Assembly: GCF_021869535.1 (NCBI RefSeq)
Contig: NW_026262723.1
Coordinates: forward strand, 32,054,001 to 32,118,000
Direction of reading: 5' to 3'
DNA: 64,000 nt
Source of the DNA: Mytilus californianus
Lineage: Eukaryota
Shown here: positions 1 through 64,000 of the stretch, piece after piece
How the letters are laid out: every line of letters starts with the position of its first letter
How positions within the stretch are numbered: position 1 is the first letter of the stretch
Notes under the pieces: generated by a model
The model's database searches: none
Told to the model about the DNA's origin: nothing
What the model saw: the letters and a program-made list of their open reading frames with translations, nothing else
Position numbers and translations under genes: made by a program

Positions 1-155
1 CCTTAACCTAGAACTGTTCTTTAACCCATTCCTCTCTCATATTGACGAGTATCCTATGTCGACACAGAATATAGTTCAGATAAAAATAAACTCAAAATGC
101 AGTGAAAATAAATAATGTTCATTATCAAAAATTTTCATTTAAACTTATATTGCAG

Positions 156-300
156 TTATACGTAGAATGTCTTAAGATGAATTCATTACTTGACATTAAA
201 ATTGTAACTGAATTGCTTACCGATGTATATGGACTATTCTCATTTTAAAGCCAACAGGCAAGCACAATACAAGAAAGAAAAATTATAGAAGCACTAAAAG
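156..300 (+). CDS. RLR exon, Hel2i region: LYVECLKMNSLLDIKIVTELLTDVYGLFSF*SQQASTIQERKIIEALK
   Basis: ttgcag acceptor ends at 155 and gttagc donor starts at 301. The terminal G joins AT of the next exon to give GAT. One internal TAA. Confidence 0.7.
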
Positions 301-887
301 GTTAGCTACACAATTAGATTCTTTTATATATCTGATACAAATTATATTGATTTTTGTCATAATAATCGTATCATATTCTCCATACTGCAAATCGAAAAAA
401 TGTTTGTCGGAATATTTGACATACAAATGGGTTCAAAAAAGTATTGACAAAGATACCAAACTTCAAGGTAAATTCAAAAAGGGGCATTCAATAAAACCTG
501 ATAAAATCCAACGGTCGACTATATCAATCAACAGAACGAATGTTAAACAACTGTCATATTCCTGACTTTGAACATAAAAGAAAATGTTGGATTAAACCTG
601 ATTTATAGCATGCTGGTCCAAATAAAGGTATCTTTGAAAAGGTTTTGGTACACTTTAATGAATTTTTCAATTTTGTTCCTGTCAAAAACGATTTTATCAA
701 GAACTAGTAGTACCCTTTCTTTTTGAATTGAATGTAAATATTAATACTTGAACATTATACAAAATTACATTTCTTTCTGCACATGCTCCAGTTGCAAAGT
801 AATTTTACATTTTTAAAATATTTGCATAATTTATATCCCTATCCTTTTTTTAAACACGATCATTTTAGTAAGTTTGTCATATTGCAG

Positions 888-1112
888 ATGTGACAACACG
901 CCTGCGGGAGATAAGGCACGGCGTTGAAGGTAATCCAGACGTTAATGAAATAATAAATACACTTCAGCAGGAATATGAGTTATTAAAAGAGGATTCAAGA
1001 TTCCTTCTATTTGTTAAAACAAGAGCATGTGAAAAAGATCTAACAAAAAGACTTCTAGAGTGTCTGAAAGCTACCCATTTGACTTGGGGAACAAAATCAA
1101 AGGATAAAGCAG
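888..1112 (+). CDS. RLR exon, Hel2 start (EGNPDVNEII...SRFLLFVKTR...HLTWG)
   Basis: ttgcag acceptor, gcag|gtagct donor, open frame, phase 1/1, motif IV. Confidence 0.88.
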
Positions 1113-1974
1113 GTAGCTGTATTTTTGTGAAATAATGTGCAGGCATATCAGATAACATTTGACTCTAATAACTCTCTGTCATCATGATCATTTTGAGAAA
1201 GAGGTCAATGTAAACTATGTCATAAAATAGTATTCTACTTTTTAAGTTTAGGAGTAATTATTTGTATGAAGTTGTCACTAAAAGATATAGAAACCTTTAA
1301 GTTTTCGATGGTGAGAATAAACAACTGTTCATTGAATAGGAAGAAAAAATACTTGAGACGAACACAATTGCATTTATCTTTACCCTAAGGAGTGTACATT
1401 CCAAAGCATCTGGTTGCTCTTGTTTATAGTCCCACCCATACAAATGTAATAATACTAGCCATGTTATATTCAAAGACCTCGTACACAATGAACTGCTAAG
1501 ACAGTTGCTTGCGAATGATCCGAAACATCGAATTCCGCAACCCATTCGATGGAAATTGGACTCTCTATCAGAATCGATCAATTCTGTTCAGTCATGTTTT
1601 CAAAAGTGTATTTTGTTACGACGTTCTACATCATGTACATGGTCTATGAGCAATAAGTTTCTAACCATTTTAAAAAATCTTAGCTTTTTTTGGTATTCTT
1701 TACCCTATTTCATGATAACCCATTTCTAAGTACAAAATGAAGTAACATACGTACATATAGCCCTCGTATGGTGTTTACATATTCAATTGATGCGTGACGC
1801 ATGTGCATTTTAAAACTACACGGACTTCATTAAGGAGTGTGCTAACACACCCAAAACAAACACATGTTTTTACAGTCTTTGTTCATAAGAAATTGTCTGT
1901 AAATTAACTGAAGGTTTCCTGTTCTTTATTGCGAGTCTGACATATGTTTATCCACACATGATAAACTCTGTAAC

Positions 1975-2410
1975 ATTAAAAAGAAGCGGAAGATACCAAT
2001 TGGACATTACAAATTCATTCTTAAAAGCCTACGAAAAGACCGTTAATTAAAAAGAAAAACAACACATAAAAACTTGAGACTAACCAACATGAACTCCATC
2101 ACAACATAGGGGTGATCTCAGCTGCTTTGGATTGGTAAGCAGATCCTGCTGCAATAGTGTCACACACCTCGTTGCTCATGGTAAGTTCAAATCCTGTGAT
2201 TAGTCCCATTTGGTGATGTCTCAATCGAAGAAAAGATGACGGGTTTGTGGTTACGACAATTTAAACATATCCGTGTTCATCTCTGCTACACTGATATTCA
2301 GTTACGGTCTATCAATCCGTGATGGTATCAGTTTAACTTCCGAAGGGGTGACTTTGAATTTACCATTTGTAACCCTTGATTGAAAAGCTTCGATTTTAGT
2401 TGAAACCTAT
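1975..2410. repeat. Interspersed repeat in RLR intron
   Basis: Shares blocks with about 26055-26250 (ataccaa..., gggtgatctcag/gcgttaactca). Boundaries approximate. Confidence 0.4.
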
Positions 2411-2713
2411 CAAGTAAAACATGATAGAAGACGCAAGCTCCCGAATATCGTATCAACTGGGAAACATATAATTGATATGCAGGCGCTGCTGGAATGGATA
2501 TGACATAGAAATGGAAAGTTCATAATTGGGAACTGAAGGCATCCCCTTCTGTAGTAAAAGGTGTTCTAAACCAACCCTCGATGTCAATTTATAGATGTAT
2601 GATTTTTCAAAAAGATACTTCAGAGAACCCAAAGATGACACATTGTACCCTGCTTATTTATAGTTGTGTTGTTACCTAACAAAGGAGCTCTAAAACTTAT
2701 TGTTTACTTTCAG

Positions 2714-2881
2714 GTTTACATATTGATGAACAACTTGAGGTTATGGGAAGATTTAGAGAAGGAGAACATTTGTGCATCGTTGCAACTTCTGTTGCATGCG
2801 AAGGGCTTGATATTCCACAATGCAATTTGATGATTAGATACAAATTCAGAGTAGATGAAATTAGTAGCTATCAAATGAGAG
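2714..2881 (+). CDS. RLR exon, helicase motifs V-VI
   Basis: tttcag acceptor and G|gtaata donor. Reads GLHIDEQLEVMGRFREGEHLCIVATSVACEGLDIPQCNLMIRYKFRVDEISSYQMR. Confidence 0.92.
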
Positions 2882-3397
2882 GTAATAATGACAATGCTTG
2901 ACAATAAATAGGTAAGCGAGATGTATCAATTAACATGCACCTGATCAAGCTTTTATAATATAAATACATCACTTTTCTATTGAACAGTTACTATGTTATT
3001 AACTGCTCACTTATGTTTCATAAAGGCTTGCGATAAGAAGATTGGACTGTTTCAAGTGGGTTGACCAAGTTTAAGCAATGGGTCGATACCCCTGCTTGTG
3101 CACTGCCAGTCCCTGATTGTATCATTCTTAAATTTTCTGTTGATTAATTTAGAAATTGTTTTACGGTGACCTTAAATCGAGTGTGTTATTCTTTTAAGGT
3201 CAATTTTGGTCAGATAGATTCTTATATGTTAATGTATTCTTGTCATTCTTGGCTTTCAAATATCTTGGTTTGATAGTTACTCATGAAGTTGAATTAAATA
3301 AAGCTCTTCGAAAACACCCCAACCGAATATAAAGTGTTAGTATTATTATTTTCAATGCCATACGTCATAAACATCAATGGTAGATTTTGGTAAAAAG

Positions 3398-3890
3398 AAT
3401 AAAATTGAGAATGGAAATGGGGAATGTGTCAAAGAGACAACAACCCGACCATAGAGCAGACAACAGCCGAAGGCCACCAATGAGTCTTCAATGCAGCGAG
3501 AAACTCCGCACCCGGAGGCGTCCTTCAGCTGGCCCCTAAACAAATATGTATACTAGTTCAGTGATAATGGACGTCATACTAAACTCCAAATAATACTCAA
3601 GAAACTAAAATTAAAAATGATACAAGACTAACAAAGGCCAGAGGCTCCTGACTTCGGACAGGCGCAAAAATGCGGCGGGGTTAAACATGTTTTTTGAGAT
3701 CTCAACCCTCCCCCTATACCTCTAGCCAATTTAGAAAAAACAACCGTACAACAGTACGCACAGTAAAACTCAGTTTAAGAGAAGTTCGAGTCCATTGTCA
3801 GAATAGGAAACAAAAGAAAAAAAACAAAATGACAATAATACATAAATAACAACAGACTACTTATCCCTAGCAGTTACTGACATGCCAGTT
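3398..3890 (-). mobile_element. Abundant interspersed repeat (family A) with constant end ...CCCCATTTCCATTCTCAATTTT; longest copy here
   Basis: The same end recurs at about 11968-12110, 59093-59211 and 63399-63482 with variable other ends. An internal piece lies at about 6770-6835. Confidence 0.7.
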
Positions 3891-4255
3891 CCAGAACAAT
3901 TTTTGGCATCTTAGTATCAAAATTATTTTATCTCGAAGTCCAGTGAAACTCTTGTATGTCTCTTTGGGATCTTTCGCCTCTCTTTAGTTCCTCGTACACT
4001 ATACAACATAGGTCTCCATTAATGAATCAAAAAGGAGTCGTGTAAGTTGCATGTGTTTTCTAATTTATATTATAATATCAGCACTTATCAGTAGGGTATG
4101 ATGTTTTGAGGCCTAACTTAGTGATATTTTGAAATGATGCATTTGATTGAAAATATAGAAATGATCGAAAGTACTTTTTATTGTTTAATATGTCTTTTTG
4201 ATGTATCATAACATGTATAATACATAATATATGTCTATTATTATTTTATTTCTAG

Positions 4256-4854
4256 GACGAATTAGAGATAAAGGGGGAAGAGAGGTAATACTGGCGTCTT
4301 CAGAAGATTTTGAAAGGGAAACAAAAAATATATTAAGGCAATACTACATGAAAAATGCAATTGAACAAGTGATCGACCTTGACCTTACTGCACATATTGC
4401 AATAGCCGAACGAGGGATATATGCTTCCGAAGTTCAGGGACGACTACTCCAACAGCGACAAGCGGACAGTAAAACCACAGGAGCTTTCACAGTTAACTGC
4501 AAGTTCTGCGGAAAACCAGTAACTGATGGTCAATTCATCAGACATATAAAAAGAAAAATATTTATAGTATATGACAAGACAATTTTGACAAGAATAAGAC
4601 GCGAACCTCTTAAAAAGATAACAAAATTTGACACGATAAAGAAAACGGAAAGAGTATTTGGAAATATTTGTGGGCACAGTTGGGGAGTAATACTTGTATA
4701 TCAGCAATGTGACTTTTTAGCAATATCAAAAGATAAGGTCAATTTCTTTGATAAATATTCAAAAGATTTGGTAAAATTTAAGAAATGGCCTGAATTCCCT
4801 TATCGCATTGACGAAGTCTCAGATGAAGAAGTTCAACGTTACTTGTCACAATGA
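4256..4854 (+). CDS. RLR last exon: pincer plus C-terminal RNA-binding domain
   Basis: ttctag acceptor. GRIR completes motif VI, followed by CKFC and ICGHSWG; TGA at 4852-4854. Confidence 0.92.
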
Positions 4855-4941
4855 TGAAAATCACTTCAAAAATAATTCGTAGCGGAAATCATAACTGAAT
4901 TTGACGTATTCTGGTTGTCTATATTGATTTTTGGTCATAGA

Positions 4942-4947
4942 AATAAA
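4942..4947 (+). promoter_or_regulatory. Candidate polyadenylation signal of the RLR gene
   Basis: First AATAAA after the stop, about 90 nt downstream. Confidence 0.4.
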
Positions 4948-5375
4948 ACGTTTTGAACTATAATACATTAGAACATACATTATTATTTTTTTGTAAATGG
5001 TTGTAAAAGTCTAAACAGGTGAATGTTTTTATATATCAAATGTTAATTAGCCTAGTGATAACGTAGTCATTCCTCCCCACGTGACACTACAAAATTTCCA
5101 GGAATCTATTACACTACATGTATGACATGTATGAGTTGAAAAACGATTTATGACACAAATGTAATTTCTTTTTATTTCCATGATAATATAGTTATCAGAA
5201 TCATTTCAATGTATTATAGATATTTTTGAAATCTTAGAATTACAGACATGACAGATGTAATATGTATTTAATGTTTAATGACCATGAAATATTTTAGATC
5301 GTTTTGAAATGATTTTTTTTATATCAGTTTCTTATTTACTGTTCATTGAATTCAATGAAAACGATTTAAACTACA

Positions 5376-5960
5376 GGCTCTAGAGAGCCGGTAACACTCA
5401 CATTGATCGATGGCCATCTTCAACAATGGCCACTATCATACATTATAGACTAGAATATTATTCATGAATAATATGATAATTTTTGTTCAGTTTCTCTCCA
5501 CTGTAATGTTTGCCAAAAAATTGGTAAAATATCCTTATTCATAGGCAATACTTTTGTAAGGAGTTGACTGATGAATTCAGCTAAGTGACTTCTTTTCAGA
5601 TCTTCCTTTGCTGATCATGTTTGCTGCTTGAAATTTCTCTTGAGCTGATATAGTTTTTGCCCAAAATGCACAACTGTGGTAAAATATCTCATTCCTAGGC
5701 AATACTTCCTTGAAGTAGTTGACTGGTGATTTTGGATTTTTGGTCTTATTAACACATCAAGTCTTGCTATTCAAAGTTTCCCTATATTTAAGTATTTTTC
5801 TCAAAGCAATAGGCAAAATTGAAAAAAAGGGATGGTAATAACTCCTTAAGGAGTCGATTGACGAGTTCGGCACTGAAAAAAACCTATTAGTAGATCTTGT
5901 ATTGCTGATAATTTTTAATATTGTAGTTTTTCTCTATCTATTATAGTTCTCATGATAATC
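5376..5960. mobile_element. Helentron-like non-autonomous element between the two genes
   Basis: Terminal hairpin GGCTCT-AG-AGAGCC like that at 35695-35708, plus internal roughly 140-bp repeats (aaaatatc..attc.taggcaatact). Confidence 0.45.
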
Positions 5961-6113
5961 AGAATCATCATTTATTGGAATTTTTTAAATATACTGTATG
6001 AAACACATGCATTTAACTTCAATATATCATCAGATTAATACTAATTTTAATTATTTGTGTAATGTCATTTATTTCCTTATTAATTCAACTAGAAATTACA
6101 TTCACTCGATGAA

Positions 6114-6192
6114 ATGAAATGTATAGATTGCTTTGGATTTGTTTTGCTTGTATTTTGTTATGGAACTATACAGAACAATGTGTATGGAGAAG
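6114..6192 (+). CDS. Exon 1, signal peptide MKCIDCFGFVLLVFCYGTIQNNVYGE
   Basis: ATG at 6114, hydrophobic core, G|gtaaat donor. Phase 1 matches the exon at 9590. Confidence 0.65.
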
Positions 6193-9100
6193 GTAAATGT
6201 TTCCTGTTTAATCAATGTACATTATTATGTAGTGAAAGATTAATAGTTATCTAAAGTGTTTTCAAATATGTTTTTTTAATCATAGTTTCGAACACATTAA
6301 GTCGAAAAAAATGGGTATAGATATAAAGAAAGTTTAGAAATAATCGTTTGCATAACATATCATATACAATGTTGTAAAAAAACATTTTATGATCTTAGTA
6401 TAAATATTTGCTGCAAAACACATATTTGAAATTAATGTTTGGAATACAAACAACCTATTTTTGTTTTTTTCCGTGAAAAAAACGTATCACGAATATGAAG
6501 GTGATTTATTAAAGATGTTTGTTAGAATTAATAAAGGTTCGACTTGACCTTAACAATGATTAATTGTTTGTTGTTTGCTTAACGTCAATTGGCAAGACCT
6601 TAAACATGTATGCTCCTTACACACAACCATGTATAAACCAAATGTGCAAAGAGAGGATAATCCATGAAATAAACCAGATTGTTATATTTTAGATGGAAAC
6701 AATGTATTGTTTTGCATTGTTGTATTAAATCACCAGATAAGAATAAAAGTAGACTTAAGGTATACGTCAATGAGACAACAACGCAACGACAAAAAAAAAT
6801 CCACACCCGGAGTCAGGCTTCAGCTGGCCCCTTTAGCATTAGTAGAAAAAAGAAACTAAAAAACTATAGTATGCCAAATTACTATGTATGTGCCTGTCCC
6901 AAGTCAGGAGCCTAAAGTTTAGTGATTGTCGTTGGTTCATGTAGGTCATATTTGTTTTTCGTAAATGATTTTGTTATAAATTAGGCCGTTAGTTTTCTCG
7001 TTCGACATGTTTCACATTTTTCATGTGGGGGCCTTTTATAGCCGACTATACGGTATGGGTTTATTTCATTGTCGAAGGCCGTGCGGTGGCCCATAATGGC
7101 TTATATCTACGTCATTTGAACCTTGGTGGAAAATTGTCTCAGTGGCAACCATACCACACCTCATTATTTTTATATAGAAGCATAAACAGTCGTTCTTACA
7201 ATTACTTTAATTGGTATATGCATTCCAAAGATTGGCAAAACCTTTTTGTTTTTGGATTTCAATACCCGTTCAACTTTGCAATTGTTTTCAAATTGTTTGA
7301 TTCAAGTGCCACTGGTGAGTTTTCTGTGGATGAAAAACGCTTCTTCCATTCTAAATTATAAGCTTGGTTTCTTCGAGGAGGGTTTATTAATCATCAACGA
7401 TAGTATGTACACGTTATACCAAAATATCTTAAGACATCGAAACTTTCTATGATGTTTTAAGGACTATATTCACTCCGTGATGGCAATTATCATCTTTATA
7501 GAATGACTTATATAAGCCTACATACTGCAATTGAATATATAAAGAAATTCGTTATTCTTTTTAAAGAGAATTTACAGCAATGGTATTTTTATATATAAAA
7601 GAAAGAGCTAAGAGTACTTGTGTTACCCTAAAACCAACTTTGTCATTCCAAAAAAACTTAAACATTTGCTTTAATTCTATCTCATTCGAAGAAATCTAAT
7701 TATCTTTATTGATTAGGTATATGATTTAAGATATAATTCAACAGACAAATAAAGTAAATGATCGGATAAATCGTATAGTATACAACAAAAAGAAACGCAC
7801 TGCTTTCATTGATTTTGTGGAGTAAAATTTCTATGTAAATAACTTATTTAAAACTTATTGAAATGAGTCAAAATTTTGACTCAGTATTTCAAAATGTAAG
7901 TCATAAACAACAATTTCTGTGAATATGAAGAATTAAGATGTTTGACTTCTTTCAAAAAAAACATATGTTCCACCCAAAAACGAAGAATGTTCCCCAATCT
8001 GTAAAATATGACGTCATGTGTATCTTTCCCCCTGAAAACAACGAACTTGACTGTGATGTTCCGTTTCTTAATCGAATTATATTTAATGTTTTCGGGAAGT
8101 ATTTTGAAAGTTCTCGACACTAGAAATCTAATTAGGACGGAGTATGCTTTAATATTATACAGGAAATTCAACAATGGAGTGCATCCTTCCTTTTATAATT
8201 AAGTTATTGACTTTAGGATATCACGCTTATCGGACATAAACTAAAATCAGTTGAAATAATTAAGTTCAATTGTAATTTCTTCGTGAGTGCTATATCTTCT
8301 GTATTTTTACAATTTTAGTTTTCCCTGTGATACACAAGAGTCCAGATATATTCTATAAATTGCGATTCCGTTTGAATCAATATCTATTCTTTCCAGTTTG
8401 ATACATTTGATAAACCCGTACAAAATCTGGAAAATTAAATTTTAAAATTATAAAATTATCAAATGTTAATTCGACCTAGCATTTTACAGCTTAAAAATTT
8501 AAAATATTTTGAGTTGATAAATATCGTCCTTGACAGGGATTTGATACAATCTAATACTTATTAAATGTAGGTATACATTATTTTTTAAACTGTTGCATTC
8601 ACCAGAGACCAAATGATGTAAAAAATAGCATTTATAGGTCAATATACAACCTTCAACAATGAACAAAACCCATACAACATAACAAGCTATAAAAGGTCCC
8701 GACATGACGTGTAAAACTATGAGTTTGACAGTCCCTCTGGTATCTTTCGTCCCTCTTTCAAAGAGAAAACTGACGACTTGAGTAATGTACAATACAATTA
8801 ACGTAAAGCAAACATGATGTAGAGCGACAAACGACAACCACTGAGTTACGGGCTCCTGACTGACTACAAAAATCAGTTGTGAGACTTTACTCATCATATC
8901 TAAACAAAGAACACAACAAAGACCCCAAAACAAACGAAAAGTCTTAAAACATAAAGTACCGATCAGAGAGTACTTGCATTTACTGAAAGCGAGTTCAAAG
9001 CTTATAACAACTAATAAAAAATCATGTATCCAAGATTAAATTATTAATATGTACATATCCAATGGATTTAGCGTAAAGACGTCATAAACGGTCAGCGAAA

Positions 9101-12100
9101 AAACATGATCCCGAGCTTTTTCGGATCGTGTCTAAATTCTCGAGCTCTCAAAACAACATCATCGCAAAAATTACAATGTGATATCTCGTTTGTTAGTAAC
9201 ATTTAAGTTTTCTACAGGCACAGCCAAACTTCCAAACCAAATCATTGTATCTTTGAACATGTTGAAAGAATTAAGTATAGGTTTCAAGTAACTTGTGTTA
9301 TCGAAACCCTTGATTTATTTGTTTAAACACATATTACGTTTAATGAAATCTACTATATCTAAAAGTTATCGTCATAGTGTCAAGCTAACTTTTAATATTT
9401 CTTTAAATTGATGAATTGCTATTTTTAAAGGAAGACATCATTATCACTTTATTTTTTAGACTTGTTTTCAGAATAACATGAATAAATACACCCACTTCTT
9501 TTTTACTAACTTAATTCAACAGAATTAACAATTGTAATGTAACAAAATGATGTAAGTTTCTAAAATTTCAATGTATATTTCTTTTCAAGTTCATGCATTA
9601 TCCAACTGGCAAGAAGCAAACAAAACATGCCAACTTTTAACATTAAACGATGTAACGGATAGAACAGCTGACAAGAAGATTTCACTACAAAAAGGACATG
9701 CTGCCTGGATACAAACAACTGTATTACTGTCAGACTGGGGATCTTTTATAGGTAAGGTACAGTGTTTTGAATGGCATACATATTGTTTGTTCTGATTTAT
9801 GATTATGAAATATGGTTTTTAACTTTTTATTTGAATTGTGTGTCTGTCCGATGGACCGTGCGTTTGTCCGCTTGTCCATTCATTTGTTTGTTCGTTTTTA
9901 TGTCATTTTTTTTTTTATCCGTAACAGCTCTTAAACAGGACTCTGGTAACGCTGTATATGCTTTATCTTGGGGTAATCAATTTATCTGCCCCTTTATTAG
10001 ACATTTAATCATTTTTATCAGATTAAAGTTGGGGTTTCTCATGCAAATCAGCAAATCATAGACTTTGCCATTGCTTTATGTTTGAGCGGGAGTAAGAATT
10101 TCATGAGCTTTGCTCGAAGCACTTCTGAATAAAAATAAGATGTGCTATGATTGCTAATGAGACAACTTTTCACCAGAGACCAAATGTTGTAGCAGTTGGC
10201 AGCTATATCACACCGTTTGGCCTTCATCAATGTTTATTAGTGTTATCTATCATGTGCATTTATTTGTTTATTGTCCACTGACATTCTTTCTCCTACTTCT
10301 TTGACATGTATTACTATTATGAAATACAGCACAATAAGTGTTTACGTAAACAACGGAAAATTGTTTTGAAAATGAAAATAACACGTTATAAATCGTAATC
10401 GTTTGAAGCGCTTTTCTTGCTCGCCCATCATCAGGAACACTGGAAGCAACACAATTGAAAATCAGGGATGTGTAGGAACCGAAACACGCGCATACTTAAA
10501 ATAACTGACCGAATCCATCTTACAATTCATTGAATATTAAAGGAGTCATTGAATAGAAACAGTTGACCATACAGAACATATATTAATTAATTGTGTTGAA
10601 TTGATTTTCAAATTTACTAGTTTTCTTCTTTTTATTTTTGTAATGTCTACAAATGTACGTGTTTTTGTGTTTGTGTGTTATAGATAGTCCCGGAATTGTC
10701 ATATGATGTAATAGTACTTTTTTATTCGATGAACAAATAAGCATGTTTCAGTTTCTGCTAGATAACTGATAAATGTTAATCAAAATAAAACCAACCAATT
10801 TTGCTGACTAGCGTAGACAACTTCGACTTAGGAAAACGCAACTATATTTGTTTGGGGGATAAACATCATAAAATTGATAGTTTTATACAACTTATAACCC
10901 ATCAAGATTTACACTGGATTTTAAGAGTCTAAAATATCTTGACCCGCTGGCTTGATATATACGAGTTGAGTCCACGAGTTAACGAACCTAAATATATATA
11001 TATATATCTACTTGATTCCTGAGCAGTCAGAAAGAAATCGTTTTTTGATCTCCTTTTTAAGTAACCTTGATAACGAACGCACAGAGCCAGAGAAATTTGA
11101 AAATTAACAACAAATAAAAATGATGGAATATAAACCTAAGGCCACACCAAATTAATTTCTAGTTCTTCGGACTCTTTCTTTTGAAAAAGGGTAGCGAGAG
11201 AGCGAATTTTGTATATGTTTTTTTTTTCCAAAATTTGATTTTTGGCAGGCGAAACAATTTTTTACTATCGAGCGCTATTATTTTTGAAATATTTAAAAAA
11301 AAACAAATCTCTGTAAAGAATTTTAAGCGAGCGAGCGATTAGAAATTTACATCGTTTCGGTGGTTGATATTTTATATATCTCATATCCTAGTTCTTATAT
11401 TACCCTACTTTGCTTCTCAATTTGTTCTCTGACAACCAGTTTAATCTTGTCTCAACATTTCCAAGTATAAAATGGTTAACTTGTAGCAAAACTTACAACT
11501 TCTGGTAGTCCGATCAAATAAATATGATCCTACTGAACATGAAAAAGTGCAACAGCTTTGAACAGGCACGCATCCAAGTTTAATGTAAGTTGTAATCGAT
11601 GCATTGTACGCTGTTTCAAATAACAAAAATCAAAGCATAAATGCATGTATAAAGGTTGTATATACAACCATAAATATCCCATATACAACAAGCTGAAAAT
11701 AGGCAAAGGACTGTCATCCAAAAACCGCTCCAATTTATACCATTCAAATGATCCCGTGAGATCCAATATGCTAACTAAACAAAAGGACTATTTCAATACA
11801 TTTCAATACATTCCACTTAGTCATTACATTGCTGTAGAATTTAATGACAATCAAATTTATAAATATGCATGTGGATAATTCTCTGTGTTGAAGGTAATAC
11901 TGTGAATTATTTTTTCACATAAACTTTCTTGCCAAATTCCATGCTTTTAACTAGTATAAATTATTGTTTAGGGCCAGCTGAAGCCCGTCTAAAGGTGCGA
12001 GATTTTCTCGCTGTGTTGAAGACCAATAGGAGGCCTTGGGCTGGTTTCTGCTTATTGGTTGAGTTGTCGTCTCTTTGCCACATTCCCCATTTCCATTCTC

Positions 12101-15100
12101 AATTTCATTTTAATATAGCTCTGTAATTATACTATATATAGCTTGCAAATATAAATAAAAGATTAAAAAATTTCAAGGGATTTTTTTCATTATAACACAG
12201 ATGAAAATAGTAAACCATATAATAGTTTTATTTGCGGTGCCTTTTCAATTCATATACCATCAGTTTTAGGGTTCTCTTTTATTCTTATGCATGTTATATT
12301 GTCATAATTTAAATTTTTCAATTCGGTGGCGTCGTTGCTTTGTTGTTTGATCTTGATCTTGATTTTGAAAATTACACGGAGAAACATTCAAGGATATGAC
12401 TACACCACGCGGGAATAAGTCTGCTTTGGGTTCGACGATCTTTAAGGGATGGTAGTTGCAGCTGGTCTAAAAATTGCTGTCATACTTCCTTTGTCGTAAT
12501 TATAGTTTGATCATAACGTTATGAACGTTTGTGACGGAGCACAGCTGCACTACCAACAAATCGGTAAAAGAATTGTCCAAATCATATTCTTCTGCTGTGT
12601 TTGCATGCGTTACCACTGTAACTACAAATATTTCACACATGTCTTACGTTAAGAATGTATATCATACTAAATTTGGCAATAATATTGTAACAAACAGCGT
12701 TGTAAATGTTAGATCTAGATCGTTTTTTGATGTCAATTTCCTTGTCTGTATGAACTTACTTTCAAACGCACAACTGTTTCATAAATTTAGAGACGTACGC
12801 GCTTGCCTCCGTACTGGACGCGGGTTTTTAAAAAAAGTACTTGTTTCTGTTCGACCTTTCACAACACGCGGGTAATCCGACGAACGAATTAATAATTTGG
12901 CGGGCCTAAGGTAAAATAACATACATTTATATCAGTACTTAAGTTCACAATTTAATGTTGTAGGTTGTGTGCCTAAAACAATAAACTCACCAGGTATATT
13001 GGACATTCAAAATACCTTGCAAAGATGGTTTCGAAAGAGCAAGTATCCGTACAATGTGAAAAATATTTTTGAATGTCTGCTTGTTTGCACAAATCGACCT
13101 ATATACCAATATTTCATTTATGTTGTGAGTATATGATTTATAATAGTATATAATAAGCTAAATATTGAAACGCGTGTAATCACAATCTTGAATACACATA
13201 GTTTTTTTTTAATTTAATGGATAACAGCAACCTAGGCTATTATGATTAATGTAAGAAAAAATTTATAACTACGTTTTCACTTGATCTTTGTTCTTCAACG
13301 TCATTTAATTCCTTCTTGTATTTTGGATTTTCGATTTAAAATGTGCATATATAAAAAGAAACAATATACTTCAAAAGAAAAAATAATTCAGAAAATGCAA
13401 ACCTTTTTATTTACATCAATCCAAAACTGAAAATAAAAAAATTAGGACATTTTAGAATAGATCATTTCTATGATAATAAAATAGTATTGCTAATCAATTC
13501 ATTCCACATGGAAGTCAATTGAGACACTTATATTTTTTTAAATTGACCATTCCAGAGAAACGTCTGTCAATGTTTAAACCAATCAGTTAAGGTATCATGG
13601 CAGAATACAACAACTTGTATTGGATCGTGTAAAGGAACAGATATATTTTGCACATCTGGAAGCGGCTTGCCTCTGTTTAGATTACATGATAGTATGTTGT
13701 AATTAGTTGAAATAAGTTGTCTATTATTTCTGAACACACATTTAAAGTAGTCAGATATAATTTGGCACAGCTCTCCAATAGTCTAACATCTTTATTTTGT
13801 TTCTGTTGAAATATTAGACCTATTTATACTGGTAGTGTATCTGCGAGATTTCATCTGTCAATACTGTGCGGCATTGATTTGAAGAATGATACAGATAGTG
13901 TGACCGAGACAATTACCTACTGAAATACTTAGCAAAGACAAACTTACATCGAATTAAAAAACAGCTCATCTCTGTCTCCGTATAAACAGATGACTGTAGT
14001 TTTTTTAAATGTAATGTTATACTCACAAGACGTTTAGGCATGATCAATACAGGTCAACTCGTCGACTTTCGTGGTATTCTTGAAGTTCGAAAACCCCCGC
14101 AAACTTGTAATTATGTAAATGAAATTATATGTGCGCAAACTAATACTAAATTACTAAATCATTAATGTACGCAATGTTCTATTATTACGAAAATTTCGAC
14201 TGGAAAGGTGTCGCAAAAATAAAAACTCGCATTTTGGATTTTGTTTGCATCATTTCTTAAAATCAAAATGATTAATCTCGCATTTAGCGCATGTTTTCGC
14301 CATCGCAATTATAAATGCCTACACAAATATCTGTATTGACCGTAGTATTAACGCATATTTAAGGAAGAAAACCCGAATAAAAACATTCAACAAAAAGTGC
14401 CATTAACTGCCCGACAAAACACAGTCTTACACAATGATTATAGGTACAGACTATGACATACGAACAATACCTGCCAATGACTCTGAAATGTGATGAGAGG
14501 GGATCTAGGTTGATAAAAATTGCATTGTTCAGTAACAGTGTTTTGGAGAATCTACTCACATATCATAGTATTAATACAAAGTTGTCTCAATAACAACACT
14601 TAAGTTGGAATTTAAAAGGCAATTTGTAGTATTTAGATTAACTATATTTTAAGATTTTTGTCGAAAAGGGTCAAATTATAGTTTTTTCAACCATCTTGTT
14701 CCGTGGTTTTAAATTTCCGCCATTTACTTATGGAAGTATATTACTCATATCCCACACTAACCTTTTGTTGTATTGCATAGATATTGTATCACTTATATAT
14801 TAATTAGGTATGACAGCAGGTAATACATTCGACTCAAAAACAACTGTTTCAAGTGGTCATCAATGCTATTCTACGAGTGAACGACCCATTCGCAGCTGCA
14901 AAGAGAGGATGAAGTTTGTATGTAATACGTCAAGTCGTGAGTATTTTAAGAATCAGGGATCTGTTTATCGAAATTGTCCTAGGATTTGTCATAAGACATA
15001 TCTTAGGACATGATTCAGGATGGACTTAGGACTGTCCTAGGACATGTCTGAGCATGCATCTCGAAGTTCTCTTAGGATTATCTTACCTCGAATCTCCTAA

Positions 15101-18100
15101 CTGCTATCCTATGTGTTGGAGTATAAGTATATCATGTATACAGAAATACAATGAAACAGTTTACTATATAGTAAGATAATAATGCATAACAATTAACCAG
15201 TGAATATAAAAGTATTATTCATATAATGATGCAATGAAAATTATCAATAACAGTATTATATTGACTTAAAAAAACCCCTTATATTGTGATTGTACATTTA
15301 AACTTTAACTAAATACAAAGCATAAAATATAACTATGTTTTCTACAAAAAAATACCACTTTGAGTGTAAATATTTACAACGGTAGACATTGTCAATGAAC
15401 GACCACAGTTTCATACATGACCAAGTTCAAGGGCAAATATCGTGCATTTGTTTTCACATAAATACAATAAAAACAAGGAATTCTAACTGTACAGTTGCCG
15501 AAACAACAGGCTCTAGTGAAAGGCTAAATCTTTACTATTCAGTAACATTTCCAATGTTGCAACCAATGGTGCAAAAGAAGGGTTTGAGATACAAATTAAG
15601 TATCATAAAATATGTCCATCTTAAGACATCCAAATTGATGTCCATGACATTGGAAAATCGTAAATTTCGGCACATCATAAGATGGTCTTAGGAGATGTTA
15701 TCATCCTGAGACCGCTTCGATAACAGGCCCCAGGTTAATCCAAATATATTATCAAAGTGATGGGACTAAAATGCATCTTGACCTATTGAAATATAAAGTT
15801 TTCATTTCCCTTTGCCAATGTGATTTATTTCGATTAAAAGTCATAAAATAATACACGTTCTGGTAAATCTAAGCCATTTGGTCGCTGGTTGATAGCTCGT
15901 CTCATAAGCCATCAGTCCACATCACTTTATTTTTATATACTGATGTGCATTTGTGGATAGATATAATAGGAATGACGTTCTTGAAGTAGTGAGAAACTAT
16001 GTTTGAAAAAACTTTAAAGTATATTTATAACATATCTTGTTCTGTAGTTGCTATTATGATTTCATAATATGTATACCTGCAGGAAAATATATTTAAAGGG
16101 ACTAAAGGGCAATTTTACCAGCCTTATAAATAAGAAAAGACGGTTTTTGTATTGTTAAATAAAAAAGATAAGCAAAAGACCATAAAAGATATAAACATAA
16201 CAAAATCGAATGGATTTCAGTACACCCGAGTGTGATTCCGAAATAACATTCAAGAAGATTAATAGTATACAGCTATTGTCTGATTATGAGGGTAAAAGCA
16301 AGTTTGTTGTCCCTGAGATACCAACTATTGCTCGAGGCGAAGCCGAGGGCAATAGTTAGTATCAAAGGGACAACAAACTTGCTATTACACTCATAACCAG
16401 TCATTAAGTGTTTTATTTTACCGAACGACACAACTTTATAAAAAAAGACTACATACACCACTTGGAAAAAAAACCAAATAGTCACATAAACATGCACAAG
16501 ATGAACTATCAGGTTGTGTTTTTGCCCGTGTGGTATTTGTCAATATTTTATTTACTGTAATCAAGACCAGGAATTCTTCTGTAAACATTCCCGTGCATAT
16601 AATAAACGCTAGCTAAAATATATTACCGTTCACCAAAGCAATCCCAGATTATGAAGACGACGACAGAACAATACCATACATTTGTTATGTTTTAGTTCTT
16701 AAATATGTCACGTAGATTTCTTTTTCTTTTGTAATTGCTTCTGGTAAGTAATATATTAATTTGAAATTAACGACGACAGACACATACAGATTATACCGTT
16801 TACGATATTTCAGAGTTTAACGTTGCCATGCGCACAAATCCAAGCAGAATAGTCAATGACGTCATTGTTGTCCAATGAAAAATTAGTATAAAAAGTACGG
16901 GAAATATGTTTATAAAACTATTGACCGGGGTAATAGTCTGTGGAATGAAATAGCACAAATATTTCATTCTTTGTTATATAGAAAAAACCTACTGAGGTAT
17001 ATTAATTTCAAATATCATAATAGTCACACAAACACCGTACGATGTACAGATTGACATATCGTGTAGACACCTGTCTATTGTTGAAGAGTGTATGTTGACC
17101 AATATTTGTTTTTCTTCCTGTTATTGTGATGTTGTCTTAATGATGTATAGCTTGCATCTAATTTTATTTCTATTTTGACTAATCATGTCCTATACAGATA
17201 TGTTACACACATGTTTATTATGCGAACCTTACACTAACTTTCTTGTTTGAAGCTCGACTCCAATCTTAATTGACTAGGATTGTCCGTTTTCCTACCGAAA
17301 GAAAGTCGGTGGTTCTTTTCGAGCACCGGCTTCCTCCTCCAATAAAAACTGACTGCCACAAAATAGCAAAATAGTGCATAATGTGGCGTTAAACCCTAAT
17401 CAATCAATCAATCAATCTTGTTTCAAATATATATTTTGATTGTAGATAAAGGAGCAAATAGCACATGGTATGAATCAACACAAACATGCTTTGCACATGC
17501 CACTACTTTGATTCAACACAGTCAAAACCTTAATGGTGGCCTTCCCCCCGGGAATATGGCTTCAATATTTTAGGGATATGCAGTTAATACAGAAGTCGGA
17601 CGAAATCATTTCCTGTAATTTACTTTTATAATAAGACTGCCGTGATCAAATTATATTTTGTTCTGAATGTTCGTACTTTAGTATGTATTAGTTTTCAATG
17701 GTTGCAAAAAGCCTTAAATAGTTTGTTTAAATAAATACCTGAATTTGAGTATTCCTAATTCCTTATAACAAAATCACAGTTGCTATAGACTGATTTCGTT
17801 TAATATATCAATGTATTCTTACACTACATATACATGTACATAATCTGAAAAGCTAGTTTTATTATCAAAATTTAAGTACCCAGTCTTTTATTGTTTCTTA
17901 CTCTTGATGTCGAAAAGTATCGTTGGACCTAATTCACACTAAATTTAATATGTAGTGGTAAAATATCTTTGCGTATGTATTTAGAGAATGTATTTGCATT
18001 GTCATTTATATGGGCATTAAATAATAAAATATAAGTATAAACCAGTCACATATTTGTTTGTGTATTGTAATTCTATTCAAATGTACTTTTGTCATTGCAC

Positions 18101-21100
18101 AATGTCGTGTCTTCTTCAGGCACATGAGGTTTTTATGTGAAATCAACTCGGAAATAAAGTCAATAAATAATACAATGTATGACGACACGTTTCATATATC
18201 AGCATGTTAAGTGATCTGAATTAGCTTTTACTGAAAGACAGAATTCTTTACTACGGCATCATTTACTATAATAGGGTTTTATTTGTAATTCTATTGTTGT
18301 TCTTAGAAATCCTGGTGTATGTAGATTTGGTTCTGAACGTATTTGTAGTGTATACGTAATCATGACTTGTTATTACAATGATCGAATAAAAAAAAGATGT
18401 GCTTAAGTGCTTAAACACTTGTATTACAGACAGGTTGGTTTCTTCAGCTATATCGTGATATATAAATCCTTTGGGGACGTTGGTGTTTATGGTAGATGTT
18501 GATAGTTTATTCACTGTATGTCTAGACCGGGCCAATTTAGATCTTGTCATACTTTATAAACAATTATCTATTGTCGGAGACTATATATCAACTTTCACAT
18601 GCAGATTTTGTTGTGACGTCGTTTGTTTGTTGTATCCTCGATGTATACCTCATATGTCTTTTATTCATAGGAAACATTATTAATCTTTCTCTCTAAATTT
18701 GTTCTGCTAGTTGACGGGAGTAGGAGATGTTTGATAGCAAATCTGAGCCAAGAAGAAACAGTTCTATTTAAGATAGTGTATTGTTCTGAGATCTATGACA
18801 CACTCTGCACAATGGACAGCACAGATGGTAATATATGAATAATTCATTTCAGTAAGATTTTATAAGATATATGATTTATAAAAATTTAAGTCAGTTAAGA
18901 CTAATTGACGTCTGTACTACGCCACAGAATTTTCTGATATAAATTCTGCTACTAAAAATTCACCAGCAAATAAAATAAAAAATCAGCCATTTTGATAATT
19001 ATTGCAAATTCTAAAGCGTACTCAATTGACAAAAAATAACTTGACTAATTTCAGGGATATTTTTTGTCGCCAAAAAAAAAAAGAAGCAAATTGCCATAAT
19101 AAACATAATAAATGTACTACAGGTAAAATGTACTCATCAATTTAAATTATCAATAAACTTCCCTCCTTTCTAAATTAAACAATTGTTCGCACTATTTTTA
19201 TAATCCTTGAATTGTCCTAATTTTACGAATCAAATATTGAAAGTTACTGATCGAGTAAAATAAACCTACACATTTTTATCAGTTATAATATTGGGATAGC
19301 ATACAAATGTCTTTTATAAATTGTATTTCTGCATGTATGCATTTATTTTTTAACAAAAGCAAGCCCAATTTTCTGCATCTTTCCATCCTCCCCATTTCCG
19401 GTGCTATACATTTGAGATATTGCGCACAATCTAGTCTGCCTCAAAACCCTTTTTTACTAGTTCACACACATGCACGCGACACAACTCTGCACAAAATGTC
19501 TTGTCTCGATCGCTAGCTCTATCCCTTAACTACATGACAAAGCACGATATAATGTTTGCTGACTGAACAGAGTTGCGGTAACAAGGATACATATTTCTTA
19601 AACAATTATTTGTATACTATCTACATGTACGGATGGCATAAAATAAGAAAACTGCATATTATTTTGAAATGTTTTATGACTGTTATAAGGTCAAAAGTAG
19701 AACATTGTAGAACATAACATTTCTTCTTTATCGTTTTCTTCAAATGCAAATTTCGAAGGAGTAGCACCATTGTTTTTGTGTGTATAATTCAGAGGTTAAA
19801 AATGAAATGTTGAAGTCGATAATTTTTCACAAATCTCATTTAAGATAATGACTAAATACAGTTTTAAGAAAATAATCTTACACTTGTTTACTGTAATTTA
19901 GAACCTTTCAACCTAAATGGAAAGTAGGTCATTTGATAGTTGGTGGAATGAGAGATGAATTGAGTTTAGACTCTTGAATTTTTATAGCTTTTGAAAGACT
20001 GTTTTTTTTTTAAATAAAAAAATCCAATTTACCTAATTTGCATAAATTTAGCAGGAATACTACCAAATTCAACATATTATACTCTACTTTATCACCCAAG
20101 TTAAAATTTTACGTACACGAATAATAATCTTGTAGCATTTACAATAGGCATTCAGTCTGAAAGCATTATATTTAAATGCAATAAATTTGCATTATATATA
20201 GGCACAATTCTTATAGCGCTACACTAGGTAAATTCGTATAGCATTACACCATGAACAGTCTCGTTGCGATGTCAAATTTTTACATAATGAAATGCATAAA
20301 CTATGTGCCACGGTACATTAAACAAAAAACACTGATCTGTTCTATTTTGTTACAATTTGTATGTGATGTGGGTTCTAGTTTTGACCTTATTACAGCCATA
20401 CAAATTATCAAGATACTATACAGTTTTCGTATATTTACCAGCCGTTCAGCTGTATACCTAACAAATATGGTTCAAGAAATATTTTCCTTATTATTGCAAC
20501 TCTGTTCAGTAAGGAAACATTATGTGAGGGTCTGGATGGGGGGTCCTTCACTTCTGTATTCATTAGTTTGTTATGCCATTTTTCTCTATTCTTTATACTT
20601 TTCGCCCATTATTCTCTATTCTTTATATTTTAGCACCTCATTATTCTCTATTCTTTATTTTTTGGTCCATTTTCCTCTATTCTTTATATGTATTGCCCAT
20701 TATTTATCTATTCTGTAAACCCCCATCCACACCCTCTTATATCGTGGTTTGTCATGTAGTTAAAGAAGAAAACATCTAGAGAACGAGTCAGGACATTTCG
20801 TAAAATACAATTGTACAGTTGTGTTGCTTGCATGTGTGTTAACCAGTTCAAAAGGGTTTGGGTGTAGACTACTATGCCCACAATATATCGTATGTATAGC
20901 ACCGACAATTATGAGAATGTACAGATATAGAAGATGATGCTTACTTTTATGAATAAATAAAGTTTGTATGCGATCTTTATTATAACTGATTAAAATATGT
21001 ATGTTCATTATTCAGTCAAGTGTGTGTTAACCGGGACGAAGTCAAACACGATCATTAACATTTAATATTTGATTCCTTAAAAACAAGATATTACAAAAAT

Positions 21101-24100
21101 TACAAAAAAGGTGCGGACAATTGTTTAATTTATAAAAGATGGAAGCATAATCAATGATGCTTGCAATTGACTATTGAAAGCTGACAGTATCTCTCTTTGG
21201 CTTGCAGTACATTTTTTATGCAAATACGCAATATTTTGAGGAGGGGTATGAAATATCCTTGTAAATTATTCAGTGTAATTTCTTATCAATGGAAGATATG
21301 CTTAAGAATTTGCAATAATAATGTCTGATACACACTGACAATTTTCATATACACACTCACGCTTTTTATACGGTGTGGCGCAGCGATGTTATACAGATCG
21401 CGTTTTACACAAAGCATTAAAAGTTGTGGCGACTTTACTGGAGCCGAGTATTTTTAATTTTGTCGCTAAATATTCAACTTTTACAGAAAATAACTTGAAA
21501 ACTAATACCGTTGCTAAGGACTTTCTTTGTACAAATCGATGTGTAGTTCATTTTTGAATTGTATATCAATTTTATTTTAAACTCTGTGGACTTATTGATT
21601 AGCAAATCTTGATAATGTACAAGTTCTTGCCTATTTGCATGATTTTCCCTATTATATTTGTTACGTTTTTGGCTTATAATGCCGTTTATTTCAACAGCTT
21701 GTATCTCCAAATCTAAAATGATTACCCCCAATTTTCATCCTATTTTTCTGGTGAATTTTTACAAGCAGAATTCACATGTGAAATCTAAGAAAATAGTGTG
21801 GAGTACTTTATTCCAGACACTTGGCCTTAAGATAAACGACGAACCGAACGGGCAATAATCATCAAATTTGTATGGGTGAGTTGGAACGTTATCTGAATAT
21901 GATTGATGGATTTATTAACTAAAAGTAACGGAAAAAAGTGGTGTTTAAATTCAACAGGTATTCAAACATTGGTCACTAGAAAGTCCACATTTGCATTGAT
22001 GTTGTTCATTCGTATACCATGAGATGGCTTTTATTTCCTATCAATATTTAAACCGCAATTTTAAAACAAAATACAATTCCCATTAATGTCTATGCAACAT
22101 GCATTTTGCTACTTTTATTATCTGCGTGTTTGTAAGGAGAAAATAATTTTAAGGAATAAATACAATTATGTTTGTGCCTGTTCGTCCACACTCTTAATAA
22201 AGTACTAATTGGATAAAAATGTAATTTTCTTGATTGTAATTAATAATTTATATGTCTAACTGTATCGATATAAATACCAATGGACATGCTAGGAAGATAT
22301 GAATTCATGATCTATGCTAACATTTGTTGTTTGGTTGTGCTGATGTTTATATGTATATTTTTTATATTTATACATTTATAGCAATATCTACTCTAAAGGG
22401 AACTACATATCCAGTCACGGTCTATGAGAATGATTTTGACAAGACATCATCATCGATGATCAGTTATGCACAGACAGATAGCTCTGTTGAATATCAAAGT
22501 AAGATAACTAGTAAAATAATTTTTAATTTTGACTTTTCTAAATTTTCTCTACTGAACGCATTTTAGACGTAACTGCTTATTTCTAATTAAAGTTCAAGTA
22601 CAGTAGTTGAAGATTCGCGAATCACAGGTTGATTAACTATTATTTCATTTTGACGAAAAACTCCATAGTTTTGGTTGTACATTTAGAAATCTTATTATAT
22701 AATTTTTATTTTGCAAAACACATCTATATGGGTCAAGCAAAAACACAGAATATAACATAGTGTTATCAAACAGTCAAGAATTACAAGTATAAACCAAAAA
22801 CAAAAGACATAGTTATGATAATGTAACTTTTGATGGATATGAAATTCATTTTCGCAACTCTAAAGATTGCTTTATTATGTTAATAGCTACTGTCAAAAGT
22901 TCAGGTTCAGAATTTTAAAGTTCTGTAACATTGTAGCTTGAGAAAAAATTGATTATCTGTATAACCAGGTTCTATTTTATTGATTTTTTAAAATTACTGA
23001 TCTCTTAAAGTTGAGTTCAGTTTACAATTATGAAACAATGGTATTCATCATCAATATAAAATTATTTTATTACACAATTTACATAACCTTTAGTGTCTGG
23101 GTATATTTCCAAAATATCTTTTCATTTCAACTTTTAGATTATGGTCACTTACAAACGGGATATCACCTCGTAACTTGTTATTTATTTTACTCATAGAATT
23201 CTTAAATAAAGATGCGTTCCATGTAAACTTATTGGTCCATTGAATACAATTAACCTTGAAGGTTATCAACTTGAATATTTTAATATTACATAACTAAAGT
23301 TTTATTGCTATCAAGTTACTATCACTATGCTTATGTTACTATATCCATATAAATAAGAATATGCAGTATGAGTGCCAATGAGACAACTCTCCATCCAAGT
23401 CACAATGTATAAAAAGTTAACAATTATAGGTCAAAGTACGACCTTCAACACGGAGCCTTGGTTCACACCGAACAGCAAGCTATAAAGGGCCCAAAAATGA
23501 CAAGTGTACCAGTCTGTATTTGTATTTTGAAATTGCATAAGGTCATACTTTTTCAATACTGCTTCTGACGTCTTTTTGCTAAACAGAATGTGTACCGAAT
23601 GATATTTAGGCTTGAATAATATGGACTATTTAGTAATTCAGATGAGTTTCAGAACTAGATTTCATTCACTCTGAGCACTCTTGTATCGGTCCTTTGTGTC
23701 TTTGTCATTTTCTTAGTTGTTATCTGTGCTTAATAACCGATCTAATTAGTTCAGACTCTTTCGACTGACTTACACACATGTGTCACACAAAGGTCCAGCT
23801 TAAGGGAGTTTTGAGCAGTCACAAACATGTTTAGCCTCACCACATTATTGATGTGCCCAATCTAAGCCAGAAGCATAGAATTCAGTGGTTGTTCTTCATG
23901 GCTACTTGCCATAATTGTTTTTCCTTTCATGCTATTAGCTACAATAAGCAATTGGTATTTTCTTCTGAATTGCTTCAGATTTGTAATCGCATGGTCTTTA
24001 GCTTGATATACATGCAGTTTTGGTGTTTCGCATTGTTGAAGCTGACGACCTGTAGTAGTTTACATCCTTGTCCAGTTCATATTTAACCATCAAGGACGTC

Positions 24101-24501
24101 ACGAAATCTATCAAGTCCACCATATTATCATTTGAGATACATTGATACTAATATTTAATGATATAAAGGACTAAGACCTTCCTCTGACTACAAACATCAA
24201 TGAAACATATAATGAATGCAATACATATTTGTTTACGATAAAATAAGCATCATGTGACCTGTAACGTTTAAAAAACACGTTAACATGTGATCTGTCGTGA
24301 TTAAGTTCCGGGAACAGAATGTTGTTTGCAGTGTTTTATAAAATACATATTACCAACCTAACCCTTAAGGAAACAAAGGAAGTAATTAGTATGCCATAAA
24401 CCTACAAGAACAATTCTATTTTTTCAGATTTAACTGAAATTCATATAATAAATTTCTTCCTTCTTGGAGGACTTCTGCTCGTTTTGGTTGCAGTTTTTAT
24501 G
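6114..24501 (+). CDS. Type I membrane protein: signal peptide, C-type-lectin-like domain with inserted WSC-like domain, second degenerate CTL-like domain, S/T stalk, TM. One +1 frameshift in exon 6
   Basis: Exons 6114-6192, 9590-9751, 12964-13124, 13556-13691, 14808-14936, 17446-17614, 18711-18827, 22382-22498 and 24428-24501. All have AG/GT ends, and phases chain correctly once one base is removed from the C6 run at 17544-17549. Confidence 0.75.
6880..7175 (+). repeat. Abundant repeat family B (gtgcctgtcccaagtcagg...ttgtctca.tggca..ataccaca end)
   Basis: Homologous copies at about 8560-9100 (-), 10130-10235 (-), 23350-23510 (-), 24830-25200 (-), 54560-55045 (+) and 61790-62000 (-). Confidence 0.65.
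7225..7360 (+). mobile_element. Decayed retrozyme fragment with degenerate hammerhead
   Basis: ctggtga-gtt..gat-gaaa core in the same context as 52410-52620. Confidence 0.45.
9590..9751 (+). CDS. Exon 2, CTL-like N-half (NWQEANKTC...AWI...SDWGSFIG)
   Basis: tttcaag acceptor, G|gtaagg donor, W-x-E-A-x3-C motif. Confidence 0.8.
10398..10440 (-). ncRNA. Degenerate hammerhead-like motif of a second family
   Basis: Minus strand GTGTTC-CTGATGA-TGGGCGAGCAA-GAAA-AGCGCT-TC-AAAC. Intact core boxes and palindromic stem III, but weak stem II. Confidence 0.4.
12964..13124 (+). CDS. Exon 3, WSC-like N-half (GCVP...FECLLVC...YFIYV)
   Basis: ttgtag acceptor, gtgagt donor, phase 1 to 0, G-C start and C-x3-C. 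Confidence 0.75.
13556..13691 (+). CDS. Exon 4, WSC-like C-half (CQC...CIGSCKGTDIFC)
   Basis: ttccag acceptor, gtatgt donor, phase 0 to 1. Shows C-x-C and C-x3-C-x-G...C spacing. Confidence 0.8.
14808..14936 (+). CDS. Exon 5, CTL-like C-half (HQC...SCKERMKFVC)
   Basis: aattag acceptor, gtgagt donor, 129 nt, phase 1/1, C...C-x4-F-V-C ending. Confidence 0.75.
16281..16401. repeat. About 120-bp imperfect palindrome
   Basis: atgagggtaaaagcaagtttgttgtccct..aactattgc pairs with gcaatagtt..agggacaacaaacttgctattacactcat around gaggcgaagcc. Confidence 0.75.
17250..17417 (+). mobile_element. SINE (tRNA-type, V-domain-like core) with (TCAA)n tail
   Basis: gcaccggcttcctcc core and caatcaatcaatcaatc tail. 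Relatives at about 42060-42280 (with ggttcgaac B-box-like motif) and about 56540-56670. Confidence 0.55.
17446..17614 (+). CDS. Exon 6, second CTL-like N-half (TWYESTQTC...GIWLQYFR), frameshifted
   Basis: ttgtag acceptor and gtaatt donor. 169 nt (3n+1) lies between two phase-1 introns. The entry frame stops at TAG 17571-17573, while the shifted frame continues GIWLQYFRDMQLIQKSDEIIS. Confidence 0.7.
18711..18827 (+). CDS. Exon 7, second CTL-like C-half (RCLIA...YCSEIYDTLC)
   Basis: ctgctag acceptor, G|gtaata donor, 117 nt open, phase 1/1. Confidence 0.75.
18900..21830. repeat. Long diverged inverted repeat in intron 7 (arms about 18900-19540 and 20770-21830)
   Basis: Collinear matching blocks in reverse complement: aattctgc..aaaaattcaccag, attattgcaaattct, aaattaaacaattgt.cgcac, gaatcaaatatt, ggtgctatacat, cacacatgca. 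The right arm has an extra stretch at about 21330-21740. Confidence 0.8.
20526..20735. mobile_element. MITE with about 16-bp TIRs and internal ctctattctttat repeats
   Basis: gagggtctggatgggg ... ccccatccacaccctc. No clean TSD found. Confidence 0.6.
22382..22498 (+). CDS. Exon 8, Ser/Thr-rich stalk
   Basis: tttatag acceptor, A|gtaaga donor, 117 nt open, phase 1/1. Confidence 0.72.
24428..24501 (+). CDS. Exon 9, transmembrane helix (IINFFLLGGLLLVLVAVFM)
   Basis: ttttcag acceptor, gtaagt donor, uninterrupted hydrophobic run. Confidence 0.78.
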
Positions 24502-25359
24502 GTAAGTTTAAATTTTCTACGCAAACATATATCTGCCTCATAGCTTCTACAATAATGCATGTCAATTTACTCATGTAATTGAATATACTTATCGTATAAT
24601 GAATATAATAGTTACAAGTATTATTATAGAAACGACCGAAGACGCTTTTTCACATAGTCGGCGGTTTCGGCATCGAGTTATCGAACTTTTAATAGGAAAT
24701 GTTAAAAAGTTTTGTTATGTTCGTTGAATTGAATTTGAAGTCACAAATAAAAAAAAATGTGTTCATAACTCACTACAACTTAATATTCTTTTGCATCCTG
24801 AAACAAGTTCAATGATTTTTTTAGTAGATATGAAAATGAGGAGACGTGATATGAATGCCAATGAGACAGCTATACACAAGAGTTCAAATGAAGTGGTAGT
24901 AAGCAATTATAGGCCTTCAACAATGAGAAAAAAAAACTGTATAGTTGGCTATGAAAGAAAAAATGTGAAAAAATTCAAACGAGAAAAATAACGGCCTAAT
25001 TTATAAAAAAAAACCAATTTACGATCAACAAAAATGACAGACATGAACCAACGACGACAACTGCAAAAGAGGCCTGGGACAGGCACATAAAGATTGTGTT
25101 GGGGTTAAACATGTTTGTCAACCCTTCTCTAACCTGGGACATTGGTGTGACCGCCCAACATAAGAACAAACTGTAGAAATCATTTGCAAAATTTTAGCTT
25201 AACTCAAAATAATTAATAAATCATGTTCTCCCAGACATTTTCAAATTCAAATAAATGTGGTATTGCTTGGATGTCAATATATGTATCTTTGAAAGACAGC
25301 TGAAGTAGTCATGTGTATCTTAATAAACTTATCATAGATACCAGGACTGAAATTTTGTA

Positions 25360-25401
25360 CGCCAGACGCGCGTTTCGCCTACAAATAAATTATCAGTGAC
25401 G
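25360..25401 (-). ncRNA. Type I hammerhead, mutated
   Basis: Core reads CUGAUAA and stem II is disrupted; GAAA CGCGCG UC is retained. Confidence 0.65.
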
Positions 25402-25721
25402 CTCGAATAAAAAAAGTTAAACATGCCAAACAAAGTATGAAGTAAAAGAACATTGATGACCTAAATTTCCTAACAGATTAGCAAAAAAAAAAAAAAAGGT
25501 AATCTATTTCTGGGGCAGAAAAGCCTTAGTATTTCGGAAAATTCAAAATTATGTTAACAGACAATTTATAATTATGACTATATCAATGATAATTCATGTC
25601 AACACAGAAGTGCTGACTAAAGGGCTGGTGATACCTTCGGAAGGAAAAACTCCACCAGCAGTGTCATCAACACAATGATTGTAAATAAACTCAAGATAGA
25701 TACCAGGATTGACATTTTGTA

Positions 25722-25763
25722 CGCCAGACGCGCGTTTCATCTACAAAAGACTCATCAGTGACG
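25722..25763 (-). ncRNA. Type I hammerhead ribozyme, core intact
   Basis: GCGUCA CUGAUGA GUC-UUUUGUA-GAU GAAA CGCGCG UC/UGGCGU. 6-bp stem I, stem II with one G-U pair, palindromic stem III, GUC cleavage triplet. Confidence 0.85.
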
Positions 25764-28685
25764 CTGGAATAAAAAAACGTTAAAAAGGCCAAACCAAGTA
25801 CGAAGTTGAAGAGCATTGATGTGCTGCCGACTGGGCTGGTGACACCGTCGGGGGGGGGGGGGGGAGAGAACTCCACCAGCAGTGGCATCGACCCAGTGGT
25901 TGTAAATAAACTCATCATAAATTACAGCTGGATTTATATACTCTAAAGAATTATGTAAAAAAAACCACGTGGTACATGTGTATATAAAAGCCTACATAAA
26001 TATACACAGTGCCAATGAGTGCGTAGCATCGTCACCTGCTGTAAATATATTTACACAAAAAGGCGACAAGAACATACCAAGGGGGCAATCGAAAACCATT
26101 AGTCAAACAAATACAGACAAAACATGACGAGAACAAAAACGACGAAAAGACAATCACCATACTAGTCTACATAACAAAATACAGAACACTAGATTTGTTT
26201 AGCAATACAAAACCTACCAAACACCGGCGTTAACTCAATAACTCCGTTAAGGTCTACATTGCTGATTGATTTATAGTTGTGCAAACAATCAATGGCGGAT
26301 CCATGAAACCTCAGTTTTTTGTTATTATAATAACAATTATTTCAATTGAATTATAGGAAAGTATTTCCAAAAGCCAGAGTAAGATGCTATGAACATGCTA
26401 CAAAACTGGCATCGAATCACAGAACAACAGAGCAACCAGATTTAATTGTTGATCAACTGGATGACAGCGAAACATTAAGAGTTCATTATAGTGTCATAAA
26501 TGATCTGAGTTAGATAGAAGTTAACTGATGTTATTCAATGTTATGCATAAACTTATTCAAAAACTCAAAAATAATCGTGTGATAAATTGCAGATCAGGTG
26601 AACACAAATTGTAACAAACTTAAACAAAATGTCGGGAAATATTGCTTAACCATGTGAGTCCATCCGTCCTTTCGTCTGTCACACTAAAGATATACATGTT
26701 TGTCTTGTTTATCAAACTTTCATAAAGTTTTTAAGTTAGATATGAACTAGTATGTTATGTAATAATAATTCAAAAATTGTGCATATTGTCAGAATTTAGA
26801 TTTTCTTACAATTTTCCATAAGTGACAAGTTTTTGAACTATATAATTTTTTTTTGCAATATTACGTATTCGGGTTACCGAGTTTGTCCGCCAAACTTAGG
26901 TAGTGTGTAAGTTGGATACAAAATGTTGTATTTTGTCAAGATTTTGATGTACTTCACTTAAAAATGAAAGGTTGTTTAACTTTGTTTTTTTATAATATTA
27001 GGCATGAGGGGTACATTGTTTTCCGGCTAATTACAGTTTTCAAGCTTGAACGTTTATTTGTATATTTGTTCATACCTAAAAGCTAAGCATATTAGCAGGA
27101 ACTTGATTTTCTTAAAATGTGACAGAAATGACAGCCTGAGAATGCTTAACTTGGTCATTTAAGTTAAATTGTGCATGCGGTTTGCATGGGTTGTCATGGC
27201 AGTTCCTCCTACAGTTCTTCAAACTAAAACTTATATAAATGCAGGGTATTCTGGAATATATATCAATAGTGTATAATTTATGAAAATAAAGATTTTCAGA
27301 AAATTTTCAAATTTTGAAAGAATGTTTAATCTTTTCTATAGGTAACTTTTATGTCTTTGAGACACAACCATTTCCAATTGTATTTCAACATCATAGTTTA
27401 CAAAATTCAAAGCTTGTGGCGCTATATTCATGAATACAGCGGAGTATCGTATTTGTCTAGTTTATTCTATGAATCAGATGCTTTAACTTTTTTGGGAGGT
27501 AGTATAGTAGTTTACGGAATGGATGCGCACTTAGGACCTCCTAATAGTATATTTTGAATTCGAGAACAAGAATTGTAAAAACCGTAATCATGGATTAAAA
27601 GGTTTATTAAGAATTCAATATTCGTTATTATGAATTAACACTTGTTTTCAAGATCAAACCTATGATAAAGAATCTGAGGAATTTGTAACTTCATATTTTT
27701 GTAATTCGCGATCACGCATTTTTTATAATACGTGATATCCAGTTAAATTCGTTATCACGAATGTGACAAATCGATAGCACCCAGAAATATCGATTAACAT
27801 TCAGTGAACATTTCTGGAGAAATCGTATTAAGTAGTTTCTAAGGAAATGTCCATTTCGTGAGTCGTATATTTGATTTATTTGATTTTCTTGGTAATATAG
27901 GTTGCACTTTGTAAATACAGCTGTTTCTCAAACCACGCCTCTTTTGGGGAGATATATGATATTCATAGATATGTTATTTTGTTAACGTACTGGTTCCCAT
28001 TTATGATCTCTGTGTTTCATCTATTAGAGACATCACTTGGGAATGTAACCAGTATAGAAAAACATGGTAGCCCCTAAATTTTAATTCTTAGGAGGTCCAA
28101 AAATGGAGGTAAGGGTAGTATATAATTTTAGTATAAGTTTAAACTCTTAGAAGTTCAGAGCATATAAATGTTGAAAATATGCCGCACAGCCCTATATTTT
28201 GACCTTTGAATAAAATAGTAGTGCATATAAACTTTCCGTTCTAGGATATTATTTTTTACGAAACTTCATAGTAAAAGTGTCACAGTTTTAGCCGCAAAGG
28301 GAGTTCCTATGGGAAATTGCATTGCCTATATTTACAGAATTGCAACCTATAGTGGCAACAATAATCAAAGAAACTTTTCAATTATAATATTAATTTTTTT
28401 TAAAGTCATTTTTGAATTCTTCTATTACTTTTTTATGTAAGTAAATGTCTAAATGTCAAAGAACAAGTGTTTGATTGAGGTTCTTTAAAGCGTTGGCTGA
28501 TGACATATAAATTTGAAAACTTCCTTAAATATAAACCACCATTTTCCCTCATATAATAATGAAATCTTTTGTATTAGAAGGCACGCAATGATAACAATTA
28601 TATATCATTCTCATAAATATTAAATGGACATGATCTCAAATGCAACCCATTGGTTGAGAGTATTTGTTGATGTGTTTGATATCAG

Positions 28686-28756
28686 TCATATATAACAAAC
28701 TTCAAGAAGGAGGTCCGAATTCCAGTGACGACAAATACAAATTACAAAAGTTCAAG
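28686..28756 (+). CDS. Possible cytoplasmic-tail exon (SYITNFKKEVRIPVTTNTNYKSS)
   Basis: atcag acceptor and AAG|gtaatt donor, open in phase 0, basic residues follow the TM. A possible terminal exon starts at 31413 with TGA at 31474-31476. Confidence 0.35.
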
Positions 28757-30439
28757 GTAATTTTTTAATTAACTCCATAAGTGAAACAGAAAGCTAATTC
28801 ATACTTAAAGAATTTAAACACACAACGAAATAATTTAAATTTATTTTTGTAGACTTCAAACCAGCGACAGATTAATGAAGCGTTGTTTTATTTTAGTTCC
28901 ACTGAGCTTTTTTTCTACCTTATTTTGCTTTAAAGTTCGTTTGTCTTGTCTTTTTTATAACTATTTACTTTTTAGGACTAAGAGGTTTTGGATATTTGAT
29001 GTTCTTAGCTGAATCATAGTAGGAGTACTGTCGTTTCTATAAATTAAATTACCTAGCACGGTCAAGTCCGTTGATATTAGTTTTATCTGAAACCACCCCT
29101 CGTGGTAGGGTTGTACTTTTGCATCTCAGTAAATTGAGTACTGTAAATAAAGTAAATTTAAGCAAACATATTTTTGGTGAGGGGTGGCGCCACTGTTAAT
29201 TTGTCTGCAAGCTGTTATAAGTTATGCCAATCAAAATAATACAAGGTTTTTAAAGAAATTCACCTACGTCATAAATACATCACTAATGATGCATTTGGTG
29301 AAAATCTTTTTTTAACTGAAAAAAAGGACATTTTGACACTAGTTTTCTCCAAATTTTCAAACATTTTCGCAGTGAACATTTTTCAGATCTTAAGGGCTAA
29401 AATTATAAGTTGGTGAAGCAATTCCTTTTTCTATTCATTCTGTTAATAATTTTAAATATCACTGATAAAAATCGAATACATCTTTTAGAAGTTGATTTAA
29501 GCATTTGATATGTACTAATATTCAATATCTTCATAAAAATTTGATTTTATGTAAAGAAAGTTTGAAACTTTCATTCATAAATTGTTTCTGTGTTCATAAT
29601 TTTGATATGATCACTCCGAGTAAATTATTGTGACATAATATCTACTTATACTGATCAAAGTTCATACTGCAATACTACATTGATCTTGTTCTAACCAGTG
29701 CAGTTGTGAAAATATATTTTTGTATCAATTTCTCCACGACCAAATGCGTTGATGTTAATATGCACCATATTAACAAATGAGTGTGCTCCATCATTTTTCC
29801 CCAGTTTCATAAAAAAAATGTTTCTTAACAAATCATAATAAGCAAAATTTAACCAAAAATATTTTGAAAACACTTAAAAATAAGCATAACTATTTAATTC
29901 CAAGGTATATTCATGAAGTGCATTATAAAATAAGTAGACGGGATTTGATTCCAAATGAAATAAATAACCACAAGTGACCAAATGACGTAGATGTGAGCAA
30001 TTATACGTCACTGTAAAAGGTCGCAAGATAGCAAAATGTAGAACTATTCAAAAGAGGAAACCAACGGCCCGATTCAAGTACAAAACAGCAAACGCAAAAA
30101 TCAATATGATAAACACTGGTTACTAATAAGCACTAATTTCAATTCCTTTTAAGCGCATGCATGTATCGCTAGTGATGAAAGGGACCGTTTCAACCAAGAC
30201 TCTGTTTTATCTGTTTGCGTTGTCTTATACGTGTTTCAGTTTGTCATTTTACATTAACTTGTTCTATATCAGTGTACGGTGTCTAGTTAACCGCGTCAAC
30301 TTATATAATTTCTCAGTATCTCCAAACCCCCCTTTTTTATAAGCAGATCTAAATTGTCTCATTGGTATCTATTTTAAGCCCGCTTGGTACATACCCCACG
30401 CCCCTAAATAATATTGTCACTAGGCTAAAAAAATATCAC

Positions 30440-31150
30440 CAGATTCATAAGTTCATAGACTCATACTCCTTTAAAAGCCAAAATGATAAAAAATACATAT
30501 GGATTTGCACATCTACATATTTTGTCCACAGAATCTACTAATATTCATACAATTTTGTTTTGTGGTTTCAGAGGAGTTCGCTGAAAAACTGTTGCAGTAG
30601 CATTTTTAGGTCAAATATTCTAAGTTCAAAGGGCATAACTCAAAGAAAAAAATTGAATCATAATTCTTGTCGATATGCACATCTACAAAGTAGTTTGATG
30701 AAATTGTGTTGTGTGGTTTCAGAGGAGCTGCGATGACAAACTGTTGCAATAATATATTAAGGTAAAAATTCTAAGTTCAAAAGGCATTACTCACAGAAAA
30801 ATATTGAACCATAATTTCTTGTGGATATGCACATCTACATAGTATGTCCTAATTATCTACAAAGTTTAATGAAATTCTGGTGTTTGGTTTCAGAGGAGTC
30901 GCGATGACAAACTGTTTCAGTAGTAAATTTAGGCCAAAACTCTAAGTTCAAAGGGCATATCTCCAAGAAAATAAATTGAATCACAATTTCCTGTCGATAT
31001 GCACATCAAAAAGTATGTCCTAATGATCTGCAAAGTTTCATGAAATTCTGTTGTGTGCTGTTATAGGAGTTTTGATGACTGACTGACGAACGGACGGACG
31101 AACGGGTCAAAAAAATTATACCCTACGCAACTTTGGTGCGTGGGATTTCT
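30440..31150 (+). mobile_element. Helentron-like element with about 150-175-bp internal tandem repeats
   Basis: gcacatctaca / tggtttcagaggag blocks repeated 3-4 times, a (GACT/GACG)n tract, and 3' hairpin ccctacgca..tgcgtggg. Confidence 0.6.
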
Positions 31151-31664
31151 TAATACATTAGGGCTTGAATTTATATTGATTTTACCAGAGGTACCACTTA
31201 ATGCTAAATATTTTACACGGAGCGTAGCGATATAAAAAATAACGGCATTAAGGACCAACCCGTGGTAAAAACAATATAAATGCAAGCCCCCCCCCCCCCC
31301 CTATGATTTAATTCTATTATAATAAGACAAAGAGGACAATTGTTCTCGAAGCGTTTCATATTCGTGCATTTTCCCGTAGAATGCTTATATTTTTACATCG
31401 TCATTTACACAGTCTGACCGCGTGTAACTCATTTATAAAAAGCATACGACGTGGGAGTATGATTGGAACAGCCTGAGCAAATCATGACGTTGCCGATTAA
31501 CTGACTTCATGATATTTATATTTTACTACGGGTGTGTACTCAAAGCCTTTGAAGAACGTCATGTTAGATTACACGATGTATAAAAAAAAGAAATAACCGT
31601 GTATGGATTGATTGTACTCCAAAAGGTAAGTATTCGTTCTTTTTAAAGAGGAGAACAACTATAT

Positions 31665-33824
31665 AAAAAAAGTTAAATCACAAAAATACTGAACTCCGAG
31701 GAAAATTCAAAACGGAAAGTCCATAATCAGATGGCAAAATCAAAAGCACAAACACATCAAACGAATGGACAACAACTGTGATATTCCTGACTTGGTACAG
31801 GCATTTTCTTATGTAAAAAATGGTGGATTGAACCTGGTTTTATACCGCTAAACCTCTCATTTGTATGACAGTCGCATCAAATTCCATTATATTGACAACG
31901 ATGCGTGAATAAAACTAACAGACATAATAAAAACAAACAAATATTCAACAAAGAAGCACAAATATTTTATTTATATATGCCAAATCAACCCATAAAGAAT
32001 CAAGGGATTTTGAGCACTTGGAGTGAATCGTAATTTTAACATTAACTCTTTCGTAGAATCGCGTGTTTGACGTCAGAATGTAAACGTCAAACAGGTAGAG
32101 ATATAAAATAATTTTGTCGGTCAAAGTATGCAAAAATTATTATAGAGTAATAACAGAAAGGCGGGATGTTTAAAGTACAGAGACACGTCATATGTATCAA
32201 AGAAACATAAAAAGTCACATGGACAAAGCACACAAGTAAAAATGAAAAATAATACAAACAACACAATGACGGGATGCATAAGTACAGAGCCACGTCAAAT
32301 GTATATCACAAAAACACAGACCAAACAGTAAAAGTAATATTAATAAAGACAAATAAAAGAACACTTTAACACGTTATTAAGATGATAAACAGCGTCAGTA
32401 CGCAGAATCTATACTTCAAGACTCTCATGTATTATTTGTGAAGTTGATACGGAATATTTATCCACAAGGTCTTAGTACCTTCCGATGAACTTTTTTTAGC
32501 AACTTTTTTGCTCAGACACTGGTAACGTTTTATAAAGTCTGAGTAAGAGCTGCAAACTCTTGCATGCCGAAAAAGTTGGGAAATGTATATCCCATATGAT
32601 GGTGAAGTTGGTATATTGCTACTAAGGTGGGGGAAATTGATAATTTTAAAATTAAAATCGTCTCGTTTGTCATAGATTCTGGTATTGAGATGACTGTGTA
32701 TGTCATAATTCGAGGTATAAGTCTAAAAATGAGGCGGAGGAAGCCGTGTCTGTTGTTTCTTTAATTTCTAGTTCTGGGGAATATATTAATGGAACCCAAT
32801 CAGAAAAGTTCGGATTGTTAATGGAAAGAACATCATCAATATATCTGAAGGTGAAATTAAATAATCTGGCTTCTTTGATCTTCTTGTTTTTGACAAGTGT
32901 CTGAAGGAACTCCGATTCATATGAAAATAAGAAGAGGTCGACAAGGAGAGGCGCATAGTTCGTTCCCATAGGAATGCCGACAATTTGTTGAAAAAGTCTA
33001 CCTCCAAATTCAACAAAATTATTGTCGATAAGAAACTCCAGTATACTGATCATTTGTTCCTCTGTGTAGCATGTTTTACCCTTTTGTTCGCTTTTAACAA
33101 AAGATGCCTTATGGTATCCCAAAGTAATAAATTTATAGCGTATGCTACCATTTGTATGTTGAAAGGCATTGTGGATTATTTCTTTTAGGCGATTTTTCAA
33201 TTTCACATGGGGAATGGTGGTATACAGTGTTGAAAAGTCAAAAGTTTTGATAGAACTAATTTCAGAAAAAGACCGAAATTTAAAATTATCCAGAAGTTCT
33301 TTAGAATTTTTAAGAATCCACATATGATTAATACCACTACGCGAGTAAACAGTTTCACAGTATTTCTTCTGAAGACCCTCTTTCACTGCGGACAGTATTT
33401 TAGTCAATCTAATGGACAATTCTTTGGTGGAACATGCAGAGAAGCCGGCAATGTACCGTTGTTTGAACAGAATTTTGTGAAGCTTAGGTATCCAATACAA
33501 ACAAGGTAAGTCCTCTGATTTGTTGTTCAATGTTATGTTCATTGAAGCCTTGAAGGACTTATGATTCGCCAAAATCTCAACCTTGTCTTTGTATGTGGGA
33601 TTACCTGAGTGATCATTTATTCCTAATTCTTTTACAAGACATTCATAGTAATACAATTTACATACAAAGACAATATTATTTGAAGCTTTGTCCGCAGAAA
33701 CAACAACATACTTATCATGAAGTGATGATAGACATTTCACAACCTCTTTGTCTCTTGAAATAGACTTTGATCGATCATTCACACAGTTTTTTCAACTTAT
33801 GAATGCGACGTTTTATCAGAGACC
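31665..33824 (-). mobile_element. Penelope-like retroelement, 3' half (RT and 3' tail), decayed
   Basis: ORF 32703-33782 has ADKASNN, YWIPKLHK, FDFSTLYTTIPH, GIPMGTNYAP and FRYIDD. After a +1 shift it continues YDKRDDFNF...YGIYISQL to about 32410. No C-terminal endonuclease. Confidence 0.92.
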
Positions 33825-33860
33825 TACGGAGCCCTGTTGGTCTCACACAGATTATAAAGT

Positions 33861-34420
33861 GTCTTTTAAAGTCCTGCGCTGAAGATGTGTAAAGACTAGC
33901 GCTGGAGATGTAAAGTCTAGCGCTAGAGATGTAAAGTCTAGCGCTGGAGATGTAAAGTCCAGCGCTGAAGATGTAAAGTCTAGCGCTGGAGATGTAAAGT
34001 CAAGCGCTGAAAATGTAAAGTCTAGCGTTGGGGATGTAAAGTCTAGCGTTGGAGATGTGTAAAATCTAGCGCTGGAGATATGCAAAGTCTAGCGCTGGAG
34101 ATGTAAAGTCAAGCGCTGGAGATGTAAAGTCTAGCGCTGGAGATGTAAAATCAAGCGCTGGAGATGTAAAGTCAAGCGCTGGAGATGTAAAATCAAGCGC
34201 TGGAGATGTAAAGTCCAGCGATGAAGATGTAAAGTCAAGCGCTGGAGATATAAAGTCTAGCGCTGGAGATGTAAAGTCAAGCGCTAGAAATGTAAAGTCC
34301 AGCGCTGGAGATGTAAAGTCCAGCGCTGAAGATGTAAAGTCTAGCGCTGAAGATATAAAGTGTAGCACTGAAGATGTAAAGTCAAGCGCTGGAGATGTAA
34401 AGTCTATCGCTAGAAATGTA
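33861..34420 (+). repeat. 21-bp tandem array inside the left TIR (gctggagatgtaaagtctagc)
   Basis: About 26 units visible directly. Confidence 0.95.
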
Positions 34421-34509
34421 AAATCGTGTTTTATAGCGTGTTTGAAATAAGGATGCAAGAAAGGGATCAACTTATTTTTATGTATTTTCACCTTACAGTT
34501 TGTAATAGG

Positions 34510-35716
34510 AAACATATATTTTGTCTTGGCCTTGTGCATGAATGATCAAATAATGGTCCTTCAAAAGTTTTATGACTTTAGTGCCGATCGGAAAACCAAG
34601 ATGGCTGCCACAGCCGGACATGGTTTAATATAGAACCCTATGGAGAAAAATGCAAACAACTTTTACGGAGAAACCGTTTGTCATATTGATTCAAGTTTAT
34701 GCATAAATGATCAGATATTAGTCCTTAATAAATTTACGATTTTGGTGCCGATCAGAAATCCAAGATGGCTGCCACAGATGGACATTTAATATTGAACCAT
34801 ATGGTAGTACATGTAAACTGCTCTTTTTGGTTCACCTGGTCCGAAGGACCATGTGAACTTTTGTCATCATTTTGCGTCCGTCGTCTGTCGTCGTCGTACG
34901 TAAACATCTTCTCTGAAACAAATGGGCCAATTCAAACCAAACTTGGCAGGAATGTTCCATGGGTAGACCTCGTCAAAGATTGTTCATTTGGTGCTGATCC
35001 GTAATCCAAGATGGCCGCCACCGCAGGAATTAGTTTAGCATAGAACCCTATGGGAAAACATAAAAACTGCTCTTTTTCAGATACCTTTTGACATATTGAA
35101 TCCAATATATGTCAGGACTGATCGAATAATTGTCCTTCATAAATTGTATTATTTTGGTGCCGATCGGAAATCCAAGATGGGCGCCACAGTCGAACATAGA
35201 TTAACATAGAACCCTATATATGCATGAATGATCAAATGAAGGTTCTTGATAAATTTTATGATTTTGGTGTCGACTGTAAATCCAAGAGGGCTTCCAGGGT
35301 CAAATACAATTTAACATAGAACCATATAGGAAAAAAAATGTACAAACAACTTTTACAAAGAAACTTTGACATATCGATTCCAGTTTATGGATAAATGATC
35401 AGATAATAGTCACTAATAATTTTAATGAATTCGGTGCTGATTGGAGAACCAAGATGGTCGCCACAGGCCGAGACAGTTTAACAAAGAACCATAAGGGAAA
35501 ACATGTGAACTGCTCTCTTTGAGCATCCGTATGGTACAATGAATCTACTTTATGCAGGAATGATCAAATAATGGTCCTGAATTTGACAATTTTATGATTT
35601 TTATGGCAACTGCAAATCCAACATGGATTCCATGGCCAAATATAGTTTAACATTGAATCCTATAAGAAAAACATACTAACTACTTCTTTAACCAGGCTCG
35701 CTAGAGCCTCTAGTTT
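34510..35716 (+). mobile_element. Helentron-like element(s) with ccaagatgg-containing internal repeats
   Basis: 5' hairpin gttcacctggtcc-gaa-ggaccatgtgaac (34830-34858), a (GTC)n tract, and 3' hairpin ggctc-gcta-gagcc followed by tctagttt. Confidence 0.6.
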
Positions 35717-35759
35717 AAATGCATATATCTCACGAAATTTTTTACCTGGGACCACCAAA

Positions 35760-36600
35760 TTTGGTGCCAATGTAACTTGAGGCATAAGCTTGTCAGTCGG
35801 TCACATATCGGCTGACCTTGATCTCATTTTCATGGTCCAGTGACCAGGGTCAAGTTATCATGATTAGGCCAGTTTCTCAATAACAAGGTATGGTAGGCCA
35901 ATAATAGTTGGAGTGTGAAATTCATTGTTAGGTGTACATGTCAGTCTTACATATGTCAACTGACCTTGACCTCACAAACAAGTTTTTGTGATTATGTCAG
36001 TTTCATCGGCAGTAACTAGGTATGGTAGGTCAATATTTGCTGTATGAATTTGTCATAAGGTGTACATGTCTGTGTAACATGTGTCGACTAGGTCAGTTTG
36101 ACCTCATTGTCGGTGACCAGGGTCAAGTTTTCGTGGTAAGGTTAGACTCTTAGTAACTAGATATGATAGGTCCATAATATGTGGTTTGCGAATGTGTTGT
36201 AAGGTACTGACCTTAAGGTCATTGTCATCGTCCAGTGACCAGGATCAAGTGTCTGTGAATAAGTCAGTTTCTCAGTAATTAGGTATGGTAGGTCAATAAT
36301 ATTTGGTGTGTTAATTCCTTGTAAGGTGTACATGTCGCAGTTTGACAGGTGTCAACTGATACATGTAATGACCTCATTCTCACAATCCATTTACTTTGGT
36401 CAAGTTTTCTTATTTTGATGCATTTAAGGATCCAGTTTTGGATTTCTGATACGCTTACATCTGTGTCCACCTCCATATTAAGGCGAGACATCTTCGTGAG
36501 TCTGTAAAAGTCAAATCCCCAATTCTTTGTGTAAGATGGAGGATTAAATTCCTGTTTTATGATTTTGTCTCGCCTGGATCAAAGTCACTTAAGGCGAGAC
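35760..36600. repeat. Degenerate tandem-structured repeat (gaccttgacctca / gtgaccagggtcaag)
   Basis: Motifs recur 4-5 times, with hairpin tgtctcgcct..aggcgagaca at about 36566-36601. A related piece lies at about 55820-55920. Confidence 0.5.
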
Positions 36601-38141
36601 AAAGGGATTGTTTTTTTATTGTCCCAGTATTTAATTGATCTAATAGGCAATAACACGCGTCTTTCCGCCATCCCCCTCTGTGTTTCTCCTCTGAAGTCCT
36701 TTGGCGATTGGTAAATTTGGTATGGAAGATTTCTCAATGAACAGAAGAATATATTGCATTTGCGTCGTGATTCTTGTTTTTTCTTGCCAAATATCAAACT
36801 TTGTCTTTTTTTTTTGCCAAACAAACCGTTTCCGTGCATGATTCTTCTTTGTAGTCATTTGATGGATTGGTCTGATATTTGGTATGCAAGTTTGTCCTGA
36901 TGAACAGAAAAGAAACTGCTGCAATTTTTAAATTAATTAAACCAACATTTTTAACCCCCTAATGATAATTATCACCCTTCCCTACGGCTATATCTACGTG
37001 CTGAGAGCAACCGTAAAAGTTGTCTCGAAATGGCACGTGCAGAGAGCAGAACTTATCAAGCGAGAGCAGAACTTATCAAGCGATTCTCTAAACGTTTAAA
37101 CAATATATACTACGTCAAAATTTTGATGACATATATATGTTATTTAAAAAATGTTCATTTACACATTTTGATTTCAATTAAAACGAAACTATTTAGAATT
37201 CCCGAATGAAACGTTCTAAAAACTAGCTGGACGTCGTTCTTATCAGTTCTGCTCAACGTTGCAAAAACGAACTCTACCGTTTCTCTATACAAGTATGTAA
37301 AATACCTGTGGAAAATGAAAAAGAAAGATCATTGGTCAATTTTATTAAAATGTAAAGTCATAATATGGATGATGATACAGTTGGTGAACCAGTATTGATA
37401 TGCAAAATAACATCGTGCCGCTTCCCGCACGAGGATAAAAGCTTATGTGAAGGGTTACTGCCAGTCACCCAGCGTCAAAACCGTTGCACTACGAAAAGTG
37501 TATACACAAGTTAATGTAGTCCCAACCAAAAAGATAGATCTAAATATCTAAAAGGAAACATAATTGAGCATGTATGTGCGGTAATATAAGTTGAAATAAA
37601 TTCATTGCATTGAAGTGCAAGGTTTCTAGATTATCAATAAAATAGCCTGTGATTTCAAAAATTGTACCACTTAAAGTCAAAGCAGGCAAAATGATAGGTG
37701 ACTGCAGATCACATTTACATAGCACCAACTTTTAAAATGTTGTAGGTTTGTTCATGTAGGGTGTCATGGATTTGCAACTATTTATATGAGGGACAAGGAG
37801 GAAATTGGACGGCGAAACATGAAGCATTGTTTTCGAAAGTATCTTATGAATAAGACTTGTTTTACCATGGTTAAAGGACATGTCATAATAATATATGTAT
37901 TCGAAAGGGTCTCAAGTCATGATATTCATAACTTTTATCATGCGCTTAAGACACCTCGTGACATGACTTATGATGGTCTTATGATTGTCATAAATGTTAC
38001 ATCACACATTTTTTTATTTGCTCGTGCAACATGCAGATCCAGGATTTCGACAAAAAAGGGGGCCCAAACTAGGCATCGTTTGGAGTGGTATATGCTAAAA
38101 GTCTATACATAATGTATATATATATATATATATATATATAT

Positions 38142-38329
38142 GTAGCTCCATAGGGGGCGAGGCCCTGCCCTCTCCGGCAAAATCCGTCTCTGCATGCAGC
38201 CTTTCTTACTCTTTTTTTGGCGCTGTTTGTTCTTCCGTTTAATCTGCTAAATAGTAAAGATCTTTTATTCTCCACTTCGTCAATTAAAATCCGAATCTCC
38301 TGCGACGTACAATTTGGAATCCTTTTCTT
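38142..38329 (-). pseudogene. Myb/SANT-like DNA-binding domain remnant; second copy about 47045-47233 frameshifted
   Basis: KKRIPNCTSQEIRILIDEVENKRSLLFSRLNGRTNSAKK resembles the R-x-P-N-F...E...L...V-E...L-F start of Harbinger-type Myb/SANT proteins. It ends in an (AT)n tract. Confidence 0.5.
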
Positions 38330-39280
38330 TGTAATGATTAATTTTGATAAATATTTATAATATTTCTTTCTTTATATAGTAGTTCATTAACGTATTTGCA
38401 CGGGCATTTCTTTTAGCGGGTACTCTATGTACCAAATCTTACAAGTATTCCCAATAATATAACACTTCATTACAATAAAACATGAACGCGAAGTTTTAAC
38501 CAAATTTAAACAAATTGTCAACTCAGATTTTAACCCCTCTTCATATATAATTTCATGTATATCGTGTTCATTATACTGAAAAAATATGAAATATTCGTAT
38601 AAGATAAGAATGGTAATAGTTATTATTTTCATAGTTACATGTTTTCATTTTTGACTGTCATTAGAGCATCCTGGTATGACTGTCTTATGACAGCTATGAT
38701 TTACATTCTATGGCATATCATATGATAGTCATGAAATGGTAATAAAATTTGCCTTAAGATGAATCGAAAACCAGCCCCTGGACTTTTTAAGAATCAACAA
38801 AATCAAATGTGTACTTATTTATTTCGTGTAAATAGGTATTTATTTACTGTACAGCAACCGAATTTGGAATCCAGAAAAAATCTACAGGGGCATATTTAGG
38901 AAGTTAACTGAATCAACAGGTGAACTTCGTCTTAGTTCAAATGTTGTGTTAGTGGAGTATATGTTCCATTTCCTTCCTTGAGTGTTGCAGTGTTTTTTCA
39001 TTTTTGTGGTAATTCACGATGTCAAAGAGTGGTGTCGTGTTAAAGGTCTTTTAAATTTAATTAAATATTATTTCTTACCGTTTTATTCCACATAGAAGAT
39101 CTTTTTTTAACCTGCAGTAGTTTCATTTAAAAGGAGAACTTGTATGTGTTCACGTGTGGAATTCATTGGTGGCATTAATATTCTTTCAGGTAGATAATTA
39201 GTCATGCCAAAAAATTTCTTTCGTTGCAATTTTGAAAACATCGCTTGGAGCAAATTACACTGATATCGTCCTTTTTCTTA

Positions 39281-39930
39281 AAAAAAGTTCATCGGAAGAT
39301 ACCAAGACCTTGTTGATAAACATATATGAATAGTATCAACTTCACAAATAATACGATGTTTTTGAAGATTCTAGGCACTGACGTTGTTTATCATCTTATC
39401 AATAATAACGTGTTATAGTATTCTTGTATTTGTCTTTGTAAATCAGTACTTATACTTTTTAGTCAATTTTTGGTAATATCCATTTGACGTGACTCGGTTT
39501 ATACATCCCGTCAATGTGTTATTGTGCTATGGTAAATTTGTGTATTCTTGTCTATCGTTTTTGTTAATGTGCTTTGTCAATATGCCTTTTAGTTTTTTTC
39601 TAGTTTTTCTTTGTTGACATATTTGTTTGTTTTTATAGTAATTAAGATTATAACACATTTTTACCTATTATGTCTGTTTGTTTTGTTCACACATCGTTGT
39701 CAATTTATAAAGGAATTGTATGCGACTGTCATACAAGTGAGAGGTTTAACTAGCAATAGAACCAGGTGTAATCCAAGGTTTTCTACATAAGAAATGCCTG
39801 TATTGAGTGAAGAATATGATAGTTGTTATTCGTTCGTTTGATTTGTTTGAGCTTTTGATTTTGCCATTTCCTTAGGGCCTTCCGTTTAGAATTTTCCTCG
39901 GGGTTCCGTATTTTTGCTATTTTATTTTTT
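39281..39930 (+). mobile_element. 5'-truncated Penelope-like copy (C-terminus and 3' tail); duplicate at about 48191-48841
   Basis: KKFIGRYQDLVDK...STSQII and a tail ending aattttcctcgg.gttc.gtattttt match 31665-32500 in reverse complement. Confidence 0.8.
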
Positions 39931-42900
39931 GGTACATCGCAGGGGTCTAAGCGACACGTACATAAAAGTCATAAACTAATTTTTTGAATATTTAATTACT
40001 AATGGGTGTCTTAGGAGGTCCACAAAGGTTTTATTCGAAATGTTCGGGGCATGACTAGTACGGTGGGGTGTCAGATCTTTTATTTTTTCAATTAATAATT
40101 ATGACTAGATTTTGGTTTTCTGCCAATCTAATTTTCTGTAATTTTACATCTATATGTTTTGAACTACATTTGCATGTGTACAATTACATTATATCAAGGC
40201 TCTTGTATAGCCCGATCCAAACAATTTTTCTGTTCTGTGCTTTATACTGATAAATATGTCGGGTTAACATGTACCACCAGTGTTACTTCCAGGCACATTG
40301 ATGAAGCAACCAGATAACAGCATCACAGTACCTGCATCTTCATAAATGTGGAACATGTTAAATTTTGTAACATCAGCCCAGGCATAATGCAGTTGATACT
40401 AAATACTAAAATTACTTTATTCGTTGCATAAAACGCACTTAAATGCATATGTCTTTCTTCTCGTCAAATGACAGTTTACTAGTTATCGTCCTGTACCATA
40501 ATTCTCTGAGGTGCATGTAGGTCACCCTGTTATTGATCTGTACCATAGTTATCTGAGGTGCCTGTAGTTCACCCTGTTGTTGACCTGTACCATAATTATC
40601 TCAGGTGCCTGTAGGTCTTCCTGTTTTTGATCTGTACCATAATTATCTCAGGTGCCTGTAGGTCACCATGCTATTGATCTGTACCATAATTATCCGAGGT
40701 GCTTGTAGGTCACCCTGCTATTGATCTGTACCATAATTATTCTATTTTCTTATCGTTATTCATACGTATCTTTATATATGTAATAAACGCCCTTTCGCAA
40801 TAAAACAAAAATGATAAAAATATTTTTCATCTTAAATCACTGAATCATCAGTAAACATGTGTTACATAACTGCACCATTCATGCGTTTATGCTGAACATT
40901 CCATCTTTACCAACGTGTTATTTACGAAATCTTCCTTTGAGTGTTCGGTTGTGTGATCAGATTTCTCCAGTTGTGGTCGTTTTTACAATGTAAGTACAGT
41001 TAAACTTTTACATATTATATTGTTCTAAGTTACTAACTTTTATAGAACCTATCATCATTGCCTTCTACCTTGTACAGACGACGATTCGTTGAACTGTTTT
41101 GCTATCTTTAAACATTCTGGCAGTTTTTCCCGTCCTGAAATCATATTTGCATAACAAATAATTAAACATAACATTAGAACAATGTGGTGCTACGTGCATC
41201 TTACTAGCCTTGTGCCGTCTAAGTATTTTATTTTTAGATTCTACTATTAATTTCGACTTTTCCCAAAATGTTGTTGGTTTGCAATTGTCATATCTTTTAA
41301 TTTGTCAAAATCATATACCATCCCTTACTTATGTCTGTTTTCATGACTTTTATGCAGTCTTTTTTGCATGATATTTTAATGCATACTGCAGTATTTTCCC
41401 TATATGAAAATTAATAAAAGATAATAACGGTTTCAATGTTATCACATTTATTTGTATTAATAGTGTAGACTTGCTTACTTTTCTCACCGTAATTTCTTTT
41501 CTGTATATCTTTTATACAGCTTCAGCATTCCTTTACTTCATCATGTTCAAATTTTGGCTTATTAACTTTATTGGATTCACTTTACATATTACTTACATTT
41601 ATTGCTTTATGTTCACTATATTACAAGTAGTATCAAATCAACAAGTAAATGTGTATGTTTTCCTTAGGTCTACATTTAACATATGTAAGGCCTTCATTTC
41701 TTCAAATGGTGTTGTCTAGAAATAAGATTAGACTGTTTTTCATATTACGTCAATTTACCTTAAACTTCTTTATTCTTTATAATTTGTGATGACAAATTAT
41801 TAGTATAAACGATTGTATATTTTTTTTATAATGTTTCTATTATTTAATTATTTTCATTCCAAAATCTTATATAACTTCAGCCTAAATGCAATAATACTGA
41901 TAATTAAATGAATTTAAGATTGTACCGTTATTATTTTATTCTTCTAAAAAAGACCTGAAATATTTAATTGGTCAAAATTTCAGTCTGTTGTTCATATTTT
42001 CAGTGCTATCGATTCAGTAGTTTTCACACATCTAAAGACCTTGATATCCAAGTTGTGAGTAGTTCCTATACTGTATGACTGAGATTGTGAGTTCGAACCT
42101 TGCACGAAGCATCTGGGTTCGTCTTCAATCTTGAGTTCGAAAAAAGATTGTCAGTTTTCTAGCAAGAAATATGTGTTCTCTCCGGGCAATCCAGCTTCCT
42201 CCACCAACACAATCTGGGGGCAAGGATATAGCCAAGAGTGCTGAAAGTGGCACTAAAAGTCAACAATCATTCAATCAATTAAAAACTCGAATTGTATAGT
42301 TAAAAAAAATAAATAAACAAGATGTATAAATGATATATAAGCATTATAAAATAGATATGGACTTGCTTTGCTGAGCACAACAAGAACATAAATATTGCGT
42401 TTAAGTTCCTGTTTTTTGTAGTCTGTGACAAAATAATCTCACATACGTGCAGTTACATATATGCATTTAACATTAACTATAGAAGTAAGAGTATTTCACA
42501 TTCTATAAGCCTATTCACATACATTCATATGTAACAGTAGCTATTGCAGTACGAGTATTTCACAATCTTTTCTGTTTGCTTTGTATTGTTTGCTTTGTGT
42601 ATAAAATGCCTTGATTTTGTATTTGTTTTTGTTTTGTTTGTATTTTTGTTGTTGTTGTGTTTGTTTTTGAGAGGAATGGGTGGTAACATTAAGCCCCACA
42701 GGAAATATTATGTTTTCTTGAGATGTTGAAAATAAGTTTATTCTTTTAAACTCTTCTTAAGTAGTGTTTTTCATGTTATGTAGCTTTGTTTTATTTTGAT
42801 TTCTTCTTGAATAAATCTGAAAATAAGTGGATTTTTTGTCTTTCTGAAGATCTTGATAATAGTAAGAAGATTGACTAAAAAATTAAACAATTAAAACCCG

Positions 42901-42936
42901 GGTCCATAATGTGTCAGTCCTAGGCCATAAAGTACA

Positions 42937-43140
42937 GGCCACCGTTTCACAAAGCCTTCTTAACTTACGATCACTGTATCATTTAACGATCCGTTCACGT
43001 GTGGTTCTACGTTCCCGTTACGTGTGTTTCACAAAGGCATCGTAAAGGACTACTAAGTTGATCGCAAGTTACGCACTGTGTATCATCGTATGTGTATCGT
43101 AAAACGGAACTCTAGCTGTAAACAGGAGGTGTGAATCGTA
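42937..43140 (+). mobile_element. Possible PIF/Harbinger-like terminus
   Basis: ggccaccgtttcacaaag with gtttcacaaag repeated subterminally. The opposite end was not found. Confidence 0.3.
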
Positions 43141-46100
43141 GTTTATTTACATCGGAATATGACACACTCTTCTTTCACAGACCGACGAGTCGAGCATGCC
43201 GATGAGAGCAGATGTGAAAATGTTTGCAGAGAGAATCCTTCAACATCATTGAAATTATTTTGCCAAATTGGTTTCATGGATAAATATTGTTATCCTTACA
43301 TCTTATATTTTATGTTTTGAATTATATTTTTTTGTTGAGGAAAGTTTCTGCAGATATTTTCAGGTTTGTTTGATACATGTGGTCAGATGAAATCCATTAG
43401 TAGTTTCCATGTGGGAAACTATCAGACCAATCTATTTGATGTCTGAGGGTTTTAGCTGTTGTTCCCCTGATGGATCGGTAGTTTTCTTTCCGATATGCTT
43501 TATTGTAGGATTTTCGGCTTTCCTCTACCAGAAATACAGCTGGGCATTTAGCGGTATCGGTTTGGAATCCAAGTATGTCCTTTCAGATTTTTCGTTCGTT
43601 GCTTTGGCATTTGTGCGGCATCCGGGGTGACCTTATCCTTTATTTTGTACATAATTGTTTTTATATTTTAAATATTTATATTTGTGAGGACGAGCGAACC
43701 AGGTGAGTGGATGTGTTCGTATGTTTTTCATTTGTAGACGAAACACAAGCCTTGTATCTTTGATGGGTTACCTTCATTGATATTCAATAATATTTTTGTT
43801 TTTTGTATCGGAAATTTGGAATAAAAGGAGAGTGACGAGACGTGGTTATTTCTGATCAAAGAATTAAACGAACTTTTTAACAATTATTTGATAATGTCTA
43901 AAGTTATTGTAGTACTGCAATTTTAGAGGAGATATGATTGATTGACTGCTGTTTTCTGAACGTACAGTGGCAAATATTTCATGCAGATTTATGACCAAGA
44001 GAAGAATTTATAAACAAGAAATAAGAAGCTGCATGCGTTGTCGTTGAAAAAGAATTAAAAGAAAGTCCAATAGAAATAAACAAAACCAGTGTATATAATG
44101 TGCGAATCCTGAAATACCATTTTCACTGTATCCTTTATGAATTTCTAATGTAGAATGATAAATAAACAGACGACAAATTCATGATTTTTGAATAGAATAA
44201 GAAATAAGATATAATGTGGACGGTTTTTATAAATTCATGATATAGGTATGAGATGCGGACGGGTTTTCATCGCGTCTACAGCGATCCAGGTGTAAAATTG
44301 ATACACAAATAGATAAATGTTAAGAATATTTCACGAACAGAGCGTGCAAGAGATTTAAATGCAGCAATTTAGTTTCATTTGCAGAAAAATGTACCTTTTA
44401 ACATAATTATTAATGTTGTATAACTTAAAACAGGTTTTGTTATTCAGCTTGTTGATATTGAATTAAATTCCACTATGCTGTTTTCGTTATGCGATTCATG
44501 TTTACTGTCGAAAAATGATACTAGACTTTCATGTTCACTGTAGAGGCGATTCATTTCTTTTGTACATGCGATGCATTTTCACGGAAGGAAATTAATTAAT
44601 TTTCATCATATAACGTCTTTATTCAGCCGACTCTCTAACAAAATTTATGAAGTCAGAAGGATTGATTATATGTGACCCGCCACGATATTTCCAGGCTTAT
44701 GGAGGTAGAACATCATTGTGAGAAAAACGCCGTTAACTATATGTGACTAGCCACTTCCAGGCTTATGAGGGTACATTGTCTAAACTTTGCTTTTTGTATA
44801 TTTATCTAGAACATTCTGAAGCAAAAAAAAAAAAACTCTCTGTCATGTTATTATGACCTATTTTTTTGTAATAACTATGAAACGAGTCATTTCGAATACC
44901 GACATGATAATGAGACTGTTCGATGACGAATTTTTCATTATCGAAGACACTAATTTATAAAATACAAAATTATTGTATTCTATTGGCGCTTAGTAATCTT
45001 CAACAGCGTATTTGAATAAAAATTTCAAATGAAATAAATTTACAACATTACAAATAGTTCTTAGCTCTACTTTAGAAAATGTAATTTAAACTTGTTAAAA
45101 TGAAATAAGTATAAAATTTGTCAAAGAAAGCTTTTAGAATTTCTTCTTTTTTTTTAATTTGTCTTTTAACTTAGATTTATGATGCATGTCTCTATACATA
45201 GTATGCGACGCGTAGCAGTTTATAAGTAGTTGTTCTCATATATGCATTTGATACAGTGCATTTATTATGGATATATTTTAGACTCCATTAATGAAAATCT
45301 ATAGATCAGAGAATTTTGATTTTTTGTATCAATTTAAAATGTAGATTTAAATATTTATGTGTCGTTGATTCAGACAAAAAGATCTTATCATGTCAAAATC
45401 ATGATGCAACAGGAAATTTTCATATGCACGGTCTGAACACAAGAATTAACAGAATAAGCATATTTCTTACTGAATAGAGAAAAATGGCCAAAAGAATTAC
45501 AGAATGCAGAAATGTAAAACCCACCCACCCCCCTTTTTCCCCCCTAATCAATATCCTCATGTATCATTGTGACGGATAGTTTTGTTTGTTCTATTTAACT
45601 GTTTTTATTTTCGAAAAGAATATTTGTACAAGGTGTTGTTAATGAATGTAACGGACAATATATACCATGCCATCTCAGCCGACTCGTAATTTCATTTTTA
45701 ATGAAAGAAAGTATTTAAAAGCTTCTCTCCCTGTGCAATATGATTTATTAAACTCATTAGGCAGAGCAATGTTTATGACTACTTGCATAATTGTTTAATC
45801 GTATTAAATTCTGTATCAAATTTATATTAATAATAAAAGTTTTAGATTTTTAATATTGAAAACGTGTTAAAATTATTTACTTGCATTAATATTGATATAA
45901 AAACATCCAGTTCGTTTTTTTGCGTTTTTTTTTTTGTAGATCTAAGAAAAAAAGCAACTCTGTTACACTAAAACGATTGACTAATTAAAATTGTCACATA
46001 GTGTCTTCTTATGTCGTCTGAATTACAATGTAAGTTATTGATCAGTAATTTATATCTTCGCCAACCGTAATTATTATCTACAATGTTTATTTGGCATGCC

Positions 46101-49100
46101 ATACTCGATAGAAGTGCGGACGCACGAGGATAAAAGCTTATGTGAAGGGTTACTGCCAGTTACCCAGCGTCAAAACCGTTGCATACGGTGTATACGCAAG
46201 TTAATGTAGTCCGAACCAAAAAGATAGATCTAAATATCTAAAGGAAACATGATTGAGCATGTATGTGCGATAATATAATTTGCAATAAATTCATTGCATT
46301 GAAGTGCAAGGTTTCTAGATTATCAATAGAATAGCCTGTGATTTACAAGTTATATTAATTCCGGCAAAAAAATGAGATTAAAATCGGCGATGTTATTATA
46401 TGCCAACTGACTTAGTTGGTGCTTAACATCATAAGGTCTGTCAGTCTCTATAATATGCATTTTTGTCCTTTAATTTTAACTTTAGGTTTCAGATATTCCG
46501 TTTTTATCTTTTGATTATCCCTTTTTACTACTTTGAAAATTACTGTTCATTGAAAATATTTATAATACTACTTAAAGTAATAGCAGACAAAATGATAGGT
46601 GACTGCAGATCACATTTACATAGCACCAACTTTTAAAATGCTGTAGGTTTGTTCATGTAGGGTGTCATGGATTTGCAATTATTTATATGAGGGACAAGGA
46701 GGAAATTGAAAGGCAAAACATGAAGCATTGTTTTCGAAAGTATCTTATGAATAAGACTTGTTTTACGATGGTTAAAGGACATGTCATAATAATATATGTA
46801 TTCGAAAGGGTCTCAAGTCATGATATTCATAACTTTTATCATGCACTTAAGACACCTCGTGACATGACTTATGATGGTCTTATGATTGTCATAAATGTTA
46901 CGACATCACACATTTTTTTTTATTTGCTCGTGCAACATGCAGATCCAGGATTTCGAACAAAAAGGGGCCCAAACTAGGCATCGTTTGGTGTGGTATATGC
47001 TTAAAGTCTATACATAATGTATATATATATATGTATATATATATGTAGCTCCATAGGGGGTGAGGCCCTGCCCTCTCCGGCAAAATCCGTCTCTGCATGC
47101 AGCCTTTCTTACTCTCTATTTGGCACTGTTTGTTCTGTCGTTTAATCTGCTAAATAGTAAAGATTTTTTTCTTCTCCACTTCGTCATTTAAAATCCGAAT
47201 TTCCTGCGACGTACAATTTGGAATCTTTTTCTTTGTAATGATTAATTTTAATAAATATTTATAATATTTCTTTCTTTATATAGTAGTTTATTAACGTATT
47301 TGCACGCGCATTTCTTTTAGAGGGTACTCTATGTACCAAATCTTAAAAGTATTCCTAATAATATAACACTTCATTATAATAAAACATGAACGCGAGGTTC
47401 TAACCAAATTTAAACAAATTCTCAACTCAGATTTTAACCTCTCTTCATATATAATTTCATGTTCATCGTGTTCATTATACTGAAAAAATATGAAATATTC
47501 GTATAAGATAAGAATAGTAATAGTTATTATTTTCATAGTTACATATTTTCACTTTCGACTGTCATTAGAGCATTCAGGTATGACTATCTTATGACAGATA
47601 TGATTTACATTCTATGACATATCATATGATAGTCATGAGATGGTAATAAAATTTGCCTTTAGATGAATCGAAAACCAGCCCTTGGACTTTTAAAGAATCA
47701 ACAAAATCAAATGTGTACTTATTTATTTCGTGTAAATAGGTATTTATTTACTGTACAGCAACCGAATTTAGCATCCAGAAAAAATCTACAGGGGCATATT
47801 TAGGAAGTTAACTGAATCAACAGGTGAACGTCGTCTTAGTTCAAATGTTGTGTTAGTGGAGTATATGTTCCATTTCCTTCCTTGAGTGTTGCAGTGTTTT
47901 TTTTTTTCATTTTTGTGGTAATTCACGATGTCAAAGAGTGATGTTGTGTTAACGAATAAAGGACTTTTAGATTTAATTAAATATTATTTCTTACCGTTTT
48001 ATTCCACATAGAAGATCGTTTTATAACCTGCAGTAGTTTCATTTAAAAGGAGGACTTGTATGTGTTGACGTGTGGAATTCATTGGCATTCATATTCTTCC
48101 AGGTAGATGATTAGTCATGCCAAGAAATTTCTTTCGTTGCAATGTTGAAAACATTGCTTAGGGCAAATTACACAGATCTCGCCTTTTTTCTAAAAAAAAA
48201 TTCATCGGAAGATACCAAGACCTTGTTGATAAACATATATGAATAGTATCAACTTCACAAATAATACGATGTTATGAAGATTCTAGGCACTGACGTTGTT
48301 TATCATCTTATCAATAATAACGTGTTATAGTATTCTTGTATTTGTCTTTGTAAATTAGTACTTTCACATTTTAGTCAATTTTTGGTAATATCCATTTGAC
48401 GTGACTCGGTTTATACATCCCGTCAATGTGTTATTGTGCTATGGTAAATTTGTGTATTCTTGTCTATCGTTTTTGTTAATGTGCTTTGTCAATATGCCTT
48501 TGTGTTTTTCTTTGTTTTTCTTTGTTGACATATTTGTTTGTTTTTATAGTAATTAAGATTGTAACACATTTTTACCTATTATGTATGTTTGTTTTGTTCA
48601 CACATCGTTGTCAATTTATAAAGGAATTGTATGCGACTGTCATACAAGTGAGACGTTTCGCTAGCAATAGAACCAGGTGTAATCCAAGGTTTTCTACATA
48701 AGGAATGCCTGTATTGAGTGAGTAATATGATAGTTGTTATTCGTTTGTTTGATGTGTTTGAGCTTTTGATTTTGCCATTTCCTGAGGGCCTTCCGTTTAG
48801 AATTTTCCTCGGAGTTCCGTATTTTTGCTATTTTATTTTTTGGTACATGGCAGGGGTCTAAGCGACACGTACATTAAAGTCATAAACTAATTTGTTGAAT
48901 ATTTAATTACTAATGGGTGTCTTAGGAGGTCCACCAAGGTTTTGATCGAAATGTTCGGGGCATGACTAGTACGGTGGGGTGTCAGATCTTTTATTTTTTC
49001 AACTAATAATTATAACTAGATTTTGGTTTTCTGCCAATCTAATGTTCTGTAATTTTACATCTATATGTTTTGAACTACATTTGCATGTGTACAATTACAT

Positions 49101-49401
49101 TATATCAAGGCTCTTGTATAGCCCGATCCAAACAACTTTTCTGTTCTGTGCTTTATACTGATAAATATGTCGGGTTAACATGTACCACCAGTGTTACTTC
49201 CAGGCACATTGATGAAGCAACCAGATAACAGCATCACAGTACCTGCATCTTCATAAATGTGGAACATGTTAAATTTTGTAACATCAGCCCAGGCATAATG
49301 CAGTTGACACTCAATACTAAAATTACTTTATTCGTTGCATAAAACGCACTAAAATGCAGATGTCTTTCTTCTCGTCAAATGACAGTTTACTGGTTATCGT
49401 C

Positions 49402-50200
49402 CTGTACCATAATTCTCTGAGGTGCATGTAGGTCACCCTGGTATTGATCTGTACCATAGTTATCTGAGTTGCCTGTATTTCACCCTGTTGTTGACCTGTA
49501 CCATAATCATCTGAGTTGCCTGTAGGTCACCCTGCTATTGATCTGTACCATAATTATCTGAGTTGCCTGTAGGTCACCCTGCTATTGATCTGTACCATAG
49601 TTATCTGAGGTGCTTGTAGTTCACCCTGTTGTTGACCTGTACCATAATTATCTCAGGTGCCTCTAGGTCATCCTGTTTTTGATCTGTGCCATAATTATCT
49701 CAAGTGCCTGTAGGTTACCATGCTATTGATCTGTACCAGAATTATCCGAGGTGCTTGTAGGTCACCCTGCTATTGATCTGTACCATAATTATCTGAGTTG
49801 CCTGTAGGTCACCCTGCTATTGATCTGTGCCATAATTATCTCAGGTGCCTGTAGGTCACCATGCTATTGATCTGTACCAGAATTATCCGAGGTGCTTGTA
49901 GGTCACCCTGCTATTGAAATGTACCATAATTATCTGAGTTGCCTGTACATATCCTATAATAGGTGCCTGTAGGTCACCCTTCTATTTTACATATTCTATC
50001 ATATGTGCCTGTCGTTCACCATTGTATTTATCCATATCATATTATAGGGGCTTGCAAGTCACCCTGCTATTTAACTTATCCTTTTTAGGTGCCTGTAGGT
50101 CACCATGTTATTTTCCCTATCATATTATAGGTGTCTGTAGGTCACTATGTTTCTTTTTCCTATCATAGGTGCATGTAAGTCACCATGCTATTTATCCATA
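49402..50200 (+). repeat. About 47-bp satellite, left arm (ctgtaccataattatctgagttgcctgtaggtcaccctgctattgat)
   Basis: Direct reading. A short truncated copy lies at about 40490-40740. Confidence 0.92.
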
Positions 50201-50343
50201 CAGTATTATAGGATTCAACCTTGATGCACCTATGATACAGATCTATATGGTGATTGTATCTGCAGGCTGTTATAATCCGCCAAAAATAGATAAATATCAG
50301 TGTGACCTTCAGGCACATATGATAGGCTATGTTACATAAATGG

Positions 50344-52620
50344 GTTTATTTACAACCACTGGGTCGATGCCACGGCTGGTGGTTTTTATTCCCGAGGTTA
50401 TCACTAGCCCGGTAGTCAGCACTTTTGTGTTGACATGAATTATCATTGATTATAAATTAACTGTTTACAAAACTTTACAGTTTTGAAATACTAAGTTAGC
50501 AGGGGTTTAAATTATTGGTGGTCCGAGGTCCGTGACCTTTCACTGTTGCAATCGGACTTTCGTTTTGGTTTCTAGCTACGCCCGACGGACCTTCGATTTT
50601 AAAGGAAATAAAATGATCTTTGCTGACCTTTTTAACCATCTGTATCGTCATTTTTAAGCCATATTATTATTAAAATTGAGGGAAAAAAATGTTTCATCAT
50701 CGACCTTGCCGACAAGTGATAAAAGTTATTTTTAACCTTGTATTTCTTGGAAACACCAGGTTATAAATAGTTGCGAGAAGTCACGTGACAAATCATTTAA
50801 TCAGTTAGACATTTTCGAACAAAATGAGTCCGTTTCACTTTGGTGTCACGTCTTTCAAGAGAAAGCCTGAAGATCATGGATGGTCTTTAACCACAGGCAC
50901 TTGTTTCTATCCATGGGAAGGTCGACTATCCATAAATATAGAAGGATATTCAACCTTCCCTTGGATAGAAACAAGTGTCTGTGTTTTCATGATCAACGTC
51001 TTTAAAAGAAATCAAATGAAGATCTCACTAAAGACCAAAAATGCGATCGTGAAAAACGGGAACGGACATTTAAGTCCCACTGGAAAATCGATCGAACCGT
51101 GGCTATTATAAGTTATCTACGTTCATATTAGTAGGTATGGATATTTTAACACCCTTCAGTACCATGTACACCCTTCGGCTTCTGTAGATAACGAATCTAT
51201 CCCCGGTCTTAGTCCAAATCTTGCGATTTTTAGAGAAATTCAACCACAAAATGTTACGTAAAAGCAACGTTTTTTTTCATTTTTTAAAAATCTTTTATTG
51301 AAATTTGGGAATTTGACATATTTTTAACTGGGTGTAGGGTACTACCTTTGGTAGAACCCTACAGGTAGTCAAATACAAGACGTTTTTAATCCATAGACAG
51401 AGAAACGGGAATGGGTCGAATTTGGCGCTCAATGTTGTGAGAGTTACTTCATAGACGGTGTGACGTCAACGTGGGTCATTTGCATAGCTAGGTCAGTAGT
51501 CCCATTCATTGACAATGTGGCAGCCAAGTGATGCATTTACTGAAATGAGTGCAAATGTTCGACATAATAAGATAAAATCGTTAGTTGATTAAATATTTAA
51601 TTACAGACATCATGGATAATCTACAGAATTCGATATTTCACAAGGAACAACCAAGGAACTAAGGAAAACGCGCGTGATGTTCCCCGTTGTAATGTGTAGC
51701 AACGTCTGTGTATATGGGTTAGCAACACCCAGGGGCTATGGGTTTTGTAACGACGTGCGTTATTCAATCAAAATCCTAGAAATATACTAAGCCGGGGATA
51801 AATTTTGATGAATCAACTGGTCTAATGTCATGCACATACTGCCAGAAGTTCCCCACCCATTCAGAAAAAGAAAGTAAGGGGAACACAAAATCTTAAAATA
51901 GACCGAATAAAAATATACAAGTGACACTTCAGCATTTATCTTATCCATGAAAGTGACCCAAATTTTAAGTCTAAACATTAATTGTCAGACACTAAACTTG
52001 GCCAATGTATTCTCAAGCAGCAATGTAAGCCTGATCAGTTAAATAGATATAAGGTTCTTTTCAACACTGCATACAGTATTGCAAAAATGGGAAACCCTTC
52101 AGTGACTATGAATTTATTCTTGAAATCCAGTGTAAAAATGGTGTTGACGTGTAAGCAGTATTTCAATATTGAAGGTTGTAAACTGTTTATTCGCTGAATA
52201 ACCCATTATATGAGAAATGAAACATCACATGAAGTTCAAATATGATGAAACAATCTAACCTTACTCCAAAAGCACATTAATTTTGTTTCTTATTGAATTA
52301 TGAAATATTTCATGTAAAAGTAGGACCTGGGATTTAGGTTGTGGACCTTTCAGTTTGGAGTGTCAAAGGTCCTGGACCTTCCAGTACAAAATGTTAATTT
52401 GAACCCCTGACTAAGGCTTGTTTACCTCAGGAATAGATTACCTTAGCTGTATTTGGCTAAACCTTTTGGTATTTTTGGTCCTCAACGCTCTTCAACTTCT
52501 TACTTTATTTGGCCTTTTTAACTTTTTTGATCCGAACGTCATTGATAAGTCTTTTGTAGACGAAACGCGCGTCTGGCGCAAAATGCAAAATTTCAATCCT
52601 GGTATTTATGATGAGTTTAT
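50344..52620 (+). mobile_element. Retrozyme monomer (50344-50499 plus 52410-52620) split by a hAT element; hammerhead at 52537-52579 mutated
   Basis: Reverse complement of the 25322-25918 family. Core reads TTGATAA-GTC..GAC-GAAA-CGCGCG-TC. Confidence 0.8.
50500..52409 (+). mobile_element. hAT-like deletion derivative with ZNF862-type transposase remnant at about 51790-52200
   Basis: TIRs CAGGGGTTTAAATTA / TAATTTGAACCCCTG. Remnant reads FDESTGLMSCTYCQKFP, LFNTAYSIAK, then shifted PFSDYEFILEIQCKNG, YFNIEGCKLFI. The TSD is not clean (actaag on both sides). Confidence 0.75.
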
Positions 52621-55568
52621 ATACATAGCTGTGTGACCTGCAGGCTCCTATGACGGGCTCTGGAAAATATCGATGAGGATAAGACCTGCATGCACCTTTG
52701 GTCAGATCTATGGTGACGTGACCTGCAGGCTCATACGATGGGCTATGGTACAGATACATATCAGTGTGACCTGCAGGTAGTTACAATAGGCTAACGTTAC
52801 ATATAAACAAAAGTGTGACCTGAAGGCAATGATGGTACAGATACATTTTGGTGTGACCTGCAGGTTCCTATGATAGGATATGGAACATAAAAAAGTGGTG
52901 TGACCTACAGGCACCTATAATAAACCTGCAGGCACTATGATAGGATACGGTACATAAAAATGCGGTGTGGCCTTCAGGCACCTACGATTTTAGATGGACA
53001 TACAAAACGCTGTGTGACCTAGAGGCACTTATGATAAACCTGCAGTCACCTATGATGGAATATTGTAAATAAAAATAAGCTGTGTGACCTACGGGCACCT
53101 ATGATAGGCTGTGGTATAAATAAATAGCAGTATGACCTGCAGGCTCCTATGAAAGGCTTAGATACAGACATGTGGCAATGTGACCTGTAGGCACCTATGA
53201 TAGGCTATGGTGCAGATCTATAGTGAAGTGACCTACAAGCACCTAGGATAGGCTATTGTACAGATCTATGGTGATGCGACCTGTAGGCACCCATGATTGA
53301 CTATGGTACAGATCTATGGTAGGGTGAACTGCAGGCACCTAAGATAGACTATAAAACAGATAAATATCAGTGTGACCTGCAGGCACCTATGATAGGCTAT
53401 GACTCAGATAAAAAATTCGACCTGTAGGCACCTATAGACTATGGTACAGGCACCTATGATAGGATTTGGTACATAAATAAAGCTGTGTGACCTACAGGCA
53501 CCTTCGATAGGCTGTGGTACAAATAAATAGCAGTGTGACCTGCAGGCTCCTATGAAAGGCTTAAGTAAAGAAATATAGCGATGTGACCTGTAGGCTTCTA
53601 TGATAGACTATGGTGCAGATCTATAGTGAATGACCTACAAGTACATATGATAGACCCATGATAGACTATGGTACAGATCTGTGGTGATGTGACATGAAGG
53701 CACATATGCTAGGCTATAGTACATATAAAATATTGTATGGCCTGCAGGCACCTATGATAGACTATGGTATAGATCTATGGTAATGTAACCTGCAGGCACT
53801 TAAGAAAAACTATAGAACAGATAGATATCAGTGTGAACTGCAGGCATCTATGATAGTCTACGGTACACATAAAACGTTGTATGGCCTGCATTCACCTATA
53901 GACTATTGTATAGAAAAAACGTTGTTGGACCTGAAGGCACCTATGATAGGATTATGTGCAGATATATGGCAATGTGACCAGCAGGCACCTATAATAGGCT
54001 ATGGTACAAATAAATAGCAGTGTGACCTACAGGCACCTATGATAGGCTATGTTGCAAATAAAAAGTTGTATGATCTACCGGCACCTATGATAGGCTATAG
54101 TGCAGATCTGTAGTGAAGTGACCGACAGGCACCTATGATAGACTATGGTGCAAAATCTATGGTGATGTAACCTGCAGGCACCTATAATAGACTAAGATAC
54201 AGATGAATAGCAATGTGACCTGCAGGCACCCATGCTAGGCTATAGTGCAGATCTATGGTGGTGTGGCCTGTAGGCACCTATTATAGTCTTTGGTACAGAT
54301 AAATAAGCAATGTGACCTGCAGGTACCAATGATAGACTATAGTACAGATCAATAGTGATGTGACCTGCAGACACCTACGATGGGCTATGGTACATATAAA
54401 AAGCTGTAAGAACTGCAGGCACCCATAATAGGCTTTGATCTATGTTGATGTGACCTGTGTGCATTTATGATAGGCTATGGTACTGATAAATAGTAGTGTG
54501 ACCTGCAGGCTCTTATGATAGGCTTTGGTGTAGATCATAAGTGAAATAACCTACAGACACCTATGCTAACTGCGAGTACTCTCAGATCTGTACTTAGTGT
54601 TTTTTGTTTGTTATTCGCATGTACAAGTACCCATCCACGTCCACTTTGTGTTATGTTAGTCTGTATTTCTATTGTATCCATTTGATGAGTTAAGCCTTTT
54701 TCAACTGATTTTTAAATTTTGTTTTTATGTTCTACTGTTACACCACGGTCCCAGGTTAGGGGAGGGTTGGCGCTTTCAAACTAGTTTAACCCCGCCACAT
54801 TCTGTATGTGCCTGTCCCAATTCAGGAACCGGTAATTCAGTGGTTGTCATTTGTTGCTGTGTTACATATTTGTTTTTCGTTTATTATTTTGTACTTAAAT
54901 TAGGCCGTTAATATAGCTGACTATGTGGTATGGGCTTTGCTCATTGTTAAACACCGAAAGGGGACCTATAGTTGTTAATTTCTGTGTCATTGGGTCTATT
55001 GTGGAGAGTTGTCTCATTGGCAATCATACCACATCTTCCTTTTATATGTATGGGGCAAATCTATAGTGATGTGCCCTGCAGGCACCTACCATACAGATAT
55101 ATAAATGAACGTATGACCTGCAGGCACCTTTAATAGCATTTGGTGCAGATCTATGGAGATTTGACCTGCAGGCTCATATTATAGGCTATGTTACAGATTA
55201 TTAGCAGTGTGACCTGCAAACTCAAATGATAGGCTTTGTTACAGATCTTAAGTGATGTGATCTGCAGGCACCTATGGTACAGATATTTTTTGGTCAGACT
55301 GTGTGAACTGCAGGCACATTTGGTACAGATAAATTATGGTGTTACCTGCAGGCACCTATAATATTGTATATGATAATACGCGTAGGTATATGCAGCACTA
55401 CTTTTTTATAAGTGGTGACTGGCAGTAACCGTTCACATAAGCTTTTATCCTCGTGCCCGCTTCCCGCGCAAAAAAGTTGGGAGAATTTGATCGTTGTTAG
55501 ATTTTACCCAGAAATATCGCCTTTGAAGGGTGATAAACATATTATCTGAATTTTTGACACTGAGATAT

Positions 55569-55674
55569 TGTAAAATATCAACCCGCTCGACAGAATATAA
55601 AGCTTTGTGGCTCGTTTGCTACGCTCACTAGCCTCCAAACTTCACATTCTGGCTCACGGGATGATATTTTACTA
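55569..55674. repeat. About 105-bp imperfect palindrome
   Basis: gtaaaatatcaacccg..agaat pairs with attct..cggga.gatatttttac. Confidence 0.6.
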
Positions 55675-57119
55675 TATCTAGCTGTCAAAATCCCGATAAT
55701 ATATACATATACCCACTGGCGGGGGACACATTTAGCTACTATGTAGCAATGCCAAGTGTTAAGGCGGTGGTAACAATGTAAACGTTTTATTAACTTGATT
55801 ATCTCAGACACCTCGGACAACCATATTGGGTATGAAATGACTTGTCAGCAAGTTGCTTTTCCCATAGCCTTGACCTCATTTTCATGGTCAAGTTGTCATG
55901 TTAAGTTTTTGGATAAGTGTTTGTAAAAAAATATGTGGTATGTATATGTGTGTCATTCTGGCAATATGAGGATAAACCCAAGGGGAAAATACAAACCCAC
56001 GTACAGGGTAAATGCGTCAATGGCAGGCCGGACATCCATCAGGACAGAAAACAGGGGAAACTGACTGGGACAACGATATATCAAGTCGAGTCGACCCAGA
56101 TACAACGGTTGCTTCCCTGATGGGGAAAGGCAAAACATCCACATTATGGAATCTCGGAATGAAACCACCCTGCAATTACAGGAACAACCAGTCCACAGAT
56201 TTCGCAATGATAAGTCTGTAAACATTCCTTGCGGAAAGAATTCCGACCAATCAGAAACAAGTATTGGTCATGGAGTCATGTTTGAAAAATGAGGGAACTT
56301 TGTAGAGATTAATGGTGAGTAGTTTCAGAGGAGAAATTAAAATTTAAAAAGTTTAACGGACGGACACAAAGTGATGGCATAAGCTTAGAAATTCTTTTGG
56401 GTCAGAATAGCTAGAACGGGTTCCGGCTCTAACTGTCACGTCTAAGTAGAAAGAGTGTATATAAGCACTAACCTATCATTTCTAGGTGTTCCAGACGGAG
56501 TTTTGGCAGGCTCAAAAATGTAGATTAGGTTTTCATGTGGTTATGTGATGATTTATGTCAGTTGCTTACCGCAGGTCGGCGGTTTCCTCCGGGTACTCGG
56601 GGTTTCTGACCAATAAAACTAACCGTCATGAAATAACCAAACAAATTATGGAAAGTTATGTTGAACCCCATCAAAATAAAAAAATTGATAATGGAAAACT
56701 AGCATGACACTCTAAAATTGTGTATCAAATTCCTTCAATTAATTCAAATATCACTACCATAAAAAGATCAGAATTTTGCTTTCAACGATGGGACACCATT
56801 AATCATGGGATAACGGCGATAACAAATTGTTATGCCTCGGGCGCGGTAAGTATGTGTTATCCAGATCACAAGGAGCAGTCTACGTCATAAACTGGTGTTG
56901 GCTTGTATTCTATGACGATGGAAGTGTGGTTGTCAGCCGAGAACCAGCTTATCTACGTCATATACCTTTTCAATTTGAAGGGCAAGAAATAGGAAACTCG
57001 TGGTTTTATGATACTTATCCTTATATGACAATAACAAATAAACCCGCCTAATTCATCTCGAAATAATTTGGAGAAAACAAATTAAAAGTTTTTAATTATT
57101 GTTCAGTGTATTGTAGTAA

Positions 57120-58486
57120 TCATGGCTCCATTATGATGCGGAATATGTTTCGCAGCTCAATATACAAGTTGGTAGCAGCATATGGATCTTCTGGTTTATC
57201 CAAATGATTTTCTCTCATAACAATACAAGCGAGATCAAAAACATTTTGTCACAAATATCTTCAGGAAATAAACATTCCTCCAGACAAGCCTCAACATCCT
57301 CTGGTCGAACAGGACATAGGAAATTAAGGGTGTCTTTATTTCTCGGACAGTTGTAGAGTATTACTGCACGGCCATGTACAGTCCCTTCGTACTTACACGG
57401 TCGGATTTTGTGATGGTTCCAAGTATCTACGACATTCTGGAATTCCCTCTATAAAATAAAAAATTACAAATCTAATTATAACATTTTTAAATTTTAGAGA
57501 CAATCAATTTCGGTTATTTAAACGGATTGAAAAATTACATTCATAGATACATTTTCCATTTTGTGTAATAATACATGTACTCAGTAGGATATGTAATGGT
57601 TAGTTGTCCATTGAACAGCAAATAGAACATTAAAGATAGTAATGGTACATAGTATATGTTTATCATACCTTCAAAAGTTTCATGAAACAAAACTGGAGAA
57701 GATTTTTGTCGATGAAATCCCCGGTATAAAATCCATCCTTCTTGAAAGTTTAAAACAGTGAGATCCAGAAATCCGTATTTTCTCTTCTAAGTACACTCCA
57801 CCAACTTTCTATACGCTGGTTGTGTTGGCTAGTACCATATATGAATGTATTCCTATGATCATTTCGATGGAAAAACGTTTGCATCTGAACTGTGTGTGTG
57901 TTTTCTGTCCCTAAGTCACCGCGCATTCTCAACGGTACGCCATATTTCTTATAACAGCTTTTATATAATATCCGGCAATTACCCGAGGGTCGCTTCTTGT
58001 TCTGTTAACATATAGCCATACAATAAATCTGGAGTAACCGTCAATGCATCCATTAATGCAAAATCCGAAAGGCTTCAGTTTATCGTAAGAATCTAGATGC
58101 CATATAAAGTTTGGCCCTTGACCATTATATTCCCGTCTCTTAAGTTTTCGCTTCAATCTGTTATTAACACTACCAGGATTTAAAGCACGCATTAAAAGTC
58201 GCACTGTTTCTTTTCTTACGGTCAGTCCACTGTGCAAACATTTTAGGTGCATCCAGCGGTATCCATTCAGCTGTCCGGACTCTTGTACTTGTTCATGAAT
58301 AAACATGGCTACGTCTAGTAGATCAGAGTAATTTTTCCTTCTGTATAATCCAAAGCTAGACAACAGCCTTTTTAGGTGACACAAAGAAATGCCAATCCTG
58401 TGTTTTTCATTAAGGATTTGTAATAGTTCCTTGTAATTAAGTCCAAGGTGAAAATACACAAAAATAAATTGATCCCTTTCTTGCAT
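57120..58486 (-). pseudogene. IS3/IS481-like (integrase-core) DDE transposase; two exons 58486-57669 and 57448-57120
   Basis: GPNFIWHLDSYDKLKPFGFCINGCIDGYSR, RGDLGTEN, HNQRIESWW, WNHHKIR. GT/AG intron 57668-57449. Frameshifts near 57948 and 57245 and a TAA near 57750. Confidence 0.88.
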
Positions 58487-58519
58487 CCTTATTTGCAACA
58501 CGCTATAAAACACGATTTT

Positions 58520-58855
58520 ACATTTCTAGCGATAGACTTTACATCTCCAGCGCTTGACTTTACTTCTTCAGTGCTACACTTTATATCTTCAGCGCTAGAC
58601 TTTACATCTTCAGCGCTGGACTTTACATCTCCAGCGCTGGACTTTACATCCCCAGCGCTAGACTTTACATCTTCAGCGCTTGACTTTACATCTCCAGCGC
58701 TAGACTTTAGATCTCCAGTGCTGGACTTTACACCTCCAGCGCTAGACTTTACATCTTCAGCGCAGGACTTTTCATCTCCAGCGCTAGACTTTACATCTCT
58801 AGCGCTTGACTTTACATCTCCAGCGCTAGACTTTACACATCTTCAGCGCAGGACT
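58520..58855 (-). repeat. 21-bp tandem array inside the right TIR, inverted relative to the left array
   Basis: About 16 units of gctagactttacatctccagc. Confidence 0.95.
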
Positions 58856-58900
58856 TTAAAAGACACTTTATAATCTGTGTGAGACCAACAGGACTCCGTA

Positions 58901-60300
58901 GAGATCTGATTGTTTTGACCCATTCTGACAAAGTGTCCAGTTCAACTTCTTCTCGTTTAGCCCATGCTCTTGCGTAGTCCTCAATGGAATTCATAATTAT
59001 TTTGAAGTTATGGTTCCAATTGATATGTTGGGGTTCTCTAAACTTAGGACCATGAGAAATCACCTTTCGGAGATTTTCATGTTGAAATATGTCCGGGTGC
59101 GGGAATTTCTCGCTGCATTGAAGACCTGTTGGTGACCATCTGCTGTTGTCTGTTCTATGGTCGGGTTGTTGTCTCTTTGACACATTCCCCATTTCCATTC
59201 TCAATTTTATTAGATCCCCAGTAATAACATGACCAGAGGGGCTGTAATTAAAAGGCGAGTGGGAACAGTCACATGTCAGAGGGTTTTTAGGTATTGTTCT
59301 AAATCAAGGTCCTGCAATGCTTGTTTATAGTTAAATACTTTGGGTGCAATGGTTTTGGTGTAACTGTAGGATACAATAGGAACAGACAGATTTTGAAAAT
59401 AAAAAGGAATTTTAGATGTTACCTTCTTGTGATGTAGAACGTTGCAGATGTTGATTGCATCAATTCCTCTATTGGTAAAGTGAACAGGAAGGAGATTTCC
59501 TCTTTTCTTCATGTAAAGGTTCCGATCTTATTGGTTTGAAAAGACGGAAAAGAGTTACATCACAAATTATACTGACAAATCTGTATATTGGAGAAAATGT
59601 ATTGATGCATCCCTTGTCAAGAGCATAATCTCTCAAACATTTAAGAAAATGAACAGGCAGTGAAAAAAAGAATAGTTCTAATGTAATGTAACCCTAGCTA
59701 GCGAATGATGAAGATGTGAAAGAAGGTCATCAAAGCTCCCAGAGGGCGATCTAGATTTGGAAGACTTTTTTACATTAGGCCGATGGTAATGTTTTTGCCC
59801 ATGACTACGTTATTGTCGTAAGGTAGTATTAAATAGACTCATTACATTAACATCACTGAAGGCTGGACTTGACAAATTTCCTACTCCTTTGACATTATCA
59901 TTGCAACCATATGGCATTGCAGTATATACCTAATTCCCTTATCCAGAAATTTTCTCTATCTTTTCGGAAAGGAGTACTGAGTACAGGGCTATCGTGATTA
60001 ACATATTACATGTCTTACACGTGCTCCTTCTTCCTTTTTTATGTTTACAAGATGAAATGAAAGGTGTTGATTCACTTGTAGCAGGTGTCTTTAAACAGTC
60101 TAAAATATTAACGCAACATGGCTTTAAATTATGAAAAGTATCTGAATTTTTAAAATAGTAATTACCTTCTGGCTGAACATACGTCAAATCAAGGGTATCC
60201 CGGTGGAACACACAAATCAAATGCTACAGTGTTCCGTGCAGCAAAAGAGGACCTTTGTAACCCGGGCGACGTCCCAGCCGGTTTGTTCTTTGTATTATTT
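58901..60300 (-). mobile_element. Same Penelope-like element, 5' half (remnant N-terminal GIY-YIG region and pre-RT region; Naiad/Chlamys-type domain order)
   Basis: CKTC, RENFWIRELG..PYGCND, NRGIDAIN, GHVITGDL, GPKFREP, EWVKTIRS. Joins in frame to the 3' half when the insertion and one TSD copy are removed. The 5' boundary is uncertain. Confidence 0.85.
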
Positions 60301-62820
60301 GTTTTCATCATGCATAAAGCTACCAAGTTAATGATGCCCTCGGGATATGCATTAGGTATGTTCTGCATAATCGAAAAACGAGCCGACATTTTGTCCAGAT
60401 TTTCTATCTATTTAAGGTATTGTATTTAATGTCCCCTTTTCACCAAGTCGTGACAGCGTACGCAAGCTATGATGAGTAAGTTCACGAAGGATTAAAATTG
60501 GCCCTAAGATTAAGATGTTTTTCAAGCCAGGCTAAAATACTTCAAATTTCACATTTTCAACATTTAGGATCGTAGGTTGCGGCCAATGGTTTCCTCAAGC
60601 TGTTAGGTCCGAAAAATGCACAAAATCATCGTGTTTTGACAATTTTGACTATGTACAGGAATTTTCCGGAAAAATGGTGGGTTAAACCTTGTTTTATAGC
60701 TAACTTAACCTCCTACTTATATGTCAGTTGTTTATAGTTCCGTTATATTGACAAAATTGATTGAGCAACCCAAACAAACACAACTGAAAAATGTAACAAT
60801 AATTAGGTCTAAGAATCCAGCAGCAAATACTGTGTTAACATACGTCACAGACATACAACACAACTGACGTTCTTTTCTTAAAAAAGTATCTTTTTGTTTG
60901 ATATACCTCAAACAAATCATGACATCTTTATAAAGGAAAGTAAAATTAAAGGCTGGTCGAACATTTTCTTGTCTTTCAAGGTTTAAGGCTCTTAACATAT
61001 TATAGATCAATATCACAGGTTAGACTCTTCGTTACAAAAGAATATCTTTAAAATCTTTCACTTTGAAAGCTTTTCCATCATAATATTTTCTAAAGAGGCA
61101 TACGGTTGCATAAATTGTGATCACGCGGTGACATTTTGAATTATAGCAATCCTTCCCTATGCAGTCCATACATTTTCCCTTTATTTAATTGAAAACTTTA
61201 TCACTAACTGTATATCATATCTATTAAAACAAATGTTTATTTCAAACAGGCAACAGCTGCTTAACATTGTCTATAAACTGATTGATAAAAGTTTCCTTGA
61301 CTAGTCATTTGAAACGGATTAACAATGTATCATGTATCCATGTTGGCAAACAGGAAGATCTACGAATGTCAACACGTGACAGGTAAAAATAGATGGTACT
61401 TAACGGCCATATGTATATACGTGTATTTTTTAATTGTTATTGTTTCATTTTCCGTTTTATAGATAACATATGATTAGAAATAAGCAATAACGACTGAACA
61501 AATATCTAATATTTATAGTGTAAACGATTAAAATATATCAATAAACCATAATTATTTGTTATTCAGATAAAAGTAAAACCCAAGTACAGTAATATACAAG
61601 TTTTTTCAACTACATGTATAAGATTAACTGTATAGGGTAAAATTAGTATGATAAATTGTTGAAGTTTGTCTGATACGTTTTATATCCTAGTGAACCTTCA
61701 AGCGCTTTGCCTGAACTCAATAGTTAAATTAAACTCGATAAGGTTTCAACTCCTTCAGGCAAACTTGTTTACATTAACAGGAAAAATGTGAAAAATCAAT
61801 TGAGAAAACTAACGTTCTTACAAAACAATTTACAAAAAAATATATAAAAATGACAGACGTCAATCAACGACTGTACTACAGGCTCCCAACTTGGGACAGG
61901 CACATATAGAATGTGGTGGGGGTCATCCCTCCCCTAACATGGGATGGTAATGTGTCTGCCCACTTAAAATCAAACTGTAAACATCAATTGCAATTAGCTT
62001 AACTCAAAATATCGATAAGAGGAACAAAGTTTGTGCATCGTACCATTCTGATGAGAAACGCAATTTCCAACGTATTTGAACAGTTTATCTCTATATGAGG
62101 GGTGGAAAGGGGGTACCTTTCTCCTTTCTCCCGTCCCTTCTCTCCTTTCTCCCTCCCCTCTGCTTCCATCTCCCACCTTAACAACCGTCTTTGTTCAGAT
62201 CAATCGATTTTAATACAAATTTGAATTAATATATGACCATATATAGGTGGCATATGTCTTTATTAAAGCATATAATGATTTTACGAACAAGGCCTGCCTC
62301 CGACTCGTACGCAAATTAATACACATTGTTGGAATGTTGTCAATGGTGCATTGTGCATCCCCCATGTCAAGAAACTCATTTTTGATATGTATGGTCATGT
62401 ATGAGGATCATGAAATTAGACATAGTTTTTTATTGTGTCATCTCTATTTTTCCCTGTCCTCGAGAACACCTTACTTTGTATGGTCAAGTGGATAACGTAA
62501 ATATTTTAAGGTGACCTGGAAAACGCGTTAAGTACATGTTATATTGTCTAGAGGATGGAGTGTATCTCTCTGACATTGTCAGCATCCCTTCTTTTTAAAT
62601 TTGTAGAAGATCGCCAAATACTTAGAGGAAACAGATACCCACATGTGAAGGCATAAGACAAGAAAAATAATGAACCTGTGTACATATATCTGGCCTTAAA
62701 TATTTGTCTAAGTTTTGCTATAAAATATAATATAATATGTACAGAATTAATAGAGATCCGTCAAGTGTCTTGGTTTTTTAACAGTTCTCCCACGTCTCGT
62801 CCTTTCACAGCTCAGTACAG

Positions 62821-64000
62821 TCAGTACAATTTCCTTTTCCTCAAACGTCTCGCTAACTTTTCATTGATCGTCATTGTATCAGTCTGAAGAGAGCTGGTCA
62901 GCCTATTGTAAATCTCCTCAACTAATGTATATACAACCTGACCAGGTAACAAAGGGGGTATTACACTTTCTAATATACAATTAGGTGGTATATCTCTTTG
63001 CATGTCTTTATGAAATTCAAGGCCATCATTCTCTTTATACAGAATCGCTTTGCACACTTTGTCAGTTTCAAAAACACGTTCAGTGAGACTTCCGAGAGAC
63101 AACTGGTCATCCAACATGACCGCCACCAAATCATTTTCATCATAAATAGAGTCTAACACTGGTCCGGCGGGTTCATTTGAACTTTGCAATTGATCAATTG
63201 TGCGTGGTTCTGTAAGTGACGGTTTTCAGCTGTTTCGTTGATTCTAATGTCGGTAACAGACAGATCTATCGATGCATATTTAGGTGGGATATTGTTTTGG
63301 TACATGTTGAGAGGCAGCGTACCTGCATCAAACTTCGTTATATCGGCTCTTACGCTTCGATGTCGTACTCCTTTTCCATATCTCTCCCTATATTCAAACA
63401 TTGGCGGCCTTCGGCTGTTGTCTGTTCTATGGTCGGGTTGTTATCTCTTTGACACATTCCCCATTTCCATTCTTAATTTTAATAGTTTCACGTCTTCTTT
63501 AGAGACACTGGACGGCTTGTCACGTTGAAACTTTGGAAACTTTTCAAGGGATAGATACTATTTTGGACTCTCATACCCTGACGTTTTCTTTGATGTGAAA
63601 TAATGATATCCACAAAGCGATACTCTCTTAACACACTCAACAAGACCTCTGAGAAAATCCCTTACACAGTCACGAACTGATGGTTTTTCTGTTTTTAACC
63701 GCAACATACTGTGCAATTGTTCATTAACTATTGTAAGAGCTGAATTAATATCAAATCTCTCCAAGTATTTTGATTCTATACCAGTAATTTGCTGGGAAAG
63801 AGACTCCAACATTGTTCGAAGCATATGAACTGACTGTATTGTTTTAGAGGCTGGTACGCCATGAGGTCCTTGCAAGCAGTTAATTTTCAAATGTAAAAGT
63901 GTCTTGACCTCAGATGTGCAGTTTTCAAAGAAACTTTCAACGTCTTTCAACTTAGAAATTGACATCCTGATATCATCGCTATGACCACTTCCCAATATTT
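62821..64000 (-). pseudogene. Disrupted intronless ORF of unrecognised family (possibly transposon-encoded), running off the window end
   Basis: QGPHG...LTIVNEQLHSMLR...RDF...ECVKR...YFTS, then TAG at 63558-63560, YLSLEKFPK..., a repeat insertion at 63399-63482, GKGVRHRSVR...KFDAGTLPLNMY, and a frameshift into DENDLVAV.... Confidence 0.65.

What the first reader, a model, noticed from the sequence alone, without database searches (positions are those of the whole stretch)
31665..60300. Five-level nest of mobile elements spanning 28 kb with readable insertion order
Penelope-like element > IS3EU-type transposon (6-bp TSD) > Mutator-like unit (9-bp TSD) > retrozyme in the satellite arm > hAT derivative. 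Removing 33825-58900 and one TSD copy gives ACA ATC AGA TCT CTG ATA AAA CGT CGC ATT (TIRSLIKRRI), rejoining two RT-element halves 25 kb apart in frame. This one nest explains nearly half of the window and may be a hemizygous block.
Basis: seen in the sequence. Interest (0 to 1): 0.78.

Follow-up and report, generated by a model that had tools for sequence, protein, structure and literature searches.

The report
Six-deep nest of mussel transposons
A 28.7-kb stretch of a mussel genome is one old retroelement holding a stack of other jumping elements, six levels deep; it is a clean example of ordinary transposon nesting and not a new kind of element.

Summary
A Naiad-type Penelope-like retroelement (31667-60344, minus strand) is split by a 25-kb IS3EU DNA transposon (33825-58900; TA..TA ends; 6-bp duplication GAGACC/GAGATC). 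That transposon is split by an 18-kb compound foldback element (37427-55456; perfect 9-bp duplication CCGCTTCCC). The foldback's right satellite arm holds one ~366-bp retrozyme unit (50340-52620) with a decayed hammerhead. The retrozyme unit holds a 1.9-kb hAT-like element (50500-52409). I found a sixth layer, a ~690-bp high-copy repeat (about 51107-51801).

For all layers but the retrozyme, copies elsewhere in the genome show the uninterrupted site.

Corrections:
- The hAT-like element has a 6-bp, not 8-bp, duplication and no detectable transposase, so its family is unproven.
- "Mutator-like" rests only on the 9-bp duplication.
- The insertion order cannot be read from nesting depth. Layers 4-6 sit at the same positions in foldback copies elsewhere, so they arrived as passengers. 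Only three insertions happened here.
- Hemizygosity could not be tested.

This is ordinary biology, though a good textbook case. Another note of this scan (s1-320611) covers the foldback layer, 37418-55465 of this window.

The parts
31667..33824 (-). Layer 1, 3' half of a Naiad-type Penelope-like element: C-terminal RT part plus a 263-bp tail (31667-31929)
   Evidence: blastn to 8 paralogs at 90-97%. tblastn of the 1006-aa relative P0008 places aa 532-1001 on 33782-32418. YIDD and DKA motifs are present in the translation.
58907..60344 (-). Layer 1, 5' half of the same element: N-terminal region, with the GIY-YIG core largely missing
   Evidence: P0008 aa 1-526 lie on 60308-58884, and aa 115-193 have no match. 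Paralogs end at variable points between 59475 and 60344, which is 5' truncation.
33819..33824 (.). Target-site duplication of layer 2, left copy GAGACC (right copy GAGATC at 58901-58906)
   Evidence: The empty site in 8 paralogs reads CAGAGACCTGATT. Other copies of the element have 6-bp duplications CATTTG and GACAAC.
33825..58900 (-). Layer 2, IS3EU-type DNA transposon, about 7 kb of its own sequence. Ends are TACGGAG...CTCCGTA. Inverted arms of a 21-bp satellite lie at 33867-34422 and 58517-58858. Broken DDE transposase pieces lie at 57218-58513.
   Evidence: Inverted repeats. Pfam rva_4 integrase core scores 1e-11 here and 8e-27 in paralog L034:958-1818. About 8 copies at 97-98% identity. 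IS3EU hallmarks are taken from PMC10045372.
37418..37426 (.). Target-site duplication of layer 3, CCGCTTCCC (second copy at 55457-55465)
   Evidence: Sequence. Other IS3EU copies hold a single copy of the target.
37427..55456 (+). Layer 3, compound foldback element with 43-bp terminal inverted repeats. It consists of an outer truncated left arm (37427-40740), 5.4 kb of carried DNA (40741-46121), and an inner complete foldback (46122-55456) with 47/48-bp satellite arms.
   Evidence: The 5.4-kb piece recurs at 96-98% in at least 6 composite copies. The C35 copy has its own 9-bp duplication. Paired left ends 9-11 kb apart occur at 9 or more sites.
42937..46121 (+). Within the carried DNA: a fragment of a larger repeat that carries a 19-bp satellite, cut at both ends
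   Evidence: In L019-L024 the homology runs on beyond both ends. No hammerhead was found.
50340..52620 (+). Layer 4, one ~366-bp unit of the abundant mussel retrozyme family, inserted inside one satellite unit of the right arm. Its hammerhead remnant lies at 52534-52578, and the unit is interrupted by layer 5.
   Evidence: The family has 5296 candidate copies and forms head-to-tail arrays. Unit size and copy number fit PMC7229834.
50500..52409 (+). Layer 5, hAT-like non-autonomous TIR element with CAGGGGTT(T/C)AAATT ends and a 6-bp duplication ACTAAG (50490-50495 / 52410-52415). The window copy has 4 extra bases, TTAG, at the left junction.
   Evidence: Absent from L026 and L028, present at the same site in L036 and L038-L040, and the right end is confirmed by the independent copy L037. 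The only coding hint is a weak zf-C17orf113 match, E 0.009.
51107..51801 (+). Layer 6, a ~690-bp high-copy unclassified repeat inside layer 5. Its ends are approximate, to about 10 bp.
   Evidence: The copy at C1:88634939-88636154 joins 50500-51106 directly to 51792-52409. There are 802 or more candidate copies at 94-97%.
59093..59209 (.). Side branch: a 117-bp small repeat inserted in the host retroelement
   Evidence: Absent from all paralogs. Contigs of other runs skip 59093-59209. Other copies in the window lie at 3398-3516, 11994-12109 and 63401-63485.

Best explanation
The region is a six-level nest of transposable elements in a mussel genome, built by three local insertion events.

1. 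A Naiad-clade Penelope-like retroelement, about 3.5 kb and now full of frameshifts, was inserted by target-primed reverse transcription.

2. A 7-kb IS3EU DNA transposon then cut-and-pasted into its coding region and made a 6-bp duplication.

3. An 18-kb compound foldback element then transposed into the IS3EU element, using its outermost 43-bp inverted ends and making a 9-bp duplication.

The foldback arrived already loaded with:
- a truncated second left arm;
- 5.4 kb of foreign DNA;
- one retrozyme unit sitting in its satellite arm;
- a hAT-like element inside that unit;
- a ~690-bp repeat inside the hAT-like element.

Shown: all boundaries and duplications; the empty sites in paralogs for every layer but the retrozyme; the family of layers 1, 2 and 4; and that layers 4-6 are shared with foldback copies elsewhere.

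Inferred: the transposition mechanisms; the superfamily of layers 3, 5 and 6; and that the retrozyme unit entered an ancestral foldback, since no foldback copy without it was seen.
For: Layer 1:
- Contiguous match of the two halves to 8 paralogs and to P0008 (aa ...526 | 532...).
- Relatives of about 1000 aa have GIY-YIG at aa 130-220 and RT at aa 640-860.
- CxC and DKA motifs are present, the body is 3.5 kb, and no hammerhead was found, as described for Naiads.

Layer 2:
- TA..TA termini, 6-bp duplications in 3 copies, and an rva_4/rve DDE ORF.

Layer 3:
- Perfect 9-bp duplications in two copies, and empty sites in all other IS3EU copies.

Layer 4:
- A ~366-bp unit belonging to a family of more than 5000 candidate copies, with tandem arrays.
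- Hammerhead_1 scores 27.7 bits in the sister copy and 21.7 bits in uninterrupted foldback-borne copies.

Layers 5 and 6:
- Empty and filled sites are both seen in paralogs.

Passenger status:
- The same inner insertions sit at the same positions in L036 and L038-L040. These lie at other genomic sites, outside any IS3EU copy.
Against: - No hammerhead hit reaches Rfam's gathering score (34 bits). The nest copy has two core changes (C3 to U, G8 to A), so it is only a dead relic.
- The hAT-like element has a 6-bp rather than 8-bp duplication and no hAT domain.
- No transposase was found for the foldback family.
- No foldback copy without the retrozyme unit was seen, so its status as an insertion rests on the family's independent abundance and on the broken satellite unit at its flanks.
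- Junctions were not confirmed by raw long reads.
Confidence: 0.9

Rival explanations
1. Strict outside-in chronology: each inner element inserted at this locus after the one that contains it, so depth equals local insertion order for all layers.
For: Nesting geometry alone. The duplication of layer 3 is perfect and that of layer 2 has one mismatch, which fits the order for layers 1 to 3.
Against: Layers 4, 5 and 6 are found at identical positions, with identical junctions, in foldback copies at other genomic sites (L036, L038-L040). Layer 6 is also inside an independent copy of layer 5 (L037). The foldback-borne retrozyme units are 97-99% alike but only 88-89% like free copies.
Confidence: 0.04
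2. Assembly artefact: the 25-kb and 18-kb blocks are false joins between repeat copies made by the assembler.
For: The region is almost wholly repetitive. The short-read contig pieces listed for other runs (only the longest are shown) include none that bridges a nest junction.
Against: Each layer is bounded by matched target duplications of the length typical of its family, 25 kb and 18 kb apart. The host sequence resumes at the exact next base and in the same frame. A false join would not produce this.
Confidence: 0.03
3. The 18-kb unit is not one mobile element. It is two neighbouring foldback insertions plus local DNA that only look like a unit.
For: A third, internal copy of the left terminal repeat lies at 46122, and arm A is truncated at 40740.
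Against: The 9-bp duplication flanks the outermost ends only. The flank of the inner end at 46122 shows no matching duplication. The same composite, including its 5.4-kb middle, recurs at 6 or more sites, one of them with its own 9-bp duplication. All other IS3EU copies lack the whole 18 kb at once.
Confidence: 0.03

Closest known systems
Naiad clade of Penelope-like elements (Craig et al. 2021, PMC8557442)
   Same: Full-length relatives have an N-terminal GIY-YIG followed by RT. CxC and DKA motifs are present. The body is about 3.5 kb and there is no canonical hammerhead. Copy number is very high in an invertebrate genome, and copies show 5' truncation and tail repeats.
   Different: The window copy is dead: it has frameshifts, and the endonuclease core (aa 115-193 of the relative) is missing. 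Placement on a tree was not computed.
IS3EU/GingerRoot DNA transposons (Kojima 2023, PMC10045372)
   Same: TA..TA termini, a 6-bp target duplication, and an integrase-type DDE transposase without an HHCC zinc finger, with the first catalytic D about 145 residues from the ORF start.
   Different: Long subterminal arms of a 21-bp satellite (26 and 16 units). The transposase is in pieces in every copy examined; the longest open frame is 287 aa. No phylogeny was made.
Foldback elements and FB-bounded composite transposons of Drosophila (from general knowledge, not checked in a paper here)
   Same: Long inverted arms built of tandem repeats, a 9-bp target duplication, and the ability of two ends to move intervening foreign DNA as one unit.
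   Different: Unrelated sequence. The two left ends are in direct orientation, one of them on a truncated arm. No transposase partner was identified.
Mussel non-LTR retrozymes with type I hammerheads (Cervera and de la Pena 2020, PMC7229834)
   Same: The unit is about 366 bp (350-390 bp published) and there are about 5000 copies. Copies form head-to-tail arrays. The type I hammerhead core reads CUGAUGAGUC...GAUGAAAC in a sister copy.
   Different: The nest copy is a single unit whose hammerhead carries two core mutations, so it cannot self-cleave as written. All Rfam scores are below the gathering threshold.
hAT superfamily non-autonomous elements
   Same: Short terminal inverted repeats beginning with CAGGGG, and a size of 1.2 kb without the inner insert.
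   Different: The target duplication is 6 bp, not 8 bp. No hAT transposase or dimerisation domain was detected.

Membership tests
Penelope-like element, Naiad clade | Reverse transcriptase of PLE type | tested here: met
   The 716-aa open frame of paralog L011 is 63% identical over 710 aa to P0008, which carries RVT_1. YIDD and GIPMGTN motifs are present in the window copy.
Penelope-like element, Naiad clade | GIY-YIG endonuclease N-terminal to the RT | tested here: met
   PF01541 lies at aa 130-222 and RVT_1 at aa 640-857 in P0008, P0029, P0007 and P0045. In the window copy aa 115-193 of this domain are missing.
Penelope-like element, Naiad clade | CxC motif and DKA variant of the DKG motif | tested here: met
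   L011 has TCGCS. The window copy has VVSADKASNN. The definition is from PMC8557442.
Penelope-like element, Naiad clade | No canonical hammerhead; body of 3.4-4.4 kb | tested here: met
   No Rfam hammerhead in the host or its tail. The body is about 3.48 kb after removing the inserts.
IS3EU / GingerRoot | TA..TA termini | tested here: met
   Ends read TACGGAG...CTCCGTA in the window, L030 and L031. Criterion from PMC10045372.
IS3EU / GingerRoot | 6-bp target-site duplication | tested here: met
   GAGACC/GAGATC, CATTTG/CATTTG and GACAAC/GACAAC.
IS3EU / GingerRoot | DDE transposase that groups with IS3EU/GingerRoot proteins | tested here: inconclusive
   The Pfam rva_4 integrase core scores 8e-27 and rve scores 0.019, and the D, D and E residues are visible. 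No reference IS3EU proteins were at hand for a tree.
Foldback / Mutator-like | 9-bp target-site duplication and long inverted arms of tandem repeats | tested here: met
   CCGCTTCCC and ATTAAAAAT. The 43-bp ends are 98% complementary and the arms are built of 47/48-bp satellites.
Foldback / Mutator-like | MULE-type transposase in autonomous members | not testable with these tools
   No coding match in the arms apart from a weak Myb/SANT fragment.
Metazoan non-LTR retrozyme | Short unit that occurs in head-to-tail arrays | tested here: met
   Arrays with a period of about 366 bp, for example four units at C87:9455854-9457328. Single units are preceded by a 57-bp partial unit.
Metazoan non-LTR retrozyme | Type I hammerhead ribozyme in each unit | tested here: inconclusive
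   The sister copy at 25721-25764 has an intact core: 27.7 bits, E 1.8e-4. Foldback-borne copies score 21.7 bits with G8 changed to A. The nest copy has C3 changed to U as well and is not detected. All scores are under the gathering score of 34.
Metazoan non-LTR retrozyme | Expression as circular RNA | not tested
   No RNA runs were examined.
hAT | 8-bp target-site duplication | tested here: not met
   The duplication is the 6-bp ACTAAG in five copies that share the site.
hAT | hAT transposase or dimerisation domain, or clear derivation from an autonomous hAT | tested here: inconclusive
   The only signal is zf-C17orf113 at E 0.009, below the cut-off. There were no other Pfam hits and the Atlas look-up was uninformative.

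The most novel reading that the evidence does not exclude
The compound foldback element acts as a vehicle. It repeatedly moves a fixed load of unrelated mobile DNA around the mussel genome: a retrozyme unit, a hAT-like element with its own insert, and 5.4 kb of foreign sequence. This foldback family and the IS3EU family may still be active, with copies 97-98% alike and a perfect 9-bp duplication. If so, this nest would be a recent insertion that is polymorphic or hemizygous in the population.
Probability: 0.3. Interest if true: 0.45.

Novelty: new member of a known kind. Interest (0 to 1): 0.3.

Why it matters
The locus explains 45% of the window without any gene. It gives exact ends and target duplications for five of the six repeat families of a mussel genome (the innermost only approximately), which helps repeat annotation.

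Its general lesson is methodological. In nests that involve DNA transposons, depth does not give time, because a transposon carries its earlier inserts with it. Dating by nesting order, common for LTR elements in plants, would be wrong here for half the layers.

It also shows a retrozyme unit being spread by a DNA transposon rather than by reverse transcription.

Tried and rejected
- I first rejected the retrozyme claim. Rfam found no hammerhead in the window at the gathering score or at E up to 5. My own CUGANGA...GAAA scan was also empty. The 3.2-kb carried fragment and its full copies had none either. The claim was rescued only when uninterrupted paralogs of the foldback's inner spacer were scanned and their family was traced.
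- An 8-bp duplication with ACGGAG ends for layer 2 was considered. I rejected it because L030 and L031 fit only 6 bp with TA..TA ends.
- Pfam scans of the open frames in the arms, the carried DNA and the left part of IS3EU gave nothing above cut-off.
- The Atlas look-up of the hAT-like coding remnant was uninformative.
The duplication and type of layer 6 therefore stay open.
- Laying public runs gave only collapsed short-read contigs. These show the paralogous empty sites and cannot decide presence, absence or hemizygosity of this nest.
- The costly representative protein search was not used.
Full report
**Setting.** The window is C143:32054001-32118000 of a 1.65-Gb genome in 175 contigs. Protein relatives come from bivalves such as Pinctada. 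Earlier notes of this scan call the genome a Mytilus-type mussel. The flagged stretch, 31665-60300, is 45% of the window.

**Layer 1, the host.** The sequence left of 33825 and right of 58900 belongs to one high-copy repeat, with more than 3000 candidate copies at 90-97% identity.
- Eight paralogs read straight through the site as ...TTTTATCAGAGACCTGATTG....
- Paralog L011 has a 716-aa open frame across the site that contains ...EWVKTIRSLIKRRIHKLKN....
- In the window the right half ends in ...EWVKTIR. The left half continues with SLIKRRIHKLK and then loses the frame through one extra A. It resumes as NCVNDR...ADKASNN...YIDD.
- The L011 protein is 63% identical over 710 residues to P0008. P0008 and other relatives of about 1000 aa carry GIY-YIG at aa 130-220 and RVT_1 at aa 640-860.
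- An N-terminal endonuclease, the CxC and DKA motifs, a 3.4-4.4-kb body and the lack of canonical hammerheads define the Naiad clade of Penelope-like elements (PMC8557442). All are met here.
- tblastn of P0008 places aa 1-526 on 60308-58884 and aa 532-1001 on 33782-32418, with aa 115-193 missing. The two halves are one element, nearly full length but dead.

**Layer 2.** The insert 33825-58900 ends in TACGGAG...CTCCGTA. Its arms are a 21-bp satellite, with 26 and 16 units in inverted orientation.
- The duplication is GAGACC/GAGATC. An 8-bp reading was possible in this copy alone. Two other copies fit only 6 bp, CATTTG and GACAAC, with TA..TA ends.
- The element's own sequence is about 7 kb and occurs in about eight copies at 97-98% identity.
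- Open frames on the minus strand at 57750-58513 show the D, D and E residues of an integrase-type core. Pfam rva_4 scores 1e-11 in the window and 8e-27 in the 287-aa frame of paralog L034.
- According to PMC10045372, complete IS3EU families always have TA..TA termini and usually 6-bp duplications, and their transposases lack the HHCC finger.
- The structural hallmarks are met.

**Layer 3.** A 43-bp terminal repeat (GCACGAGGATAAAAGC...) stands at 37427, again in direct orientation at 46122, and inverted at 55456.
- The outermost ends are flanked by a perfect 9-bp duplication, CCGCTTCCC.
- In every other IS3EU copy, 37417 and 55466 are separated by a single copy of those 9 bp.
- Inside, 37427-40740 repeats 46122-49651 at 95% identity. 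Between them lie 5.4 kb (40741-46121). These recur at 96-98% identity, with the same ends, in at least six other composite copies.
- The right 3.2 kb of that piece is a fragment of a larger repeat that carries a 19-bp satellite.
- The copy on C35 has its own 9-bp duplication, ATTAAAAAT, around the outermost ends. Paired left ends 9-11 kb apart occur at nine or more sites.
- The composite therefore moves as one unit.
- A 9-bp duplication and satellite arms recall foldback elements and Mutator-like elements. No transposase was found, so the superfamily is inferred only.
- This layer is the subject of another note of the scan (s1-320611).

**Layer 4.** I first thought the retrozyme claim was wrong.
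- Two foldback copies that lack layer 5 (L026, L028) gave a sub-threshold Hammerhead_1 match of 21.7 bits, E 0.39.
- The surrounding 365 bp belong to a family with 5296 candidate copies. It forms head-to-tail arrays with a period of about 366 bp, and its single units are preceded by a 57-bp partial unit.
- A sister copy in this window (25323-25916, minus strand) has an intact core, CUGAUGAGUC...GAUGAAAC, scoring 27.7 bits with E 1.8e-4.
- Size and copy number fit the published Mytilus retrozymes: 350-390 bp units and about 5000 hammerheads (PMC7229834).
- In the nest the unit spans 50340-50499 and 52410-52620. It sits inside one 48-bp satellite unit of the right arm.
- Its hammerhead reads CAUUGAUAAG..., with C3 changed to U and G8 changed to A, so it is a relic.
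- All foldback copies examined carry this unit. Those copies are 97-99% alike but only 88-89% like free units. This points to one ancestral insertion.

**Layers 5 and 6.** Element 50500-52409 has CAGGGGTT(T/C)AAATT ends.
- L026 and L028 show the empty site. L036 and L038-L040 show the filled site with a 6-bp duplication, ACTAAG. The window copy has four extra bases.
- An independent copy (L037) confirms the right end.
- The duplication length does not fit hAT, and no hAT domain was detected.
- Inside it, about 51107-51801 is a ~690-bp repeat with 802 or more candidate copies. It is absent from the copy at C1:88634939-88636154 but present in L036 and L037.

**Chronology.** Layers 4-6 sit at identical positions in foldback copies elsewhere, and those sites are not inside IS3EU. 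They therefore predate the arrival of the foldback here.
- Only three events are local: retroelement, then IS3EU, then the loaded foldback.
- The one mismatch in the IS3EU duplication, against the perfect foldback duplication, agrees with that order.

**Reads.** Twenty public runs hold about 55% of the words of 55300-59100, but all are short-read contigs. Laid on 54900-59300, they show the collapsed IS3EU body starting at 55457 and continuing into the uninterrupted IS3EU sequence. They also show host copies lacking 59093-59209. The pieces listed (only the longest are shown) include none that bridges a nest junction. This neither supports nor refutes hemizygosity.

**Verdict.** The nest is real and precisely bounded. 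The family labels are mostly right, it is one level deeper than claimed, and the chronological reading needs correction. It is ordinary transposon biology.

Noticed in passing
window 25323-25916 (minus strand): About 1.6 head-to-tail units of the same ~366-bp retrozyme family. It has an intact-core type I hammerhead at 25721-25764 (27.7 bits, below Rfam's gathering score of 34).
   Followed up: partly
window 59093-59209; also 3398-3516, 11994-12109, 63401-63485: A 117-bp small repeat inserted in the host retroelement and present three more times in the window. Contigs from other runs skip it. Its type is unknown.
   Followed up: partly
window 39666-39930 and 48577-48841: Both left arms of the foldback contain a 263-bp piece that is 81-82% identical, in inverted orientation, to the 3' tail of the Naiad host (31667-31929). 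A weaker relative lies at 60646-60754.
   Followed up: no
window 46345-46565: The inner left arm has about 212 bp that the outer arm lacks (37656-37664), so the two arms differ by one indel as well as by 5% substitutions.
   Followed up: no
window 36929-36932: The window's IS3EU copy lacks about 185 bp that six paralogous copies have at this point. The 110-166-bp repeats near 35209 also vary in number among copies.
   Followed up: no
window 50889-50986: A near-perfect 43-bp hairpin inside the hAT-like element gives sub-threshold plant microRNA-precursor matches (MIR9783, 43 bits against a gathering score of 100). This is most likely just a palindrome.
   Followed up: no
window 38072-38371 (minus strand): An open frame in the foldback arm has a weak Myb/SANT-like DNA-binding match (E 5e-4, just under the cut-off). 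It could be a captured or relic gene fragment.
   Followed up: no
window 2304-2600 (minus strand): A fragment of a different Penelope-like element, 34% identical to the C-terminal 100 residues of P0008.
   Followed up: no
G000:C90:5649117-5649989: In one composite copy, a 64-bp piece of the carried DNA (window 42464-42568) is expanded into a tandem array of a dozen or more units.
   Followed up: no

What the first reader, a model, noticed from the sequence alone, without database searches (positions are those of the whole stretch)
37418..55465. 18-kb compound foldback transposon that seems to have moved 5.4 kb of unrelated DNA
There are two left ends (37427, 46122) and one right end (55456). 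The perfect TSD ccgcttccc pairs the outer left end with the right end; the inner left end has a different flank (gaagtgcggac). The duplicated 3.3-kb arms differ by many substitutions and indels while the TSD is perfect. This fits joint transposition of a truncated copy, intervening DNA (40741-46121) and a full 9.3-kb copy from a donor locus. Such macro-transposition could contribute to presence/absence variation in bivalves. No transposase is encoded inside.
Basis: partly seen in the sequence, partly recalled or inferred. Interest (0 to 1): 0.8.

Follow-up and report, generated by a model that had tools for sequence, protein, structure and literature searches.

The report
Three-ended composite transposon in a mussel
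An 18-kb piece of mussel DNA, made of a broken copy and a whole copy of one gene-less jumping element with 5.4 kb of unrelated DNA between them, sits as a single bounded insertion with a 9-letter target duplication inside another transposon; the structure is real, but whether all of it jumped together could not be decided here.

Summary
Identical 43-bp ends lie at 37427, 46122 and, inverted, at 55456. CCGCTTCCC flanks only the outermost pair. The two 3.3-kb left arms are 95.5% identical. The 5.4-kb middle segment has no ends, target duplication or genes of its own. There is no transposase.

New here: the composite lies inside a ~25-kb integrase-type transposon (33825-58900). Four paralogous copies of that host element, in Mytilus coruscus, M. 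galloprovincialis and M. edulis, carry the intact empty site with one CCGCTTCCC. This proves an 18,030-bp insertion with a 9-bp duplication.

The host copy has only 1.4% private substitutions, while the arms differ by 4.5%. So the arms were already different when they arrived, and in-situ duplication is unlikely.

Joint transposition (macrotransposition) fits, at about 0.4. Two multi-step histories give the same structure:
- a nested insertion followed by recombination between the two right arms;
- ectopic break repair inside the 47-bp array.

Composite and three-TIR elements are known in maize, Drosophila and tomato. This is a new example of a known kind, of moderate interest.

The parts
37418..37426 (.). 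Left copy of the 9-bp target site duplication CCGCTTCCC
   Evidence: It is present once in the empty sites of four paralogous host-element copies.
37427..37469 (+). Outer left terminal inverted repeat (L1), 43 bp
   Evidence: (I2); 98% complementary to the right TIR.
37427..40740 (+). Truncated copy: left arm L1 (3,314 bp), ending inside the 47-bp array
   Evidence: 95.5% identical to 46122-49651.
40491..40740 (+). 47-bp tandem array, 5.3 units, cut 15 nt into a unit
   Evidence: Its best match in the full copy is 49543-49792, at 95.6%.
40741..46121 (.). Middle segment M (5,381 bp, 31% GC): unrelated, non-coding DNA
   Evidence: It has no terminal repeats or TSD, no tRNA or Rfam match, no ORF above 82 aa, no Pfam hit and no similarity to the rest of the window.
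46113..46121 (.). Nine bases AGTGCGGAC abutting the inner left end; the flank of a separate integration event
   Evidence: It is GC-rich, like the outer target site.
46122..46164 (+). Inner left terminal inverted repeat (L2), 43 bp
   Evidence: (I3).
46122..55456 (+). Full-length non-autonomous copy (9,335 bp)
49402..50212 (+). Left internal array: 47-bp units x 11.6, then degenerate 42-bp units
50213..52619 (.). Central non-repetitive region, no coding capacity; it contains pieces of dispersed short repeats
52620..55363 (-). Right arrays of 48-bp units, inverted relative to the left array and interrupted at about 54569-55096 by a dispersed short repeat
   Evidence: (I4-I25).
55414..55456 (-). 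Right terminal inverted repeat (R), 43 bp
55457..55465 (.). Right copy of the 9-bp target site duplication CCGCTTCCC
33825..58900 (-). Host element in which the composite is nested. It is a ~25-kb (about 7 kb without the insert) foldback-like transposon with arms of 21-bp repeats (about 33825-34513 and 58426-58900) and decayed integrase-core transposase pieces at 57218-58525 on the minus strand.
   Evidence: Paralogous copies are L001-L004.

Best explanation
A gene-less cut-and-paste (TIR) transposon family of a Mytilus genome has 43-bp ends starting GCACGAGG, a 9-bp target duplication and inverted internal 47/48-bp arrays. This is the signature of Foldback-like / Mutator-type elements.

At this locus a transposase supplied in trans joined the outer left end (37427) and the right end (55456) to a staggered 9-bp cut in CCGCTTCCC, inside an older integrase-type transposon. 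That step is shown.

The most likely single history (inferred, not shown) is macrotransposition. At a donor site a right-truncated copy and a complete copy lay 5.4 kb apart in the same orientation. The transposase paired the outermost compatible ends instead of the two ends of the complete copy. The whole 18,030 bp, including the 5.4 kb of intervening host DNA, was then excised and reinserted as one unit.
For: - Exact transposase-type junctions at both outer ends, with a 9-bp TSD that occurs only there.
- Four empty sites in paralogous host copies show the flanks contiguous with one CCGCTTCCC.
- The inner left end is intact to its first base but has a different flank and no matching 9-mer after the right end. 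So the complete copy's own original target duplication is not at this locus.
- The arms differ by 4.5%, while the host copy has only 1.41% private substitutions (60/4245). The two copies were therefore already distinct before arriving.
- M is not a nested element and is unrelated to the host element and to the rest of the window.
- Macrotransposition by closely linked same-orientation elements is an established reaction (Huang & Dooner 2008, as cited in PMC2775673).
- MULEs with a third, solo TIR, an outer TSD and no inner TSD are documented (PMC3310237).
Against: - No donor locus, no second copy of the composite and no other family member was seen. The family's usual TSD length and canonical structure are unknown.
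- At least two other histories give the identical end product (see the rival explanations).
- Ferguson & Jiang (PMC3310237) judged three-TIR MULEs to be mostly 'dead on birth' and could not settle how they form.
Confidence: 0.4

Rival explanations
1. Nested insertion followed by deletion. A family variant already carried M as its internal region (left arm, short array, M, ..., right arm) and transposed into CCGCTTCCC. A second, complete copy then inserted into M at AGTGCGGAC in the same orientation. Recombination between the two directly repeated right arms (2.7 kb of 48-bp arrays plus the TIR) removed everything between them, including the second AGTGCGGAC.
For: - It explains the outer TSD, the exact inner TIR junction with a different flank, and the missing inner TSD partner.
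- Long tandem arrays in direct orientation are good substrates for such recombination (arrays).
- Both 9-mers are GC-rich in a 31-37% GC setting. This fits two genuine integrations with the same target preference.
Against: - It needs three or four events, including self-nesting in the right orientation.
- No trace of a second right arm or of sequence beyond the insertion point remains.
- No M-carrying family member was seen, but none could be searched for.
Confidence: 0.25
2. Simple insertion, then ectopic break repair. An ordinary 9-kb copy (L1 arm ... right arm) inserted here. Later a double-strand break in its 47-bp array was repaired by copying from another family copy elsewhere. Synthesis ran from that copy's array through its left arm and 5.4 kb into its flank (M). 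The end was then joined without homology to the broken array at 40740.
For: - It needs the fewest events.
- One junction lies in a repeat array that offers homology, and the other (40740/40741) is a non-homologous join in mid-unit.
- The arms differ by 4.5%, as expected for two separate copies.
Against: - It needs about 8.9 kb of ectopic synthesis ending in an end-join, which is long for filler DNA (general knowledge, not tested).
- There is no direct evidence for it.
Confidence: 0.2
3. Assembly artefact: a chimeric join or haplotype merge created the second left arm and the middle segment.
For: - Mussel genomes are highly heterozygous, and 4.5% divergence with indels could be allelic (general knowledge).
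- No reads could be laid on the junctions.
Against: - There are no N runs in the window.
- The DNA upstream of the inner arm (M) has no similarity to the DNA upstream of the outer arm. A haplotype merge would produce such similarity.
- A repeat-driven mis-join in the array would bring in another copy's right flank, not place M in the middle. Producing this structure would take two independent mis-joins, one of them without homology.
- The inner TIR junction is base-exact.
Confidence: 0.08
4. In-situ duplication of the left arm after a simple insertion, by slippage or unequal exchange at this locus.
For: A perfect 9-bp TSD and near-perfect TIRs are compatible with any age up to about 5% divergence.
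Against: - The arms differ by 4.5% (149/3300). The host element copy, which must be older than the insertion, has only 1.41% private change, so an in-situ duplicate should differ by 2.8% at most.
- It does not explain where M comes from. M is absent from all four empty-site copies.
Confidence: 0.03

Closest known systems
Macrotransposons formed by two closely linked Ac/Ds (hAT) elements in direct orientation in maize (Huang & Dooner 2008, Plant Cell 20:2019; cited in PMC2775673 and in bioRxiv 10.1101/082677)
   Same: The outermost compatible ends of two same-family elements bound a unit that includes the DNA between them. One family-length TSD flanks the whole unit, and the inner ends have no matching TSD.
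   Different: The maize events were caught genetically, with the donor known. Here only the end product is seen. The superfamily differs (8-bp TSD hAT against a 9-bp TSD element). One partner here is truncated and neither encodes a transposase.
Mutator-like elements with an additional solo TIR (types 3-6 of Ferguson & Jiang 2012, PMC3310237)
   Same: Three TIRs, a recognisable TSD around the outer pair, and none around the inner TIR. The elements are non-autonomous and usually single-copy.
   Different: The plant cases mostly have the extra TIR close to a terminal one. Here the extra end comes with a 3.3-kb arm and is separated by 5.4 kb of foreign DNA. The host is an animal, and the superfamily is not established.
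Foldback-like / Phantom-Mutator elements, such as Tm1 of root-knot nematodes (PMC3169594) and Drosophila FB
   Same: A 9-bp TSD, inverted arms containing tandem sub-repeats, and many gene-less members.
   Different: The arms are asymmetric here. The left array lies 3 kb in from the end and the true TIR is only 43 bp. No Phantom/MULE transposase was found. Foldback-like architecture evolved in several superfamilies (PMC3169594 discussion), so the architecture alone does not assign the family.
Giant FB-bounded transposing elements of Drosophila melanogaster (Ising's TE carrying white and roughest) and bacterial composite transposons (Tn5, Tn10); from general knowledge, not checked in a paper here
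   Same: Two copies of one mobile element mobilise the DNA between them.
   Different: In those cases complete elements flank the cargo, often in inverted orientation, and movement was observed directly.

Membership tests
Macrotransposon / composite DNA transposon | The outermost ends are one left-type and one right-type end of the same family, in inverted orientation | tested here: met
   37427-37469 and 55414-55456 are 98% complementary.
Macrotransposon / composite DNA transposon | A single target site duplication flanks the whole unit, and the target is intact in an empty site | tested here: met
   there is one CCGCTTCCC in each of four paralogous host copies.
Macrotransposon / composite DNA transposon | The inner end has a different flank and no TSD partner | tested here: met
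Macrotransposon / composite DNA transposon | The unit existed as such before insertion (a donor locus, or the same composite with other flanks) | not testable with these tools
   No genome-wide DNA search was available. The TIR and the array core are absent from the metagenome and viral collections.
Foldback-like / Phantom-Mutator (MULE) elements | A 9-bp (8-11 bp) target site duplication | tested here: met
   For the family's TSD size see PMC3169594.
Foldback-like / Phantom-Mutator (MULE) elements | Long inverted arms built of tandem sub-repeats | tested here: inconclusive
   Inverted 47/48-bp arrays exist. They are asymmetric (0.8 kb against 2.7 kb), and the left one lies 3 kb in from the end.
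Foldback-like / Phantom-Mutator (MULE) elements | A MULE/Phantom DDE transposase in the autonomous partner | not testable with these tools
   No transposase is encoded inside. The autonomous partner could not be searched for.
Three-TIR MULEs (Ferguson & Jiang types 3-6) | An extra solo TIR in direct orientation with one terminal TIR, a TSD around the outer pair only, and a non-autonomous element | tested here: met
   The definition is in PMC3310237.
Three-TIR MULEs (Ferguson & Jiang types 3-6) | Membership of the Mutator superfamily | not testable with these tools
   Only the TSD length speaks for it.
   One search found no terminal inverted or direct repeats at 40741/46121. Searches found no RNA-derived element.

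The most novel reading that the evidence does not exclude
This is a natural macrotransposition in a bivalve. A trans-acting Foldback/Mutator-type transposase paired the ends of two neighbouring non-autonomous copies and relocated 5.4 kb of ordinary host DNA. If frequent, such events could move exons or genes and add to the large hemizygous fraction of mussel genomes.
Probability: 0.4. Interest if true: 0.55.

Novelty: new member of a known kind. Interest (0 to 1): 0.4.

Why it matters
If the unit moved as a whole, it is a clean natural example in an animal of two transposon copies carrying host DNA to a new place. Its target site is verified by empty sites. This reaction is known mainly from maize genetics and classic Drosophila work.

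It would give a concrete, testable route by which DNA transposons reshuffle non-transposon sequence in mussel genomes, which are noted for presence/absence variation. As it stands the cargo has no genes and the history is unresolved. The value lies in a well-delimited test case, not in a new principle.

Tried and rejected
There is no read-level test of the junctions or of alleles.
2. Finding other family copies through predicted proteins. Ten ORFs of the arms, M, the centre and the flank are not in the protein collection. The 108-aa arm ORF has no relatives there.
3. Exact scans for the 25-nt terminus in metagenome and viral contigs, and for the 20-nt array core in metagenome contigs, found nothing.
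4. The four Mytilus loci fetched (92 kb) contain no copy of the element and no M. They hold only short dispersed repeats shared with 52411-52605 and 54780-55050.
5. The 359-aa ORF beside the host element was tried as an anchor for an orthologous locus. It proved to be a highly repeated retrotransposon protein.
6. M as a nested element is rejected.
7. The haplotype-merge signature, meaning similarity between the DNA upstream of the two arms, was not found.
8. The earlier notes of this scan hold no record of this terminus.
9. It is replaced by the comparison with the host element's age.
Full report
**Observation**

The window has no N runs. The 21-nt terminus starting GCACGAGG occurs exactly three times: at 37427 (+), 46122 (+) and 55456 (-). 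None is expected in shuffled sequence.

The inverted-repeat arms are 43 nt. The outer left end is 98% complementary to the right end, and the inner left end 95%.

The nine bases CCGCTTCCC stand immediately outside 37427 and 55456 and nowhere else in 64 kb. The inner left end is preceded by AGTGCGGAC, which has no exact second copy.

The first two bases (GC) of the terminus also follow the target in the empty site. They belong to the element, because the inner end has them after a different flank. The duplication is therefore 9 bp.

**The two left arms**

- 37427-40740 aligns with 46122-49651, with 149 substitutions in 3300 aligned sites (95.5% identity) and 13 indel events. The largest indel is 212 bp, present only in the inner arm at 46350-46561.
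- The outer arm stops 15 nt into a unit of a 47-bp tandem array, after 5.3 units.
- Those units match best the fourth to eighth units of the complete copy (49543-49792, 95.6%).

**The complete copy (46122-55456, 9,335 bp)**

Its parts are, in order:
- the TIR;
- about 3.2 kb of non-repetitive arm, which includes a fragment related to a retrotransposon tail seen at 31667-32498;
- a 47-bp array followed by degenerate 42-bp units (49402-50212);
- a 2.4-kb centre;
- 2.7 kb of 48-bp units in inverted orientation (52620-55363), interrupted by a dispersed short repeat;
- the right TIR.

**Coding capacity**

The longest ORF in the composite is 108 aa. Nineteen stop-free pieces of 70 aa or more were listed. 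Sixteen of them were scanned against Pfam, and none reached a family cutoff. The three not scanned all lie in the inner arm (46624-46974, 46901-47149, 47294-47548).

The only near-hit is a sub-threshold Myb/SANT-like match at 38072-38371 on the minus strand (E 5e-4, 20.3 bits against a cutoff of 21.7).

**The middle segment**

40741-46121 (5,381 bp, 31% GC) shows:
- no terminal inverted or direct repeats and no target duplication;
- no tRNA or Rfam match;
- no ORF above 82 aa;
- no Pfam hit;
- no similarity to any other part of the window even at word size 7.

It is not a nested element.

**Context and empty sites (new)**

The composite lies between two inverted arms built of 21-bp repeats (about 33825-34513 and 58426-58900, about 90% complementary). 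Between the composite and the right arm, on the minus strand, are three frame-shifted pieces of an integrase-core transposase. Pfam PF24764 matches at E 1e-11 and 2e-10.

The best database relative of the first piece is a Mytilus coruscus protein, 95% identical. Its 90% cluster also holds M. galloprovincialis and M. edulis proteins.

I fetched the four loci. They are paralogous copies of this host transposon, with different outer flanks. Identity to the window is about 92-98% by block, and about 96% in the long blocks.

In all four, window position 55451 runs straight into 37428. The alignment shows one copy of CCGCTTCCC between the same left and right flanks.

The window comes from a Mytilus genome.

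**Timing**

That is weak: at 4.5% divergence nine bases stay identical about two times in three.

A better clock is the host element. Against its four paralogues the window copy has 60 private substitutions in 4,245 fully aligned sites, or 1.41%. This is an upper bound on the per-lineage change since the host copy arrived, and so also since the composite arrived.

A duplication made in place could then differ by about 2.8% at most. The arms differ by 4.5%: 149 substitutions observed against about 93 expected. So the two arms were already separate copies of the family when they came to this locus, and in-situ duplication is unlikely.

**What is shown and what is inferred**

Shown: a transposase joined the outer left end and the right end to a 9-bp staggered cut. 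The inner left end is also a base-exact transposon end, next to a different GC-rich 9-mer, so it records a second genuine integration somewhere.

Inferred: how the pieces came together. Three histories fit all the data.

- (a) Macrotransposition. A right-truncated copy and a complete copy lay 5.4 kb apart in direct orientation at a donor site and moved as one unit through the outermost ends. This reaction was established for maize Ac/Ds (Huang & Dooner 2008, cited in PMC2775673).
- (b) Nested insertion, then deletion. A family variant that already carried M inserted here. A complete copy then nested into M in the same orientation. Recombination between the two directly repeated right arms deleted the interval and the second AGTGCGGAC. 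[quoted passage not shown]
- (c) Ectopic repair. A simple copy inserted here, and a later break in its array was repaired by copying about 8.9 kb (array, left arm and flank) from another copy, ending in a non-homologous join at 40740.

In (a) and (b) the unrelated 5.4 kb was carried by transposon ends. In (c) it was not. I put (a) at about 0.4, (b) at 0.25 and (c) at 0.2.

**Assembly artefact**

I put this at about 0.08.
- A haplotype merge should make the DNA upstream of the two arms alike, and it is not.
- A repeat-driven mis-join would not place M in the middle.
- The inner junction is base-exact.

**Family assignment**

A 9-bp duplication and inverted arrays of sub-repeats are what Foldback-like and Phantom/Mutator elements show (PMC3169594). 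But foldback architecture arose in several superfamilies (same paper). The arms here are asymmetric, and no transposase or autonomous partner was available. The element works like a MULE/Foldback-type non-autonomous element, but membership is untested.

**Comparison and novelty**

Three-TIR Mutator-like elements with an outer TSD and no inner TSD are described in tomato, rice, maize and Arabidopsis (PMC3310237). Macrotransposons are described in maize. Large Foldback-bounded units are known in Drosophila (general knowledge).

The present case is a new example in a bivalve. Its cargo is unusually long, its target site is cleanly verified, and it is nested in another transposon. It is a new member of a known kind. 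The suggested link to presence/absence variation is not supported by anything here, since the cargo has no genes.

**What failed**

- Exact and homology look-ups of ORFs from the element found nothing.
- Pattern scans of the metagenome and viral collections found nothing.
- The fetched Mytilus loci hold no family copy.
- The neighbouring 359-aa ORF is a repeated retrotransposon protein and is useless as a locus anchor.

Noticed in passing
window 33825-58900: The composite is nested in a foldback-like host transposon. Its arms are built of 21-bp tandem repeats and its termini start TACGGAG. The 6-bp flanks GAGACC/GAGATC match at 5 of 6 positions. Decayed integrase-core (PF24764) transposase pieces lie at 57218-58525 on the minus strand. 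Paralogous copies about 96% identical exist in M. coruscus, M. galloprovincialis and M. edulis. The 6-bp flank and integrase-type enzyme suggest an IS3EU-type element.
   Followed up: partly
L002 and L004 (M. galloprovincialis UYJE01005618.1; M. edulis CAJPWZ010000716.1): The host-element copies in these two species share the same 45-nt left flank. They are therefore probably one orthologous insertion that predates the split of the two species.
   Followed up: no
window 32703-33782 (-) and 31667-32498: A 359-aa ORF belongs to a very abundant bivalve retrotransposon family. It had 2,677 database relatives, some with an RVT_1 domain. Its downstream tail is 77-82% identical to 39279-39930 and 48193-48841 inside both left arms. 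The arms therefore carry an old retrotransposon fragment.
   Followed up: partly
window 38072-38371 (-): There is a sub-threshold Myb/SANT-like DNA-binding domain match (PF13873, E 5e-4, 20.3 bits against a cutoff of 21.7) in the outer left arm. It may be a remnant of a captured or nested gene.
   Followed up: no
window 54686-55051 and 52410-52620; also 24956-25693: Short dispersed repeats inside the right arm and centre recur at 24956-25693 in the window and many times in the four fetched Mytilus loci, with up to 90% identity over about 140 bp (97% over a 37-bp stretch). They are probably SINE- or MITE-type insertions, not part of the family core.
   Followed up: partly
window 4231-4854 (+): A 207-aa ORF carries a RIG-I C-terminal regulatory domain (PF11648, E 2e-14). 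It is probably an exon of a RIG-I-like receptor gene.
   Followed up: no
window 37418-37426 and 46113-46121: Both integration targets of this family seen here are GC-rich 9-mers (7/9 and 6/9 G+C) in DNA of 31-37% G+C. This hints at a GC-rich target preference.
   Followed up: no
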